Source: Elusimicrobiota bacterium
Lineage (GTDB): Bacteria > Elusimicrobiota > Elusimicrobia > UBA1565
NCBI GenBank assembly: GCA_043827405.1
Contig: JBDRPD010000050.1
Location: 32,001 to 96,000 of the forward strand
Length of the DNA: 64,000 bases
Direction: 5' to 3'
Every line of letters starts with the position of its first letter. The first letter of the stretch is position 1. Both the position numbers and the translations under genes were made by a program. Shown in pieces: positions 1 to 64,000 of this stretch. The notes under the pieces were generated by a model. That model ran no database searches. It saw only the letters and a program-made list of their open reading frames with translations, and had not been told where the DNA came from.

Positions 1-1
1 C

Positions 2-1003
2 CATGATTGGCGCCGGCAGGTGCTGCGGGTTCTGCACGCGCTGCTCAGAGAGGATCCCGCTATCTTGCCGGCGCGAGGGACCGGCCGCGAACTGCTGGCG
101 CATGCGCGCGCTTTCCCCGCGCCGCAACGGACGCGCATCCTCGCCGGCCTTATCGAGATGCCAGCCGCCGGTCCCGAGCTCCTGCTCGCCGCCGCGCAGA
201 GCGCCGCCGAGCTAAAACAGCGGAAGCTTGCGGCGCGGGCGCTCGAACGCGCCGGATCGCGCGCGCTCTCCCGCGATGAGCGCGCCCGCTGGACGCGCCT
301 CAGCGCCCGGCTCGCGCAGCTCGAACCTCTGCTGCGGCGGACGGACGCCGAACTCGCTCCCGGCGCCTGGCTGGACCTGGCGCGCGCCGCGCTCAAAGAC
401 GGGAAGCTCGAGCAGGCTCGGCGCGCGGCGGCACGGGCGGAAAAAGCCGGCGCCGACGATGCCTGGATTTGGCTCCAGCTCGGCGCCGCGGCGGCAAAAA
501 CGGAGAACCGCGCCGCCGCGCGCGAGGACCTCGCGCGAGCGGCGCGGCGGACTCTGAGTTCCGAGCAAAAACATGAGCTGGCCCGCGCCTGGCTGCTGCT
601 GGATGCGCTGAGCGCGGCGGAGAAGGCCGCCGGCGGCGACGCGCAGCTGCTGCGCCTGATCGCCGTCCGCTACCAAACGCTCGGCGAATATGCGCGCGCC
701 CTGGAACTTCTGGACCGCCTCGTCCGCGGCGCGCCCGGCGACCCGCGAAACCTGAACGACCGGGGCGTGCTCAAGGCGCTTATGGGCCGCCGCGAAGAAG
801 CGATCGCCGACCTGCGCGCCGCGCTCGCCCGCGAGCCCTTTCTTCCTGAGGCCTGCCTGACGCTAGGCGGGCTGCTCACCCAGATGGGAAAGCGCGGCGA
901 AGCCCTGGCGCTCTATGAGCGAGCCCTGCGGGAGCATCCGGCGCTGGCCGGCACGCCGCTGGGACGACGCCTGCGCGAAGACGCGGCGGCCGCGCGGCGA
1001 TAA
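2..1003 (+). CDS. TPR-repeat protein, probably 5'-truncated by the window edge
   Basis: Frame is open from position 2 through GTG 20. Ala-rich helical repeats such as AWIWLQLG, NLNDRGVLKALMGRREEAIADLRAAL, ACLTLGGLLTQMG. Confidence 0.85.
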   Translation, partial: HDWRRQVLRVLHALLREDPAILPARGTGRELLAHARAFPAPQRTRILAGLIEMPAAGPELLLAAAQSAAELKQRKLAARALERAGSRALSRDERARWTRLSARLAQLEPLLRRTDAELAPGAWLDLARAALKDGKLEQARRAAARAEKAGADDAWIWLQLGAAAAKTENRAAAREDLARAARRTLSSEQKHELARAWLLLDALSAAEKAAGGDAQLLRLIAVRYQTLGEYARALELLDRLVRGAPGDPRNLNDRGVLKALMGRREEAIADLRAALAREPFLPEACLTLGGLLTQMGKRGEALALYERALREHPALAGTPLGRRLREDAAAARR

Positions 1004-1021
1004 GTTTAATACGATCTGACC

Positions 1022-2761
1022 ATGACTCGAACCCGGCGGGAAAGGCTCGGCGTTCTATGGCTGGCGGCCGGCGCGGCGGCGCTGGCCTCGCGCTGCCTGC
1101 GGCCGATCGCCAATCCCGACATCTACTGGCATCTCTCCGCCGGCGCGCAGATGCTGGAGAAGGGGGCTATTCCCCGCCGCGACTTTCTTTCGCACACCCG
1201 CCACGCAGCGCCGTGGATCGACTTTGAATGGCTGGCCCAACTGCTCTACGCCTTGGTTCATCGTACGGCGGGTTTTCCCGGGCTCATCGCACTCAAGACG
1301 CTGGTCCTCGGCGCCACGGCCGCAAGCTTTGTATTGCTGCTCCGGCGCCTGCGGGTTTCGCTCGCCGCGCAGGGGCTGTCGCTGCTGGTCCTGGCCGCGG
1401 GCCTCATCCCCAACAGCTTCGTCAAGCCGAGCAACTTCTCGCTGCTCCTCTTCACCGGGACCCTATGGCTCGCCGAGATGGTCCGCCTGGAAGACCTCAA
1501 GGACCGGCGGCGCGCCGGGCTCGCCGCCTTTATGCTGTTCGCTTTGTGGGCCAACCTGCACGGCGGGTTTATCTTCGGCCTCGCGCTCCTCGGCGCCTAC
1601 AGCGCGGGGCAGTGGCGCGCGCAGCCGGCACAGCGGAGCCTCTACGCCGTCCTCTTCGCCGCCGCCGCCGTCGGCACCCTGTGCAATCCCTTCGGCACCG
1701 GAGTCTATGCGGTGCTGCTGCGGCATGCGGCGGATGCCGCGTTCCTGCAGCAGGCCATCGGGGAATGGGCGCCGGCAAGCCCGCGCAACGTCTACCTCTA
1801 TCCTTTCTGGGCGGTTCTCGCCGCCGCCGCCGCCGCGATCATCTTCCGCCTGCGCCACGGCCGCCCGGTGGTCTGGGCGCAGGTGCTGGCGCTCGCCGGC
1901 CTGGCCGTCGCCGCGCTGCGCCACTGGCGCACCGCGCCGCTGTTCATCCTGGCGGCGCTGCCCGTCATCGCGACCATGGAGAAGGAGTTTCCGGCGCCGC
2001 GCACCAAGATCGAGAAAATTCTCCTGCGGCTATGTCCTTTCATCCTGGCCGGCGCGGTCCTTGCGCACTTCGCGGCCTATGGTCCCTGGCGCCTGCCGCG
2101 GCGCGCGATCGCGCATGCCTCCGTCCCGGAGCAGGCCGCAGATTTCATCGCCGCGATTTCCCGCGATATCGGACCCACCCGGCTCTACAACCCCTGGGGC
2201 TGGGGCGGTTATCTCGGCTATCGCCTGCACCCGACGTCCAAGGTATTCATGGACGGCCGCTACATCTTCCACGACCTGCTCGTAGAGCGCGTGGCTGCGA
2301 CCAAGACGCCGGAGACGTTTAACGCCTTCCTGAAAAAATACGACGCAAATCTTATCGTGCTCAAGCGCGACCGGCCGCCGATCGTCGCGCCTCACCGGAT
2401 GCCCGACGGCACGACCCGGTACGCGCCGCGGCCGTTCTATATGTTCTTTATGCCCCAGGAGCGTTGGTCTTTGATCTACTGGGACGCCTTGGCGCTGATC
2501 TTCGTGCGCAGCGACGCGGGCGACGCGCGCTGGCGCGGCGAACACGTTTACGCCATGTACCACCCGGACGATGAGGCCGCCCTGCGGCGCGCCCTGGACA
2601 GCAAGCTGATCGGCCGGGATCTCTTCCGCCTGGAATTATGCCGGCATCTGCGCGAAGCCGGCGAGGACGCCGAGACCCGCCGCCTGCTGGAATACGCCGG
2701 CGGCTCCGGCTGCCTGGAAGTGCCGAAAAGCCTCTTCCCCTACTCCGGACCGCTACCCTAA
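1022..2761 (+). CDS. Polytopic membrane protein, GT-C-like glycosyltransferase candidate
   Basis: Many TM segments; first loop DIYWHL..G, WIDFEWLAQ, WANLHGGF; C-terminal soluble region with WGGYL and FMDGR. Confidence 0.6.
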   Translation: MTRTRRERLGVLWLAAGAAALASRCLRPIANPDIYWHLSAGAQMLEKGAIPRRDFLSHTRHAAPWIDFEWLAQLLYALVHRTAGFPGLIALKTLVLGATAASFVLLLRRLRVSLAAQGLSLLVLAAGLIPNSFVKPSNFSLLLFTGTLWLAEMVRLEDLKDRRRAGLAAFMLFALWANLHGGFIFGLALLGAYSAGQWRAQPAQRSLYAVLFAAAAVGTLCNPFGTGVYAVLLRHAADAAFLQQAIGEWAPASPRNVYLYPFWAVLAAAAAAIIFRLRHGRPVVWAQVLALAGLAVAALRHWRTAPLFILAALPVIATMEKEFPAPRTKIEKILLRLCPFILAGAVLAHFAAYGPWRLPRRAIAHASVPEQAADFIAAISRDIGPTRLYNPWGWGGYLGYRLHPTSKVFMDGRYIFHDLLVERVAATKTPETFNAFLKKYDANLIVLKRDRPPIVAPHRMPDGTTRYAPRPFYMFFMPQERWSLIYWDALALIFVRSDAGDARWRGEHVYAMYHPDDEAALRRALDSKLIGRDLFRLELCRHLREAGEDAETRRLLEYAGGSGCLEVPKSLFPYSGPLP

Positions 2762-2850
2762 AACCGCCACCCGGCGCTCGACCGTCAAGCCCATATGCTA
2801 CACTTGCTCCGCCCGATGACGCAGCTCCGCAGCGGAACCGCCGACCGTTC

Positions 2851-3997
2851 ATGATATCGCGAGCGCTCCTGGCCCTCGAGGACGGCACGGTTTTACGCGG
2901 CCGCTCCTGCGGCGCCGCCGGCGAGGCCGCCGGCGAAATGGTCTTCAACACCTCGCTGACCGGCTACCAGGAAGTGCTCACCGACCCCTCCTACAAAGGC
3001 CAGCTCGTCGTCATGACCAACCCCATGATCGGCAACTACGGCATCACCGCCGGCGACAACGAAAGCCGGGGGACCTTTCTCGAAGCTTTCATCATGCGCG
3101 AGCTCTGCCGCCGGCCCTCGAACTGGGAGTCGATCGAAAGCGTCGGCGAGCTGCTGCGGCGCCGCGGCGTCATCGCCGTCGACGGCGTAGACACCCGCCT
3201 ATTGACCCGCCGGCTGCGCGAGAAGGGCGCCCTGCGCGCGATCTTATCGACCACGGAAGCCGATCCCGCGCGGCTCCTGCGCCGCGTCCGCAAAGTGCCG
3301 GTAATGACCGGCCGCGACCTCACCTCGCTGGTCACCTGCTCCGCGCCCTATGAGTGGACCGAACCGCAAAGCGGCGGCGGAGCGCCCCCGCCGGACTGGC
3401 CGCGCCCGCCCCGCGTGGTGGTCATGGACTTCGGGGTCAAGTACGGCATCCTGCGCTGCCTGGCCGCGCTCGGCTGCGCAGTGACGGTCGTACCGGCCGG
3501 CGCCTCCGCCGGCGAAATCGAAGCGCTGCTGCCGGACGGCATCCTGCTGTCCAACGGGCCCGGGGACCCCGCTCCCGTCGCCGGAGCGATCGCCGTCATC
3601 CGCCGCCTGCTGCCGACCCGCATCCCCATATTCGGCATCTGCCTGGGCCACCAACTGCTCGCGCTGGCGCTCGGCGGACGCACCTTCAAGCTCAAATTCG
3701 GCCACCACGGGGCCAACCACCCGGTCAAAGACCTCACGACCGGAAAGATCGAGATCACGACGCAGAACCACGGCTTCTGCGTGGATATGGAATCCCTCCC
3801 GCGGACCGTGCAGACGACGCACGTCAACCTCAACGACGGCACGTCGGAAGGGCTGATGCATACGCGGCTGCCCGTATTCTCCGTCCAGCACCATCCGGAA
3901 GCCGCGGCCGGGCCGCACGACGCGCGCCACCTCTTCGACCGCTTCGGCCGGCTGCTGCGCCGGAATATGATTAAGCCCCGGCGGCGGCGGACTCAGC

Positions 3998-4005
<8 letters not shown>
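2851..4005 (+). CDS. carA: Carbamoyl-phosphate synthase small subunit
   Basis: [45 protein letters not shown]. Start reassigned to ATG 2851. Confidence 0.97.
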
Positions 4006-7246
<3,241 letters not shown>

Positions 7247-7280
7247 GCTCGAAAATACCTGCCCTTTCCCCATTGATATA

Positions 7281-7346
7281 GGCCCTTTGACCCAGCCCCG
7301 GCCGGGACCAACGACGCATACGCTCCGCCGGCTATTGCATTACAAT
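7281..7346 (+). promoter_or_regulatory. Tandem-box promoter (box, box, 23 nt, -10 TACAAT)
   Basis: GGCCCTTTGACCC 7281, GGACCAACGACGC 7305, TACAAT 7341-7346, ATG 7355. Confidence 0.55.
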
Positions 7347-7354
7347 TAAGGTAG

Positions 7355-8383
7355 ATGATACGCAGGTACTGGAGCGCCCTATTGGCGGCCGCAGCTGCGG
7401 CCGTATTATCCGCCCCGCTCGACGCCGCGGCCGGAAGCTACGGCGCCGCCGCGGCCGCCGACGAGCCGGTCGTCGTCCATGCCAAAGTCGACTATCTCGA
7501 TTCGGCGGTCGATGACCTGCGGGATGCGGTGCGCAACGACGGCTACTCGGACAACGACGTTCACGCCAAGGCCTCGGTTCTGTTCGGGAGCATCGTGCGC
7601 AAGGACTCCACCGCCATCGGCACCCTGCACGTCCGCGGCTGGGCCAAGCCCAGCATTCACACCACGGCTTTCCGGACCGGGCAGAGCCGCGAGAACATCA
7701 CGGTCGACGGGATGTCCGCGGCGGTATATAAAACCTTGATGGCTTCGGACGTGCCGCCGCCGACCGAGATCATGGACGCTTACGTCTACGGCGAGGACCT
7801 CGAAAAGGACGGCCTGAAGAATTACGACGACGGAAAGATTCTGGGCCGGGGCCAGCTCGGCGTCTATATGTACCGGGGCAGCGAGAAGGTGGGCGTTTAC
7901 TTCAACAAGTTCATGCGCAGCGTCCAGGCCTGGGTCGGCAATGAGTTCGCCGCCGCCACGGACATGCATGAGAGCGCCCATTCGCGCGACCATACCAAGG
8001 GCGAACTCAACCCGGTCGAAGTGCGCCGCGGCGAAGTCCTGGCCTACAAGACCGAATACCTGTGGCTGAACCTCATGGACCCGACCGGACAAAAGCTGTC
8101 GTGGGCACGCGCCACCTTCGGCAAGTTCGCGCAGGGAGCGGACAAGGCGCCGGAATTTGTTAGTGAGTATCTGGAGCACCTAGCGAAGATTCGCTATTAC
8201 GGAAACAAGGACGACTTTTTAGGGCTCGTAGACGAGCTGGGGTACCGGGATAAGCACAACCATGCCGGAGCCCCCCATGGAAGCGATGCGCCCGGCCGCC
8301 GAGATGACGCAGAGAAAGCGGAGCGCCCGGGTGAAGAGGATGGCCCGCCCGCACTCGTACAGTACGTTAATTTCCCGGGCTGA
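7355..8383 (+). CDS. Exported protein with zincin-like HExxH motif
   Basis: Signal peptide; MHESAHSRDH followed by a downstream Glu (GEVLAY). Confidence 0.65.
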   Translation: MIRRYWSALLAAAAAAVLSAPLDAAAGSYGAAAAADEPVVVHAKVDYLDSAVDDLRDAVRNDGYSDNDVHAKASVLFGSIVRKDSTAIGTLHVRGWAKPSIHTTAFRTGQSRENITVDGMSAAVYKTLMASDVPPPTEIMDAYVYGEDLEKDGLKNYDDGKILGRGQLGVYMYRGSEKVGVYFNKFMRSVQAWVGNEFAAATDMHESAHSRDHTKGELNPVEVRRGEVLAYKTEYLWLNLMDPTGQKLSWARATFGKFAQGADKAPEFVSEYLEHLAKIRYYGNKDDFLGLVDELGYRDKHNHAGAPHGSDAPGRRDDAEKAERPGEEDGPPALVQYVNFPG

Positions 8384-8441
8384 CCACCGCCGGCTTCCTC
8401 TCCTAACAACCGTCCCGCAAAATGATATAAGAGGTACTTCT

Positions 8442-9584
8442 ATGGCTATTCTTTCAAGCCGGGACGAGCAGATATCCGTCACCTGCGCGATTCTGAAAGA
8501 CGATGTCCGCAAACGCTTTTTCGCCGCCCTGCGCAAAAAGGGCGGTAATCCGGAGCGTATTGCCCGGGTCTGCGACACCGGCGCCGGGGTCGTCAATAAC
8601 TGGATCACGGGCTCAACCAAGCTCCCCTACAACACGCTGCAAATGCTCGCCGCGGAGTTCAACGTGGCGCTGCCCGAAATCAGCGAGCTGCGCAAGGAGT
8701 ACCAAATAGTCTCCGGCGGCCACAAAAGGAAGCGGGAGCCGAAGCGGCCGGTCATCCCCGGCCCGCTGCCGGCAGAGCCGAGCGCCGGCGGCCCGCCGCA
8801 AAAACCGCCGCAAGAACCGCGGCGCGAACCCGAACGCGAACCGAAACGTGAATCCAAGCGCACCGCCCGGCGCGGCCGCAAAGCGGAGAAGGCGGCCCCG
8901 CGCCAGGATGAGGCCGCCAAATCGCCGGACAAGCTGACCGACGACCGCGCCTACTGGACGGGTGTGCTGCTCGGCCGCGCCGAGCGCGACGAAACCCATA
9001 TCCGCCTGGCCGCCGGCAAGCGCATCAGCCAGAACTTCGCGGCGACCTGGGCCATCCTCACCGTGAAGGCCTTCGACGTCAAGCCCGAGCTTGCGATGTC
9101 GGAAGACCGTTCGGTCCAAACGGCGACTTTGCCCGCGGCCAGCGTCGCGGCCTTTCTCGACCGCATCGAGTTCAAGCCGGGCACCCGGCCGGACAGCGCT
9201 CCCGGGGCTCCCCGCTGGGTTTGGTCCAACCCGGACTGGAAAAAAGAATTCCTCAAGGGGCTGGTGGACTCCTGCGCGCAGTTTCAGCGCACGCCGGCGC
9301 TCACCCTGGAGGGGCTGTCGGAGCAGCTGGCGCAGTCGGCGGTCAAGATGTTCGCGTCTTTGGAGCTGACCGCGAAAATAGGTGACGCGAATAAGGTGAC
9401 GCTCGAAGGCGCCGACGCGGTACGCAAGTACGTCGACGAGGTCGGAACGCGCAACCCCAAACTCAAGGACCAGATCGGCTCCCACTTCGGCACCCGCCCC
9501 CAGGGACAAAACCGCGGCCGCTCCTCCGGGCGGCGGCGCGGCGGACGGCGGCGCTCGCAGCAAAGCCGTAAGACGCAGGGCTAG
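8442..9584 (+). CDS. HTH plus degenerate double LAGLIDADG DNA-binding protein
   Basis: GAGG before ATG 8442; N-terminal XRE-like helices (ERIARVCDTGAGVVNNWITG); AYWTGVLLGRA and EFLKGLVDSCA motifs; Arg/Gly-rich tail. Confidence 0.6.
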   Translation: MAILSSRDEQISVTCAILKDDVRKRFFAALRKKGGNPERIARVCDTGAGVVNNWITGSTKLPYNTLQMLAAEFNVALPEISELRKEYQIVSGGHKRKREPKRPVIPGPLPAEPSAGGPPQKPPQEPRREPEREPKRESKRTARRGRKAEKAAPRQDEAAKSPDKLTDDRAYWTGVLLGRAERDETHIRLAAGKRISQNFAATWAILTVKAFDVKPELAMSEDRSVQTATLPAASVAAFLDRIEFKPGTRPDSAPGAPRWVWSNPDWKKEFLKGLVDSCAQFQRTPALTLEGLSEQLAQSAVKMFASLELTAKIGDANKVTLEGADAVRKYVDEVGTRNPKLKDQIGSHFGTRPQGQNRGRSSGRRRGGRRRSQQSRKTQG

Positions 9585-9601
9585 GCCCGCCCGCCGCCCA
9601 T

Positions 9602-10567
9602 ATGGCCGCGCGCGCGATGCCGAAAAACGACACCGGGACCGACGTTGTGCTCGCTTTGGGATGCGGCTCGGCGCGCGGCCTCGCGCATATCGGCGCGATC
9701 CGGGAGTTGGAGAGGGCCGGCTACAATATCCGCGGGGTCGCCGGCAGCAGCATCGGGGCGGTGATCGGCGCGCTCTACTGCGCCGGGGCGCTCGGAGAGT
9801 ACGAGAAGTATGTACTCTCCCTCAACTGGAAGAGCGTCCTGCGCATGCTCGACCCCGTCTTCCCGACGGCGGGCCTGCTGGGCGGGGACCATCTCAAAAA
9901 GATGATCGCCCAATTCATCGGCGAGCGCGACATCGAAGACCTCGACATCCCGTTCTGCGCGGTCGCCTCCGATCTGGCCACCGGCGAGGAAGTGCGCCTG
10001 CGCAAAGGGCCGGTGGAGCAGATGGTGCGGGCGAGCTTCGCCGTCCCGGGGATATTCACGCCGGTTGAGTGGCAGGGAGAGTATCTCGTGGACGGCGGCG
10101 TAAGCAGCCCCGTCCCCGTCGGCGCCGCGCGGGAGCTGGCCGACGCCGAGCTGCCGGTGATCGCGATCGACGTAAACGCCGGCCCGCGCCGGACCCGCAC
10201 GCCGGGAAAGGTCATCCCGCCGAGCAAGCCTCCGCCCTCCAGCGGCTACTTCGACGCCTTCCTCAAGCCGTTCGGCGCCAAGCAGGAAAGCGGGCCGGGG
10301 CTCTTCTCTTCGCTGAGCGACTGCGTCGCTCATGTCCAGCACCGCCTCACGGTGCTGCAGCTGGAGCGTGACATTCCGGACTACCTCATCGAAACCGACC
10401 TCGGCAGCGTCGGGATGTTCGACTATCACCGCGCCGAAGGACTTATCCGCGCGGGACGGCGGGCCGCCAAGCGGGCGCTCAGGACCGGACGCCGGCGCCG
10501 CGGACGGCTTAAGCCGATGATCCGGCGCTGGCTCCCGGCCTGGGCGCTCGACGCGATCACCGAATGA
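9602..10567 (+). CDS. Patatin-like phospholipase
   Basis: LALGCGSARGLAHIG, GSSIG nucleophile elbow, LVDGG. Confidence 0.92.
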   Translation: MAARAMPKNDTGTDVVLALGCGSARGLAHIGAIRELERAGYNIRGVAGSSIGAVIGALYCAGALGEYEKYVLSLNWKSVLRMLDPVFPTAGLLGGDHLKKMIAQFIGERDIEDLDIPFCAVASDLATGEEVRLRKGPVEQMVRASFAVPGIFTPVEWQGEYLVDGGVSSPVPVGAARELADAELPVIAIDVNAGPRRTRTPGKVIPPSKPPPSSGYFDAFLKPFGAKQESGPGLFSSLSDCVAHVQHRLTVLQLERDIPDYLIETDLGSVGMFDYHRAEGLIRAGRRAAKRALRTGRRRRGRLKPMIRRWLPAWALDAITE

Positions 10568-10568
10568 G

Positions 10569-11078
10569 ATGAGCCGGGCATTCGTTAAAGAAGACTCCGG
10601 CGAAGAGGACGATCTTCCCGATCGTCCGCAGCCACCGGGCCCCAATTACGTCACTCCCCGGGGAAACAGGCTTCTGCGGGAGCGGCTGGAAGCGCTGGCC
10701 GCCGAGCGCTCCCGGTTCCCGGCCGGAGCGGACGACGGCGAACTGCGCCGTCGGCGGCGCATGGTCGAGCGGGAGATCCGCTACTACCGGGGGCGGGCGG
10801 AAACCGCGGTGGTCGTGGACCATGCGGACAACCCGCCGGAGGATGTCCGCATCGGCGCGGAGATTGAGGCCGCGGATGAGAGCGGACATAAGCGCCGCTT
10901 CTTTATCGTAGGTCACGATGAGGCGGATCCGGAGAACGGCCGGATCAGCTGGGCCTCCCCCTTGGCGGGCTTGCTGCTTGGCCGCAAAGCCGGGGATGAA
11001 GCCGTCTGGAAGAAGCCCGGCGGCGAAACGCGTCTGCGCATCACAGCCGTCCGCTATACCGGGGACGGGGGAGCGTAG
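10569..11078 (+). CDS. GreA/GreB family elongation factor
   Basis: MSRAFVKED, NYVTPRG, IVGHDEAD, ISWASPLA. Confidence 0.9.
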   Translation: MSRAFVKEDSGEEDDLPDRPQPPGPNYVTPRGNRLLRERLEALAAERSRFPAGADDGELRRRRRMVEREIRYYRGRAETAVVVDHADNPPEDVRIGAEIEAADESGHKRRFFIVGHDEADPENGRISWASPLAGLLLGRKAGDEAVWKKPGGETRLRITAVRYTGDGGA

Positions 11079-11143
11079 TGCGAATCGCCCCGCGTTTTTT
11101 GTAGATTCTGCGTAAATTATCCCAAACCGCCTTCGGAGGAAGC

Positions 11144-12043
11144 ATGGATCGATCCCTTATCGCCGCCGCCCTGCTGTTGCTGGCCGGCGGCGTTTATGCC
11201 GGACCTGTAAAGTACAACGCCGGCGAGTTCACAGACACGGCCAAAATGGCCAAAAAGCTCACCGCCGGCAAGCAGCTAAAAAAGCTCAAGAAATGGAACG
11301 TCTCGAATATCATCATCACCGAATGCGTCGGCGAGTTCATGCAGTCCCGCGAGGTCTCCGCGGGCGCCATGGAATCCCGCTGGTCGGACTTTACAATCAA
11401 AACCCAAAGCACGATCGACCTGGGCGGGGACTACTACAACTCCGTAGCCGACCGGGTCTATACCCTGGTCCAGAAAGCCTTCGAGGACAACGGCTTCTCT
11501 TTCGTGTCGAAAGAGAGCCTGATGGAAAACGAGCGTTATCAGAAACTAAACCTCGAGTTTGAGAAGAAGACCCGAGGCTACACCGGCGGAGTGATGAAGC
11601 AGAGCGTCACCACCAAGGGCATGAAGCGCTCCGCCACCGGCCTGGGCATCTATCCCTCGAACCCGCTCACGGCCATCAAGCTGGCCGTCGGCGTCGCGGA
11701 CATGACCGCCGAGATCAAGGCGGACTCGGCCATGCGCATCAAGTTCTACGTCGACAAGGGGAAAAATGGAACGCCGGTCTTAAAGACCTTCGAGGTATTG
11801 ATCAGCGGGGATCTGCGGGGCGAGGAAGTCGGCTTCAAAGGCCACAAGAAGATGTCCTACGGCTTCCGCCGGCAGGACGAGAATATTTTTGCCCTGGAAA
11901 AACCCATCACCAGCACGGTGGATATTCAGGGTGAGGGGAAGGGTTCGGTCGACATGAAGAAATACGACGAGGCCCTCTTTGCAATCGTCGGGTCCGTGGT
12001 CGACATGCTCGGCCACAGCCTTAAGGAGGCGAGCGGCGCGTAG
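11144..12043 (+). CDS. Exported Lys-rich hypothetical protein
   Basis: GGAGG RBS, signal peptide ending VYA, coding-like codon use; no family recognised. Confidence 0.75.
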   Translation: MDRSLIAAALLLLAGGVYAGPVKYNAGEFTDTAKMAKKLTAGKQLKKLKKWNVSNIIITECVGEFMQSREVSAGAMESRWSDFTIKTQSTIDLGGDYYNSVADRVYTLVQKAFEDNGFSFVSKESLMENERYQKLNLEFEKKTRGYTGGVMKQSVTTKGMKRSATGLGIYPSNPLTAIKLAVGVADMTAEIKADSAMRIKFYVDKGKNGTPVLKTFEVLISGDLRGEEVGFKGHKKMSYGFRRQDENIFALEKPITSTVDIQGEGKGSVDMKKYDEALFAIVGSVVDMLGHSLKEASGA

Positions 12044-12078
12044 CCGGCGGACATCGGCGTCGGCTTCGCCGCTTAACC

Positions 12079-12115
12079 CGGAAGCCCTGCTGCGCTATTG
12101 GCGGCAGGGCTTCCG
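12079..12115. terminator. Hairpin between convergent genes
   Basis: CGGAAGCCCTGCTGC / GCGGCAGGGCTTCCG inverted repeat; no strong U tract. Confidence 0.55.
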
Positions 12116-13333
12116 ATTGTATGGGCGAATGAACGCCGCGACCACCGCTGCGGCCAGGCACAGTACTCCGCATAGGGTAAAGGCCAGGGGGAAGTTCCCC
12201 TGATCTCCAAGGCGGCCGCCGATGATGGGACCGAGAATGCCGCCGAACCCGTAGGAAAGAAACACCCACCCGTAATTCTGGGCCAGGAACTTGGTCCCGA
12301 AGCAATCGGCCGTAATGGTGGGAAACAGGGAGAAGTTCCCGCCGAAGTTAAAGCCGATAACGGCGGCTCCCAGATAGAGCAGGCCCGGGGTGCAGGCCAT
12401 CCACTGAAACAGAATAACGGCGCAGCCCTGCATGGCCGTCATCAAGACCAGCGCAAGCCTGCGGCCGATATAATCGCTGATCGTCCCCCAGAGAATGCGG
12501 CCCAGCCCGTGGGCGACCGAGAAGAATACCGCCATGGCGGTCCCGGCGATAGCCGAGGCTTCCGCCGGCGCGATCCCGTTGGCGCCCAGCGCCTCCAGCG
12601 GGAAGAGCTTCATGAGCCCGATGCACATCAAGCCCGCGCTTGAACCGCACATGAAGGTCGCGAAGATCAGGTAGAACTGCGGGGTCCGGAGCATCCGGCC
12701 GCTGTCGAGATCGCCGGTCGCTGACGGCTCCTCCGCCCCCTGCGCGGCGGGTCCTGCAGACGGGAAGCGCATCCAGATTCCGCCGATCAAGACGGCGATA
12801 AAGAAGATCAGCCCGTAGAGCATGAAGGTCCTGCCCAGACCGATGCTCGCGAGCAGTCCGCCCCAGGTTCCCGCGAGCTTGACCCAAAGCATGGCTCCAA
12901 AGCCGAAGCCCGCCACCGCGAGGCCGGTAATCATTCCTTTCTGGTCCGGAAACCAGCGTACGCCGACCGCGATCGGCACCACATAGGCCAACCCGATCCC
13001 GCTGCCGCCGACCACGCCGACAAACAGCAGCACCGGCCAAAAAGAGAGCGGCGCGACCGCCCCGCCCAAGAAATAGCCGCCCCCCAGGACCGCTCCGCCC
13101 GCCCAAGTGAGCAGGCGCGGCCCGAACACCGGCATCAGGCGACCCGCGAGGACCATGACGACGGCGAAGGACGCCAGCCCGGCGGCGAAGACCATTTGGG
13201 TCTCGCCCCTGCTCCACCCCGCGGCGGTAAGCGCGGGCGTAAAGACCGACCAGGCATAGATGGCTCCGAGGCAGAGCTGAATAAGCAGCGCGCCCAAAAC
13301 CACTCCCCAGCGGTTATGCTCCGATATCCTCAT
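12095..13333 (-). CDS. OFA-family (OxlT-like) MFS transporter
   Basis: QLCLGAIYAWSVF, WFPDQKGMITGLAVAGFG, GRILWGTISDYIGR; about 12 TM. Confidence 0.9.
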   Translation of the reverse strand: MRISEHNRWGVVLGALLIQLCLGAIYAWSVFTPALTAAGWSRGETQMVFAAGLASFAVVMVLAGRLMPVFGPRLLTWAGGAVLGGGYFLGGAVAPLSFWPVLLFVGVVGGSGIGLAYVVPIAVGVRWFPDQKGMITGLAVAGFGFGAMLWVKLAGTWGGLLASIGLGRTFMLYGLIFFIAVLIGGIWMRFPSAGPAAQGAEEPSATGDLDSGRMLRTPQFYLIFATFMCGSSAGLMCIGLMKLFPLEALGANGIAPAEASAIAGTAMAVFFSVAHGLGRILWGTISDYIGRRLALVLMTAMQGCAVILFQWMACTPGLLYLGAAVIGFNFGGNFSLFPTITADCFGTKFLAQNYGWVFLSYGFGGILGPIIGGRLGDQGNFPLAFTLCGVLCLAAAVVAAFIRPYNRKPCRQ

Positions 13334-13763
13334 TCCATAATTCCGGCTGGTTTTGGATGAATGTCCGCATCATGGTCCTGCATTCTTCGCTATCGAGGTT
13401 GATCAGGGTTATGCCCCTCTTGCGGGAATACGCCTCCGGCCCGCGAAAGGTCTTGTTCTCGCCCATGACGACCCGGGGGATCTTGTAGAGCAAAATCGCG
13501 CCCGTGCACATGTCGCAGGGAGAGAGCGTGGAGTAGATGACGCACTTTTTGTAATCCTTGGCTTTCAGCCGTCCCGCCCGCTCCAGGCAATCCATCTCGG
13601 CGTGCAGAATCGATGATTTTTTCTGTACCCGGCGGTTATGCCCGCGGCCGATAATCCTGCCTCCCTTTACCAGCACGGATCCGATCGGGATGCCGCCCTC
13701 TTTTTCGCCCTTGCGGGCTTCCTTGATCGCTTCTTTCATGAACCGTATATGGCTGGACTTCAT
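13314..13763 (-). CDS. Cytosine/nucleoside deaminase (Fcy1-like)
   Basis: EGGIPIGSVL, HAE, SPCDMC zinc motifs; start ATG 13763. Confidence 0.9.
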   Translation of the reverse strand: MKSSHIRFMKEAIKEARKGEKEGGIPIGSVLVKGGRIIGRGHNRRVQKKSSILHAEMDCLERAGRLKAKDYKKCVIYSTLSPCDMCTGAILLYKIPRVVMGENKTFRGPEAYSRKRGITLINLDSEECRTMMRTFIQNQPELWNEDIGA

Positions 13764-13861
13764 AGGGGAAAATCCTCTATCTGGAGGTGAGGGATATAAG
13801 GCCGGAATGGCTCGGATTATAACAATATCCGCCGCCATGACTCCCATCCTCCGAAATAGCT

Positions 13862-14641
13862 ATGATCCATCGCATGGATGATCTGGCGAAGCTTAAGGCC
13901 GGGATAGACTTCTCTTTGACGGGGCTGAAACTGATCAACGAGGCCGCCCGCAAGGAGGGGCATCTGCTCACCGGCCCCTATGCAAACTGGCTCGACCGGG
14001 CCGCCGGGAACTGCGCCGAAAGCGCGGACGCAAAGGATCCCTTGGCCGCTTTACGCACCGCCTTCCAGCATTGCGACATCCTCCTGCGGGCCATGGATAG
14101 GCTGCCTCCGGACATCCACGAGCTCATCGAGCGCTTCGAGGAGACGGCCCAGGCGCTCAACGGCCTGCGTCCCCGGTTGGGCGACCGCGGCATTGACCGC
14201 GTAGTCGCGGCCGCGATAAAGGCGGACGATGAGACCCAGAGCTGCGGCGGGTGCAAGAGCTGCGGCGGGGACCAAAAGGAAGACGCGGTCCCGCCCGTCG
14301 TATTGTTCGTGGACGAAGTATTCAAGGACGCCCTGCGCAAGAAGGCGGACGAGATCGAGCTCGCCCCCGCCAAGGACGTCGTGCTCCTCCAGTATCGGTT
14401 CCCGGACCGGACGCTCCCGGTCGTTGAGGTCTCCGCCCGGCTCGGCATGCTGGCCGCCGCACGCATTAAGGTAATGGCGCGGCTGGATATCCGCAACCGG
14501 GAACGGCCCCAGCAAGGGGTGATCAGCGGCTACCCGAACGGACCGAAGGACATCCCGGTCGGCATATGGCCCAGGCGGGGCGCGGAGCGGGTTCTCGCGC
14601 GCCTGGTTCCGGGAAAGTTCTCCACTCCCGGCGCGCGCTAG
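13862..14641 (+). CDS. Protein with C-terminal GspE/PilB N2-like domain and no ATPase domain
   Basis: VVLFVDEVFKDALRKKADEIELAP...ARIKVMARLDIRNRERPQQG; no Walker A; CGGCKSC in linker. Start may be 13874. Confidence 0.6.
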   Translation: MIHRMDDLAKLKAGIDFSLTGLKLINEAARKEGHLLTGPYANWLDRAAGNCAESADAKDPLAALRTAFQHCDILLRAMDRLPPDIHELIERFEETAQALNGLRPRLGDRGIDRVVAAAIKADDETQSCGGCKSCGGDQKEDAVPPVVLFVDEVFKDALRKKADEIELAPAKDVVLLQYRFPDRTLPVVEVSARLGMLAAARIKVMARLDIRNRERPQQGVISGYPNGPKDIPVGIWPRRGAERVLARLVPGKFSTPGAR

Positions 14642-14680
14642 CTTTCCCGTTCTGACGGATTTCGCGCCGCTCCCTGAAGC

Positions 14681-15244
14681 TCAGTCCGCCAGCTCGATGG
14701 ATATCTCGAGGTACGCCGGAGATTCCACCACGACGGTCTTCTTGCCCCGGACCAGCGAGAAGGAAGACTGCCACTGCCAGGTGGAGATATCCGGCACCTC
14801 GTTATCGGACACCTTGATGCCCGGGGTCGGGCCGGAGAGCTCCACCTGGAGCTGCACCGAAACCCTCTTGTCGTCGTTCGGGTCCAGGATCGGCAGGACG
14901 TTGACGATGAACCCCACCTTCTTGAACTCGACGCCTTCCCCCTGCGAGTTCCTGACGAGATGGGCCTTGTCTCCGCCGGTTATGAAGTTGGCCTGGGTTC
15001 CGTTGCCCATAGTGAACCGGGCGGCCCCGCGGAGATCGAGGTACTTGGCCGCGACGTCCACCTTAAGATTCGTCTCATCCAAGGGAGCGGCGGGCTTTAT
15101 TGCGGCCGCGCGCCGGCTCACGCGCCGGGGGAGTTCCCCCACCATGTTCCGCGAGCGGGTGGTCGGTGCGGCCTCGGCGCCGAGCGCGGCGGCGGGACCC
15201 AGCAGGGACCAGAAAACGGCCAGCGACAGAATGGTCTTGCTCAT
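14681..15244 (-). CDS. Exported protein resembling the secretin C-terminal beta domain
   Basis: GGAGG RBS, signal peptide; VEFKKVGFIVNVLP...VQLQVELS...VPDIST pattern. Confidence 0.55.
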   Translation of the reverse strand: MSKTILSLAVFWSLLGPAAALGAEAAPTTRSRNMVGELPRRVSRRAAAIKPAAPLDETNLKVDVAAKYLDLRGAARFTMGNGTQANFITGGDKAHLVRNSQGEGVEFKKVGFIVNVLPILDPNDDKRVSVQLQVELSGPTPGIKVSDNEVPDISTWQWQSSFSLVRGKKTVVVESPAYLEISIELAD

Positions 15245-15342
15245 ACGTCCTCCCGGCTCCGGGCAGGCGGCATTATCACGCAACGCCGACAAACACCCCC
15301 CGGAGGTCGGCCTATCATACCATGTGCCGCGGGGCATTGCCC

Positions 15343-15422
15343 GAATTGAACCCCCGGCTCTGGAAAACCATACTGTAACCCGCCGGAAGCGTGAGCGGTT
15401 GAAACGGACGCTCTCGAAAAGT
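15343..15422 (+). pseudogene. Decayed copy of the tRNA-Ser(CGA) promoter and 5' half
   Basis: Aligns to 18489-18535 plus 18642-18674; -10 changed to CATACT; ends just after the anticodon loop. Confidence 0.85.
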
Positions 15423-15443
15423 CCCTTTCGGTCCCGAGTCCCC

Positions 15444-15525
15444 GTTCAATTCCGCTCGCCCGCTCCAGATTTTAAGTGACGTGCCGCACGCCGGAGCAAA
15501 GATAGACCAAGGCCTCGGCGTTTTC
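15444..15525 (+). repeat. 82-bp direct repeat, copy 1 (tRNA-Gly 3' end plus tail)
   Basis: 80/82 identical to 18398-18479 by manual alignment. Confidence 0.95.
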
Positions 15526-15545
15526 TTTTGTCCGTCAGAAAATCG

Positions 15546-15641
15546 CTACCATGTCTCGATCAAACTGGTGATGACGAAGGCGAGCAGCACGATGACCGCG
15601 ATGATGATGGTGATCCGTCGTTTCCAGACCGGGCCGATCAC
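15546..15641 (-). CDS. 31-aa single-TM small protein
   Basis: MIGPVWKRRITIIIAVIVLLAFVITSLIETW; GTG start overlaps the htpX stop (GTGA). Confidence 0.5.
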   Translation of the reverse strand: MIGPVWKRRITIIIAVIVLLAFVITSLIETW

Positions 15642-16537
15642 GCCCGCTCCAGAGCCCGGATTCGCTCCGTCAAAGGAGGATGGCTGGCGTAGAGCTTGGC
15701 GATCCAGCCCCGGGGCTCCCCGTGGATCTTCAACATGGCCAGCGCCGGCTGCTCCCGGTCGACGCGTTTGGAGTTCTCCCTCAGGCTCTCAAGCGCGTGG
15801 ATCATGGCCCGGCGGCTCGTTAATTCAGCTGCGCCGGCATCAGCCCGGTACTCCCGCCACCGTGAGAACGCATAGATGACGGGTGCGGCAAGGAGCATCA
15901 AGACGGTCTCCAGGACCATGACCACCATGATGTAGGCGAAGCCGCCCAGTCCCCGGCTCTCCCGATCGCGGCTCAGGAAGCTGTCGATAGCGAAAGCGAT
16001 GACCCTGGCCAGAAACATGACGAAGGTGTTGACCACGCCCTGGATCAGGGTCATGGTGACCATATCGCCATTCGCGACATGCGCGATCTCATGGCCCAAG
16101 ACGCCCTCGACGGCTGTGTCGTCGAGCCTCTCGAGAAGGCCGGTCGAGACCGCCACCAACGACCGGTCCTTGCTCGGGCCTGTGGCGAACGCGTTAACCT
16201 CCCGGCTAGGATAGACGCCGATCTCGGGGAGCGTCTGCATGCCTGCCCGGGCGCAGAGATGGCGGATCCTCTCGACCAGAAAGGCCTCGATCTCGTTATG
16301 CGGGTTCCCGGGGTCGATCAACTGGACGCCCAGCGCATGCTTGGCGGTCCAACGGGACAGCTGCAGGGAGATGAAGGCGCCGCCAATCCCGAACAGGGCG
16401 CAGAAGACAAGGAGGCTGTCCAGCCGCATCCCCCGCGCGGCGAGATACGAACCAAGCCCGAGCAGGTTCGCGACCACGGAGATCGTCAGTACGACCGCCG
16501 CATTGACGGCCAAGAAGAGGACTACCCGACGGACCAT
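15638..16537 (-). CDS. htpX: Protease HtpX (M48)
   Basis: NAFATG, GVLGHEIAHVANGDMVTMTL, FSRWREYRAD, SHPPL; GAGGTG RBS. Confidence 0.95.
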   Translation of the reverse strand: MVRRVVLFLAVNAAVVLTISVVANLLGLGSYLAARGMRLDSLLVFCALFGIGGAFISLQLSRWTAKHALGVQLIDPGNPHNEIEAFLVERIRHLCARAGMQTLPEIGVYPSREVNAFATGPSKDRSLVAVSTGLLERLDDTAVEGVLGHEIAHVANGDMVTMTLIQGVVNTFVMFLARVIAFAIDSFLSRDRESRGLGGFAYIMVVMVLETVLMLLAAPVIYAFSRWREYRADAGAAELTSRRAMIHALESLRENSKRVDREQPALAMLKIHGEPRGWIAKLYASHPPLTERIRALERA

Positions 16538-16785
16538 CTCTATCACCTCACCGTTGCGTTCCAGGGGCGGCGTGATTCCGCCGCCAGGCGCCGATTGCAG
16601 CTCCTGCCCATGGACCGGCATCTACTTACACTACGCGGAGATGAGTGCAGAGTTCCAACTAAAACGTTACATCCGGGCAGCCCGAGGTCGGTCGACTCAC
16701 CCAACTCAACCCTAGGATTGATGATGAAGAGTCTGTACACTACATTCAGGTTTGGGCACGTGAGCCCGGTGCCGGCAGGAGGCAT

Positions 16786-17373
16786 ATGCTGAATAATTTA
16801 CGGACCTACATCTTGCGCGGGTTTATCCTTCTGATTCCTATTGTCCTATCGGGACTGGCCATCCGGCTTGTGTACGTGGTAATCGATAAGCGGGTCATGG
16901 GCCTAGTGGATGACTTTCTGGGCTTTTCCGTTCCGGGCCTCGGGATCGTGCTGCTCTTGGCGGGTTTGTACCTGGTCGGACTGGCGGGCGGCGGCATGGT
17001 CGCCAAGTACCTGCTGGGAACAATCGAGGGCATCGCCGCCAAGATCCCGTTGGTGAATACGACCTATCAGGTGGGCAAGCAGATCGCCTCGACGCTTACC
17101 TTGCCCGAGCACCAGGTTCTCAAGCGCGCAGTCTTGGTGGGCTACCTACGCCCCGGGATGTGGACCATCGGGTTCGTCACCGGGACGCTTGAAGACGCGC
17201 AGGCCCCCGGGGAGAAGCTTTTAAAGGTCTTCGTGCCGACGCCACCCAATCCCACCACTGGGACCATCATCATCGTCAAAGAGTCCGAGACTCGGGATCC
17301 GGGGTGGACGGTGGAGGAGGCGATGAAGACCGTCATCTCCGCGGGACTGATCGGACCGGAGCGGGTAAATTGA
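16786..17373 (+). CDS. DUF502 membrane protein
   Basis: KIPLVNTTY, IGFVTG, VFVPTPPNPTTG, EEAMKTVISAG; AGGAGG RBS. Confidence 0.9.
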   Translation: MLNNLRTYILRGFILLIPIVLSGLAIRLVYVVIDKRVMGLVDDFLGFSVPGLGIVLLLAGLYLVGLAGGGMVAKYLLGTIEGIAAKIPLVNTTYQVGKQIASTLTLPEHQVLKRAVLVGYLRPGMWTIGFVTGTLEDAQAPGEKLLKVFVPTPPNPTTGTIIIVKESETRDPGWTVEEAMKTVISAGLIGPERVN

Positions 17374-17414
17374 ATTCTCTGCCCGAACGGCAGTTCTGAA
17401 TCGCTGTCAAACCG

Positions 17415-18344
17415 ATGCTTGGGGATATCTTCTTCCTGTGTGCGGGGCTCGGGGGCCTGATCGTTGGGGCCGAGGTACTGATCAGGGGCGGGAGCCGCCT
17501 CGCCGCCATCTGGGGCCTTCGACCGATCATCATCGGTTTGACCGTGGTGGCCTTTGGGACGTCCGCTCCCGAGGCCGTCGTGAGCGTCTTGGCCGGCCTG
17601 CGGGAGCAGTCCGATGTGGCGATGGGGAACGTGGTCGGCAGCAACATCTTCAACATTGCCGCGATCCTCGGATTGGCGAGTCTGATCCGACCCCTGGCCG
17701 TACAAGCCGACTCGATCCGGCGTGAGGTCCCTTTTGCCGTAGGCTCCGCCGTGCTGCTCTGGGTCTTGTGTATTGACGGCCGGCTCGGAGTTCTCGACGG
17801 CTTGCTGCTGCTGGGCTGCTTTGCATTCTTCAACGCGATGGTATTCCGCTGGGTCCGGTCGGCAGACGAGGCGAATACCCGGGAACGGGGAAGCGGTGGG
17901 GTCAGGTCCTCAGGCGGCCTCTGTTTACTGGGCTTGGCCTTGCTGGTCGCGGGCGCGCACTGGTTCGTGGATGGATCGGTCGCGTTGGCGCGGGCCTGGG
18001 GGGTGAGCGAGCTCTTCATCGGGCTCACCATCGTGGCTGCCGGGACATCCCTGCCGGAGTTGGCGACATCCGTAATGGGGGCGGTGCGCGGGAAGGATGA
18101 TCTGGCCATCGGCAATGTCGTCGGCAGCAACATCTTCAATATCCTCCTCATTCTGGGGCTGGCGGCCATGATCCATCCGCTCACGGTCGCGCCATCGCTT
18201 CTGCGCCGGGACATCCCGGTGATGATCGCCTTGACGCTGGTCCTCGTCCCGGTCATGCGTTCCGGCTTCCGGATTTCCCGCCTCGAAGGGTGCCTTCTTG
18301 TGGCGGCCTATGGGACATACCTATACTACGCCTCGGTTCGTTAG
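17415..18344 (+). CDS. Ca2+/Na+ antiporter (CaCA, YrbG-like)
   Basis: Two alpha repeats GTSAPE / GTSLPE, each with GNVVGSNIFN. Confidence 0.93.
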   Translation: MLGDIFFLCAGLGGLIVGAEVLIRGGSRLAAIWGLRPIIIGLTVVAFGTSAPEAVVSVLAGLREQSDVAMGNVVGSNIFNIAAILGLASLIRPLAVQADSIRREVPFAVGSAVLLWVLCIDGRLGVLDGLLLLGCFAFFNAMVFRWVRSADEANTRERGSGGVRSSGGLCLLGLALLVAGAHWFVDGSVALARAWGVSELFIGLTIVAAGTSLPELATSVMGAVRGKDDLAIGNVVGSNIFNILLILGLAAMIHPLTVAPSLLRRDIPVMIALTLVLVPVMRSGFRISRLEGCLLVAAYGTYLYYASVR

Positions 18345-18374
18345 CAAGAAATTGATTATTCGACGGGTGGTCGA

Positions 18375-18421
18375 ACCTTGCCAAGGTAGAGACGGCGGTT
18401 CGATTCCGCTCGCCCGCTCCA
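18375..18421 (+). pseudogene. 3' fragment of tRNA-Gly(GCC), att-like
   Basis: Anticodon arm ACCTTGCCAAGGT, T arm GGCGG-TTCGATT-CCGCT, CGCCCGC-TCCA; intact 5' strand and D arm absent. Confidence 0.85.
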
Positions 18422-18479
18422 GATTTTAAGTGACGTGCCGCACGCCGGAGCAAAGATAGACCAAGGCTTCGGCGTTTTC
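18398..18479 (+). repeat. 82-bp direct repeat, copy 2
   Basis: Matches 15444-15525 with two mismatches. Confidence 0.95.
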
Positions 18480-18491
18480 GCCTCTCCAGAA

Positions 18492-18520
18492 TTGAACCCC
18501 CGGCCCGGGAAAGCTATACT
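18492..18520 (+). promoter_or_regulatory. Sigma70 promoter for tRNA-Ser
   Basis: TTGAAC-N17-TATACT followed by a GC-rich discriminator. Confidence 0.8.
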
Positions 18521-18530
18521 GTCATCCGCC

Positions 18531-18632
18531 GGAAGGGTGCCATCCGCCGCAGGCGGATAGTGCCGCTCCTTAAGGATTACTGGAAGGGTGCAATCCGCCG
18601 CCGGCGGATAGTGCCGCTCCTCGGAAATTATA
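18531..18632 (+). repeat. Two tandem 51-bp hairpin units starting with the tRNA-Ser 5' decamer
   Basis: GGAAGGGTGC at 18531, 18582 and 18633; each unit contains ATCCGCC-N3-GGCGGAT. Confidence 0.92.
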
Positions 18633-18719
18633 GGAAGGGTGCGTGAGCGGTTGAAACGAACACTCTCGAAAAGTGTCAGACAGGAAACTGTCTCGTGGGT
18701 TCGAATCCCACCCCTTCCG
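18633..18719 (+). tRNA. tRNA-Ser(CGA)
   Basis: Acceptor GGAAGGG/CCCTTCC, anticodon arm ACACT-CTCGAAA-AGTGT, long variable arm, GGTTCGAATCC, G discriminator; CCA not encoded. Confidence 0.95.
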
Positions 18720-18808
18720 CCCTATTTTCTAATAAGTTTAAGGTATTGGACTGGCGGAGTTTGTTCGTAAGGTGTCCCACTCCGCCCGCCAGATTTGAGG
18801 TTACAACC

Positions 18809-19303
18809 ATGAGCAAAAAAGATATCCACGGCGAGCCCGAACACTACGAGAAGCCGAAGCAAAAGAAGTGGTGGCAGAAGGAATGGGACCCCATCGGCAA
18901 CCTGGTCGCCAAAGTCTCCAAGTCGGGAACGGCTCTCCCCGAAACCGCTCCGGACAAGGCGGGCGAACAAAAGGAACCCCAGGAGTCCGCCCCCGACATG
19001 AAGGAGCTCGAGAAGAAGGGGCTCCTCGGCAAATTCTACCGCCACTGGAAGGACCCGGCCTTCAAGAAGCAGCTGCAGGCCGTAGCCGAGCGCATGAAGG
19101 CCGACGGCGTCGACGTCAAGAACCAAAACGCCGTCAAGGCCTGGGTGCAGGCCCACCAGAAGGAAATCGAGTCCGGAAAGATTCAGTCCCCAACCACGTC
19201 GCAGGTAAAGACCTTCGTCAAGGACAAGCCCTCGGTCGGCCGCAACGAGCCCTGCCCCTGCGGCAGCAAGAAGAAGTACAAGAAATGCTGCGCCCGGAAC
19301 TAG
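18809..19303 (+). CDS. SEC-C motif protein
   Basis: C-terminal VGRNEPCPCGSKKKYKKCC; GAGG RBS before ATG 18809. Confidence 0.85.
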   Translation: MSKKDIHGEPEHYEKPKQKKWWQKEWDPIGNLVAKVSKSGTALPETAPDKAGEQKEPQESAPDMKELEKKGLLGKFYRHWKDPAFKKQLQAVAERMKADGVDVKNQNAVKAWVQAHQKEIESGKIQSPTTSQVKTFVKDKPSVGRNEPCPCGSKKKYKKCCARN

Positions 19304-19310
19304 CCGCGGG

Positions 19311-20681
19311 CTAGCCGAACAGCAGCCAGCTCGCCAGCAGCAGATACGACGCCGTCCCGATAATATCGGTCAAGGTCGTCACCAGCGGACCCGTCGCCGT
19401 CGCCGGGTCGACCCCCACCCGCCGGAACATCAGCGGCACCATGGCGCCCAAAGTCGCCGCCACCACCATAGAGACGAGCGCTCCCAGCCCCGTCACGAAG
19501 GCGAACAGCGCGCCGAAACGGCTGCCGTAAAAAGCATAGGACACGCAGAACATCAGCACGCTGACGCCCAGGCCCAGCAGGAGGCCGACCTGGAAGTCGC
19601 GGAGCACCGCCTCCCGCCCGCCCTCCTGGTCGATCTCGCCGGTCGACAAGCCGCGCACCATGATGATGGCGCTCTGCGAGCCGATATTGCCGCCCAAGGC
19701 CGCGATCAGCGGGATAAAGGTGGCCAGCGCCACAATCCGGGAAAGCTGGACCTCAAAGAACCAGATCACCAAAGCCACCATGATCTGCCCCACGCAGGTC
19801 ACCGTCATCCACGGGGCGCGCAGCCGCGCCGCTTCCCAGGCCGTCTGCGGCTCTTCGAACTCGTCGGCATGGGTACCGAACATCTTGGCGATATCCTCTT
19901 CGGTCTCCTCTTCGACGACCTCGATGATATCGGTATCGAGGACCACGCCGATGAGCTTGCGCGCGCGGTCGACGACCGGCGCGCTGCCGAGCTTGTAATG
20001 GGCGAAGATCTGCGCCGCTTCTTCCTGGTCCATCTCCGGCGACAGGATCTCGGGATCGACGTTCATGAGCTCGCGGATCTGGGTGGCCGACGGCGCGACG
20101 ACGAGCTTCTTGAGAGACACCGTCCCCTTGAGCATCTCCTCCTGATCGACCACGAACAAAGTGTCCAGGAACTTGGTCTCGATCTGCCGCAGCAAAGTGC
20201 TGCCGTGGATGGAGTCGAGAGCCTTGCGGCAGGTCCAGTCGATATTAAGCTGAACGTAGTTCGAGCGCATCAGCGCGCCGACGCTCTCGTCCGGATACTT
20301 CAGGTAGCGCTCCACCTCTTCGTCCTTGTCGTCCTTGCGCAGGATCTCGCGCAAGGCGCGCACGATGGGCGGCGCCAGCTCGCGCATGATGCGCCCGGTC
20401 TCGGTCGGATCGAGATCCTCGACGAGCTCGTGCACCTCCTCGTCCTCCAGGGCGGTCAGCAGCTCCTCCTGGTGCTCAGCCTCCAGCTCCTCGAACAGCT
20501 GCAGGGCGCGCTGCCGGGGCAGCAGCTTGAACAGCACCATGCGCTCGTCGTCGTCGAAGTGCTCCCAGCCCTCCACCAGGTCGAACGGGCTGATCACGCG
20601 CAGCGCCGAGCGTACCGAGGTGAAGTCCCGGGACTCGAGCAGCTCCTTGAGATCGGAGAGAAAAATCTGGATCGTACGCAT
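19311..20681 (-). CDS. mgtE: Magnesium transporter MgtE
   Basis: MgtE-N, CBS pair, GGNIGSQ, DPATATGPLVTTLTDI. Confidence 0.95.
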   Translation of the reverse strand: MRTIQIFLSDLKELLESRDFTSVRSALRVISPFDLVEGWEHFDDDERMVLFKLLPRQRALQLFEELEAEHQEELLTALEDEEVHELVEDLDPTETGRIMRELAPPIVRALREILRKDDKDEEVERYLKYPDESVGALMRSNYVQLNIDWTCRKALDSIHGSTLLRQIETKFLDTLFVVDQEEMLKGTVSLKKLVVAPSATQIRELMNVDPEILSPEMDQEEAAQIFAHYKLGSAPVVDRARKLIGVVLDTDIIEVVEEETEEDIAKMFGTHADEFEEPQTAWEAARLRAPWMTVTCVGQIMVALVIWFFEVQLSRIVALATFIPLIAALGGNIGSQSAIIMVRGLSTGEIDQEGGREAVLRDFQVGLLLGLGVSVLMFCVSYAFYGSRFGALFAFVTGLGALVSMVVAATLGAMVPLMFRRVGVDPATATGPLVTTLTDIIGTASYLLLASWLLFG

Positions 20682-20714
20682 GGGTGAAGTTTAGCAAACT
20701 GATATAGTACCGCG

Positions 20715-21941
20715 ATGGGACTGCCGCGGCTGCGGGCACTGGACGCCACCCCGATGGAGGAGCAGGGCGAACGGATAATCGTCCTGCGCGACCCCGAAGG
20801 CTACACCGACCTGCTCATGCTGCTCTCGCCCGTCGAAGCGCTGGTCGCCTTCCAGCTCAACGGACGACTCGGCGCCCGCGAGATCGCCGACCAGGTGGTC
20901 GCGCAGACCGGCCTCAAAAGCTTCCCGGTCGAATTTATCGAGCTTCTGGTCGCCAAGCTCGATGAAAACTACATGCTCGACTCCAAGCGCTTCGCCGCGC
21001 GCAAGAAGCAGGTCCTCGACGACTTCCGCCGCGCCAAGGTCCGGCCGTCTTTGCTCGCCGGCCGCGGCTACTCCGCCCAGCCCGCGAAGCTGACCCGCGA
21101 ACTGGACGCCTTTTTCCTGGCGGACGGCGCCCCCGGCCGGCGCCCGGAGCCGGACGGCAGCGCCCCGCCCAGCGGCCTGGTCGCGCCGCATATCGATTTT
21201 CAGCGCGGCAAGGCGGGCTATGCCTGGGCCTACGGCGAAATCCTGCGCTCGGGGCTGGCCGACCTCTACGTGATCCTGGGCGTCGCCCATGCCTCGCCGT
21301 CGACGCCGATCGTGCTGACGGAAAAAGACTACGACACCCCGTTCGGCCCCGCACGCGTCGACGCCGAGCTGGCCCGGGCCTTCGCGGACGGCGTCCCCTT
21401 CGACCTGCGCCTCGACGAGCTGACGCACCGCAGCGAACATTCTATCGAAATGCAGGCGGTCCTCCTCAAGTACGCCCAGAAGAAGCTGGGCGGCGAGTTC
21501 AGGATTCTGCCGCTGCTCTGCTCGTCCGCGGACCTCGAGGGCTGCGACCCGGGAGAGCGGACCACCGCCGTGCTCGACCGGCTGGAACAGCTGCTGCGCG
21601 GCTATCCGGGCAAGGTCTGCCTGCTGGCGAGCGTGGACCTCGCCCATATCGGCCCCTGCTTCGGCGACGAAAAGGAAGTCGACGAGGCGTTTCTCGCCGA
21701 AACGAAAAAGCGGGACCATGAGGGCCTCGAGCGCCTGCTGGCGCAGGACGCCGCGGGCTTTCTCGACTCCGTAATGCGCGACGACAACCGCCGCAAGGTC
21801 TGCGGGGTGAGCGCGCTCCACGCCTTCTCGCGCCTGCACGGAAAGCTGTTTCCGAACGCCGCGGGCGAACTGCTGCACTACGGCCACGCCGCCGATCCGA
21901 CCGGCGGCGAAGTCACCTTCGCCAGCATGTCCTTCCGGTGA
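20715..21941 (+). CDS. MEMO1/AmmeMemoRadiSam protein B with N-terminal winged-helix-like extension
   Basis: APHID, LGVAH, HRSEHSIEMQ, ASVDLAHIG, KVCG. Confidence 0.88.
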   Translation: MGLPRLRALDATPMEEQGERIIVLRDPEGYTDLLMLLSPVEALVAFQLNGRLGAREIADQVVAQTGLKSFPVEFIELLVAKLDENYMLDSKRFAARKKQVLDDFRRAKVRPSLLAGRGYSAQPAKLTRELDAFFLADGAPGRRPEPDGSAPPSGLVAPHIDFQRGKAGYAWAYGEILRSGLADLYVILGVAHASPSTPIVLTEKDYDTPFGPARVDAELARAFADGVPFDLRLDELTHRSEHSIEMQAVLLKYAQKKLGGEFRILPLLCSSADLEGCDPGERTTAVLDRLEQLLRGYPGKVCLLASVDLAHIGPCFGDEKEVDEAFLAETKKRDHEGLERLLAQDAAGFLDSVMRDDNRRKVCGVSALHAFSRLHGKLFPNAAGELLHYGHAADPTGGEVTFASMSFR

Positions 21942-22336
21942 TCAACACCCTCCTGCTGGCCTGTACCGGAATAGCGATGGAAGTATTCTTCACCGCCGCC
22001 GCCGGCCTGCGCCGAACACGCGATCCGAAACTAGCGGGACATACGACGCTGTGGATGTTCCCGATTTACGCCTTGGTCTATCCGGCGCTGAGCGCGCTGT
22101 GGCCGACGATCGGCGGCCGGCCCTGGTACGCGCGCGGAGCCCTCTCCGTGCTTCTTATTTATGCCGTCGAGTACGCGAGCGGCTGGCTGATCCGCCGGAT
22201 CGCCGGCCTCTGCCCCTGGGATTACGGCCGGACGCGCTGGGCGGTGCACGGCCTCATCCGCCTGGACTTCGCGCCCGCCTGGCTGGCCGCCGCCTTCATA
22301 TTCGAGCGGCTGTTTCTCTACCTGTCGGGGATTTAA
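21938..22336 (+). CDS. Small membrane protein (CmpB/TMEM229-like)
   Basis: GHTTLWMFPIY, EYASGW, CPWDY, GLIRLDFAPAW; GTGA overlap with upstream stop. Confidence 0.75.
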   Translation: MINTLLLACTGIAMEVFFTAAAGLRRTRDPKLAGHTTLWMFPIYALVYPALSALWPTIGGRPWYARGALSVLLIYAVEYASGWLIRRIAGLCPWDYGRTRWAVHGLIRLDFAPAWLAAAFIFERLFLYLSGI

Positions 22337-22351
22337 GATAAGGGCGAGGCG

Positions 22352-22882
22352 TCAGAGCCGCACTTCTTCCAGCAGCGAGGAGATATGCTTCTCCTGTTCG
22401 GCGAGGCCGCGCTCGAGCTTCTTTCCCGGGCGCTGGCGCTCGTCACAGGCGGGCCACAGCTCGATTTCTTCCTGGCGGAAGTGCCGGTGTAGGCGCTCGC
22501 TGAGACTGGCGAGCGTGCCCTTCAGATAAGAGTAATTCCCCTCATCAAGGTTTTCGAGCACAAAGCGCAGGGCGTCCTGCAGGTCTTCGCGATCCTGGCG
22601 TCCGCGCTCGATCGCGCGGCGCGAAGCCCCGTCCCGGCTTCGCCGGGACTGCGCGCCTGGATTCCGCCTGGAGGCGCGGCCGTGCTTTCGCTTGTCGCCC
22701 CGGGGAGCGAACACCAGGCGCTCGACTTCTTCATGGCGGGTCAGCGACTGCTGAAAGGCGCGGAGGATTGTCTCGACGTGGGAGCAGGCCCGCGGGGAAT
22801 CATCGGCGAACTGCTGCTCCAGGAGCTCCAGCATCTCCTGAAAAAGCTCATGCTCTTTCTTGAGATGATCAAGAACCGTCAT
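22352..22882 (-). CDS. Hemerythrin-like domain protein
   Basis: LKKEH, HEEVE...VF, HFRQEE...LWP; third-helix His not evident. Confidence 0.65.
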   Translation of the reverse strand: MTVLDHLKKEHELFQEMLELLEQQFADDSPRACSHVETILRAFQQSLTRHEEVERLVFAPRGDKRKHGRASRRNPGAQSRRSRDGASRRAIERGRQDREDLQDALRFVLENLDEGNYSYLKGTLASLSERLHRHFRQEEIELWPACDERQRPGKKLERGLAEQEKHISSLLEEVRL

Positions 22883-23030
22883 GAGAATATTATAGGTGAT
22901 ACAACGACCCCTTGAGCAATGACATTGATCATCCTCAACGCGGCAAATCAAACTTTCGGCTTGACTCCGCTCCTCTACAGTTCTCTCGCTGCGGAGTATC
23001 CTGTGGTTAGAAATTTTGGAGGTGAATGAC

Positions 23031-23294
23031 ATGATCGAAATCCTAATGATGCTTACCCTGAGCGCGGCGAACCCGCAGCCCATAATGACCGCCCAGTTTC
23101 AGCCGTGCGTGTGGCCCAACCCCTGCGGTCAGCAGGAAGAGACGGTTGAGCTGGCTTCCGACTACGAAATCTGCGTCTGGCCGAGGAAGTGCGGCGGCAA
23201 GGCAAAGGAGACGGTCGAAGTGGCGCAGTTTCAGCCCTGCGTGATGCCCAACCCGTGCAGCGTGCAGGGGAAAGAGCCGGAGACTTTGGTCTAA
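23031..23294 (+). CDS. 87-aa peptide with three CV(W/M)PxxC repeats
   Basis: GGAGGTG RBS; short hydrophobic N terminus; AQFQPCVWPNPC, SDYEICVWPRKC, AQFQPCVMPNPC; own terminator. Confidence 0.85.
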   Translation: MIEILMMLTLSAANPQPIMTAQFQPCVWPNPCGQQEETVELASDYEICVWPRKCGGKAKETVEVAQFQPCVMPNPCSVQGKEPETLV

Positions 23295-23314
23295 CAGCCG
23301 CCGGCTCCGCAGCG

Positions 23315-23340
23315 AACCCCCGCATCCGCGGGGGTTTTTT
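23315..23340 (+). terminator. Rho-independent terminator
   Basis: AACCCCCGC-ATCC-GCGGGGGTT followed by a T tract. Confidence 0.9.
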
Positions 23341-23367
23341 ATTGCCTGCGCAGGCGTTAAGGATACC

Positions 23368-24279
23368 TCAATGCGCGCCGGTTTGGGCTCTGCGCAGTCC
23401 GCTCGACACCAGCAGGCAGGAGCCCGCGAGCGCCGCGAAGCCGCCCGCCAGCTTGAGCGCGCCGGGAAGCTCGCTCCCGAGCGCGGCCGCCGCCGCCAGC
23501 ACCAGGACCGGGTGCTGCGCCGTGATCAGCGCGACCTTGCTGACTTCGATCGCCTGGATCGCCTTGAAGCGGACCGTGATGTGGAAAAACGGACCGACGA
23601 TGCCGCCGGCGATGAGGATGCCGAGATGCTCCCACGGCGGCAAAGACGGCCCCCGGCCGCGGGCGAGGAAGATCGCGCACGGGACCAGCAGCAGCGCCCA
23701 GTTGCGCAAGTTCGCCAGAGCCATCGGCTCCTCGCTCTCCAGGAGACGCTTGACCACCACCTGGTTTAAGCCCCAGACCCCGTTGGAAATAAGCAGCAGC
23801 GTGAGGCCGGCGATCCCCGCTCCCTCGGAGGTATAGGCGATCATGCCCAGGCCCAGGACGATGAGCGCCGCTCCGGCCGCTTCGCCGACGGCGAAGCGCT
23901 CGCGCAGGATCAGGATCCCGAACAGCAGGACATAGAAGACGTGCGACTGGGAGATAAAGGAAGCCATGGAGGACGATACGTGCCGCAGGCCGAAGAAGAA
24001 CAGCACCGCCGCCGTCACCTCGAAGAGCACGAAGACCGCGACCCAGCCGGCCTTGCGGCGTGAGAAGCTCCAAGGAGCGGCCCGCGGCCGCAGTATGCTT
24101 AGAGGGATAAAGCCTATCTGCGCGGCCAGATACCAGTAGAAGAAGAACTCGGGCAGGGCCACGCGCGCGACTCCCTCTTTGCCAAGGATGAAGATTCCGG
24201 CGCCGCAAACCAGAACAATCAGCGAATAACCGATCCCGCGCAGACTCCGCGTCCAAGCATTATCCGCTGCCGGCTCCAT
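23368..24279 (-). CDS. EamA/DMT transporter
   Basis: About 10 TM in two repeats; LFGILILRER; start reassigned to ATG 24279. Confidence 0.8.
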   Translation of the reverse strand: MEPAADNAWTRSLRGIGYSLIVLVCGAGIFILGKEGVARVALPEFFFYWYLAAQIGFIPLSILRPRAAPWSFSRRKAGWVAVFVLFEVTAAVLFFFGLRHVSSSMASFISQSHVFYVLLFGILILRERFAVGEAAGAALIVLGLGMIAYTSEGAGIAGLTLLLISNGVWGLNQVVVKRLLESEEPMALANLRNWALLLVPCAIFLARGRGPSLPPWEHLGILIAGGIVGPFFHITVRFKAIQAIEVSKVALITAQHPVLVLAAAAALGSELPGALKLAGGFAALAGSCLLVSSGLRRAQTGAH

Positions 24280-24407
24280 GGCGACAGCATAGCTAATAGA
24301 AGGCCATTTATCCTTAATTTTTATACGAATACTTCTAGGCCTCAAGTCCCTTATACGACCTCCCCTTCGGCCCAGGCGCAAACCCGCGAACCGCCCATAC
24401 TATGAAT

Positions 24408-25013
24408 ATGAAGCTGTCGCATGCCCTGATTCCGTTCGTTGCCGCCCTGCTGCTCTCGGCAGGCTTCGCCGCGGCGGAAGCGCCGCCCGTCCGGGGAGGA
24501 GCGGTGCCGCGGCACCTGAAGCTTCCGCTTCTTAAGGTCGTTCCCGCACCCACTTTTTACGCCGACTTCTGCGACCGGTACCCCGGCGACTGCGACTTAT
24601 CGGGCCCGGGGACGATCACGCTCACGCCCGAAATTTGGCGCCAGCTCGATTCCGTGAACCGGGAGGTCAACGGCGCATTCAAGCTTATACCGGACGCCGA
24701 GCATACCGGCGGCCAGTTCGAGGAGTTCTGGGACTACCTCGACCCGGGCTACGGCGACTGCGAGGATTTCGCTCTTGAGAAGCGCCGCCGCCTGGTCAAG
24801 CTCGGCCTGCCGCGCGGAGCGCTGCGCATGACCACGGCCTTCCATAAGGAATTGCTTTATCCTCACGCCATACTCCTCGTAGAAACCAGCCAAGGGACGC
24901 TGGTGCTCGACCAGGAATCGCAATCCATCGACTACTGGGACGAGAAGCCGCTGATGTACGAGAAGCGCGAGCGCCAAGACGGCCGCTGGGAAGTGTTCGA
25001 GGTGGATTGGTAA
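24408..25013 (+). CDS. Transglutaminase-like cysteine peptidase (C93/BTLCP, LapG-like)
   Basis: Signal peptide; VNREVN, GDCEDFALEKRRRL, HAILLV, VLDQ triad. Alternative start 24402. Confidence 0.9.
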   Translation: MKLSHALIPFVAALLLSAGFAAAEAPPVRGGAVPRHLKLPLLKVVPAPTFYADFCDRYPGDCDLSGPGTITLTPEIWRQLDSVNREVNGAFKLIPDAEHTGGQFEEFWDYLDPGYGDCEDFALEKRRRLVKLGLPRGALRMTTAFHKELLYPHAILLVETSQGTLVLDQESQSIDYWDEKPLMYEKRERQDGRWEVFEVDW

Positions 25014-25045
25014 GATAGACCCGCTGCGGCCTGTCAACACCGATC

Positions 25046-25072
25046 CAGTAAAGGTGCCAGGCACCTTTACTG
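25046..25072. repeat. Perfect 13-bp-arm palindrome with 1-nt centre
   Basis: CAGTAAAGGTGCC-A-GGCACCTTTACTG. Confidence 0.85.
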
Positions 25073-25084
25073 AGCACCATATCC

Positions 25085-27166
25085 ATGCGCGAGAAAACCC
25101 TCCATCTATTCGTCCTATCCGCTCTGGCCTGCGCCCAGCCGCTTTATGACCTGCTGGCGCGTCACGCCGACTTCTTCGTGGCGCGGCGGGCGGGCACGAC
25201 GGACATCCTGATCCTGATTTTCCTGTTGAGCTGCATGCTGCCGGCGGTGTTGGCGCTGATCGCGCTCCTCGCTTCCCGGCTCGACCGCCGCCTGGGAGAG
25301 TGGACGCATAGCGCCGCCGTCGCGGCGCTGGCCGGGCTGCTGGCGCTGCAGATCGGCAAACATCTGGGCGCTTCTTCCTCGCTGCTGCTGTTTCCCGCGG
25401 CGGCGTTGGCCGGCGCCGGCGCCGCCCGGCTCCTGCACAATAACGGAAGAGCCCGCACCTATTTAAGTTTTCTGTCGCCCGCCGTCCTGATTATTCCCGC
25501 GGCGTTCCTGCTCGCTTCCCAGATACGCCCCCTGGTCTTTGGCGGCGGCGGTGCAGCGGCGCCGCTCTCCTCCGGCGGAAAAAAATACCCGAATATTGTC
25601 TTCGTCATCTACGACGCCCTGCCGACGATCACCCTCATGAACGAGCAGCGCCTGATCGACGCCGAGCGCTTCCCCAATTTCGCGCGGCTCGCGAATGATT
25701 CGGTGTGGTTTCGCAACGCCACCACCATCGCGCCCGTAACCTTCCTCTCCGTCCCGGTGGCCGTCTCCGGCATCGTCCACCCGTTCGGCGAGAAGGTCCC
25801 GATCGCCACGCACCATGCGTACCCAAGAAACCTGTTCACCTTCCTCGCCGATTCACACGCCATGAATGCTTGGGAGACCTACAGCATCCTGTGCCCGGAG
25901 AAGCTGTGCGGCGACCCCAGGAACCGGCCGCCGTTCGTCCGCCGCCTGCGCGCCATGCTGACCGATCTATCGATCGTCTACTTACACCTCGTCCTGCCCG
26001 GCGACCTAACGGCCCGCCTGCCGGCCGTCACGCGTACCTGGAAAAACTTCAGCCGCCCGGACGACGACGCACCGGCACAGCGCCCGTCGGACGAGGAACA
26101 GCTGAAGATGGTGCAGGAAAATGAGGCCGGCTGGAAGTACGAAGACCGGCCCCGGGACTTTCTTGCCTTCGTCGACTCCATCCGGCCCGGCCCGCGCCCG
26201 ACGCTGAACTTCCTGCACCACATGCTGCCGCATCCGCCGTGGAACTACCTCGCCTCGGGGAAGTACTACACGGTCCCCGGCGAACAGGTGGTCGAAGGCG
26301 TCCCGACCGACACCGACCGCTGGCCGCAAGACGAGTTTATTGTCCGCCGGGGGTTTCAGCGCCACCTCATGCAGACGATTTATACCGACAAACTGCTGGG
26401 CCGGCTCCTGGACCGCCTGGAGAAAACCGGACTCTATGACGACACCCTGATAGTGGTAACCGCGGACCATGGCGTCAGCTTCCGCGCCGGCGACCTGCGC
26501 CGCGAATGGACGTCCTCCAATGTCGGCGATATCATGGCGGTACCGCTGTTTTTCAAGCTGCCCGGACGGCGCGCCGGCCGCATCAGCGACCGCAACGTGG
26601 AGAATATCGACATCATCGCCACCATCGCCGACGCCATCGGCAAGCCGCTGCCGTGGCCGCGAGGACCGTCAGCGCTTGATGAGAAGAAGCCGGCGCGGCC
26701 GGAGAAGCTTATTCTGATCAAGGGTGCGGCCGTCCGCCGCTACCCGCCGCATTTTCCCGAGATGAACCAGGCGCTCGATCAGCAGGTCCGGCGGTTCGGC
26801 ACCAGCGCGAACCCGGAAGCGCTTTTCCGGGTTGGCCCGCACGGCGGCCTGGTGGGGCGGGCAGTAAGCAAACAGCTGCTCGCGGAGCCCGCACGCGTCG
26901 GCCTCGAGATCGATCAGCGCGACCGGGCCTTTCTGACCGGCCGCATTGTCTTCGGCTCGGAGCGCCCCCGGCTTGTGCACCTCGCTTTCGCTCTCAACGG
27001 CGTAATCCGCGCCGTCACGCGTACCCGGCAGCCCGCAAACGGTGCGGCCGCGCTTTCCGTCCTGCTGCCGGAAGAGCGCTTCCTCCCGGACGGCAATGAG
27101 CTGCAAGTATTCGTTATTTCAGGCGACGCCGGCCGGGAGAAGCTGCGGCCGCTGCGACAGCGCTAG
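25085..27166 (+). CDS. Membrane-anchored sulfatase/alkaline-phosphatase superfamily protein
   Basis: N-terminal TMs; PNIVFVIYD, PNFARLA, LPHPPW, IVVTADHG, VPLFFK. Confidence 0.85.
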   Translation: MREKTLHLFVLSALACAQPLYDLLARHADFFVARRAGTTDILILIFLLSCMLPAVLALIALLASRLDRRLGEWTHSAAVAALAGLLALQIGKHLGASSSLLLFPAAALAGAGAARLLHNNGRARTYLSFLSPAVLIIPAAFLLASQIRPLVFGGGGAAAPLSSGGKKYPNIVFVIYDALPTITLMNEQRLIDAERFPNFARLANDSVWFRNATTIAPVTFLSVPVAVSGIVHPFGEKVPIATHHAYPRNLFTFLADSHAMNAWETYSILCPEKLCGDPRNRPPFVRRLRAMLTDLSIVYLHLVLPGDLTARLPAVTRTWKNFSRPDDDAPAQRPSDEEQLKMVQENEAGWKYEDRPRDFLAFVDSIRPGPRPTLNFLHHMLPHPPWNYLASGKYYTVPGEQVVEGVPTDTDRWPQDEFIVRRGFQRHLMQTIYTDKLLGRLLDRLEKTGLYDDTLIVVTADHGVSFRAGDLRREWTSSNVGDIMAVPLFFKLPGRRAGRISDRNVENIDIIATIADAIGKPLPWPRGPSALDEKKPARPEKLILIKGAAVRRYPPHFPEMNQALDQQVRRFGTSANPEALFRVGPHGGLVGRAVSKQLLAEPARVGLEIDQRDRAFLTGRIVFGSERPRLVHLAFALNGVIRAVTRTRQPANGAAALSVLLPEERFLPDGNELQVFVISGDAGREKLRPLRQR

Positions 27167-29076
27167 ACTTCTTTATCGGGGAAGAAGGCCCTGAAGGGCC
27201 GCAGGAAGTTGATCTTGCCGCGCAGGCGATGCCAGGAAAGCAGGAAGAACAGCGCCGCCACGCTCAGCAGTCCCGCCAGGACGGTGAAGCCGGTCATGGC
27301 GCCCAGCGCGTCGAAGGCCCAGCCCATGCCCAGCAGGCCCAGCATGGAGACCGCCGTCGCCAGGGAGTAAATGAATCCCGTCACCGAACCCGCCTCGTCT
27401 TTTTTCGCCACCGCCTGGAAGTAGGCGGTCAGCCCCAGCTCGCTGCTCATATTGCCGGTCGAGAGCAGAAAAGCTACCGGCGCCGCCACGTAGATCGTCG
27501 GGAAGGCTATCAGCGCCCACGCCGTCAGGCTCATAATCGCGGCGTACTTCAGCCAGCCGAAGGAGGCGCCGGATTTTTTCGCATTCTTCCTAAGATAGAG
27601 CGCGGCCGCCAATTCGCCGGCGTTCCAGGCCATCAGCATCACGGCGGCCAATGCCGGGTTGCCCAGGATCTGGGTGGCGTAGACCACGGCCAAAAGCGCA
27701 TGAAACAGCTTATGCAGCATGATGATGGGGATATTGACCATGGTCCCCAAACGCAGAGTCGGGTTGTTCCAGACAATGCGCGCGCCGCGGAATATATCCC
27801 CGATGGCGGGCTTCTCTTCTTTCTTCTCCGGCGCGGCCCGCACGGACCCCCCGGCCGACCGCCGGATATTCAGGGCGAGCCGGATGAGAAAGTAAACAAC
27901 CAGGGCGTAGGAAGCGGGGTGCAGAACCAGCGTCCCGAGAGCTCCCAGCTTATTGAGCAGCAGCCCGGCCGCGCCCACGGCGGCGACGGATAGTATCTCG
28001 CGGAAGATATAGAGCTGGCCGTTATGCTCGCGCAAAACCCCCTCATGGCGGCCGAGGATCAGCGGCATGGCGGCCCGGCGCGCGGTGTCAAAGACGCCGC
28101 CGAATATGCCGTTGATGGTAAAGAGGGCGAACAGCACCGGCACGCCGACGGGGACGCCCAGCGCCAGGGCCAGCGGAATCACCCCGATCGCCATCATCTG
28201 CATGACCGCGGAGCTCGCCAGCACGCGCGACGGGCCGTAGCGGTCGATCGAGGGACCCGCGATCCAGCCGGCAACCATGCCCCCGATCTCCGCCGAGATA
28301 AACAGGGCGCCGACCAAAGTCGCCGCGCCGAACTGGGTCAGCAGCAGCACCGGCACCACCAGGTTCATCGTCTCCACGCCGACCTTGGTTATCGATACCG
28401 CCGCCGCGTAGTAGCGGAAATTCTTCTTCTGTACCGGGGTAAGCTCCGGCGCCGGGACGTCGGCGGCGATTTCGCTCAGCTCGAAACTCTGCGCTGCGCC
28501 GTGATCACAGCAGGAGCTGAAATGCTTAAGGCCGAATACGGAACGCAGGCTTCGTCCCAGCCCCGCCAGCCGCTGCCGGCCGACCGGTACGGGCGCGGCG
28601 ACGGACAGGCCGCGCGCGCTCCGGCCGGTAAGGATATGCTCCAGGCTCCGTCCGGCCGCATAGACGCCGCCGGCCGAGGTCTCCTGCGCCCGGACCTCGG
28701 CGAGGAGCGGCGCCGCTTCCTTGGAAAGCTTCTGCGCCCGCGCCTGAACGGTCTTGGCGGCCGCCGGCTGATTAGGGCGGACCTCCTCCGCCGGGGCGAC
28801 CTGAGGGGAAATCTTGACCGAAGCGCCGGCGACGGCATTCGCAGCGGAAAGGGAATTTACGGTCGGCAGCGCGGAGCCCAGGGAAAGCGTCGCTCCGGTC
28901 TTGAACAGACCGTTGTTAAGCGCCAACGGGGCCGACGGGACCGCAACGCCGGGGACGCCCGCGGCGGTGCCCGCGATCTTGACCTTGACCGCGACAGCGG
29001 CGGCGGCATCGCGCACCGGCATTCCCGCAAGCAGGAGCGCCAAGCACGCGGCCAGCAAACGCCTAGCCGTTCTCAT
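27163..29076 (-). CDS. MFS transporter with signal peptide and ~210-aa low-complexity leader
   Basis: MFS core (AGPSIDRYGPSRVL, about 12 TM) preceded by a signal peptide and an Ala/Val/Pro-rich region; start ATG 29076. Confidence 0.85.
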   Translation of the reverse strand: MRTARRLLAACLALLLAGMPVRDAAAAVAVKVKIAGTAAGVPGVAVPSAPLALNNGLFKTGATLSLGSALPTVNSLSAANAVAGASVKISPQVAPAEEVRPNQPAAAKTVQARAQKLSKEAAPLLAEVRAQETSAGGVYAAGRSLEHILTGRSARGLSVAAPVPVGRQRLAGLGRSLRSVFGLKHFSSCCDHGAAQSFELSEIAADVPAPELTPVQKKNFRYYAAAVSITKVGVETMNLVVPVLLLTQFGAATLVGALFISAEIGGMVAGWIAGPSIDRYGPSRVLASSAVMQMMAIGVIPLALALGVPVGVPVLFALFTINGIFGGVFDTARRAAMPLILGRHEGVLREHNGQLYIFREILSVAAVGAAGLLLNKLGALGTLVLHPASYALVVYFLIRLALNIRRSAGGSVRAAPEKKEEKPAIGDIFRGARIVWNNPTLRLGTMVNIPIIMLHKLFHALLAVVYATQILGNPALAAVMLMAWNAGELAAALYLRKNAKKSGASFGWLKYAAIMSLTAWALIAFPTIYVAAPVAFLLSTGNMSSELGLTAYFQAVAKKDEAGSVTGFIYSLATAVSMLGLLGMGWAFDALGAMTGFTVLAGLLSVAALFFLLSWHRLRGKINFLRPFRAFFPDKEV

Positions 29077-29082
29077 ATTTTT

Positions 29083-29147
29083 AGTATAGGCGTGAAGCTC
29101 CGGGAGGTAATGATGCGTAAGGCCCAAACAGGCCTCATCTTTCGACC
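29083..29147 (-). promoter_or_regulatory. Tandem-box promoter (box, box, 23 nt, -10 TATACT)
   Basis: Minus strand GGTCGAAAGATGA (29147), GGCCTTACGCATC (29124), TATACT 29088-29083, ATG 29076. Confidence 0.5.
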
Positions 29148-29176
29148 CAGAAGGTTTTACCCAATGGGCATATAAC

Positions 29177-29228
29177 GCGAAACCAAGCGAAACCAAGCCT
29201 TGACACGGCTTTCCGACGGGATTATTCT
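29177..29228 (+). promoter_or_regulatory. Sigma70 promoter with upstream 10-bp direct repeat
   Basis: GCGAAACCAA twice (29177-29196), TTGACA 29200, 17 nt, TATTCT 29223. Confidence 0.75.
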
Positions 29229-29259
29229 AACTATGAAGCCTAATCCGGGAGGCCGTACC

Positions 29260-30447
29260 ATGCGATTTTCCTTTAAAGCTCTGGCCGCATTCGCCTGTCT
29301 CGCCGTCCTAACCTTCCCCGCCGCCGCCAAGGAGGCGAAGGAGACGGACGTGGACGAGGTCCCCAAGTTCGACGCCGCCCCCCGGCCGGACGACGTCGCG
29401 GTGATCATCGGGATCGAGAAATACCGCGATCTGCAGTCCTCCGAGTATTCCGCCCGCGACGCCGAACTGTTCAGGGACTACCTGCTGGCGCTCGGCTATG
29501 CGCCGCGCAATATCTCCCTGCACCTGAACGAGCGGGCCACCCGCGCCGATCTGCGCAAGGCCTTCCTGCGCTGGCTGCCCAATCAGGTCAAGCCGCACAG
29601 CAAGGTGGTCGTCTATTATTCGGGCCACGGCGCCCCGGACCCTATTTCGGGCGAGGCCTACCTGGTCCCCCACGACGGTGATCCCAACTACCTTGAAGAT
29701 ACCGCCTATCCCATGAAGCAGCTTTTCGAGAACCTCAGCACCATGAAATCCGGCGAGGTGATGGTGCTTATGGACTCCTGCTTCTCGGGCGCCGGCGGAC
29801 GCTCGGTCCTGGCCAAAGGAGCGCGCCCCCTGGTCTTGAACGTTTCGCCCCTGGAGCAGCTGAGCTCCAAGATCGCGGTCATGACCGCGTCGCAGGCCAA
29901 GCAGATATCCAGCTCGTCCAAGGACCTGCGCCACGGCATCTTCACCTATCACCTGCTCAAGGCCCTGCGCTTGGGCAAGAAGTCTTTCGCCGCGATCTAC
30001 GAGCATGTCAAGCCGCTGGTGGAAAACGACGCCAAGTCGATCAATATCGAGCAGAGCCCGAACCTCACCCCAGCCATGGAGAGCGGCGAGACGCGCTTCC
30101 TGCTCGCCGACTTCACCCGGATCATCATCCCGGAAAAGCCCAAGCCCGAAATGTCGGTCAAGGATCAGAAGACCTTGGAGGCCGAGCGCGAAAAAATGCG
30201 CAAAGAGATGGAGCAGCTGAGAAAAAAGCAGCAGCTTCTGCAGGAAGAGGCCGAGCGCAAGGAGAAGGAGCGGCAGGAGGCGGCCGACCGGCGCGAAAGA
30301 GAGCGGCAGAAAGAGCTCAAGCGGCAGCGGGAAGAGATGGATCGGGAGAACCAGGAGCGGGAAAGGAAGCTTAAAGCCGAGGAGAAGCGGCTCGAGAAGC
30401 TGCGGCGGAAAAAGCAGAATATCAGGAACCTGCCGCCGCCTCCGTAA
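29260..30447 (+). CDS. Exported C14 caspase-family protein with charged coiled-coil tail
   Basis: GGAGG RBS; signal peptide; YYSGHG and MDSCFSG dyad; E/K/R-rich tail ending LPPPP. Confidence 0.9.
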   Translation: MRFSFKALAAFACLAVLTFPAAAKEAKETDVDEVPKFDAAPRPDDVAVIIGIEKYRDLQSSEYSARDAELFRDYLLALGYAPRNISLHLNERATRADLRKAFLRWLPNQVKPHSKVVVYYSGHGAPDPISGEAYLVPHDGDPNYLEDTAYPMKQLFENLSTMKSGEVMVLMDSCFSGAGGRSVLAKGARPLVLNVSPLEQLSSKIAVMTASQAKQISSSSKDLRHGIFTYHLLKALRLGKKSFAAIYEHVKPLVENDAKSINIEQSPNLTPAMESGETRFLLADFTRIIIPEKPKPEMSVKDQKTLEAEREKMRKEMEQLRKKQQLLQEEAERKEKERQEAADRRERERQKELKRQREEMDRENQERERKLKAEEKRLEKLRRKKQNIRNLPPPP

Positions 30448-30467
30448 GCGCGAAAACCACTTAAACA

Positions 30468-30497
30468 AAGAAGCGCCCCCGCTTGGGGGCGCTTCTT
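30468..30497. terminator. Bidirectional terminator
   Basis: AAGAAGCGCCCCC-GCTT-GGGGGCGCTTCTT between convergent genes. Confidence 0.88.
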
Positions 30498-30517
30498 ATT
30501 GAGTCGTCTGACGCCGC

Positions 30518-31378
30518 TTAGTAGCGCAGGGTGATGCCGAAGTCCGGGCCGTGAACGACGGTCAAGTTATAGCCGTCCTTCAACGGGCCGGCCGGCTTCA
30601 CGTAAGCGCGATAGCGCATATTGAACGCGAAGTGCTGGCCATAGGCGAACTCATAGCCCGAATTGATGTCCCAGGCCACCGCGCCGCCTTTGATCAGATA
30701 CGCCGTTTGGTCGGTGGCGTTGGTGATGTTGGAGCGGTAACTGCCCATGCCGAAGGTCGTATTGCCGAAGAAGCGATGCATGCCGCTGTCGGTGATGGGC
30801 GCGAAGAACCCGGCGCCGACTTCCCATAACACAATGGTAGTCTTCTTGCGCCGCGACGTACTCCTGGTCGCCGTCCAGGTATAGCCGGCGGTCTCAAGCT
30901 TAAGATCGTCGATAAAGCTGTTGACGCGCAAGCCGGTGAAAAAGTTCACCGTCTTGCCTTCCGGGCGATAGCGGATCAAAGTCTCCACGTCGGTCCGTTT
31001 CGCTTCGTAGTTCCCCAGCACCGTTGTACCGGCGCCGGCGCCCTCTTTTACGTTGTTGCTGTTGCTGACGAAACGCCCTTTCCCGTTGCCGCCGTAAAAA
31101 TTAAAGAGGAAGTCGAGCGGCACCGTCCCCGGCGTCATAACGATCGCGACACCGACGAGAGGGATATTGATCTGCTGCCGTGCCTGCACGTAGCTGGTGA
31201 CTACGCCGGTATTCCGGTTCAGCGTCGTAAAGTAGGAGGTATTGTAGTCGTTGAAGTTTTCCACCGACGCCCATAGCTTGGGGGTCACGGAAATACTGAA
31301 CTGGTCGCCCGCCTGAGCGCGCGGAGCGAACACGGAACCCACGAACAGCACCATCATAATCAGTACTAGTTTACGCAT
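30518..31378 (-). CDS. Outer-membrane beta-barrel protein
   Basis: GAGGTG RBS, signal peptide (AQA), amphipathic strands, C-terminal GITLRY. Confidence 0.75.
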   Translation of the reverse strand: MRKLVLIMMVLFVGSVFAPRAQAGDQFSISVTPKLWASVENFNDYNTSYFTTLNRNTGVVTSYVQARQQINIPLVGVAIVMTPGTVPLDFLFNFYGGNGKGRFVSNSNNVKEGAGAGTTVLGNYEAKRTDVETLIRYRPEGKTVNFFTGLRVNSFIDDLKLETAGYTWTATRSTSRRKKTTIVLWEVGAGFFAPITDSGMHRFFGNTTFGMGSYRSNITNATDQTAYLIKGGAVAWDINSGYEFAYGQHFAFNMRYRAYVKPAGPLKDGYNLTVVHGPDFGITLRY

Positions 31379-31427
31379 TGTTTCACCTCTAATAAGAACC
31401 TTCGAATTAGCCGGATATAACTATAAC

Positions 31428-33251
31428 TTATAACAGCCCGCATACAACCAAAATCGCCGCCAGCACCCCGACCAAGCCCTCGCCCGCGATGCCCCCGGCG
31501 CCGATCGACGCCGCGTACTTCTCGTTCCAGGCCGGGTTCTTCTTTTCGATGATCACGTAGACGACCGCCCCGGCGAGGATCGCCACCGAATAGATGGCCG
31601 GAACCACCATGGCCACCCCGAGCCCGACGGCAGAGGGCATATAGCGGCGCCACTCGGGCTTCAGCTCCTCGAGCACGGCGAGCACCAGGCCGATCACCAC
31701 GCCGACGATCAGGGCCTCAACGGCGTAGGACGGCAAAGTCTTCACCCCGCCCGAGACCATCTGCGCCAGGCCCGCCCAGGTGATGGCGGCCGGCGCCGGA
31801 AGCTTTTCCGAGCCGATGCCGTAGGCCTTGATCAGGACCAAAAATATCGGAACCGCGAAGACGGCGCCGACGAGCACCCCGAGCAGCTGCATATAGGTCT
31901 GCTTCTTGGGCGTGGCGCCCAGGATATAGCCGGTCTTCAGGTCCTGCATCATATCCGCCGATTCGCTGGCGCCCGCCGCGGTCACGCCGCCGGTCAGCAA
32001 AGTAGTCTCAACGCCGGGGCATGCCGCGCCGTAGAAGATCTGCGTCACCGCCCCCATGGCGCCCACCGGGTTGATGTCGGTCTCGCCGGTGGCCCGTACC
32101 GCGATCGTCGAGAACAGAAAGGACAGCGGGATGACCAGAATGCCGACCCAGACCGGCACATCGAAGCGGAACTTCAACATGCAGATGATGCCGATAGACG
32201 CCGCCAGCAGGCCGAAGAGCCACTGCGAGAAGGGCAGTTCCAGGTGCGCGATCACCGCGCCGTGCTTGGCGCCCAGCATCGACTTAAAGGCCCGCCCGAT
32301 CACCCGCCACTTCATGGCGGTGGCCGCCATGCCGTAGGTGACCATAATGGCGAGGCCCGGCCACATGGTCCACTTGACGATATAGGGGTAGCTCGGCGCG
32401 GCGAGGGTCTTGGTCTCGCCCATCATGGCGGCGACCTGCTGCAGGATGCCGGAATGAAACAGCCAGGGCGCCAGGAACGCGAAGCAGACGACGGAGCCGA
32501 AGAACATGCTGAAGGCCACGCGCGGGCCGACAAGAAAGCCCGCGCCCAGGAGCATCGGCGTCCAGGCCACGCCCAAAGTCAGGCTCTTCATGCCGAGCCC
32601 CTTGATCGTTCCCGGCAGATAGGTCGCGGCAGGAAGCAGTTTCGGAATGCCGTCGCGAAACCACGTGATCAGGCCGCTGACCAGGCCGATCCCGCCCAGC
32701 ATCTTGGCCTTGTCCATGGCGCTGCTGCCCTCTGCGTGCATGGCCAAAATCGTCTCGGCGCAGGCGGTCCCGGACGGGAACTTCAGCTTCTCGACCACGA
32801 TGATCTGCTTGCGCAGGGGAATGGCGAAGAATACGCCCAGGAAGCTGGTGAAGAATATCCACAGGAAGATGTCGAGCCAGGTCGGCGCCGCCGGGATCAC
32901 GCCGCTGGCGGCCAGCAGGAAAAGCGCCGGGATGACGTTGACGATATTGCCCAAAGACCCGCCGGCCGAGGCCATGGTCTGGGTCATATTGTTCTCGAGG
33001 ATGGAGTAGGGCTTATTGCAGGCGCGCACAATGGCGAAGCCCAGGATGGCCGCGATAATCGAGCCCCCCTCGCCCCAGCCCGTCATCAGGCCCATGTAGA
33101 CGTTGAAGACAATCATGAGCGCGCTCATCAGCGCTCCCACCACGAAGACCTTCAGGGTGACCTCGGGCATCTTGTCGCCCTTGTAGACTTCCTTGAGCCA
33201 GCGCCGCTCCTCGTCCTCGTAACTGATTACCGGCTTCTCGTTGTCGGCCAT
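31428..33251 (-). CDS. OPT-family oligopeptide transporter
   Basis: LENNMTQTMASAG, LKFPSGTACAE, GETDINP, MQDLKTGYILGATP, LPAPAA. Confidence 0.93.
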   Translation of the reverse strand: MADNEKPVISYEDEERRWLKEVYKGDKMPEVTLKVFVVGALMSALMIVFNVYMGLMTGWGEGGSIIAAILGFAIVRACNKPYSILENNMTQTMASAGGSLGNIVNVIPALFLLAASGVIPAAPTWLDIFLWIFFTSFLGVFFAIPLRKQIIVVEKLKFPSGTACAETILAMHAEGSSAMDKAKMLGGIGLVSGLITWFRDGIPKLLPAATYLPGTIKGLGMKSLTLGVAWTPMLLGAGFLVGPRVAFSMFFGSVVCFAFLAPWLFHSGILQQVAAMMGETKTLAAPSYPYIVKWTMWPGLAIMVTYGMAATAMKWRVIGRAFKSMLGAKHGAVIAHLELPFSQWLFGLLAASIGIICMLKFRFDVPVWVGILVIPLSFLFSTIAVRATGETDINPVGAMGAVTQIFYGAACPGVETTLLTGGVTAAGASESADMMQDLKTGYILGATPKKQTYMQLLGVLVGAVFAVPIFLVLIKAYGIGSEKLPAPAAITWAGLAQMVSGGVKTLPSYAVEALIVGVVIGLVLAVLEELKPEWRRYMPSAVGLGVAMVVPAIYSVAILAGAVVYVIIEKKNPAWNEKYAASIGAGGIAGEGLVGVLAAILVVCGLL

Positions 33252-33267
33252 GGATTCTCCTCGTCGT

Positions 33268-33744
33268 CTAGTAGGGGTCGGAAGCGCCGCGCGCGATCTG
33301 GCTGTTGGCCACGCTGTCGTACCAGCCGCAGTTGGCGCGGGTGCGCGTGTCGAACTCGTGCACGTAAGGCTTGATGTCCAAGAGCGGCGTATTGTTCATG
33401 ATGTCGACGCCGCGAAACATAATAATGTTCTTCTTGACGCTCACCAGCTCGACGATCGACGTGCCCAGGGGGTTGGGCCGCGCCGGCGCCCGGGTGGCGA
33501 AGATGCCCTTGGAGGTCTCGGTGACGACGGGCTTGACCGTCAGGTTGTAGCGCTTCTGGTGATGGAAGAAGTAGATCAGGTGGGCATGGGAAAAGCCGTC
33601 CAAGGCTTTAAGACCGCGCTCGTACTCCTCCAGCAGCTCGACGCGGCCGAGATGCTCATTGGCGTGCCGCGCCTGGATAGGCACATCGCTGCGGTTGTTG
33701 AAATCGGTGTAAATCGTGCCGATAACGACGAGTTTTATCTTCAT
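33268..33744 (-). CDS. tsaA: tRNA t6A37 methyltransferase TsaA/TrmO family (short form)
   Basis: LDGFSH, GIFATRAPARPNPLG, TPLLDIKPY. Confidence 0.9.
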   Translation of the reverse strand: MKIKLVVIGTIYTDFNNRSDVPIQARHANEHLGRVELLEEYERGLKALDGFSHAHLIYFFHHQKRYNLTVKPVVTETSKGIFATRAPARPNPLGTSIVELVSVKKNIIMFRGVDIMNNTPLLDIKPYVHEFDTRTRANCGWYDSVANSQIARGASDPY

Positions 33745-33772
33745 AACCCCTCCGCCCCGCTACAGTCTAGCC

Positions 33773-34762
33773 TTATTTTACACCCGCCAGCACGCCCGAG
33801 TCATTGGGAACCGAGAGCGGAATACGCCGTATTTTTCTAATCCCGGCTTCCTCAAGCATCGCGCGCACCTGAGCTTCCGAATAAGACTGTCCCGCCCGCG
33901 TGCCGAGCAGCATATTGAGCGTAAACAGCGCCGGGAACCGCGGGCCGTCCATCGCCGCGCGCAGATAGAAATCGTGCACCAGGATCAGCCCGCCGGGCGC
34001 CAGCGCCTCGACCGCCCGGCGCAGGATTCGGCGGCAGCCCGCCGGCCCCTCGGCATGCAGGATATGCGAGAGCCAGGCGGCGTCGAAGGTCCCGCGCACT
34101 TTGTCGCGCAGGTAATCCCCCGGCTGAAAGCGGATGCGGCCGCCCATGCTAAAGCGTTTGATGGTCTTGACGGCGAAGGGCCTGGTCGTCGGCAAATCGA
34201 AGACCTCGGCGTTGAGCCGCGGATTGCGCCGGCAGAACTCGATAGCGTAGGTCCCCGGCCCGCCGCCCAGGTCCAGCAGCCGGCGGCGTCCCGACAGATC
34301 GATATGCGGGACGATCAGGGGAGCGAAGCTGCGCGCGTTATTGAACATCCCCATCAGGAAAGCCTCGCGCCGCGCCGGATCCATGCGCGCGGACCGCTTG
34401 CGCACCGGCTTCCCGGTTTTAACCGCCCGGTCCAGATTGGCCCAGGACTCCACCAGGTAGTGGTGGTGCAGAATCATATAGCCGATATAGGCGGGCGACT
34501 TGCGCGATAAGAACTTCTCCGCCGCCGGCATATTCCGGTAACCGCCGCCCTTTTTCCCCAGCAGCTCCATGGCGGTCAAAGCGTCGAGCAGCATGGTCAG
34601 TCCGCGCCGGTCCGTCTTGAGCGCACGGCACAGCCGGTCGGCGGACAGCCGGCGGCCCGCCAGCGCCGTGAAGACGCCGAGCTTGACGCCCGCGTGCAGC
34701 GCACAGGTGCTCCAATATCCTCCCGACAGCTGCAGCAGACGGCCTGGATTCCATGCGTTCAT
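33773..34762 (-). CDS. SAM-dependent O-methyltransferase with dimerisation domain
   Basis: LLDLGGGPG, VFDLP, GDYL, LSHILH; start ATG 34762 with GGAGG. Confidence 0.9.
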   Translation of the reverse strand: MNAWNPGRLLQLSGGYWSTCALHAGVKLGVFTALAGRRLSADRLCRALKTDRRGLTMLLDALTAMELLGKKGGGYRNMPAAEKFLSRKSPAYIGYMILHHHYLVESWANLDRAVKTGKPVRKRSARMDPARREAFLMGMFNNARSFAPLIVPHIDLSGRRRLLDLGGGPGTYAIEFCRRNPRLNAEVFDLPTTRPFAVKTIKRFSMGGRIRFQPGDYLRDKVRGTFDAAWLSHILHAEGPAGCRRILRRAVEALAPGGLILVHDFYLRAAMDGPRFPALFTLNMLLGTRAGQSYSEAQVRAMLEEAGIRKIRRIPLSVPNDSGVLAGVK

Positions 34763-34873
34763 AAAGCCTCCGGACTGAGCCCTGCTGAAACTATAATACT
34801 TAACATATAATCCTCCGAGATAAAACGCTGCGCGCCAAGCGCACTTATCCTCGCTACGCAAAGGACTAACCCT

Positions 34874-35449
34874 ATGACCGCAGAAAATATTCCCACCCGC
34901 GAAGACGCCTTCAAGCTTCTCACCGAGTTCAACCAGAGCGACCGCCTCATCAAGCATGCCTTGGCGGTAGAAGGGGTGATGCGCTGCTTCGCCCGCAAGC
35001 GCGGCGAGAATGAGGAGCGCTGGGGAGTGATCGGCCTGATCCACGATCTGGATTACGAGAAGTACCCCGACCAGCACTGCAAAAAAAGCGGGGAGATACT
35101 AAAGGAGCGCGGCTGGCCGGCCGACTACATCCGCGCCGTCATGAGCCACGGCTGGGGGCTATGCACCGACGTGGAGCCGCAGACCGATCTGGAAAAGACC
35201 CTTTACGCCGTCGATGAACTGACCGGCCTGATCGCCGCGGCCGCCCTGGTGCGGCCATCCAAAAGCGTTATGGATCTCGCCGTCAAGTCGGTCAAGAAGA
35301 AGTGGAAGGACAAGCGCTTCGCCGCCGGCGCCGACCGCTCCATTATCGAAAAAGGCGCCGCGATGCTCGGCATGGAGCTGCCGGAACTCATCACCGACAC
35401 CATCGAAGGCATGCGCGAGGTGGCGGAAGAAATCGGTCTCAAAGGCTGA
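34874..35449 (+). CDS. HDIG/HD-domain hydrolase
   Basis: KHALAVE, GLIHDLDYE, AVDELTGLI, SVKKKWKDKRFAAG. Confidence 0.9.
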   Translation: MTAENIPTREDAFKLLTEFNQSDRLIKHALAVEGVMRCFARKRGENEERWGVIGLIHDLDYEKYPDQHCKKSGEILKERGWPADYIRAVMSHGWGLCTDVEPQTDLEKTLYAVDELTGLIAAAALVRPSKSVMDLAVKSVKKKWKDKRFAAGADRSIIEKGAAMLGMELPELITDTIEGMREVAEEIGLKG

Positions 35450-35503
35450 ATATAGCCCGATTTCCCGAGTTAATTTCAGCCCAAATCGTGGTAAGATATA
35501 GGC

Positions 35504-36448
35504 GTGAGGCCGTTGGAGGTGGCAGCCTTACTGAGCACGGCGCTAGCCGGTTTGTTCGTATCGCCGCTCCATGCTCAGACCGCTCCCCCGCCCGTATCAG
35601 GCGGGTTTTCCGCTTTATTTGACGGCGCCGCGCAGTTTCAGCCGGCGCCGCTTTCTTTTAGGGCACCGCGGACCAGCATCAAATCCGCCGCCGCTTCCGG
35701 CTCCGAGCTCCTCCAGGCCCTGCACGACCGCGTCAGCCGCACCCATGCGCCGGTCGGCTACAGCGAAGCCCGGCGCCACATGTTCGGAGCGCTCGACAAT
35801 GTGACGGTCGACGGCGTGCGCGGCGTGCACGCGGTGTATTCCGCGGTATTTGTTCCCGGCACCAGCGGCAACGGCGGGGACTATCGGGAACAGGGCGACC
35901 AGAACGGCGACGGCTACGTCGACGCCGGCGGGATGAACGCCGAGCACCTCTGGCCGCAGTCCTACTTCAAGGAGCGCCTGCCGATGCGCGCCGACCTGCA
36001 CCATCTGCTGCCGACTTTTATGCACCCCAACAGCGTACGCGGCCGCCTGCCTTTCGGCGAAGTCGCCGCCGCGGACGCGGACTATACAAACCGCGCCGGC
36101 GCCCGCCGGGACGAGAAGCTGTTCGAGCCGCCGGACCGCGTCAAGGGACGCGTCGCCCGCGGCCTGCTGTATTTTTTCACCCGCTACCTGGGCTACAACA
36201 TCATCCCCAGTAATGCCGCCGATATATTCTGGAACCGCCGCATCGAGACCTTGCTGCGCTGGAACCGGGAATTCCCGCCCGACGCCATGGAGCGGCGGCG
36301 CAACGATCTAGCGGAGAAGGTCCAGGGAAACCGCAACCCCTTCGTCGATGACCCGGGCCTGGCCGACCAGATCGGACCCGAAGCCTTCCGCCTGCGGCAG
36401 TCCAAGCGGACTTATACCAGCTCCGCGCTCCGACCGCGCCGTCCCTAA
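35504..36448 (+). CDS. Exported endonuclease I family nuclease
   Basis: MNAEHLWPQS, DLHHL, KGRVARGLLY, QGNRNPFVD; signal peptide. Confidence 0.9.
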   Translation: MRPLEVAALLSTALAGLFVSPLHAQTAPPPVSGGFSALFDGAAQFQPAPLSFRAPRTSIKSAAASGSELLQALHDRVSRTHAPVGYSEARRHMFGALDNVTVDGVRGVHAVYSAVFVPGTSGNGGDYREQGDQNGDGYVDAGGMNAEHLWPQSYFKERLPMRADLHHLLPTFMHPNSVRGRLPFGEVAAADADYTNRAGARRDEKLFEPPDRVKGRVARGLLYFFTRYLGYNIIPSNAADIFWNRRIETLLRWNREFPPDAMERRRNDLAEKVQGNRNPFVDDPGLADQIGPEAFRLRQSKRTYTSSALRPRRP

Positions 36449-37869
36449 CGCAGCCGGAACTCCCCGCTGACGCCCGGCAGATAGGCCGGGCTTTGGTCGC
36501 GGTTTTGCCGGCGCGCCTCGTCCTGCACGTTGGGCTTGAGATACTCAAACAAACTCCGCGCCGTGACCTGGCCGCTCCCGTCGCGCCCGGGGCCGTTCAA
36601 GCCCTTGAGAAAGAAGTAAGTGAAGATGCCGTGCCGCTCCTGCTCGAGGGTCGTCGTAATCTCGTCGCCGGAAGCGGCCGCGAGAAGCGACAGCCGCTCG
36701 CGCTCACCTTGTCCCAGCTCGACGGTGGTGACCAGCGGCCGGGCGCCGCGCGCCAGCACCGACCTCCCTCCGGCGCCCGAGAAGCAGGCGTCCAAAGCCA
36801 CCAGGATGCGGCGGGCCTGGGTGGCGTTAAGCTGGGCGTATAGCTTCTTTAGGGGGTAGGCGGTGGTCTTGAGAAACTTGGCGTCGCCGTCCCAGGGGAT
36901 CAGGTAGGCCTCCCCGGTCTGGGGGTTGGGCGCGCCATGCCCGGAAAAGTAGAACAGCAGCGAGGAGTCGGCCTTTACGTTCTTCGGCAGCCACTCTTCC
37001 AGGTACTTCTTTAGCCCGGATATAGTGGCGCGCTGGCCGGTCAGATGGATAATATTGCGGTCCGGATAACCCAGCGCCCGCAAGTGCGCGCGCACGGCGT
37101 CGGCGTCGCCCTCGGCGTAATCGGCCCGGGGCAGGGCCTGATACGATTCGATCCCGACGACCATGGCGAACAGCTTGGGATTCTGCGGCAGGGAATAGTT
37201 GGGGTCGTCGACCGCGCTTTTTTTAGCCGCCGGGACCGTCTGCGGCGGGGCGGCGGCGACCGCCGCCGGCGGAGCGGGCGCGGCGGAAGAGTCCTTGCGA
37301 TACGGCCTGAGCTTCACGGAAGCGGTGATTTCTTCGGCCAGGCGCGTTTTCGCCGTAACCATGCAATGCCGGTAGGCGGCCACATAGAAATCCTCCATGG
37401 CGCTCATGCGTTTCCCGGATTTCTCAAGAATATTAAAGCGCAGCTGCTCCACCGGGGTTTCATCGGGCTGGAACACGAAAAAAGACAGATCGATCTCCGC
37501 CCGCGAATCGAAGCTGACATGCGCCTTGCCGGTGATATCCAGGATGCCGACCAGCTGCGCCCCGGCCTCGCGCGCCTGCTCGGCGCTCGCCATCTCATGG
37601 ACCGCGCCAAACTGCTTATCGATGACCGCGATCAGATCGTCGACCAGCACATCGCCGTGGATGGTGCCCGGCGAAGTAACGCGCAGCTTGTTGTAGGAGC
37701 GAATCCAGTTCTTGGTATTCTGCGACACAATAACGGCGAGCTTGGTCTTGCCGTATTCCAGCTTCTTCATGCCGATGCCGGCCATGGGATCTTCGCGGCG
37801 CGAGGCGATAGCGCAGCCGGCGAAGACGACGGCGGCGAGCACGACGGGCAAAGCGGTTCTTTTGCTCAT
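36445..37869 (-). CDS. Lipoprotein with C-terminal C14 caspase domain
   Basis: Lipobox FAGC; YFSGHG and LDACFSG dyad; -10 TATAAT 7 nt upstream of ATG 37869. Confidence 0.9.
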   Translation of the reverse strand: MSKRTALPVVLAAVVFAGCAIASRREDPMAGIGMKKLEYGKTKLAVIVSQNTKNWIRSYNKLRVTSPGTIHGDVLVDDLIAVIDKQFGAVHEMASAEQAREAGAQLVGILDITGKAHVSFDSRAEIDLSFFVFQPDETPVEQLRFNILEKSGKRMSAMEDFYVAAYRHCMVTAKTRLAEEITASVKLRPYRKDSSAAPAPPAAVAAAPPQTVPAAKKSAVDDPNYSLPQNPKLFAMVVGIESYQALPRADYAEGDADAVRAHLRALGYPDRNIIHLTGQRATISGLKKYLEEWLPKNVKADSSLLFYFSGHGAPNPQTGEAYLIPWDGDAKFLKTTAYPLKKLYAQLNATQARRILVALDACFSGAGGRSVLARGARPLVTTVELGQGERERLSLLAAASGDEITTTLEQERHGIFTYFFLKGLNGPGRDGSGQVTARSLFEYLKPNVQDEARRQNRDQSPAYLPGVSGEFRLR

Positions 37870-37903
37870 AATAGACATTATACCTAACTGCTATACTCGC
37901 CCC

Positions 37904-38812
37904 ATGCGGCGTCTGAGCACGCTTCTAGCCCTCGTTCTCGCCGTTTCGCCGGCCTATGCGGACGACCAGCCGGTCGATGTCGACACCATAGCCGAGGTGC
38001 TGACCAGCGCCATACGCCCGTCGGCGCAAAACATCCGCTGCGCCGAAGCCTCGGCCAAGGCCTTCGCGCAAGCCAAGGAGACTTTGGCCCGCCAGCGCGC
38101 CGCCGGCCGCAAGCCGCATGCTCCCGCCGGCATTATCGATACCGGACTGCGCCTGCTCTTGCGCTCCAATCCCAGCCGCCTGCGCACCGGTACGCGCTGG
38201 CGCGCCTGGCCCCAAGACGAAGTCTATGCCGGCGAGGCGGCCGAAGTCGCCAAGCGGCTGGAGGAGCTGGCCGCGAACCTCGGCCCGGTGCGGACCTGGA
38301 ACTGCGCCTATGACAAGGAGGCGGAAACCATAATCAGCCGCCGCCTCGGGCGCCTGGCTTTTAAAGGCCGCCTCCTGGACCTCGATGAACCGCCCCCGGA
38401 GCCGCGCCTGACGCCGAAGGAAAAAAGTTTTCTCGACGGCCCGCCGCCGAAGCTCGCCGAAGCGCCGCCGGCCCGCGACGAAAACTCCGCGGCCTGGCTC
38501 GACTGGGCCGCGGCCCGCGAAGCCGCCGCCGTCATGCAGGGCCTGCGCCGCCGCCTGCGGCCGGACCATAAACGGCTGCGCGAGGCCGTCCGGCTATGGA
38601 GCCGCGCGGCGATGCTGAAAAACGGCGCCGGCTCCGCCTACGATCCGCCGGCGAAAAGACTCGATGCGCAGACGCGGCGAGTCGCCGCCGCTATCGCCAA
38701 GAAGTACGGCCGCGCGCCGCGTGAGGTACTGCTCGATTGCGGCGCCGACGAATACGTCTTCGGCAAGATCAGCCGCGCCGCCAAGCGCCTGCTCACGGCG
38801 CCTAAAGAATAG
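37904..38812 (+). CDS. Exported hypothetical protein
   Basis: Signal peptide ending AYA; TATACT 6 nt before ATG. Confidence 0.65.
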   Translation: MRRLSTLLALVLAVSPAYADDQPVDVDTIAEVLTSAIRPSAQNIRCAEASAKAFAQAKETLARQRAAGRKPHAPAGIIDTGLRLLLRSNPSRLRTGTRWRAWPQDEVYAGEAAEVAKRLEELAANLGPVRTWNCAYDKEAETIISRRLGRLAFKGRLLDLDEPPPEPRLTPKEKSFLDGPPPKLAEAPPARDENSAAWLDWAAAREAAAVMQGLRRRLRPDHKRLREAVRLWSRAAMLKNGAGSAYDPPAKRLDAQTRRVAAAIAKKYGRAPREVLLDCGADEYVFGKISRAAKRLLTAPKE

Positions 38813-38834
38813 AGCGACCTCCTAAAGAGGCCTA

Positions 38835-38899
38835 GGCCCATTATCCCGCAATAAACAGGGCTTTTGCCTCATTCGCATTTTCCGGCTTTAAGTTAACAT
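38835..38899 (+). promoter_or_regulatory. Tandem-box promoter (box, box, 23 nt, -10 TAACAT)
   Basis: GGCCCATTATCCC 38835, GGGCTTTTGCCTC 38858, TAACAT 38894-38899, ATG 38909. Confidence 0.55.
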
Positions 38900-38908
38900 T
38901 CAAGCACT

Positions 38909-41014
38909 ATGAAACAGCTGCTTACTGCGGTCCTATCTCTTTCCTTGACCGGAACAAGCTTCGCGGCCATCCCTATTAAGGTAGCCCCCGCCGTACCTGT
39001 CGGCGGCATGGGCAGCGCCGCGGCCGGCGTCGCGGTACGCGGTCCGGGAGCCGCGCTTGAACTCAATTTCGATCTCACCCCCGGCCAGATCAAAGCGACC
39101 TTCCGTTCCGCTTCCCAAAACCTTGACGCCGCGCTCAACGCGATCGGCGCCGTAAAGCCCGCAGAGGCGACCTTCTACAACACCGTTCATGCCCTGGAAA
39201 AAGCCTGGGTGGACTACCAGGATGAGATGGCGGGCATCCGGGTGCTCTCCGCTTCGCCGCGCAAGCGCGTACGTGAAGCGGTGGATCAGGTCAACGACAT
39301 GGCCAGCGACATGGGCACCGCGCAGGGCATGCGCGAAGACATCTACCAAGCGGTTCTCGCCTACGCCGAGAAAGGAGAGCAGCTGACGGGCGAGGATATG
39401 AAGCTGGTCGAAGACACCTTGCTTGATTTCCGCAAATCCGGCATGGGCTTAAAGCCCGCCGACCGGGCGAAGCTGCAGCGGGTCTCCTCCAAAATTTCCA
39501 AGCTGGTCCGGCAGTACGAGATCAATATCCGCGAATGGGAAGGCGGCATCGACGTCCTGCCGGAAGAGCTCGCCGGCGTGCCGACCGCGATTATCGGCAG
39601 CCTCAAAAAGGTGCCCGGCGGGAAGCTCCGCGTCCCCGACGACGGAGAGGCCGGCGGCCAGGTCATGAGCAAAGCCAAGAGCTCCAAGGTCCGCATGCGG
39701 CTCTACTATGCCATGCAGCGCAAAGCCGCGAAAAAGAACCTCCCTATTCTGCGCAAAGTGCTCAAGCTCCGCAAGCAGCAAGCCAATATGCTCGGCTATA
39801 AGAACTTCGCCGAGATGAAGATAGACGGCCGCATGGCCAAGACCCCCCAGCGGGTCTGGCAGTTCCTGGGCCGCCTGCGCAAGATGCTGCGCCCGGCGGC
39901 GGAAGCCGAAGACGCCGAGATACTCGAACAGAAGCGCTCGGAGAAGCCCGGCGCCGAAAAAGTCCAGCCTTGGGACGGCGCGCGCTACGGGCGCCAGCAC
40001 ATGGAAAAGACTCTCGACCTCAACCCGGACAAAATTCGCGAGTACTTCCCGGCCGAGCGGGCCATCCCCGAAGCGCTCAAGATTTACGAAGAGCTGCTCG
40101 GCATACGCTTTGAGGAGATCAAGGACGTCAAGGTATGGCATAAGGACGTCAAAGCGTACGACGTCATGGACGCCGGCGGCGCACGCATGGGCCGCCTCTA
40201 CCTGGACCTCTACGCCCGCAAAGGCAAGCGGGGCGGAGCCTGGGCCGCGCCGCTGGTCGGCGGCCGCGCCCTGGAAGACGGCACCTATCGCGAGCCGGTC
40301 ACCGCCGTCACCGCCGACTTCGAAAAAGGGGAAAACGGCAAGCCGACGCTGCTGCGCCACGGCAACGTAAAGACCCTGTTTCATGAGCTCGGCCATGCCA
40401 TGCACATGACGCTGACCACCGCCCAGCGCCGCTCCTTCTCCGGTTCCGGAGTCGCCTGGGACTTCGTCGAGGCGCCCTCGCAGATGATGGAGAACTTTAT
40501 TTGGCAGAAGCAGGTGCTGGCCAGAGTCTCCGGCCACTACAAGGACCCCTCCCAGCCGCTGCCGCCGGAGATCGTTGAAAAACTATTAGCCTCGCGCAAC
40601 TACCATTCCGCATCCGGCGCGCTCGGCCAAGCGGCGATGGCCGCCATGGACCTCGCCTACTACACGGCCGCTCCCAAAGACGTGCTGGGCGTGTTTCGCA
40701 AGATGATGAAGACTTTCACCGGCGTTGAGCCCAACAAGGCGTCGAAGTTTCCGGCCCGCTTCGGCCATATTCTCACCGGCTATGCGGCCGGCTACTATGG
40801 CTACTTGTGGTCGCGGGTCTCCGCGCAGGATATCTTCTCGATCTTTGAGGCCGCCGGCGTCATGAGCCCGGAGGTCGGACGCCGCTACCGCAACACCATC
40901 CTGGCGCGCGGCTCGAGCATCGATGAGGAAGAGAACCTGAGCGATTTCCTCGGCCGCAAGCCCAGCGAAGAAGCCTTCCTGAAGTGGCTCGGCGTCGCGC
41001 CGGTCGGCGACTGA
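38909..41014 (+). CDS. M3A thimet-oligopeptidase-like metallopeptidase with signal peptide
   Basis: LYLDLYARKGK, TLFHELGHAMH, DFVEAPSQMMEN, FGHI, YAAGYYGYLWS. Confidence 0.95.
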   Translation: MKQLLTAVLSLSLTGTSFAAIPIKVAPAVPVGGMGSAAAGVAVRGPGAALELNFDLTPGQIKATFRSASQNLDAALNAIGAVKPAEATFYNTVHALEKAWVDYQDEMAGIRVLSASPRKRVREAVDQVNDMASDMGTAQGMREDIYQAVLAYAEKGEQLTGEDMKLVEDTLLDFRKSGMGLKPADRAKLQRVSSKISKLVRQYEINIREWEGGIDVLPEELAGVPTAIIGSLKKVPGGKLRVPDDGEAGGQVMSKAKSSKVRMRLYYAMQRKAAKKNLPILRKVLKLRKQQANMLGYKNFAEMKIDGRMAKTPQRVWQFLGRLRKMLRPAAEAEDAEILEQKRSEKPGAEKVQPWDGARYGRQHMEKTLDLNPDKIREYFPAERAIPEALKIYEELLGIRFEEIKDVKVWHKDVKAYDVMDAGGARMGRLYLDLYARKGKRGGAWAAPLVGGRALEDGTYREPVTAVTADFEKGENGKPTLLRHGNVKTLFHELGHAMHMTLTTAQRRSFSGSGVAWDFVEAPSQMMENFIWQKQVLARVSGHYKDPSQPLPPEIVEKLLASRNYHSASGALGQAAMAAMDLAYYTAAPKDVLGVFRKMMKTFTGVEPNKASKFPARFGHILTGYAAGYYGYLWSRVSAQDIFSIFEAAGVMSPEVGRRYRNTILARGSSIDEEENLSDFLGRKPSEEAFLKWLGVAPVGD

Positions 41015-41070
41015 TACCGCCATCCATTCTGCCTGCGGAGTAAAGTCAGCAGAATAGATAGAATAGCCTT

Positions 41071-42915
41071 ATGGAACGGGAACGCCGACTTTGGGCGCAG
41101 AAGCTGCCGCCGATAATCGTCGTTATATTCGCCTTCCTCTACAACTTCCCCTGCGGCTTGCGCTGGTTTGACCTATTTGACACTTCCATCATATTCGATG
41201 GAAGCTACCGCATGCTCTGCGGCCAGATACCCTGGCGTGATTTCTACGCTCCGTTCGGCCCTTTTCTATTTGGAGCGCAGGCGCTGATTTTTTCAGTTAT
41301 GGGCCCCTCATATCTCGCCTATGTCACATTTGCCTCGATCTTGAACGCAGCCATCACCGGCATTTTCCTGGCCTATGCCCATCGCCTCAGCCGGGACCGC
41401 TGGTTCTACCTCGCGGCGGCCATGGTCACGGCGATATGGAGCCTGCCGATGCATCGTGGGTACCCCTGGTACGAACACGGAGCGTTCCTGTTTGTGCACC
41501 TTGCTCTCTGGCCCCTACTGACGTCATCTCCCCGCAAGAATAATATCTGGCCAGCCGTTATCGCCGGCCTGGCAATCGCCGGCGCCTACTATGTGAAGCA
41601 GAGCGTCGGCGCCGTAGGCGGTCTGGTGCTGACGCTTTACCTGCTTCAGCTCGACTCCTGGAAGCGCGCTTGCTGGTTCATCGGCGGAGGCGCGCTGGGA
41701 TTCGCGGCGCTGACCGGCTGCTGGGTCGCGCTGGGCGGTGTCGACGCGGTATTTCGCTACACCTTCCTCCTTCCCCTGACCATGGGGCGGCACACCGGCC
41801 TGATCGAACCGCAGATGATCCCGTTATGGCTGGCCTTCGCTTTCGCGGGCAGATTCTTTCTTAAACGGAATGAATGGTGGCTGTGGATACCCACGGCATT
41901 CGCGTTGGCAAAATGCGCCGTAAGCCGCGCTATCTCTCTATATTTCTTCGCGCCGCTCCTAGCGCTCGCCTTCACGCGGCGACCCCGGGATCGGGCCTTG
42001 CTGTTGAGCCTGTCGCTGATCCAATATTTGGCGAAGCTGCTTTCGCCGAACGAAAGCTACGAATTCTTAATGTTGATCGGCGCGCAGCTCCTGATCTGTT
42101 CCGAAGCCGCGATGATTTGGCTGGCTGCGCATCGCGAAAAAATTCGCCAGCTTATCGGTCTTTCCGATGCGCGCTTCGCCCGCGCCTCTCTACTGGCGGT
42201 TTTTCTCTATGCACTATTCGTCGGCATCCGCTACGGACTGCTGAGAAAGATCACTCTTGCCTGGCTCTGGGTCCCGGTCGTCGGACCAGCATTCGGAATT
42301 GCGGCGCTGCTGGTGGGCACGGCCTGCCTGCTGGCATTCCGGGACGCCCGCAAGCGGGCGCCACGATCCGGGAGCGCCCCCCCCTGGCTGGTCGGCGGCG
42401 CGGGCATCCTCACGATCGGCGTAGCGCTGTTCGCTTTTTCACAGAGCCTGCAGGTCTATCGTCGCAAGCTCTCGGAACGTCACATAGACGTTTCTCTGCG
42501 CCAGCCGGATTTAGACTTGCTTAAACACCTTTACATGGAGTCTGCGGTTGCCGCATCGCTGGAAGACGTAACAGCTTACCTCAGAGCCCTACCGCCGGAG
42601 GCGAAGACATTTTTTGTCTACCCGGATCCTGCCGTGCTGTACGCGCTGCTCGGACAACCGCCCCCGCAGCCCTTTGTCTGGTTCCATCCCCAACTGACCT
42701 ACCGTAAGGGAGAACCGGATGAACCACGGCTGTGCGGAGCCCTGCGGCGCAACGGCGTGCGCACCGTTATTGTGCGCTCCCGCGACCCTGACACGACGCT
42801 GAGCGCCATCCCCTGCCTGGCGCAGTGGCTCGATACGACATTCTCCATGGAGACGAGATTTGGGGATTTTCACGTGTATCGATTTGGGAAAAAGGACAAA
42901 GTCTTCGTAAAATAG
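41071..42915 (+). CDS. GT-C-like polytopic membrane glycosyltransferase candidate
   Basis: First-loop D...G.R...GQIPWRDFYAPFGP, KQ..G motif, many TMs, C-terminal soluble domain. Confidence 0.65.
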   Translation: MERERRLWAQKLPPIIVVIFAFLYNFPCGLRWFDLFDTSIIFDGSYRMLCGQIPWRDFYAPFGPFLFGAQALIFSVMGPSYLAYVTFASILNAAITGIFLAYAHRLSRDRWFYLAAAMVTAIWSLPMHRGYPWYEHGAFLFVHLALWPLLTSSPRKNNIWPAVIAGLAIAGAYYVKQSVGAVGGLVLTLYLLQLDSWKRACWFIGGGALGFAALTGCWVALGGVDAVFRYTFLLPLTMGRHTGLIEPQMIPLWLAFAFAGRFFLKRNEWWLWIPTAFALAKCAVSRAISLYFFAPLLALAFTRRPRDRALLLSLSLIQYLAKLLSPNESYEFLMLIGAQLLICSEAAMIWLAAHREKIRQLIGLSDARFARASLLAVFLYALFVGIRYGLLRKITLAWLWVPVVGPAFGIAALLVGTACLLAFRDARKRAPRSGSAPPWLVGGAGILTIGVALFAFSQSLQVYRRKLSERHIDVSLRQPDLDLLKHLYMESAVAASLEDVTAYLRALPPEAKTFFVYPDPAVLYALLGQPPPQPFVWFHPQLTYRKGEPDEPRLCGALRRNGVRTVIVRSRDPDTTLSAIPCLAQWLDTTFSMETRFGDFHVYRFGKKDKVFVK

Positions 42916-42916
42916 G

Positions 42917-43963
42917 ATGAATATGCATCTCGTCACGGGCGGTTCCGGCTATGTCGGCAGCTTTATCGCGCACGAACTGCTCCGACGCGGTGAGTCCGTC
43001 CGCGTCGTGGATTTGCTCGACCCCGTCCTCCAGCATCCACGCCTAGCATTCCACAAGCTCGATGTTCTGGATGCCGCCGGTCTGCGCGCGGCCATGACGG
43101 GAGTCGAATACGTCCACCATACCGCAGCACTGGTCCCGCTACGCAAAGCCGGGGCTCGCTTTTGGGAAGTCAACGTACGGGGAACGGAAAACGTGCTGAC
43201 CGCCGCGCGGGAGGCGGGCGTAAAGCATTTCTCCCACATGGGCTCATCCGCCGTCTTCGGCGCACACACGAAGACCGATTGCCCCATCACGGAAAGCACC
43301 CGCCGGCAGCCGATCGAGATTTACGGACGGAGCAAGTTGGCCGGGGAGGACCTCGTGCTCCAAGAAAATGAACGGCACGGCGGAATGACGTGTTCAATCA
43401 TCCGGCCGCGCACGATCGTGGGGACCGAGCGCCTCGGTATTTTCCAAGTCCTATTTGAATGGCTCAGTGAAGGGCGCGCCATCTATATCATCGGCGACGG
43501 GTCCAATGTCTTTCAGTTCGTGCATATAGACGATATTGTTGCCGTCAGCGTGGAGTCCGCGCTAAAACGCACACCGGGCATATTCAATATAGGAACCGAC
43601 CGTTACGGCACCCTGCGCGAGGCGCTAGAGAACCTCAGCCGCCACGCCGCCACGGGCTCCCGCATCCGCGGCCTTCCCGTCGCCCCCAGCATGGCCGCCC
43701 TATGGGCGCTGGATCATATGGGGCTATGTCCGCTCGCGCCATGGCATTACCGAACCTACCATAAGGATTTTTACTTCGACCTAAAAAAGCCTTTTCGGGA
43801 ACTTTCTTGGCGACCGAAGTACTCCAACGACGAGATGCTGGCGATCTCTTACGATTGGTATATGAAGAATAAGAAAAAAATCGACGCCGAATCCTCCACG
43901 GGCTCGGCACACCGCAGCCGCATCTCCCAACGCGCACTCGGCCTACTAAAGCGACTGTCGTAA
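42917..43963 (+). CDS. NAD-dependent epimerase/dehydratase (extended SDR)
   Basis: VTGGSGYVG, HTAA, YGRSK. Confidence 0.92.
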   Translation: MNMHLVTGGSGYVGSFIAHELLRRGESVRVVDLLDPVLQHPRLAFHKLDVLDAAGLRAAMTGVEYVHHTAALVPLRKAGARFWEVNVRGTENVLTAAREAGVKHFSHMGSSAVFGAHTKTDCPITESTRRQPIEIYGRSKLAGEDLVLQENERHGGMTCSIIRPRTIVGTERLGIFQVLFEWLSEGRAIYIIGDGSNVFQFVHIDDIVAVSVESALKRTPGIFNIGTDRYGTLREALENLSRHAATGSRIRGLPVAPSMAALWALDHMGLCPLAPWHYRTYHKDFYFDLKKPFRELSWRPKYSNDEMLAISYDWYMKNKKKIDAESSTGSAHRSRISQRALGLLKRLS

Positions 43964-43968
43964 CCCTC

Positions 43969-45027
43969 TCACGCGCCGCCGGCAGACATCTGCCCCTGCG
44001 CGATGCACCAGGCGATAGAGCGCCGCATCCCCTCCGCTAAAGCGATTCGCGGATCGTAGCCGATTTCCGCTTGGGCTCGGGCAATCGAACAGGCGATATC
44101 CTGATTCGTCTCCGAAAGCACATGGATCTTCTGGTGATATAATCCGGCGGCCTGCAGCAGCCGGTCAGTCGCCCGGGCGACATCGGCAGCGATACCGGGC
44201 AGCGGCAGTCTCCCTCGGCGTACCGGCATGGAAAAATCATTTTCCATAACCCGCTCAATCGTCTCGATAACCTCGTTCCAAGTATAGGGGCGCTTATCGG
44301 CGATCCAATAAGTTTGCCCCGCGGCCCGCGGCTCACGAGCCGCCAGCAATAGGCCGGCGCAAAGATTATCGATATACGCCATGGAACGCCGGCATTGTCC
44401 ACCACCGACTACCGGCACGCGGCCCTCTCGTATCATTTCAAAGAACAGGGATTGGCGCGGCGGCTGGTTCGGACCATAAAACCAGGGGGCGCGGATAATC
44501 ACACTTTCCAACGTTCCCGACGCATGCAACTCACGCACCAGAAGCTCCATATGCATTTTCGAGCGGCCATAGTGCATATATGGATTGTAGGGCGAAAATT
44601 CGTCAAACAGATGGTCTGGATGCGGGTTGCAGCCGCAAGGAGAGTTGGAGGAGACGATGACGGCGCGCCGCACGCCCGCTTTCGCGGCAGCCGTTAGAAG
44701 ATTACGCACTCCGTTGACGTTTACCTCATAATACTCCCGCACCCGGCGCGGATGGATCACTCCCGCACAATGATAGAGCACGGCGTCGCGCATCCCGGAA
44801 CAAAAGCGTCCGCAATCCGCGGGGCTGCGCAGATCCCCCTCCACCAACTCAAGTCGCGGCGCCAGTGCGGCAAGCGCCCGCTTTTGACCCGACAGGACGA
44901 AGCAGCGCGGCGGCGCGGCGGCGTCCTGCGCCAAGAATTCCGCCATCCGCGAACCGAGCCAACCCGTCGCACCGGTAACCAGCGCGGGCCCGCCGATCGG
45001 TCGGATACGGGGTTCATCGACGCACAT
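43969..45027 (-). CDS. NAD-dependent epimerase/dehydratase (extended SDR)
   Basis: VTGATGWLG, HCAG, VSSNS, YGRSK. Confidence 0.92.
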   Translation of the reverse strand: MCVDEPRIRPIGGPALVTGATGWLGSRMAEFLAQDAAAPPRCFVLSGQKRALAALAPRLELVEGDLRSPADCGRFCSGMRDAVLYHCAGVIHPRRVREYYEVNVNGVRNLLTAAAKAGVRRAVIVSSNSPCGCNPHPDHLFDEFSPYNPYMHYGRSKMHMELLVRELHASGTLESVIIRAPWFYGPNQPPRQSLFFEMIREGRVPVVGGGQCRRSMAYIDNLCAGLLLAAREPRAAGQTYWIADKRPYTWNEVIETIERVMENDFSMPVRRGRLPLPGIAADVARATDRLLQAAGLYHQKIHVLSETNQDIACSIARAQAEIGYDPRIALAEGMRRSIAWCIAQGQMSAGGA

Positions 45028-45028
45028 C

Positions 45029-46492
45029 TTAAAGCTTCCCCAGATGGGCTAGAGCGTTTCGCCGCGCGATCGCCATAATCGCCCCCTGAGGGTTCACCCC
45101 TGGCGGGCCGCAGAGCAAACTCGCATCGGCGATATGGAGATTCTTATGCCCGAACACGCGACCAAAGGAATCCGCCGTGCAGGCGGCCCGCTTTTCCCCC
45201 ATGGGACACGTTGAGAAGAGATGGACGGTCATCAGTCCGGCCAGCTCGCCGGCCAGGACCTTGGGCAAGCTTCGGAGATCGCCCGGACCGCGAAGCTCTC
45301 TCATGCCGGTCACGACAGGATAGAGGCGCTTCGCGCCCGCCGCGAAAAGAAGCTGTGCGAGCCGGCACAGCCCCTTCGCCAGCTCACGGAGATCATTTTC
45401 TGAGACAGGGTAGCGCACCACCGGATCGAAGAACCCGGGAACGGTACGGACAGAACCGCTGACAGCGGATGGCGTCATCGCGTAGAACACCGCCATATTC
45501 CTCCATGAATCATTCACCCGTCGCAGGCACTCGGGGTGCCCCAGCAGCGCCATCGCCAAATGCGGGGGGGAACTGATCGAACAGCCGAACGACAGGCCCT
45601 GCGCCGCGTCTTTGACCTGATGCGCCGGCACCCCCATTCCCTCCGCATTGACTGCTTCTGGGAACTCCGCGACAAGTTTGACGGTCGGATGGAGTCCGAG
45701 AGAGTCGCCGACATGGGCGCCCAGGCCGCTGCGCCGCAATAGTGCAGGAGTCCCCACCGCGCCGCAGGCCAAAAACAGGGTGTGTGCGCGGATGGCGCAA
45801 GGCTTATGACGCGCCGTCACCGCTTCGACTCGCCAATCCGTCCCATCACGGCGGATGCGCGTCGCCTTTGTCTCCGCGATCAAGCGCCCGCCCGCCTTTA
45901 GAAAGCGCGGGATATACGTACGCGACATCGTCTGCTTGATTCCTTCTCGTGGAGACTCCTCGACGGGGTAACCGCACATCCGCGGTACCTCAAAGCACGT
46001 CAGGCCCTCCGCTTGAGCGCCGGCGGCGAGCTTGCGCGCGGGCATTTCCGCCCCGCCGGGGGCCCGGCCGACAGTGAGCTCCTGTTCGCACGCCGCGAAA
46101 TGAGACTGCAGCTCCTGCTCTGTAAGATGTTCGGTGTGAAAATCCTGCCGCCACCGATCGAGTACGGCGGACGGAAGGCGATGGAATAATGCGCTGTTGA
46201 TCTCGCTGCCTCCTCCCACCACCCGACCTTCCGCATACGTGATGCGTGCACGCCCCATCGCGACCGTCACGCCGCCGTTGCGGTATTTCTGCAGGACCTC
46301 TACCAGCGAGAATGCGGGACAGGATTCGGGCGCCAAACGTCGCCCTTCTTCAATAAGGACGACATCCCGCCCCGCCTCGGCCAAGAGAGCGGCAGTCAAG
46401 GCGCCACCCGGACCAGAACCGACCACGGCGATGTCCGCGCAAACGAGACCGGGGCATTGAGAATCCGCTGCGCCGGGCGCCGATTTAGACAT
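45029..46492 (-). CDS. GMC-family flavin oxidoreductase
   Basis: VVGSGPGG, VGGGSEINS, GAVGTPALL, HLFSTCPMG, GVNPQ. Confidence 0.9.
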   Translation of the reverse strand: MSKSAPGAADSQCPGLVCADIAVVGSGPGGALTAALLAEAGRDVVLIEEGRRLAPESCPAFSLVEVLQKYRNGGVTVAMGRARITYAEGRVVGGGSEINSALFHRLPSAVLDRWRQDFHTEHLTEQELQSHFAACEQELTVGRAPGGAEMPARKLAAGAQAEGLTCFEVPRMCGYPVEESPREGIKQTMSRTYIPRFLKAGGRLIAETKATRIRRDGTDWRVEAVTARHKPCAIRAHTLFLACGAVGTPALLRRSGLGAHVGDSLGLHPTVKLVAEFPEAVNAEGMGVPAHQVKDAAQGLSFGCSISSPPHLAMALLGHPECLRRVNDSWRNMAVFYAMTPSAVSGSVRTVPGFFDPVVRYPVSENDLRELAKGLCRLAQLLFAAGAKRLYPVVTGMRELRGPGDLRSLPKVLAGELAGLMTVHLFSTCPMGEKRAACTADSFGRVFGHKNLHIADASLLCGPPGVNPQGAIMAIARRNALAHLGKL

Positions 46493-46868
46493 AATCCCGA
46501 AGCCCCGCGCATTTAGAATTTTTTCCTAAACGGGAATAGAGGGCAAAGACCGCAAGCCCCTCAAAAAAGCGGATAAAGTCGCGGCAGGCGCGCAGCCGCG
46601 CGCGGCGCCAGGAGCGGACCTGCTCCAGGCGCACGCCACGGGGGTTGCGATGGAAGAAGCTCCCGCCGCGCGCCACTCCCGCCACAGCGAATGCCAACGT
46701 CAACAACCTCATCGGCAGGCGCAGATAGTCCGGCATGCGTGCAAGCTCAAGTTCCAAGAACAGAGCGACATCATTGTACGGCGCGGCCAGTTCGGCGCTC
46801 TCGGACGGAGCGGCCTCCGCGGCGAGCGAATACGCCAAGGCGGAAACGGTATTACGGAGAAGAGCCAT
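46485..46868 (-). CDS. Small protein, possible accessory subunit of the GMC enzyme
   Basis: Tightly coupled between UbiA and GMC genes; helical, ends ...FALYS; family not confirmed. Confidence 0.6.
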   Translation of the reverse strand: MALLRNTVSALAYSLAAEAAPSESAELAAPYNDVALFLELELARMPDYLRLPMRLLTLAFAVAGVARGGSFFHRNPRGVRLEQVRSWRRARLRACRDFIRFFEGLAVFALYSRLGKNSKCAGLRDYV

Positions 46869-46871
46869 GGA

Positions 46872-48320
46872 CTATTTGCTCGCGAACGCGAGGATGCAAC
46901 CCATGATCAGGGCCGTAATATAGCTGACCCGGTCCTGCAAGGCGAAAACCACTGGGTCATGATTAACCTGCCCGCGATGTGCAAGGAACCAAATGCGGTT
47001 GAACCAATACAAAATGATCGGGCAGACGATCCAGAGCAGCGCGGGCCGAGCATAGAACTGCAGCATCTGCTCACTATTGATATAGAGCGCGAAGACCAGC
47101 GCCGCGAGATAACCGCTGGTCGCCCCCATATTCATCAACTGATCCATATCCGACGGTCGGTACGCCCGCTCCCGCGCAGATGCGCGGGAATCGCTGTGAA
47201 TCCGCCGCAGTTCAACATAGCGCTTCAGCAGCGCGAGGCTCAGAAACGCGAACATCGAAAAAGCCAGCAGCCAGGGAGAATAGGGCAGCCCAGAAACGGC
47301 GTGTCCCGCGATCAGTCTCAAGGTGTAGAGAAAAGCGAGACAAAAAACATCAAGGAGAAGGACTTGACGAATAACGAGCGAGTACGCGACGGCACAGACG
47401 CCATAGGCAGCCAAAACCAAGAGGAAGCTCGAACCCGCCAGCAGGCCAAGAGCCCCGCTAGCGAGCAGCAGTAGCCCAGCCAAGGGCAGCCCGTAAACGA
47501 TGGGGAACGCTCCGGAAGCGAACGGGCGGCTCTTCTTGGACGGATGGACGCGGTCGGCGGCCAGGTCCAACAGGTCATTTATCAGATAGATGGCGCCCGC
47601 ACATAGGCTGAAGCTCAGCACGCCGGCCAGTCCCCGCAGCAGCAACGGGATATCCGTCAGCTGGTGCGCAGTGATGTAGGGAATAAAAATGAGGATGTTC
47701 TTGATCCAATGGTGGGGACGTATAGCCAGGAATAGGTTTTTCCAGAAGTCCGTCTTGATTTCGAACACCCGTTCGAGCCTTGCCTCCCGCTTGACGCGGG
47801 CCAGCAGAGAGCCGCTCGGGTTGACCACGAACGACTTGCGCGCGGCAGCGAACACGGGCAGGTCCTTAAACGAATCTCCCACATAGTCGAAGCCGCACAC
47901 CCCAAAACGCTGCCGCAAGACGTCCCTTTTTTCCTCGCCCGCGAGATTCCGCTCGCCGTCGCTCGCCACGATCTCGTCGAAAAATCCCAGGTGCTCAGCG
48001 ACGCATTCAGCCGCGCGCAGATCGCTAGCGGTCGCCAGCACGATACGCCGCCCAGACTCCCGCTCCCGCTTAATATAAAGTACCACCTCTTCGTTGTAGG
48101 GGAGAAGCGAGGCGTCGATCGAAACTCGAGCGGCAATCTCACGCTTAAAGGCCGCTCTCCCGCGCAGTAGCCAGAACGGAAGCAGCAGCATAAACAAAGG
48201 ATTGCGCTTAAGAAGAAGCAGCAGCGATTCGGCGAGAAGATCCGTACGAACTAACGAACCATCAAGATCCACGCACAACACCGGCAGGGAGCCGGATTTC
48301 TGTAAATTCTCTTGCCCCAT
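46872..48320 (-). CDS. HAD-UbiA fusion (polyprenyl-phosphate phosphoribosyltransferase-like)
   Basis: VDLDGSL, LATAS, YVGDS..D (HAD); IRPHHWIKN, YLINDLLDLAADRVHPSKKSRPFASG, DPVVFALQD. Confidence 0.92.
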   Translation of the reverse strand: MGQENLQKSGSLPVLCVDLDGSLVRTDLLAESLLLLLKRNPLFMLLLPFWLLRGRAAFKREIAARVSIDASLLPYNEEVVLYIKRERESGRRIVLATASDLRAAECVAEHLGFFDEIVASDGERNLAGEEKRDVLRQRFGVCGFDYVGDSFKDLPVFAAARKSFVVNPSGSLLARVKREARLERVFEIKTDFWKNLFLAIRPHHWIKNILIFIPYITAHQLTDIPLLLRGLAGVLSFSLCAGAIYLINDLLDLAADRVHPSKKSRPFASGAFPIVYGLPLAGLLLLASGALGLLAGSSFLLVLAAYGVCAVAYSLVIRQVLLLDVFCLAFLYTLRLIAGHAVSGLPYSPWLLAFSMFAFLSLALLKRYVELRRIHSDSRASARERAYRPSDMDQLMNMGATSGYLAALVFALYINSEQMLQFYARPALLWIVCPIILYWFNRIWFLAHRGQVNHDPVVFALQDRVSYITALIMGCILAFASK

Positions 48321-48371
48321 ATTAAAATTCGCCTGTAGCGTACTACATTTCTTTGCTGCCCGACCGGCTAA

Positions 48372-48815
48372 TCAGCGGCGCTTCTCGGCGGCGTCTTTAA
48401 TAGCGCCGGAGATATCGGGGTTCTTCTGCATCAGCGCATCCAGCCCGTCCTTCTCAAGCACAAAGCATCGCGTCGTCTCGATGCAGACGATGGTCGCCGA
48501 GCGCGGCTGATTGTAGATTAGAGCCAGCTCACCGAAGAAGTCGCCGCGGCCGAGCGTAGCGAGGGTTTTGCGCATGCCGAGAAATCCCTTGGTGCGGACG
48601 TCGACCCGGCCGCGGTAGAGGATATAGAAAGAGTCTCCCTCCTCGCCTTCCTTGAGGATGGTCTCACCCTCCTTAAACTCGACGAGGTCGACGTAAAACA
48701 TCAGGCGGCCGGCCTGCTCCTCGCTCAGCACCGAGAAAATATCAAGCTCTTTGAGGCTGTCCATCAGGAACTGAACATGGGCGCGCGAACGCGCCGCGGT
48801 GCTGATGATTCTCAT
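48372..48815 (-). CDS. Stand-alone cyclic-nucleotide-binding protein
   Basis: EGEEGDSFYI, GDFFGELAL, PRSATI. Confidence 0.92.
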   Translation of the reverse strand: MRIISTAARSRAHVQFLMDSLKELDIFSVLSEEQAGRLMFYVDLVEFKEGETILKEGEEGDSFYILYRGRVDVRTKGFLGMRKTLATLGRGDFFGELALIYNQPRSATIVCIETTRCFVLEKDGLDALMQKNPDISGAIKDAAEKRR

Positions 48816-48850
48816 ATGGATAGCTTAACAAACCTCGCCCCCGCCGGACC

Positions 48851-48879
48851 TTGACGGTCGGGGTCCGCTCCACTAAACT
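48851..48879 (+). promoter_or_regulatory. Sigma70 promoter
   Basis: TTGACG-N17-TAAACT, 9 nt before ATG 48889. Confidence 0.75.
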
Positions 48880-48888
48880 TATCTCAAG

Positions 48889-50379
48889 ATGGCACTCCGC
48901 ATCCTCTCTATCTTCGCGGCCTGCGGACTCTTCCTGACCGCGCCGGCGCACAGCCAATTTGACTACGAGCTCTACAATCGGGCGGTGCAGACGCGTTGGG
49001 TCTACATCTTAAGCAAAAACGATGTTGTATCGCAGGACTCGAGGATGCAGTCCCAGCTCTATCAACTGGAGAACGCCCAACGGATGGTGGAGGTCTACAA
49101 GACCGGCTACTACCACGATTACTATCAGGACCAGATGGACAAGGCCCAGACCGAAATCGAAAGCATCCAGGAGAAGATGGACCAGACGGCGGAGGTTCAT
49201 ATCAAGGCGGCCACCGAATACGCCGCGGTAGAGGACGAGCATAAAGAGAAGAACGGCCGCTACATGGATTCCTACCACTACAACGAAGCCTTCGCCATCC
49301 GGGAGGAGGCGAAAAAAGAAGCCGCCGCGAAAGCGGCCATCGAGGCCGCCCGCCAAGAGGCTGAGCGCGAGACCCAGGAGCAGAAGGAGGACGAAGAGAA
49401 GCGCGAGTCGCAAATAAAAGAAGAAGACGCGCGCAACGCCCGACAGCGGGAGCTGAGCAAGGCAGACATTCAGCGCGCCAAAAGCCTCGAAAAAGAGATG
49501 GGCGAAACGAAGATCGACCCGTCCATGCTCGTCGCGGCCGCCGCGGGCATGAAAATCAGCGGCATCGCAACGCCGCGCAACCCGCCGCCCGCCGAAGCGC
49601 CCGGCACGCCCCCCGCCATGCCGCCCCGGCCAAATGGCCCAGCGGACGACGCCAAAACATCCGCCGCGGGCGCCCCCCGGGCCGCCGCCGAGCAAACCCT
49701 GGACATCGAGCAGGCGGTAATGCCGACGAAAAGCCCGAATCAGGACGGACGCCGCCTCGGCGGCGCAGGCCTGCCCTTCATGCGCGAAGGGGAAACACAG
49801 CTCTCCCTCGGAGATCTCAATGAGGCGCTCAAGAAAGCGGCGGAGGCCGTCCGTGCCGACCCCGACCGGCCCGACGGCTACGTTCTGCAATCCAAGGTGC
49901 TTAATCGCCTCGGCCGGTTCGACGACGCCGCCCGCTCCGCGCAGGACGCGCTGCAGCGGGACCCCGACAACCTTGAGGCGCTCCTGGCCCTGGCCTGGGC
50001 GCAGCTCCATCTCAAGAATTACGCAGCCGCGGCGGCGATCGCCTCGGCGGCGGTATCCCGCCATCCGGAAGACGCGCGAGCCTACGTATTCCGGGCCTTC
50101 GCCAACGAATGCCTGGGAAACCGCGAGGCCATGCTGGCCGACCTGCGGATAGCGGCCGACCTCGACCCCCAACGCTTCGCGAAACACCTGCGCCGAGCGC
50201 TGAGAAACAAGACCCTGTTCGATCCCGGCACCAACAACGACTGGCTGATCCTGCCGGACGGCCGGTGGCCCGTCGAGAATTCCGGCAGATTCACCTCCTT
50301 GCTTATCGGCCTGCTGATCGGGAGCGGCGCGTCATTACTCGCCCTGCGCTTCATTCCGCGGCGCAAAAAAGACGCTTAA
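48889..50379 (+). CDS. Exported coiled-coil/TPR protein with C-terminal membrane anchor
   Basis: Signal peptide, charged coil, Pro-rich linker, about 4 TPRs, TM helix plus RRKK. Confidence 0.8.
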   Translation: MALRILSIFAACGLFLTAPAHSQFDYELYNRAVQTRWVYILSKNDVVSQDSRMQSQLYQLENAQRMVEVYKTGYYHDYYQDQMDKAQTEIESIQEKMDQTAEVHIKAATEYAAVEDEHKEKNGRYMDSYHYNEAFAIREEAKKEAAAKAAIEAARQEAERETQEQKEDEEKRESQIKEEDARNARQRELSKADIQRAKSLEKEMGETKIDPSMLVAAAAGMKISGIATPRNPPPAEAPGTPPAMPPRPNGPADDAKTSAAGAPRAAAEQTLDIEQAVMPTKSPNQDGRRLGGAGLPFMREGETQLSLGDLNEALKKAAEAVRADPDRPDGYVLQSKVLNRLGRFDDAARSAQDALQRDPDNLEALLALAWAQLHLKNYAAAAAIASAAVSRHPEDARAYVFRAFANECLGNREAMLADLRIAADLDPQRFAKHLRRALRNKTLFDPGTNNDWLILPDGRWPVENSGRFTSLLIGLLIGSGASLLALRFIPRRKKDA

Positions 50380-50425
50380 GACCGGGGGCCTGGCGCACAT
50401 TGAGTTTTGCGACTAAACTCTCAGC

Positions 50426-51055
50426 GTGATTGAGTATGTCATTGCGCAGAACCCGGACGACCGGATCCTGAAAAGGGCGAGCGATGTCCTATCCCGGGGG
50501 GGGCTGGTCTGCCTGCCCACGGACACCAACTGGGTCGTCTGCGCCGATCCATACTCGAAACACGGGGTCGAGAAGCTCTACCACCTCAAGAAAGCCGAGC
50601 CGCAGAAGCACTTCAGCGTGCTGTGCGACACGATCTCCCGGGCCGCCGAGATCGCGTATATCGACAACTCCGCCTTTCGTACGCTGCGCGGGAAAATCCC
50701 CGGCCATTTCACTTTCATCTTCCGGGCGCAAAAGAAGATCACCAAGAGTTTAAAAGCCTCAAAAAAGGACCACGAAATCGGCATCCGCTTTCCCCCCGAC
50801 ACACTGGTGCAGAGAATGATCGAAGCCCACGGCGGCGTTCTGCTGTCCACCAACCTGACCAGCGAGATGCTGGGACCCGATTCCAAGGACATGGAGCCTT
50901 ACGGCTACCTGATCGAGGACTCGCTAAAGCACGTTATCGACATCGTGCTCGATCCCGGCGAATTCCAGTTCGCGGGCGCCAGCACCATAGTGCGCTTGCT
51001 GGCCGACGCGGAGCCCGAGGTCCTGCGTCAGGGCGCCGGCAGCTGGGACGAATAA
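50426..51055 (+). CDS. Sua5/YciO/YrdC family protein
   Basis: LPTDTNW, PGHFTFI, IGIRFP, LLSTN, STIV, LRQGAG. Confidence 0.9.
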   Translation: MIEYVIAQNPDDRILKRASDVLSRGGLVCLPTDTNWVVCADPYSKHGVEKLYHLKKAEPQKHFSVLCDTISRAAEIAYIDNSAFRTLRGKIPGHFTFIFRAQKKITKSLKASKKDHEIGIRFPPDTLVQRMIEAHGGVLLSTNLTSEMLGPDSKDMEPYGYLIEDSLKHVIDIVLDPGEFQFAGASTIVRLLADAEPEVLRQGAGSWDE

Positions 51056-51078
51056 CCGCTGGCGGGCCGGACCGCAAA

Positions 51079-51156
51079 TACGTATAATTACGTATACCCC
51101 CCTCACCACGAAACCACACCTGATCGCACCTAATCGTACCCGATCGTACCCGACCG
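51079..51156. repeat. 10-bp-period intergenic repeats
   Basis: TACGTATA at 51079 and 51089; CACCTGATCG/CACCTAATCG/TACCCGATCG/TACCCGACCG 51117-51156. Confidence 0.75.
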
Positions 51157-51189
51157 CCATCGGCCGCACTAAGAGAGGCCCGTATTCGC

Positions 51190-52782
51190 ATGCCGAAAAA
51201 GAAACAGGTCATACTAATCCATGTTCGGGATCCCCAGTTTTACGCCTTCAATAAAGGGGAGCGTGCGGCCAACGGCAATCCCGTCATCATGGGGTTTCCG
51301 CCCATCGGCATCATGTCTCTCTCGGCGGTTCTCAAGCGAGCGGGGCATAAATGCATCATGTTCGATCAGGCCAACCCGCAGACGACCGACAAGGACATCC
51401 TCGATACGATAGGCCGGGAGAAACCCGATCTCGTAGGCTTGAGCTTTCTCAGCACCACAAGCTACCCCTACGCCAAGATTTTAGCCCGGCAGATCCGCGC
51501 GGCGCATCCGCGAGTGAAAATGGCTTTCGGCGGGGTCTTCGTCACGCTCAATGACGCCAAGGTCAAAAAACAATGCCCCGAAGTAGACTTCATTTGCCGC
51601 GGCGACGGCGAGCAGGTGATCCTGGATCTTCTGGAATCGCTCCCCGAGCCGCGAACCGTTAAGGGCATCACCTGGATGGACCGGACCGCAGTGGTGCGCA
51701 ACCCCGACCGCCCCCTCGAACGAGCCCTGGACCAGTGGCCGGAGCCCGACCGGGAAAGCCTCAAGCTGGATTTCCTCGAATCCATGCCGCTGGACGTCCC
51801 GGTCGTCCTGTCGATGGACCGCTTTACCACCATGCAAACCTCGCGGGGCTGCCCCTTCCCATGCGTGTTTTGCGACATCCCGGCTTTCGGCCAAGGCAAG
51901 TGGCGCCCCCGCTCCGCCGAGCATGTGGTCGCGGAGCTCAAGCATCTCGAGGAACTGGGCTATCGCTCGGTCTATTTCCTTGACGACAATTTTCTGCTGC
52001 AGACTCCGCGTATTGAAAAAATTTGCGATCTAATCATCCAGGAAGGCCTCACGATTAAATGGGCCTGCGAGGGCCGCGTCGATTGCAAGGATCAGGAGAG
52101 GATGTTCGCGCTCATGGCCAAGGCCGGCTGCCGGACTTTAATGTTCGGCATCGAAAGCGGAAGCCAAAAAGTGCTCGACCGGCTCAAGAAGAAGCAGACC
52201 CTTGAGCAGATTTCCTCCGCCGTGCGCAGCGCCAAAAAGCTGGGGATTCAGCTGGTGCACGGGTTTTTCGTGGTGGGCACGCCGGACGAAACTCCCGAGG
52301 ATATGATGCGGTGCTTCGAGCTGGCGGCCGCGCTCCCCCTGGACACCTTCGGATTTAATCGCCTGTGCACCTACCGCGGCACCCCGCTCTGGGATGAGTA
52401 CGTGCGGCGGGGTCTCGTTAACGACGAGGAGGAGTGGTACAAGTATTTTAAATGCTCGGAGATCGACCCGACCTGCATGCGCGGCGAACAGATCAACGAG
52501 ATTCGCAAGAAGGGATTCAAGAAACTGTTCATATACAAGCTGCGGCATTACCCCTGGCAGACTTTCTGGCTATTGCGCCGTTTTTTGCAGACCATGTCCT
52601 TTCGCGACCTGTGGATCATTCTCTTCAAGCCCTTTTTCGGCCAGAGCAAGGGCGCGACGAAGCAGGAACTGCTCGCCTGCTCCGTCGAGCATGGGCTGCT
52701 CAAAGATGCCGCCGCCGAGATGACCCGAGTCAGCGACGCCGAGCTTACAGCCTGCGCAAAGCCCCCCGCGCCGCTCGCATGA
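51190..52782 (+). CDS. B12-binding radical SAM protein
   Basis: [38 protein letters not shown]. Confidence 0.93.
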
Positions 52783-54065
52783 GCGACGGATTCGATACCC
52801 TGGGGCTGGCCGAAGAGCTGCTCCACGCGGTACGCGACAAGGGTTACGGCCAGCCGACGCCCATCCAGCGCGAAGCGATTCCGGCGGTCCTCGAAGGGCT
52901 CGATATCATGGGCGGAGCGCAAACCGGAACCGGCAAGACGGCGGCCTTTGCCCTCCCCCTGCTGCAGCGCTTGCGCGGAGGACGGCATCGCCCCGAGCAT
53001 CGCACGGTCCGCGCCCTCATCTTGACGCCGACGCGAGAGCTCGCGGCCCAGGTGCACCAAAGCGTGTGCGACTACGGCAAGCATCTGCCGTTCCGGGCGG
53101 CCGTGGTCTTCGGCGGCGTCAGCCTGAATCGCCAGATCGCCGAGTTTCGCCGCGGCGTCGATATTGTCGTCGCCACCCCGGGACGGCTGCTCGACCATGT
53201 ACGCCAAGGCAAGCTGCGTCTCGGCACAGTAGAAATCTTTGTTCTCGACGAAGCCGATCGCATGCTCGACATGGGTTTTCTGCCCGACATCAAGAAGGTT
53301 ATGCGGGAGCTGCCCGAGCGCCGGCAGAACCTGCTGTTCTCCGCCACCTTCCCGCAAGAGATCGAGCGCTTATGCGACAAGCTGCTCAACTCACCCAAGC
53401 GCATCCAGGTGGCCCGGCGAAGCACCGCGGCGGAAGGCGTCAACCAGGTCGTCCTCCCGGTAACTCACAACGGGAAGCATGCGCTATTGTCGCACCTTAT
53501 CCGCACCGAGCAGTGGTATCAAGTCCTCGTATTCACCCGCACCAAGGCCCGGGCCAATCAACTGACCAAGAAACTGGTGCGCGACGGCATACATGCGGTC
53601 GCTATCCACGGCAACAAGAGCCAGGCCGCGCGCACCAAGGCATTGGCGGGCTTCAAGAACGGCGACATCCAGGCCTTGGTGGCCACCGACATCGCGGCCC
53701 GAGGCCTCGATATCGACCAGCTGCCGCACGTCGTCAATTTCGACCTGCCCAATGTCCCTGAAGATTACGTGCACCGCATCGGCCGCACCGGCCGCGCCGG
53801 CCGCGAAGGCGAGGCCTTGTCTTTGGTTTCGCCCGAGGAGCACCAGCATCTGGCGGGCATCGAACGCCTGCTGCAGAAACGCCTCCCGCGGCGAAACATC
53901 GAAGGGGTAACGCGGCCGCCGGGCGGCGAGAGCCCGCCGCAGGCGCCCCACAAGTCCGCGGGGAAAAACAACCCGCAGACGAACAATGGACAGAGGGGGC
54001 GGCACGATGCGAAGAGCCGCGGGTGGCGCAGTTCGCGCAACCTGCGCCGCCGTCGCCGGCGATGA
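52779..54065 (+). CDS. rhlE: DEAD-box RNA helicase, RhlE-like
   Basis: [41 protein letters not shown] overlap at 52779. Confidence 0.88.
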
Positions 54066-54072
54066 GGCGCCT

Positions 54073-54101
54073 AAAGAAAACGGCGCTCGGAAAGAGCGCC
54101 G
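54073..54101 (-). terminator. Terminator downstream of tRNA-Gly
   Basis: Minus strand CGGCGCTC-TTTCC-GAGCGCCG-TTTTCTTT. Confidence 0.85.
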
Positions 54102-54109
54102 CAGAAATT

Positions 54110-54159
54110 TGGAGCGGGCGCCTTTTCGCTTCGCGAAAAGACAGCCCGGCTCAAGAAAG
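54110..54159 (-). repeat. 50-bp hairpin unit ending in a copy of the tRNA-Gly 3' 11-mer
   Basis: TGGAGCGGGCG at 54110 and 54160; internal CTTTTCGC-N3-GCGAAAAG. Confidence 0.8.
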
Positions 54160-54233
54160 TGGAGCGGGCGAAGGGAATCGAACCCTCGTCTTTACCTTGG
54201 CAAGGTAGCGTTCTACCATTGAACCACGCCCGC
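54160..54233 (-). tRNA. tRNA-Gly(GCC)
   Basis: GCGGGCG/CGCCCGC acceptor, TACC-TTGCCAA-GGTA, GGTTCGATTCC, TCCA end; upstream TTGGCG-N17-TAAAAT. Confidence 0.97.
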
Positions 54234-54322
54234 GTTCATCAGCATTTTACTCTTTTTCCGGGTTTCCGCCAACTGCTCCAGCGCGAGAAGCCATGCTCTC
54301 GGGGAGAGACAATAGCCGGTCG

Positions 54323-55030
54323 ATGAATAAAAGTACGGTTAATTTCTGCTTTGGGTACTGCCTGGGCCTGGCCTATTGGCTGATAAGCAATACCTGGCGC
54401 ACCAAGATTTATTTCCACGGGGGGATCAAACCCTTCAATGTGTTTTCCCGGGAATTATCCAATTCAATTATCTGCGCCCATTGGCACAAAGACGAACTCT
54501 CGTCTGTTCGCTATGGTCAATTAGGCAAAAGCGCCACCATGGCCAGCCTATCGGCGGATGGGAGCATCATCGCCGGAATTTTGATATTTCTCGGCCTCAA
54601 AGTGGCCAGAGGATCTTCCTCAAAAGGCGGCAAAAAAGCGTCTCATCGCCTTGAAGAATTGTGCGCAGAAAGCTCTTACGTCGTAGGAATGGCCGTAGAC
54701 GGGCCAAGGGGACCTTACTTCAAAGCAAAATCCGGAATCTACTACATATCCCTCAATGCAAAGGCCGCCAGCATGCAATGCATACCGGATTGCGGCAATA
54801 TCTGGAATTTCGCGAAATCAAACAATAAGACCTATTTCCCGAAGCCTTTTTCACGAGTTGATTTCCATCTCTTCCCCCTCCCCAAAGCGACCAAAGACAA
54901 TAAGCATGAGTTTCTTGACGCCATCAACTCCCGCCGCGAAATTCCAAAGCATCAATTAAAAGGCTTCTCTATCCGCGAGATAAAACGGCTTAGTCCAAAC
55001 AGCCATATTAGCGCCGGGAAAATGCGCTAG
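54323..55030 (+). CDS. DUF374 / lysophospholipid acyltransferase-like protein, AT-richer than its neighbours
   Basis: AHWH, SLSADG, ARGSSSKGG, AVDGPRGP, PKPFSRV. Confidence 0.8.
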   Translation: MNKSTVNFCFGYCLGLAYWLISNTWRTKIYFHGGIKPFNVFSRELSNSIICAHWHKDELSSVRYGQLGKSATMASLSADGSIIAGILIFLGLKVARGSSSKGGKKASHRLEELCAESSYVVGMAVDGPRGPYFKAKSGIYYISLNAKAASMQCIPDCGNIWNFAKSNNKTYFPKPFSRVDFHLFPLPKATKDNKHEFLDAINSRREIPKHQLKGFSIREIKRLSPNSHISAGKMR

Positions 55031-55102
55031 CCTCGCCATGGTGATCGGCGGCCGCAATCTGCGCCGGGGCTTCGCGCCGGCCGGAATTTTCTAAAATGCG
55101 GC

Positions 55103-55393
55103 ATGGGGAGCTGCTACAAATGCGGCGGGAATCTGGATCACGGCGACTACGGCCGCGGAAAGGATTGCCCCGGCTGCGGCGAGGACACCAAGATCTGCCG
55201 CAACTGCGACCTCTACGCCCCGGGACTTAACAGCGACTGCCGCGAGCCCCAAGCCGACCTGATCAAGAATAAAGAGCGCGCCAACTACTGCGAGTTTTTT
55301 AAATCGGGAAACCCAAAAAGATCCGCCCCTCCGGAGAGCGGCACCTCGAAGGACGCTTTTTCCGCGCTGTTTAAGAAGAAGCCCGGCGGCTGA
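55103..55393 (+). CDS. Small Cys-rich metal-binding protein
   Basis: CYKC, CPGC, CRNC..Y, CREPQA, ERANYCEFF. Confidence 0.8.
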   Translation: MGSCYKCGGNLDHGDYGRGKDCPGCGEDTKICRNCDLYAPGLNSDCREPQADLIKNKERANYCEFFKSGNPKRSAPPESGTSKDAFSALFKKKPGG

Positions 55394-56530
55394 TTAGGCG
55401 ACGAACTCGATATCGTCGGCGAGGCGCGACTCGTCGGACATCAGCTCTTCAACCGAAGTGCGGCACTCGAAAAAGGCATCGACCACCGCCGGGTCGAACA
55501 GGCGCTCGCTCTGCTCCCGCATATAGACGAAAGTGTCGTCGATGCTCCAGGCTCCCTTGTAGACTCGCCGCGTGGTCAGGGCGTCGAAGACGTCGACCAC
55601 CGAGACGATCCGGGCCTCCAGCGGGATCTCTTCCGCCTTGAGGCCGCGGGGATAGCCGGTGCCGTCCCAATGCTCATGATGGCCCAGCGCGATATTGCGC
55701 GCCAGCTTGAGCAGGCGGGAGTGGGCGTTCTCCAGCATGCGGCCGCCGTATACCGGATGCTTCTTCATCTCTTCGTACTCGTCCGGCGTGAGCTTGCCGG
55801 GCTTGAGCAGAATGGAATCGGGGATGGCGACCTTGCCGATGTCGTGAAGCGGACTGGCGTAGCGCAGATCCTCGATCATGTCCATCGACAAGCCCAACTG
55901 GGCGGCCACCAGGCCGGTATACTGGGATATGCGCCGCAAGTGCGAGGCCGTATCCTGCTGGTCCCGGTATTCCGCGACCATGGCCATGCGGTAAATGGTC
56001 TCAAGGTGCGATTTTCGCAGATTGTCGTAAAGGCGGGCGTTTTCGATCGCCGCGGCCGCGATCGTGGCCAAGATGCGGAGGAAGCCCTCGTCTTCCTCAT
56101 TGAAGGGTCCTTTGGCCTTATTGAGAACCTCAAAGACTCCCAGCGGCTTGCCTTCACGATCCTTGAGCGGCACCGCGAGGACGCTCTTGGTCTGGTAGCC
56201 GGTGATGCGGTCGAAATCCTGCGTAAACCGGGTATCCCGGTAGGCGTCGCGGATATTCACCGCCGAGCCGGTCCGGGCTACGAATCCGGCGATGCCCTGG
56301 CCGATGGGAATACGCAGAATCTTCTCGCCTACGCCGAGCGCCACCTTGGTCCACAGCTCATGCTTCTCGGTGTCGACGACGAAGACCGAGCAGCGGTCAG
56401 CGCTCAGAATATGGCGCACCTCCTCGGCGATGATTGTCAGGAGGTTGTTAATATGGGTCTCGGTCGCGATACGGCGGCCGAAACGCGCCAACAACATCTG
56501 GCGCCGCTCTAGCTCCTGCCTTCTTCCCAC
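55394..56530 (-). CDS. GAF plus HD-GYP phosphodiesterase
   Basis: GAF (GQGIAGFVA, SVLAVPL); LHDIGK, HHEHWDGTGYP, DVFDAL. Confidence 0.93.
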   Translation of the reverse strand: MGRRQELERRQMLLARFGRRIATETHINNLLTIIAEEVRHILSADRCSVFVVDTEKHELWTKVALGVGEKILRIPIGQGIAGFVARTGSAVNIRDAYRDTRFTQDFDRITGYQTKSVLAVPLKDREGKPLGVFEVLNKAKGPFNEEDEGFLRILATIAAAAIENARLYDNLRKSHLETIYRMAMVAEYRDQQDTASHLRRISQYTGLVAAQLGLSMDMIEDLRYASPLHDIGKVAIPDSILLKPGKLTPDEYEEMKKHPVYGGRMLENAHSRLLKLARNIALGHHEHWDGTGYPRGLKAEEIPLEARIVSVVDVFDALTTRRVYKGAWSIDDTFVYMREQSERLFDPAVVDAFFECRTSVEELMSDESRLADDIEFVA

Positions 56531-56534
56531 GCTA

Positions 56535-57830
56535 TTATCCTGAGGTTTTTTTCGATTCGGACGTCTTGTCCCGCAGCCACTGGGAGAAATGAACTACCTT
56601 GCACTCAGGATAGTATTTCTGCAAACCCCGGGCAAGCTGGATCAGGCAGGATGTCGACGAGGTGACCACGATACGAGCGTGAATAGAAGCGATATTTGCG
56701 GTCTTTTTTCGCAGCAGCTCTTCCGACAGCCGCGAATGGGTGAAAGCGAAAGCGCCGGCTCCGCCGCAGCAAACCTCCGCCTTCGGGAGCTCGCGATAGG
56801 CCGCTCCGGCGCCCGCCCGCAGCGTCCGACGGGGCGCGTCGACGATGCCCTGGCCGTTGCGGGCGCGGCAGGAATCATGATAGGTGGTCTCGTCATCCTC
56901 GCCCGGCGCGGGCTTCGCGTCGGCAAACAGCTCGGTCACGTCCCGGATGCGGGATGAAAAGCGCCGGGCACGCTCCTTCCACTCGGGCTCCTCCATAAAC
57001 AGCTGCGGATAGGACTTCATAAACGACACACAGGATGAGCAATCGCCCACGACCGGCGCCTCCTCGGGACAGCCGGACTCCTCCAACAGGCGGATATTCT
57101 CCCGCGCCAGCTCCCGAGCCTGCTCCAGGCTCCCGTAATTGTAGGCCATCAGGCCGCAGCACTTATGCCGCAAATAGACGCCCCGGCCGCGGGCGGCCTT
57201 AAGTATCTCCACGGTCGCGCGGCCGACATCCGGCAGGACATAGTTCGGACCGCAAGGCGCGAAATAAGCCCAGGCAGCGCCCTCGGCCCGCGCCAGCGCC
57301 GAATCCTCCCGCAAATATTCGAATAAAAAGCGCTCCGGCACCCTGTCCAGGTGACCGTCCGCGATCTCGAGACCCCGCAGTCCAACGAGCCGCAGCAGCC
57401 GCGTCTTCACGACGAGTCGCGACAGCCCCCAGTTTTTCAGCCTATAGCCCCAACGCAGCAGCGCGGCAAAGCGCTCGGGCCGGCGGGTCAAAAGATCCGT
57501 CAGCAAGCGAACCAGCCGCCCCCCCTCTCCGCGCAGCATCCGCCGCCCCTCCAGCACGATGTCGGCGGTCGGTACGCGGGCCGGACAGGCCGTCGTGCAG
57601 CCGCCGCACAGCAGGCAGGTGGAGAGCGCCTCCTCAGCGGAGGCCGGGTCCCGCAGCTTGCCCTCAACCAGCATGCGGACAAGCTGATTGCGGCCGCGGG
57701 CCGAGAGCGGCTCGCTGCCGGTCGCCGTATAGGTCGGGCAAGCCTGCTCACAGTAGCCGCAGCGCGAACACTGGCTGACCGCGTCATACAGCGGCCGCTC
57801 CCCGAGATCGGTGATCAGCCGCTTAAGCAT
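56535..57830 (-). CDS. glcF: Glycolate/lactate oxidase Fe-S subunit
   Basis: Two CxxCxxCxxxCP motifs and two CCG domains; start overlaps the upstream stop. Confidence 0.85.
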   Translation of the reverse strand: MLKRLITDLGERPLYDAVSQCSRCGYCEQACPTYTATGSEPLSARGRNQLVRMLVEGKLRDPASAEEALSTCLLCGGCTTACPARVPTADIVLEGRRMLRGEGGRLVRLLTDLLTRRPERFAALLRWGYRLKNWGLSRLVVKTRLLRLVGLRGLEIADGHLDRVPERFLFEYLREDSALARAEGAAWAYFAPCGPNYVLPDVGRATVEILKAARGRGVYLRHKCCGLMAYNYGSLEQARELARENIRLLEESGCPEEAPVVGDCSSCVSFMKSYPQLFMEEPEWKERARRFSSRIRDVTELFADAKPAPGEDDETTYHDSCRARNGQGIVDAPRRTLRAGAGAAYRELPKAEVCCGGAGAFAFTHSRLSEELLRKKTANIASIHARIVVTSSTSCLIQLARGLQKYYPECKVVHFSQWLRDKTSESKKTSG

Positions 57831-59820
57831 GCTCAACCCACCCATTGAGCCGGTGGTCCGGATCGAAAGCCGCTTTCAGCCGGCGATACCAGGGACTGAA
57901 AGAAGGGCGAATGGGCGCCGGCAGCTCACTGGGGATATCGCCGCGGCGGGCATGCAGCTTCAACGTGGCCTCCAGAATGATCGCGAGCGTCCCCCAGGAG
58001 CCCAAGAGCAGGCGCGCCACGTCATAGCCCGCCACGCTCTTGGCGACATTTGCCCCGACCTCCGCAATCCGGCCGTCCGCCAGGAGCAGCCGCATCCCGA
58101 GCACCTCGCCGCGCAGCCCCGCCCAGCCCTTGGTCGCGAGGAGCCCGCCGAGCGTGCCGGAGACCAGTGGCAGATGCAGGTAGACATTCTCTTTGGCCGC
58201 TGCGGCCAGCAGCTCGCTCATCGAGATGCCGGCCTCCACGGTCATGACGAAATTAGCCCGGTCCAGCTCGCGCACCGCGGTCAGCGAGCGAACGCTCAGC
58301 ACCTCACGGCCCTCGCCGCGTAGGCGGGACGGCGCCTTGGTGCCCGCGCCGAGAGCGACCAGCTCCTCCCGCCGTTCGGCTTTCTCGCGAACGCGCTCGA
58401 TCAGCGAGCACGCCGCGGCGGTCGGCTCCGGGCGCTTGGCGGCGCAGCGCTCCCGCTGGGCGTCGTCCGCCGGAGGAAACAGCTTGCCGGGATTGGCCAG
58501 GTTCGCGGGATCGAAGGCCCGCTTGATCCCCCGCATCAGCTCCAGCGTCGCCGGCGTAAACAGCCAAGCCATCGCCTCGCGCTTGTCGATGCCGATCCCG
58601 TGCTCGCCGGAGATCGAGCCCCCCAGCTCGACGCAGGCGTGCAGGATTTCAGAGCCCGCCTTCCGCACCCGCCCCGTCCATTCCCGGTCGCGCTCATCAA
58701 AGATCATATTGGGATGCAGGTTGCCGTCACCGGCATGAAAGAGCAGCGCCGCCTCGACTTTGTTGCGCTCGGAAATCTCACGGATTCTAACCGCGGCCTC
58801 GGGCAGACGGCTGCGCGGAACCACGCCGTCCTCGACCTGCACATTCGGCGCCAAGCGGGCAAGCGCCGCATAGGCGCTGCGCCGGCCCTCCCACAGCTTG
58901 TCGCGTTCGGCCAAGCCGCTCTCCGCGCGCAGCAGCTCGGCTCCATTGTCGCGGCAGATCGCCTCGACGCGCATCCTCTCGGCCTTGACCCGCTCAGGAC
59001 TGCCCTCGACCTCGATGAGCAGTACCGCCTCCGCCGCGGGGTAGCCCGCGGAGGTAAAAGCCTGGATCGATTCAACCGTGCGGCGGTCCATCGCCTCCAG
59101 CACGCGCGGCACGATGCCGGCGGCGATGATCGCGGATACGCCTTCCATGGCCCGATCAAGAGCCGGAAAGGCGGCCAGCAGGGTCACCACCCGCTCCGGC
59201 AAAGGCAGGATGTCGGCCCATATTTTGGTGATGATCCCGAGAGTTCCCTCCGAGCCGATCAGCAGGCTCATAATCTCGGGGCCGGTATCGGCGGTCGAAA
59301 AGCGCTCAACGCTGCCGTCGGGCATGACGGCTTCGAGGGCGCGGATGTGGTTGGTGGTTACTCCGTACTTTAAACAGCGCGGCCCGCCGGCATTCTCCGC
59401 GGCATTGCCGCCCAGCGTGCATATCTTGAGGGAGGCGGGATCGGGAGCGTAGAACCAGCCGAGACCTTCCAGCTCGTGCTGAAAATGGAAGTTGATAACA
59501 CCCGGCTCGAGTATGGCAAAGCGCTCCTGCGTGTCGATGGCGAGTATGCGGTCAAGCCCGGTCAGGACGATCACCACCCCGCCGTGCAGCGGTACGCAGC
59601 CGCCCGAGAGGTTGGTGCCGGCGCCGCGGGCGATATAGGGCATCCCGCGGTCCACGCACCAGCGCACGGCACAGCTCACATCCTCGACCGACCGCGCGAT
59701 GACTACCCCGTCAGGACGGCCGCGCTCAAGCGAAGCGTCATAGGAGTAGGCGAGAACCTCGGCTTCGCCCGTCAACAGCTCGCCCGCGAGCTCGCTCTTA
59801 AGCCCGCCGAAACCGCTCAC
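57823..59820 (-). CDS. glcD: GlcD fused to a shortened GlcE-like FAD-binding domain
   Basis: RGAGTNLSGG, APDPAS, GSEGTLG, HAGDGNLHP, GEHGIG; then VAKSVAGYDVARLLLGSWGTL and LKAAFDP. Confidence 0.88.
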   Translation of the reverse strand: MSGFGGLKSELAGELLTGEAEVLAYSYDASLERGRPDGVVIARSVEDVSCAVRWCVDRGMPYIARGAGTNLSGGCVPLHGGVVIVLTGLDRILAIDTQERFAILEPGVINFHFQHELEGLGWFYAPDPASLKICTLGGNAAENAGGPRCLKYGVTTNHIRALEAVMPDGSVERFSTADTGPEIMSLLIGSEGTLGIITKIWADILPLPERVVTLLAAFPALDRAMEGVSAIIAAGIVPRVLEAMDRRTVESIQAFTSAGYPAAEAVLLIEVEGSPERVKAERMRVEAICRDNGAELLRAESGLAERDKLWEGRRSAYAALARLAPNVQVEDGVVPRSRLPEAAVRIREISERNKVEAALLFHAGDGNLHPNMIFDERDREWTGRVRKAGSEILHACVELGGSISGEHGIGIDKREAMAWLFTPATLELMRGIKRAFDPANLANPGKLFPPADDAQRERCAAKRPEPTAAACSLIERVREKAERREELVALGAGTKAPSRLRGEGREVLSVRSLTAVRELDRANFVMTVEAGISMSELLAAAAKENVYLHLPLVSGTLGGLLATKGWAGLRGEVLGMRLLLADGRIAEVGANVAKSVAGYDVARLLLGSWGTLAIILEATLKLHARRGDIPSELPAPIRPSFSPWYRRLKAAFDPDHRLNGWVEHA

Positions 59821-62102
59821 TGCTTGGGCGGTTCCAGCGGCTTCAGGGGGACGGTCTTGGAAGGATCCATCTGATTGGGGTGCGGGTCCGGAGGAGCAAA
59901 AGGATCCTGCTCCGGAAAAGGCTCCGCTGCGGCATCCGGCGGCGGCACCGGCGTCCGCGGCTGCTGCGGCATGGGCGTATGCGGCTGCGGCGGTACCGGC
60001 GTCCGCGGCGGCTGCGGTACCGGCGTCCGCGGCGCCTGTCCCGGAATCGGCGTTTGCACCTGCCGCGGCATTGGGGTGTGCGGGCCGGTCATGGACGGAT
60101 AGCCCGGAGCGGCGCTCGGCTTGGGCGCAGCTTGCGCCGCGGCCGGCGGTGCGGCGTCCATCTGCGACGGGTCCGGAATGGGAATGGTGAAATAAAAGAC
60201 CGAGCCCTTGCCGAGCTCCGAATCCACGCCCATCCCGCCGCCATGGGCCTTCACGATCTCTTGGGAAATTTTTAGGCCGAGACCGAAACCTGCTTTGCGC
60301 ATCCGCTGCGCGTTCTCCGCCTGGAAAAATCGTTCGAACACGCGGGGCAAATCCTCTTTGGAGATGCCGATGCCGGTATCCCGCACGCTGATCGTTACCG
60401 CATTGGCGCCGACCTGAACCTTGACGTACACCGCGCCTTTCTCGGAAGTATACTGGATCGCATTGGTCGACAGGTTCTGAATAACCTGGCCGACCCGCAG
60501 GGGATCGCCCTTGAGCAGCGGAATTTTATCGGGCAAGCTCACATGGAGCTGAATCTCCCGCTTCTCGGCCGCGACCTCGATACGGGACTTCACCTCGTTA
60601 ACGACCTGAGAAAGATCCATATCGCTGATATTGACGCGCAGCTTGCCCGACTCGATCGCGGCGTAGTCGACCAGATCGGAGATAAGCCCCTCGAGCGTCC
60701 GCGTCGAGGACTGGATATGCGTGACGCATTTAACCAGAGTCGCGTCCTTAACCTTCCACGACAGCATCTCGGCATAGCCGCGGATCGCGGTCAGCGGGTT
60801 CTTCACATCATGCGCCACGGTGGCAAAAAACTTCTTCTGGAAATCGGTAAGCTGTTCGAGCTCCTCGTTGGCGAATTTAAGCTCCTCGGTAATGCGGGAG
60901 TTCTCCAGCAGCAGCCGGCGGCGCTCCAGCGCGCGCGATATGGAGAAGCGCAGCCGTGAGGGCTCAACCGGCTTAAGCAGACAGTCGTCGAGCCCCACCT
61001 CCACCACCTGCGTAACGCCCTTAAGCGCCGTCTGCAGCGGGTACTGATCGACCATCAGGATGATGCGCAGGTCGGGATCGATCTCGCGCATCTTCTGCGC
61101 CAGCTCGATTCCGGTATGCTGGGCGTAGACGAGGGCGGCGCCGACGACCGCGAGGTGATAGGAATCCTGAGCGATCAGCCGCATCGCCTGCTCGGCGTCC
61201 ATGCAGGCGCCCACTTCGTAGCCTTCCTGGATCAGCCCCGTCGTCAGCTGGATCAAAGAGGGCTTATAGTTGTCTACCAGCAGCACCCGGCCCAGGCCCA
61301 TCGGATCCGAGGTCTGCTTGCCCAATAGGATATCGACGGAATGCTCGACGAGATCGCGGGACAGGAACGCCGGACGCGTACGGCGCAGCGCCCGCTCCGC
61401 GTTGTGCGCGGCGCTGGCGCTGGATACGATGAAGGTGCGGGCGTTGGGAATCTCCTGGCGAACGCGGGCCTCCATCGGGGCGGCGTCAAATACGTCGCCG
61501 GAGAACTGCGCGATAACCGTGGATGGAAACTTCGGTTCCACCGGCGCATTTTCGTCCTTCTTCTTGCTGAGCTTCGACCACAGCGAAGCGTCCCCGGCCG
61601 CCGGCGCACCGCGGGGCAGGGACTGCCGCAGCAGCGAGCCGACGCCGACCGCCGAGTCGACAACGGCGGATTCAATTCCCACCGACCGCAGACGGGCCTG
61701 CAGCATGCCCGTAAGAAAGAGCGTCGGATCGGCGAAAAATACCAGCGGCACGTCCTGCAGCTCCTTGAGAGCCTCCATGAACGAGGCGGGAAGGGGCCAG
61801 CGCAGGCGCGTCACATACTCGGTCGGTGCCCGCGGGTCGGGCGTACCCGGGATGTCAAGCAGGATCAGCGGCGGGCAGCCCGGCTGGCAGTGATCCTGCA
61901 GGACCTCGATCTTTTCCTGCTGATTCATCATTATCAGATCGCCGACCACGCCGATCAGATTGGAGTCTTCTTCTATCCAGCGCGCCTTTGAACTCTTGGC
62001 GTTTTTCTGGACGTCGACCTCGATCTTGCGCCGCTGGCAGGACTTCTTAAACAAGTCGATGATCGCCGGATCTCCGGTAATGAGGATGACCCGGTTTTTC
62101 AT
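59817..62102 (-). CDS. Cytoplasmic hybrid histidine kinase with degenerate receiver domains and Pro-rich tail
   Basis: AHDVKNPL H box, NLSTNAIQY, DTGIGI, GFGLGL; receiver-like domains; no TM. Confidence 0.92.
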   Translation of the reverse strand: MKNRVILITGDPAIIDLFKKSCQRRKIEVDVQKNAKSSKARWIEEDSNLIGVVGDLIMMNQQEKIEVLQDHCQPGCPPLILLDIPGTPDPRAPTEYVTRLRWPLPASFMEALKELQDVPLVFFADPTLFLTGMLQARLRSVGIESAVVDSAVGVGSLLRQSLPRGAPAAGDASLWSKLSKKKDENAPVEPKFPSTVIAQFSGDVFDAAPMEARVRQEIPNARTFIVSSASAAHNAERALRRTRPAFLSRDLVEHSVDILLGKQTSDPMGLGRVLLVDNYKPSLIQLTTGLIQEGYEVGACMDAEQAMRLIAQDSYHLAVVGAALVYAQHTGIELAQKMREIDPDLRIILMVDQYPLQTALKGVTQVVEVGLDDCLLKPVEPSRLRFSISRALERRRLLLENSRITEELKFANEELEQLTDFQKKFFATVAHDVKNPLTAIRGYAEMLSWKVKDATLVKCVTHIQSSTRTLEGLISDLVDYAAIESGKLRVNISDMDLSQVVNEVKSRIEVAAEKREIQLHVSLPDKIPLLKGDPLRVGQVIQNLSTNAIQYTSEKGAVYVKVQVGANAVTISVRDTGIGISKEDLPRVFERFFQAENAQRMRKAGFGLGLKISQEIVKAHGGGMGVDSELGKGSVFYFTIPIPDPSQMDAAPPAAAQAAPKPSAAPGYPSMTGPHTPMPRQVQTPIPGQAPRTPVPQPPRTPVPPQPHTPMPQQPRTPVPPPDAAAEPFPEQDPFAPPDPHPNQMDPSKTVPLKPLEPPKQ
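59938..60087 (-). repeat. About six 24-27-bp intragenic repeats encoding xxTPxP
   Basis: PHTPMPRQ VQTPIPGQA PRTPVPQP PRTPVPPQ PHTPMPQQ PRTPVPPP. Confidence 0.85.
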
Positions 62103-63484
62103 AACGCCAACGGCTCCAGCCGCGCGGTAAAGTGGCTCAAATACTCCGCGGCCTCCAGCAGCTTCATGCCGCGCACCGCCGAAGCATCCTGGGCCACGGC
62201 GGTGAATACCTCGATTACGAAATCGATATGGCTCTGGGTATAGACCCGGCGCGGCACCGCCAGGCGCACGAGCTCCATCTTGGCCGGCTCGAAGCCGCCG
62301 TTGATGCGGCGGCCGAACATAAGCGAGCCGATCTCCACCGTGCGGATGCCGCCGCGGCGGTACAGCTCGCAGGCCAGCGCCTGCGCCGGATATTCCTGCG
62401 GCGGGATATGCGGCAGCAGCCGCTTGGCGTCCACATACACGCCGTGCCCCCCGGGCGGCTCGAGAATCGGCACGCCGCCGCGGCGCAGACCGTCGGCCAA
62501 ATACTCGGTGGAGCGGAGGCGGTACTGCAGGTACTCCTCATCCAGGACCTCCTCGAGTCCGATGGTTATCGCCTCGAGATCGCGGCCCGCGAGTCCGCCG
62601 TAGGTGGCGAAGCCCTCGCCGACAATCAGCACTTCGCGCGCGCGACGCGCCAATTCGACGTTGTTGAGCGCGAGGAACCCCCCCATATTCACCAGGGCGT
62701 CCTTCTTGGCGCTCATCATGCAGCCCTGGGCATAGGAAAACATCTCGTGGGCGATCTCCTTAACGGGCCGCGTAGAGTAGCCCGGCTCGCGCTGCTTAAT
62801 GAAACAGGCGTTCTCGGCGAAGCGTGCGCAGTCCAAAAACATCGGGATCTTATGCTGCGCGCATATCTCGCTGACCTCGCGCAGATTACGCATCGATACC
62901 GGCTGCCCGCCCAGTGAATTATTGGTCACGGTCATGATCACGAGCGGGATATTCTCGGCGCCCCGGTCCTTGATCGCCCCCGCGAGCGCCAGCGTATCCA
63001 TATCGCCCTTGAAGTCGCCGACGCAAGCGAAGTCCAGGGCCGCCGGCACCGGCAGGTCGACCGCCTCGGCGCCCGAGACCTCGACGTTGGCGCGCGTGGT
63101 GTCGAAGTGGGAGTTGGAAATCACCGTCTTGCCCTTGCCGCCGATGATTTCAAACAGAATGCGCTCCGCGGCGCGGCCCTGATGGACCGGAATCACCTCG
63201 CGGTAGCCGGTCAGCTCACGCACTTTCTTTTCAAAGCGAAAGAAGCTCCGGGCGCCGGCATAGGATTCATCGCCCCGCATGAGGCCGCCCCACTGATCGG
63301 CGGACATCGCCGAGGTCCCCGAATCCGTCAGCAGATCGATCAAAACCTTATCGGCGGGGACATTGAAGAGGTTGTAGCCCGCCTTCTTGAGCGCCTCGTC
63401 ACGTTCACCGGCCGAGGTGAAGCCCAGCGGCTCCACACATTTGATCTTAAACGGCTCGATTATAGTCTTCCAGTTCCAATCCAT
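62099..63484 (-). CDS. tnaA: Tryptophanase (tryptophan indole-lyase)
   Basis: IDLLTDSGT, MSAKKD (PLP Lys), HFDTT and HFTARL favour tryptophanase over tyrosine phenol-lyase. Confidence 0.88.
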   Translation of the reverse strand: MDWNWKTIIEPFKIKCVEPLGFTSAGERDEALKKAGYNLFNVPADKVLIDLLTDSGTSAMSADQWGGLMRGDESYAGARSFFRFEKKVRELTGYREVIPVHQGRAAERILFEIIGGKGKTVISNSHFDTTRANVEVSGAEAVDLPVPAALDFACVGDFKGDMDTLALAGAIKDRGAENIPLVIMTVTNNSLGGQPVSMRNLREVSEICAQHKIPMFLDCARFAENACFIKQREPGYSTRPVKEIAHEMFSYAQGCMMSAKKDALVNMGGFLALNNVELARRAREVLIVGEGFATYGGLAGRDLEAITIGLEEVLDEEYLQYRLRSTEYLADGLRRGGVPILEPPGGHGVYVDAKRLLPHIPPQEYPAQALACELYRRGGIRTVEIGSLMFGRRINGGFEPAKMELVRLAVPRRVYTQSHIDFVIEVFTAVAQDASAVRGMKLLEAAEYLSHFTARLEPLAL

Positions 63485-63606
63485 TGGTACCTAAAAGGAG
63501 GTGCGAGCGCCTACCATAAAGATTAGCCGGCCTTCGATACTGTGTCAACAGCAGGACGGTTAACCGTTTTTCCCGATTAGTACTTAGATTTATAACAAAT
63601 CCGTTA

Positions 63607-63694
63607 GGTTTAAGGGCCTAGTTTTTTTGGGCCGGTTGCCTTACCCCGCTTGGGCCCTATGCTCCTGGGGCGCCGGCGGATCTCAAGGTATCAT
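63607..63694 (+). promoter_or_regulatory. Tandem-box promoter (three boxes, 23 nt, -10 TATCAT)
   Basis: GGTTTAAGGGCCT 63607, GGCCGGTTGCCTT 63630, GGCCCTATGCTCC 63653, TATCAT 63689-63694, ATG 63702. Confidence 0.55.
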
Positions 63695-63701
63695 TATGCA
63701 G

Positions 63702-64000
63702 ATGAGCTATTCGCTCCGGACACCCTTACAACGGGCGACCTCACTTATCTGCGTCCTCTTGCTTGCGGCGGCGCCTCTGCAGGCCGCCGTAGCGGTTCGC
63801 CCTTCGATCGGCCTGAACGCCGGCGCCTCCGGCGGGAAGGTTTCGGTGCCCGTCAGCAATATCAAGGCTGTCGCCCCCGGGACAAACGGCTCGCTCGCAC
63901 CGCTGCAGACCTCCATGAACGGCACCTTGCCCAGCCTGGACCTGCCGGCAAGCGGGGTCAGCGGCGCGGCCGAAGCTTCCGTACAGAGCACGCCCCGCGA
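63702..64000 (+). CDS. 5' part of an exported protein with low-complexity leader (runs off the window)
   Basis: Open frame MSYSLRTPLQRATSLICVLLLAAAPLQAAVAVRPSIGLNAGASGG...; not in the ORF track because it has no stop. Confidence 0.75.
   Translation, partial: MSYSLRTPLQRATSLICVLLLAAAPLQAAVAVRPSIGLNAGASGGKVSVPVSNIKAVAPGTNGSLAPLQTSMNGTLPSLDLPASGVSGAAEASVQSTPR

Follow-up and report, generated by a model that had tools for sequence, protein, structure and literature searches.

Sites and genes in the window

The window, a 64-kb stretch of DNA on contig C50 of the source genome (G000; other genomes are designated Gnnn and families fN), contains four main tandem-box promoters and a weaker fifth one. 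The boxes, -10 hexamers and downstream genes are located as follows.

7279..7294, + strand: distal 16-bp box TAGGCCCTTTGACCCA, pitch 24
7303..7318, + strand: proximal 16-bp box, 28.5 bits, ending 22 nt before the -10 hexamer
7341..7346, + strand: -10 hexamer TACAAT, 8 nt before ATG 7355
7355..8383, + strand: 342-aa protein with predicted signal peptide, without the shared leader and without Pfam match
24336..24351, + strand: distal box of the weaker fifth site
24359..24374, + strand: proximal box of this fifth site, with a good right and a poor left half-site
24396..24403, + strand: overlapping -10 candidates CATACT (24396-24401) and TACTAT (24398-24403)
24402..25013, + strand: cysteine peptidase of the BTLCP/LapG-like type (Peptidase_C93), signal peptide predicted, translation probably starting at ATG 24408
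27163..29076, - strand: 637-aa MFS transporter with signal peptide and shared Ala/Val/Gly leader
29083..29088, - strand: -10 hexamer TATACT, 6 nt before ATG, leaderless geometry
29111..29126, - strand: proximal box, 31.1 bits
29134..29149, - strand: distal box, pitch 23
38833..38848, + strand: distal box, pitch 23
38856..38871, + strand: proximal box, 33.0 bits
38894..38899, + strand: -10 hexamer TAACAT, 9 nt before ATG
38909..41014, + strand: M3 oligopeptidase of 701 aa that carries a signal peptide and a short shared leader
63605..63620, + strand: third box
63628..63643, + strand: distal box, pitch 23
63651..63666, + strand: proximal box, 33.5 bits
63689..63694, + strand: -10 hexamer TATCAT, 7 nt before ATG
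63702..64000, + strand: start of a 992-aa protein (continuing to position 98680 of contig C50) with signal peptide, shared leader and four PLD-like domains

All boxes, -10 hexamers and distances cited in an earlier sequence-only reading of this DNA were found to be present, and the four main sites scored 28.5-33.5 bits. In the M3 oligopeptidase, the HExGH motif is intact and no cysteine follows the signal peptide. The site upstream of the LapG-like peptidase, which had been proposed as a weaker fifth case, scored 9.6 bits at the fixed spacing and 21.4 bits with a spacer of 23 nt, i.e., 1 nt longer, and is likely a weaker member. Two further sites in the window were considered doubtful and were not counted: 24291 on the - strand (18.4 bits), where the boxes are those of the LapG site and the proximal one is poor, and 34792 (15.4 bits), with no signal peptide encoded downstream. 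A function of the boxes as an RNA element was rejected, as they lie upstream of the putative transcription start; the only Rfam feature in the window is a tRNA.

Motif and promoter geometry

Each box is a 16-bp palindrome, TRRGNC-NWWN-GNCYCA, the half-sites of which often read GGNCC and frequently GGNCT; single boxes are degenerate. Conserved bases in the frequency table, in 18-bp numbering, are G3, G4, G5 and C7 together with their mirror positions G12, C14 and C16. The earlier reading had described 13-bp boxes in direct repeat. The tandem copies were confirmed, but each copy is also a palindrome and comprises 16 bp, of which the 13 bp are positions 3-15. The 3' end of the palindrome lies 22 nt upstream of the -10 hexamer, and a second copy follows 22-24 bp further upstream; the claimed pitch of 23 bp is the mode of this genome-wide range. 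From the modal distance of 6 nt between the -10 hexamer and ATG, a probable start site was placed, and in the resulting numbering the box centre is at about -42.5. The first base of the -35 position falls within the proximal box, the -10 and the start are free of boxes, and the -35 region of members is devoid of the TTG found in other promoters of G000. The claimed distance of 6-9 nt from the -10 hexamer to ATG applied to the four main sites (8, 6, 9 and 7 nt) but to only 53 of 110 genes genome-wide, many members carrying a leader.

An unsupervised EM analysis of 650 promoters of the type TANNNT-ATG recovered the box as a class of 50 promoters, with an information content of 13.3 bits versus at most 4.2 bits in three rolled controls. 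A fixed-geometry scan of G000 resulted in 56 sites above 20 bits versus none in shuffled DNA, and 25 of these sites were outside the EM training class. In the spacing landscape, sites were sharply concentrated at a spacer of 22 and a pitch of 23 (55, compared to 0-6 off register). Both the superiority of the motif over random DNA and the fixed spacing throughout the genome, which the earlier reading had named as checks, were thus obtained. With a flexible matrix, 133 sites above 18 bits were detected in the whole genome versus 12 in shuffled DNA; the 63 best fixed-geometry sites served to train this matrix, and its counts are partly circular. Gene counts are approximate because the in-house gene caller misplaces some starts.

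Predicted target genes

Signal peptides were predicted, using an in-house hydrophobicity rule instead of SignalP, for the products of 95 of the 110 genes downstream of boxes in G000. Signal-peptide status was never used in motif training. At sites outside the EM class, 67 of 78 genes encoded a signal peptide, compared to 536 of 1740 at low-scoring promoters (Fisher p 9e-23, same rule), in agreement with the earlier claim that the downstream proteins are exported.

Many of the targets are proteases (M3, M48, M50, S8, S41, Lon, Clp). Others are exported enzymes and transporters, including glycogen and nucleoside enzymes, and are not classic envelope-repair genes. A common leader is present in 36 targets, which are almost free of cysteine (0.05%). 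They include additional copies of glycogen synthase, PPK2 and Clp ATPases. These enzymes are of cytoplasmic type and combine an export signal and cysteine loss with intact active sites, and untagged housekeeping copies exist as well. Such features hint that the cysteine-free, leader-bearing enzymes may work in another cell. Targets in gut relatives are secreted proteins of diverse kinds that lack this leader, and a leader-profile search of the gut relative G102 gave no convincing match.

Distribution in the class Elusimicrobia

The box is enriched in six families of the class Elusimicrobia and is kept in gut genomes of 36-49% GC. Conservation in relatives, also named earlier as a check, was evident from the M3-peptidase loci, 21 of 29 of which scored at least 15 bits at the same spacing. 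A strict two-box pattern missed family f8, three f4 genomes and two f5 genomes. With a one-box pattern, f8 and two of the three missed f4 genomes (G116, G126) were recovered, and 12 matches were found in G216. The isolate Elusimicrobium simillimum had 60 single-box promoter matches versus 1 in the control.

An orthologue of the regulator described below is encoded, at a threshold of at least 60% identity, in 83 of 200 genomes of the phylum. The median number of single-box promoter matches in these 83 genomes is 21, versus 2 in the control; at least 7 matches were found in 75 of them and fewer than 7 in eight. None of the other 117 genomes exceeds 6 matches. In f8, orthologue and boxes are both present (17 matches versus 1 and 28 versus 3 in the control). 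Co-occurrence among related genomes is not independent: any gene special to the clade shares such a profile, which corresponds to about one evolutionary event.

Candidate regulator and the Tad locus

Candidates were screened by eye among the 513 soluble proteins of up to 520 aa common to G000 and G102, a genome of 1.2 Mb. A NarL-family response regulator (G000, contig C83, 142377-143042), with 69% identity between both genomes, stood out. It consists of an N-terminal receiver domain (PF00072) and a C-terminal GerE-type HTH domain (PF00196). PDB matches comprised VraR, DevR and NarL, the VraR/LiaR types being on top (E 1.5e-36). Alignment with DevR and NarL revealed an intact phosphorylation site (acidic pair, Asp, Lys). 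The helix KTIKN aligns with KTVKN of DevR and is invariant among orthologues. Among the closest solved HTH domains, 7x1k and the VraR/LiaR types outrank DevR; since 7x1k carries KTVKNH too, the helix alone does not specify the box. E. simillimum (G250) has a single close copy of the regulator (70%), encoded at 1672321-1672977 of its contig C3.

The gene is located at the end of a locus for a Tad pilus and two kinases. In 70 of the 83 genomes (hand count), it lies 10-17 kb downstream of the gene for the TadZ-TadA ATPase, a 758-aa fusion of a ParA-like TadZ with TadA, on the same contig and strand. The adjoining kinases are a dCache-HAMP-HisKA protein and a receiver-kinase hybrid, REC-HisKA. HisKA_3 kinases are the usual partners of NarL-type regulators; those next door are of the HisKA type, and the sole HisKA_3 kinase of G000 is encoded on C101 with another regulator. 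Two strong regulon genes directly follow the regulator gene in G000. No strong box was found before the Tad operon or the regulator gene in this genome (best score 13.2 bits), and a weak site of 15.2 bits precedes a tadG-like gene on C28. Tad ATPases also occur in lineages without the regulon, e.g., in 46 of 63 f12 genomes. Genomes in which the box is not enriched (0 versus 3) also encode more distant homologues of the regulator (48-53%), the helix of which is near-identical; one of these homologues, in G124, is Tad-linked.

Alternative explanations

The boxes are probably the operators of this DevR-like, Tad-linked regulator, which would activate mostly genes for exported proteins. They could instead be genuine activator sites of another protein, either a paralogue encoded on C51 (65%) or C35 (52%) of G000 or an unrecognized class-specific DNA-binding protein. 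The paralogues have nearly the same helix and could share the sites with the Tad-linked regulator or be the proteins to which the sites belong, and the range of the by-eye screen leaves room for further candidates. We consider this unlikely: the box-rich f4 genomes have one close copy only, which is Tad-linked, and the second NarL protein of G102 (L244) was rejected, as G000 has no orthologue of it (27-32%). The remaining shared candidates, which we take to be DNA-binding proteins (a 69-aa winged-helix-like protein with 28% identity, a MerR-like protein and an ECF sigma factor), are poorly conserved and do not match the motif.

Alternatively, the regulator may bind the boxes but act constitutively, as a repressor, or as an envelope-stress switch of the LiaR/VraR type, and control a general envelope and secretome module rather than an inducible contact programme. 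Its best PDB relatives, the number of proteases among the targets, the diverse secreted proteins of gut relatives that lack the shared leader and the overlap of the proximal box with the -35 position are in line with this reading. It is nevertheless also judged improbable, as no box covers the -10 or the start, the members are devoid of the TTG of other G000 promoters, and the targets include glycogen and nucleoside enzymes instead of classic envelope-repair genes.

Chance GC-rich matches or methyltransferase sites without regulatory role, suggested by the frequent GGNCC half-sites and the degeneracy of single boxes, are very improbable; chance was refuted by the EM class, the scan of shuffled DNA (56 versus 0), the sharp register to the -10 and the single-box matches in relatives, to which conservation at 36-49% GC and the frequent GGNCT half-sites are added. 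The single-copy CRP/FNR protein of G000 (C24) has an R-E-x-x-x-R helix, is conserved in the order, and would bind a site equal in span to the 16-bp palindrome; its role as activator is practically excluded by its distribution, as a search at E 1e-25 failed to detect it in G021 and in 44 of 45 f4 genomes, which are box-rich, and as it is present in the box-less families f10, f15 and f22.

Two more candidates were considered. For an XRE-family regulator (lambda OR-like or PlcR-like spacing), G000 has 19 HTH_3 matches, none of which was conspicuous in the set of proteins common to this genome and G102. An alternative sigma factor (13 sigma-70 region 4 matches in G000) was rejected since a -35 element would not be separated from the -10 by as much as 22 nt.

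Proposed function

We propose that the regulator, in its phosphorylated form, binds palindromic operators arranged in tandem, at about -42.5 and -65.5, and activates about 100-120 promoters of the housekeeping sigma factor, the -35 elements of which are poor. By analogy to DevR, dimers would bind cooperatively, and the proximal dimer would contact RNA polymerase. The dCache-HAMP kinase and the receiver-kinase hybrid next door may phosphorylate the regulator, and the inducing signal may relate to surface or cell contact via the Tad pilus. One activator co-regulating dispersed genes for exported proteins, as put forward in the sequence-only reading, is supported as a prediction by the fixed spacing, the signal-peptide enrichment and the conservation in relatives. 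The regulon may also serve the suggested life-stage or host-contact programme, in favour of which are the Tad linkage and the cysteine-free cargo of cytoplasmic type.

More tentatively, and with considerable doubt, free-living Elusimicrobia of the source order might be contact-dependent parasites or predators. The Tad pilus would sense a target cell, the embedded regulator would induce about 100 exported proteins, and the shared leader would route a cysteine-free subset into the cytoplasm and membrane of the other cell for harvest. This subset would comprise glycogen synthase, amylases, PPK2, Clp and Lon ATPases, a uridine kinase-transporter fusion, MFS and ABC transporters, nucleases, and proteases.

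The analysis offers a candidate master regulator, its predicted site and a list of predicted targets. The predicted regulon is conserved in groundwater genomes and in cultured gut isolates alike. The box also allows listing the predicted inducible secretome of each genome from sequence only. If the cysteine-free, leader-bearing enzymes act in another cell, the regulon would for the first time give direct access to a parasitic or predatory lifestyle and to an undescribed protein-routing signal in the phylum. In the literature searched, exclusive of subscription journals and supplements, no description of the motif, the regulator or the leader was found, nor of any Elusimicrobia regulon.

Comparison with known systems

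VraR and LiaR are the top PDB matches of the Elusimicrobia regulator; their helix reads KTVKTH, compared to KTIKNH in the latter. A Tad apparatus in bacteria rich in secreted hydrolases is also known from the Kil system of Myxococcus (PMC8460266) and from Bdellovibrio, the latter with a fused ParA-like TadZ and TadA ATPase (bioRxiv 10.64898/2026.07.08.737194). In the available parts of these texts, the predatory systems are described without embedded regulator or box motif; the accessible portion of the Bdellovibrio text (bioRxiv 10.64898/2026.07.08.737194) makes no mention of Elusimicrobia.

A NarL/LuxR regulator and a kinase inside a Tad locus recall PprA-PprB of Pseudomonas aeruginosa, with which the locus is compared by description. 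According to the available part of the source, PprB, which is tied to Flp/Tad pili, directly activates genes for surface and secreted proteins, namely flp, cupE and bap (PMC3510237); its limited regulon includes the pilus genes. In G000, the Tad operon is without strong box, and about 100 dispersed genes are predicted targets.

With DevR/DosR, the Elusimicrobia system has in common a NarL-family regulator with a K-T-x-K-N helix. DosS and DosT are GAF sensor kinases; a kinase of this type is absent beside the Elusimicrobia regulator, where the dCache-HAMP-HisKA and REC-HisKA proteins are encoded instead. One actinobacterial match to the strict pattern (L126) precedes a gene that presumably encodes a universal stress protein; the only USP domain in G000 has no box upstream. 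Targets of DevR are hypoxia and dormancy genes, e.g., for universal stress proteins, and the predicted targets in Elusimicrobia encode exported proteins; the Elusimicrobia regulator is, unlike DevR, embedded in a Tad locus and belongs to a different phylum. The Dev boxes of Mycobacterium tuberculosis, as far as described in the available text of PMC3177182, are 18-bp palindromes with G3, G4, G5 and C7 conserved per half, arranged as two to four tandem copies, one strong and one degenerate, with boxes at -42.5 (proximal) and -63.5. The Elusimicrobia boxes agree with these in the conserved positions, in the tandem arrangement and in the location of the proximal box. The same partial source gives a pitch of 21 for tgs1, compared to 22-24 (mode 23) in Elusimicrobia, and an A at position 6, which is mostly C or T in the Elusimicrobia box. 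A DevR-type box and its tandem layout appear to be reused for a secretion programme far from the Actinobacteria.

Box motif and promoter geometry

Promoters were analyzed across the source genome G000 (4.33 Mb, 63% GC), in which the window spans C50:32001-96000, with an in-house gene caller, which predicted 3582 genes with approximate start positions. Among the 2746 called ATG starts, TANNNT was most frequent at an upstream distance of 6 nt (169 starts), and leaderless promoters are therefore common in this genome. A -10 hexamer at a short distance from ATG is not special on its own, unlike the boxes. When 650 TANNNT-ATG promoters were sorted by unsupervised EM, 50 formed a class carrying 13.3 bits upstream; three rolled controls reached no more than 4.2 bits. 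The motif, TRRGNC-NWWN-GNCYCA, is a 16-bp palindrome occupying -38 to -23, counted from the hexamer's first T; another copy lies 23 bp further upstream, and there is a faint third. The hexamer was placed at -12 to -7 because the TANNNT-ATG distance has its mode at 6 nt; on this presumed start site, the box centres fall at -42.5 and -65.5.

Above 20 bits, a fixed-geometry scan found 56 sites, 25 of which lie outside the EM training class, versus 0 in shuffled DNA; above 16 bits, the counts were 86 and 2. A symmetric free-spacing matrix gave 133 versus 12 sites above 18 bits, a partly circular comparison because the 63 best sites had served for its training, and peaked at spacer 22, pitch 23 (55 sites versus 0-6 off register). 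The sequence-only reading had described tandem boxes at a fixed spacing in the window. The spacing held genome-wide, with scores above those in shuffled DNA, and every box, -10 hexamer and distance that it named was present in the window; its 13-bp unit was replaced by the 16-bp palindrome. The four main window sites (before ATG 7355, 29076(-), 38909 and 63702) scored 28.5-33.5 bits. The site before the LapG-like gene at 24402, described as a weaker fifth case, is probably so: it scored 9.6 bits at fixed spacing and 21.4 bits with spacer 23. Within window positions 24286-24374, its boxes could be shared by the divergent gene 23368-24279(-), which has a -10 hexamer at 24286-24291 but a poor proximal box.

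Conservation in relatives

The box regulon is real and class-wide. The G000 matrix gave at least 15 bits at the same spacing before 21 of 29 loci encoding M3 peptidases, which represent three families of the order. Among 200 phylum genomes, the strict two-box pattern occurred in families f1 (3/3), f2 (7/7), f3 (1/1), f4 (56/59) and f5 (9/11), with just three single matches elsewhere. In a one-genome-per-species scan, 64 of the 80 loci listed carried the title Elusimicrobia, Elusimicrobiales, Elusimicrobiaceae or Elusimicrobium; another 6 were titled just 'bacterium', and 10 belonged to other groups (six Actinomycetota). Together with protein-atlas taxa, these titles suggest that G000 belongs to Elusimicrobiota. 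Records L108 and L121, titled Eggerthellaceae and Duodenibacillus, carry promoters and genes typical of Elusimicrobiaceae and are probably mis-binned contigs. The isolate E. simillimum had 60 one-box matches versus 1 in the control; nearly all genes at its first 30 box loci start with a signal-peptide-like sequence, as judged by eye. Its gut targets differ from those of G000 and are mostly unnamed proteins (Cys 0.57%).

Just downstream of the motif in five loci (L110, L121, L129, L139, L165), a conserved Elusimicrobiaceae protein of 52-57 aa without signal peptide is encoded. An array of at least three boxes precedes it, and after it come a CCTCCT stretch, which resembles an anti-Shine-Dalgarno sequence, and a terminator; this element is possibly a feedback regulator or a 3' UTR RNA. 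Downstream of 2067 in loci L113 and L115, box promoters precede short ORF-less stretches with a terminator (L113 with CCTCCTCC), which are candidate small RNAs of the regulon.

Candidate regulator and Tad locus

A CRP candidate was rejected, being present in box-free families and not found at E 1e-25 in 44 of 45 f4 genomes. Regulators were then screened by comparing the whole of G102, a 1.2-Mb f4 genome, with G000 (667 reciprocal best hits); 513 shared soluble proteins of up to 520 aa were inspected by eye. The candidate from this screen is a NarL-family response regulator (G000 C83:142377-143042; receiver plus GerE domain) with 69% identity between the two genomes. In an alignment, KTIKN of its recognition helix falls opposite KTVKN of DevR, residues that contact DNA in DevR. 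Orthologues (at least 60%; one split across two contigs) were found in 83 of 200 genomes, comprising all of f1-f5 and f8. One-box matches in these 83 had a median of 21 versus 2 in the control (at least 7 in 75 genomes); the other 117 genomes had at most 6, the control level. Several observations count against the candidate. The co-occurrence profile amounts to little more than one evolutionary event, and genomes without boxes contain homologues (48-53%) whose helix is almost identical, one of these homologues being Tad-linked. G000 also encodes two paralogues, and among structural relatives VraR/LiaR and 7x1k, the latter with the same helix core, rank above DevR.

The regulator ends a Tad locus comprising Flp pilin, TadE, RcpC, secretin, fused TadZ-TadA ATPase, TadB/C, TPR protein and kinases (a dCache-HAMP kinase and a receiver-kinase hybrid). 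By hand count, 70 of the 83 genomes have it on the contig and strand of the ATPase, 10-17 kb further downstream; the two are on different contigs in 12 and unlinked in one. Two observations on the Tad genes also count against the candidate. Tad ATPases were present in 46 of 63 genomes of f12, a family without regulator and boxes, and the matrix scan of G000 found no strong box before the Tad operon or the regulator gene.

Target genes

Signal peptides, called by our own hydrophobicity rule, were predicted in 95 of 110 genes behind G000 sites above 18 bits. The proposed enrichment for exported proteins held outside the EM class (67/78 versus 536/1740 low-scoring promoters, p 9e-23). The -10 to start distance was 6-9 nt in 53 of the 110, so that roughly half have a leaderless or near-leaderless promoter. 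A Pfam scan of 60 of the 85 fixed-geometry targets wholly or partly outside the window (35 + 25), plus the window proteins, identified proteases (M3, M28, M48, M50, S8, S41, Rce1, Lon), two ClpB-like ATPases, glycogen synthase, two amylase-family enzymes, PPK2, membrane proteins (MFS, ABC, MscS), PLD and EEP nucleases and a lytic transglycosylase; many had no family.

Individual features of the window and the regulon
Window 54163-54233, minus strand: tRNA gene, sole Rfam match in the window
L043:385-1611 (G000 C83:143384-144610): DUF6588-like predicted outer-membrane barrel, first gene after the regulator; strongest locus site (36 bits)
L050:8033-19900 (G000 C22:34432-50739): 5435-aa leader-bearing protein, 19-bit site; first 3955 aa without Pfam match
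L062:255-728: two-PC4-like-domain protein, 17.8-bit site; also in G102
L052:4558-4776 and L069:266-493: paralogous pair of 72-75 aa under boxes in G000; no signal peptide or Pfam match
G000 C3:36807-37205 and L132:2077-2490: single-domain receiver protein, conserved non-secreted regulon member, possibly a phosphate sink
L124:1787-1975, L161:2086-2286 and G000 C35:31423-31590: RKHG-containing proteins of 55-67 aa, strong boxes, no signal peptide

The barrel gene is conserved in other regulon genomes (L179), and its homologue lies downstream of the RKHG-containing proteins in L124 and L161.

Leader and cysteine loss

In 36 targets chosen by composition, the signal peptide is followed by a leader, an Ala/Val/Gly stretch with an x-x-LP-x motif (25/36 versus 113/3234 background proteins). 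In two-fold cross-validation, 30 of the 36 held-out proteins ranked within the top 50 of 3564. Overlap with the boxes is partial: a fixed-geometry site of at least 13 bits preceded 7 of 29 further leader-profile matches versus 11 of 448 random genes, and several of the 29 matches are false. One leader target (L060:156-3422) combines a PQ-loop transporter with uridine kinase and cytidine deaminase domains in a fusion protein. Beyond residue 110, the 36 proteins contain 14 Cys in 27,286 residues (0.05%), compared with 1.0% in G000 proteins without and 0.6% in those with a signal. Glycogen synthase, PPK2, Clp, M3 and M50 also have untagged housekeeping paralogues in G000. The untagged glycogen synthase has 10 Cys, and the tagged one retains a single Cys, in its active-site motif. 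The Walker, KTGGL and HExGH motifs and the P-loop of PPK2 appear intact.

Enzymes that depend on ATP, ADP-glucose or polyphosphate but bear export signals and have lost cysteines fit poorly into a periplasm. Together with the presence of a Tad machine, these properties suggest the boldest reading, putative delivery into another cell, which we consider rather unlikely. Cultured Elusimicrobium isolates exist, grow axenically and, as far as G102 shows (no convincing leader-profile match), are without the leader, which speaks against delivery, and the leader may instead serve as an anchor that is not cleaved. On the side of delivery, the TadZA fusion parallels Bdellovibrio TadZA in the accessible part of bioRxiv 10.64898/2026.07.08.737194, and the Kil system of Myxococcus is a further Tad-machine parallel in that of PMC8460266. 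Literature searches, with subscription journals and supplements outside their coverage, found no paper describing motif, regulator or leader, and none of the three appeared in the accessible parts of bioRxiv 10.1101/2023.11.21.568195 and PMC11257099.

Proposed mechanism and comparison with known systems

The observed motif, targets, distribution and gene context make the following switch likely. Upon a presumed signal, the neighbouring kinases would phosphorylate the regulator, whose dimers would bind cooperatively to the pair or triplet of boxes; the proximal dimer, adjoining the poor -35, would recruit housekeeping RNA polymerase.

This switch would work like that of DevR. According to the accessible part of PMC3177182, Dev boxes are 18-bp palindromes with conserved G3, G4, G5 and C7, always two to four in tandem, and those of tgs1 lie at -42.5 and -63.5; the G000 frequency table matches these bases position by position. 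Boxes of f8, the most distant family with the regulator (G185, G151), mostly have A at position 6, and several serve divergent promoters; they are nearer the DevR pattern than the G000 boxes. The system is not a DosR regulon, as sensor type and targets differ. Its Tad-linked layout resembles PprAB of Pseudomonas, as described in the accessible part of PMC3510237.
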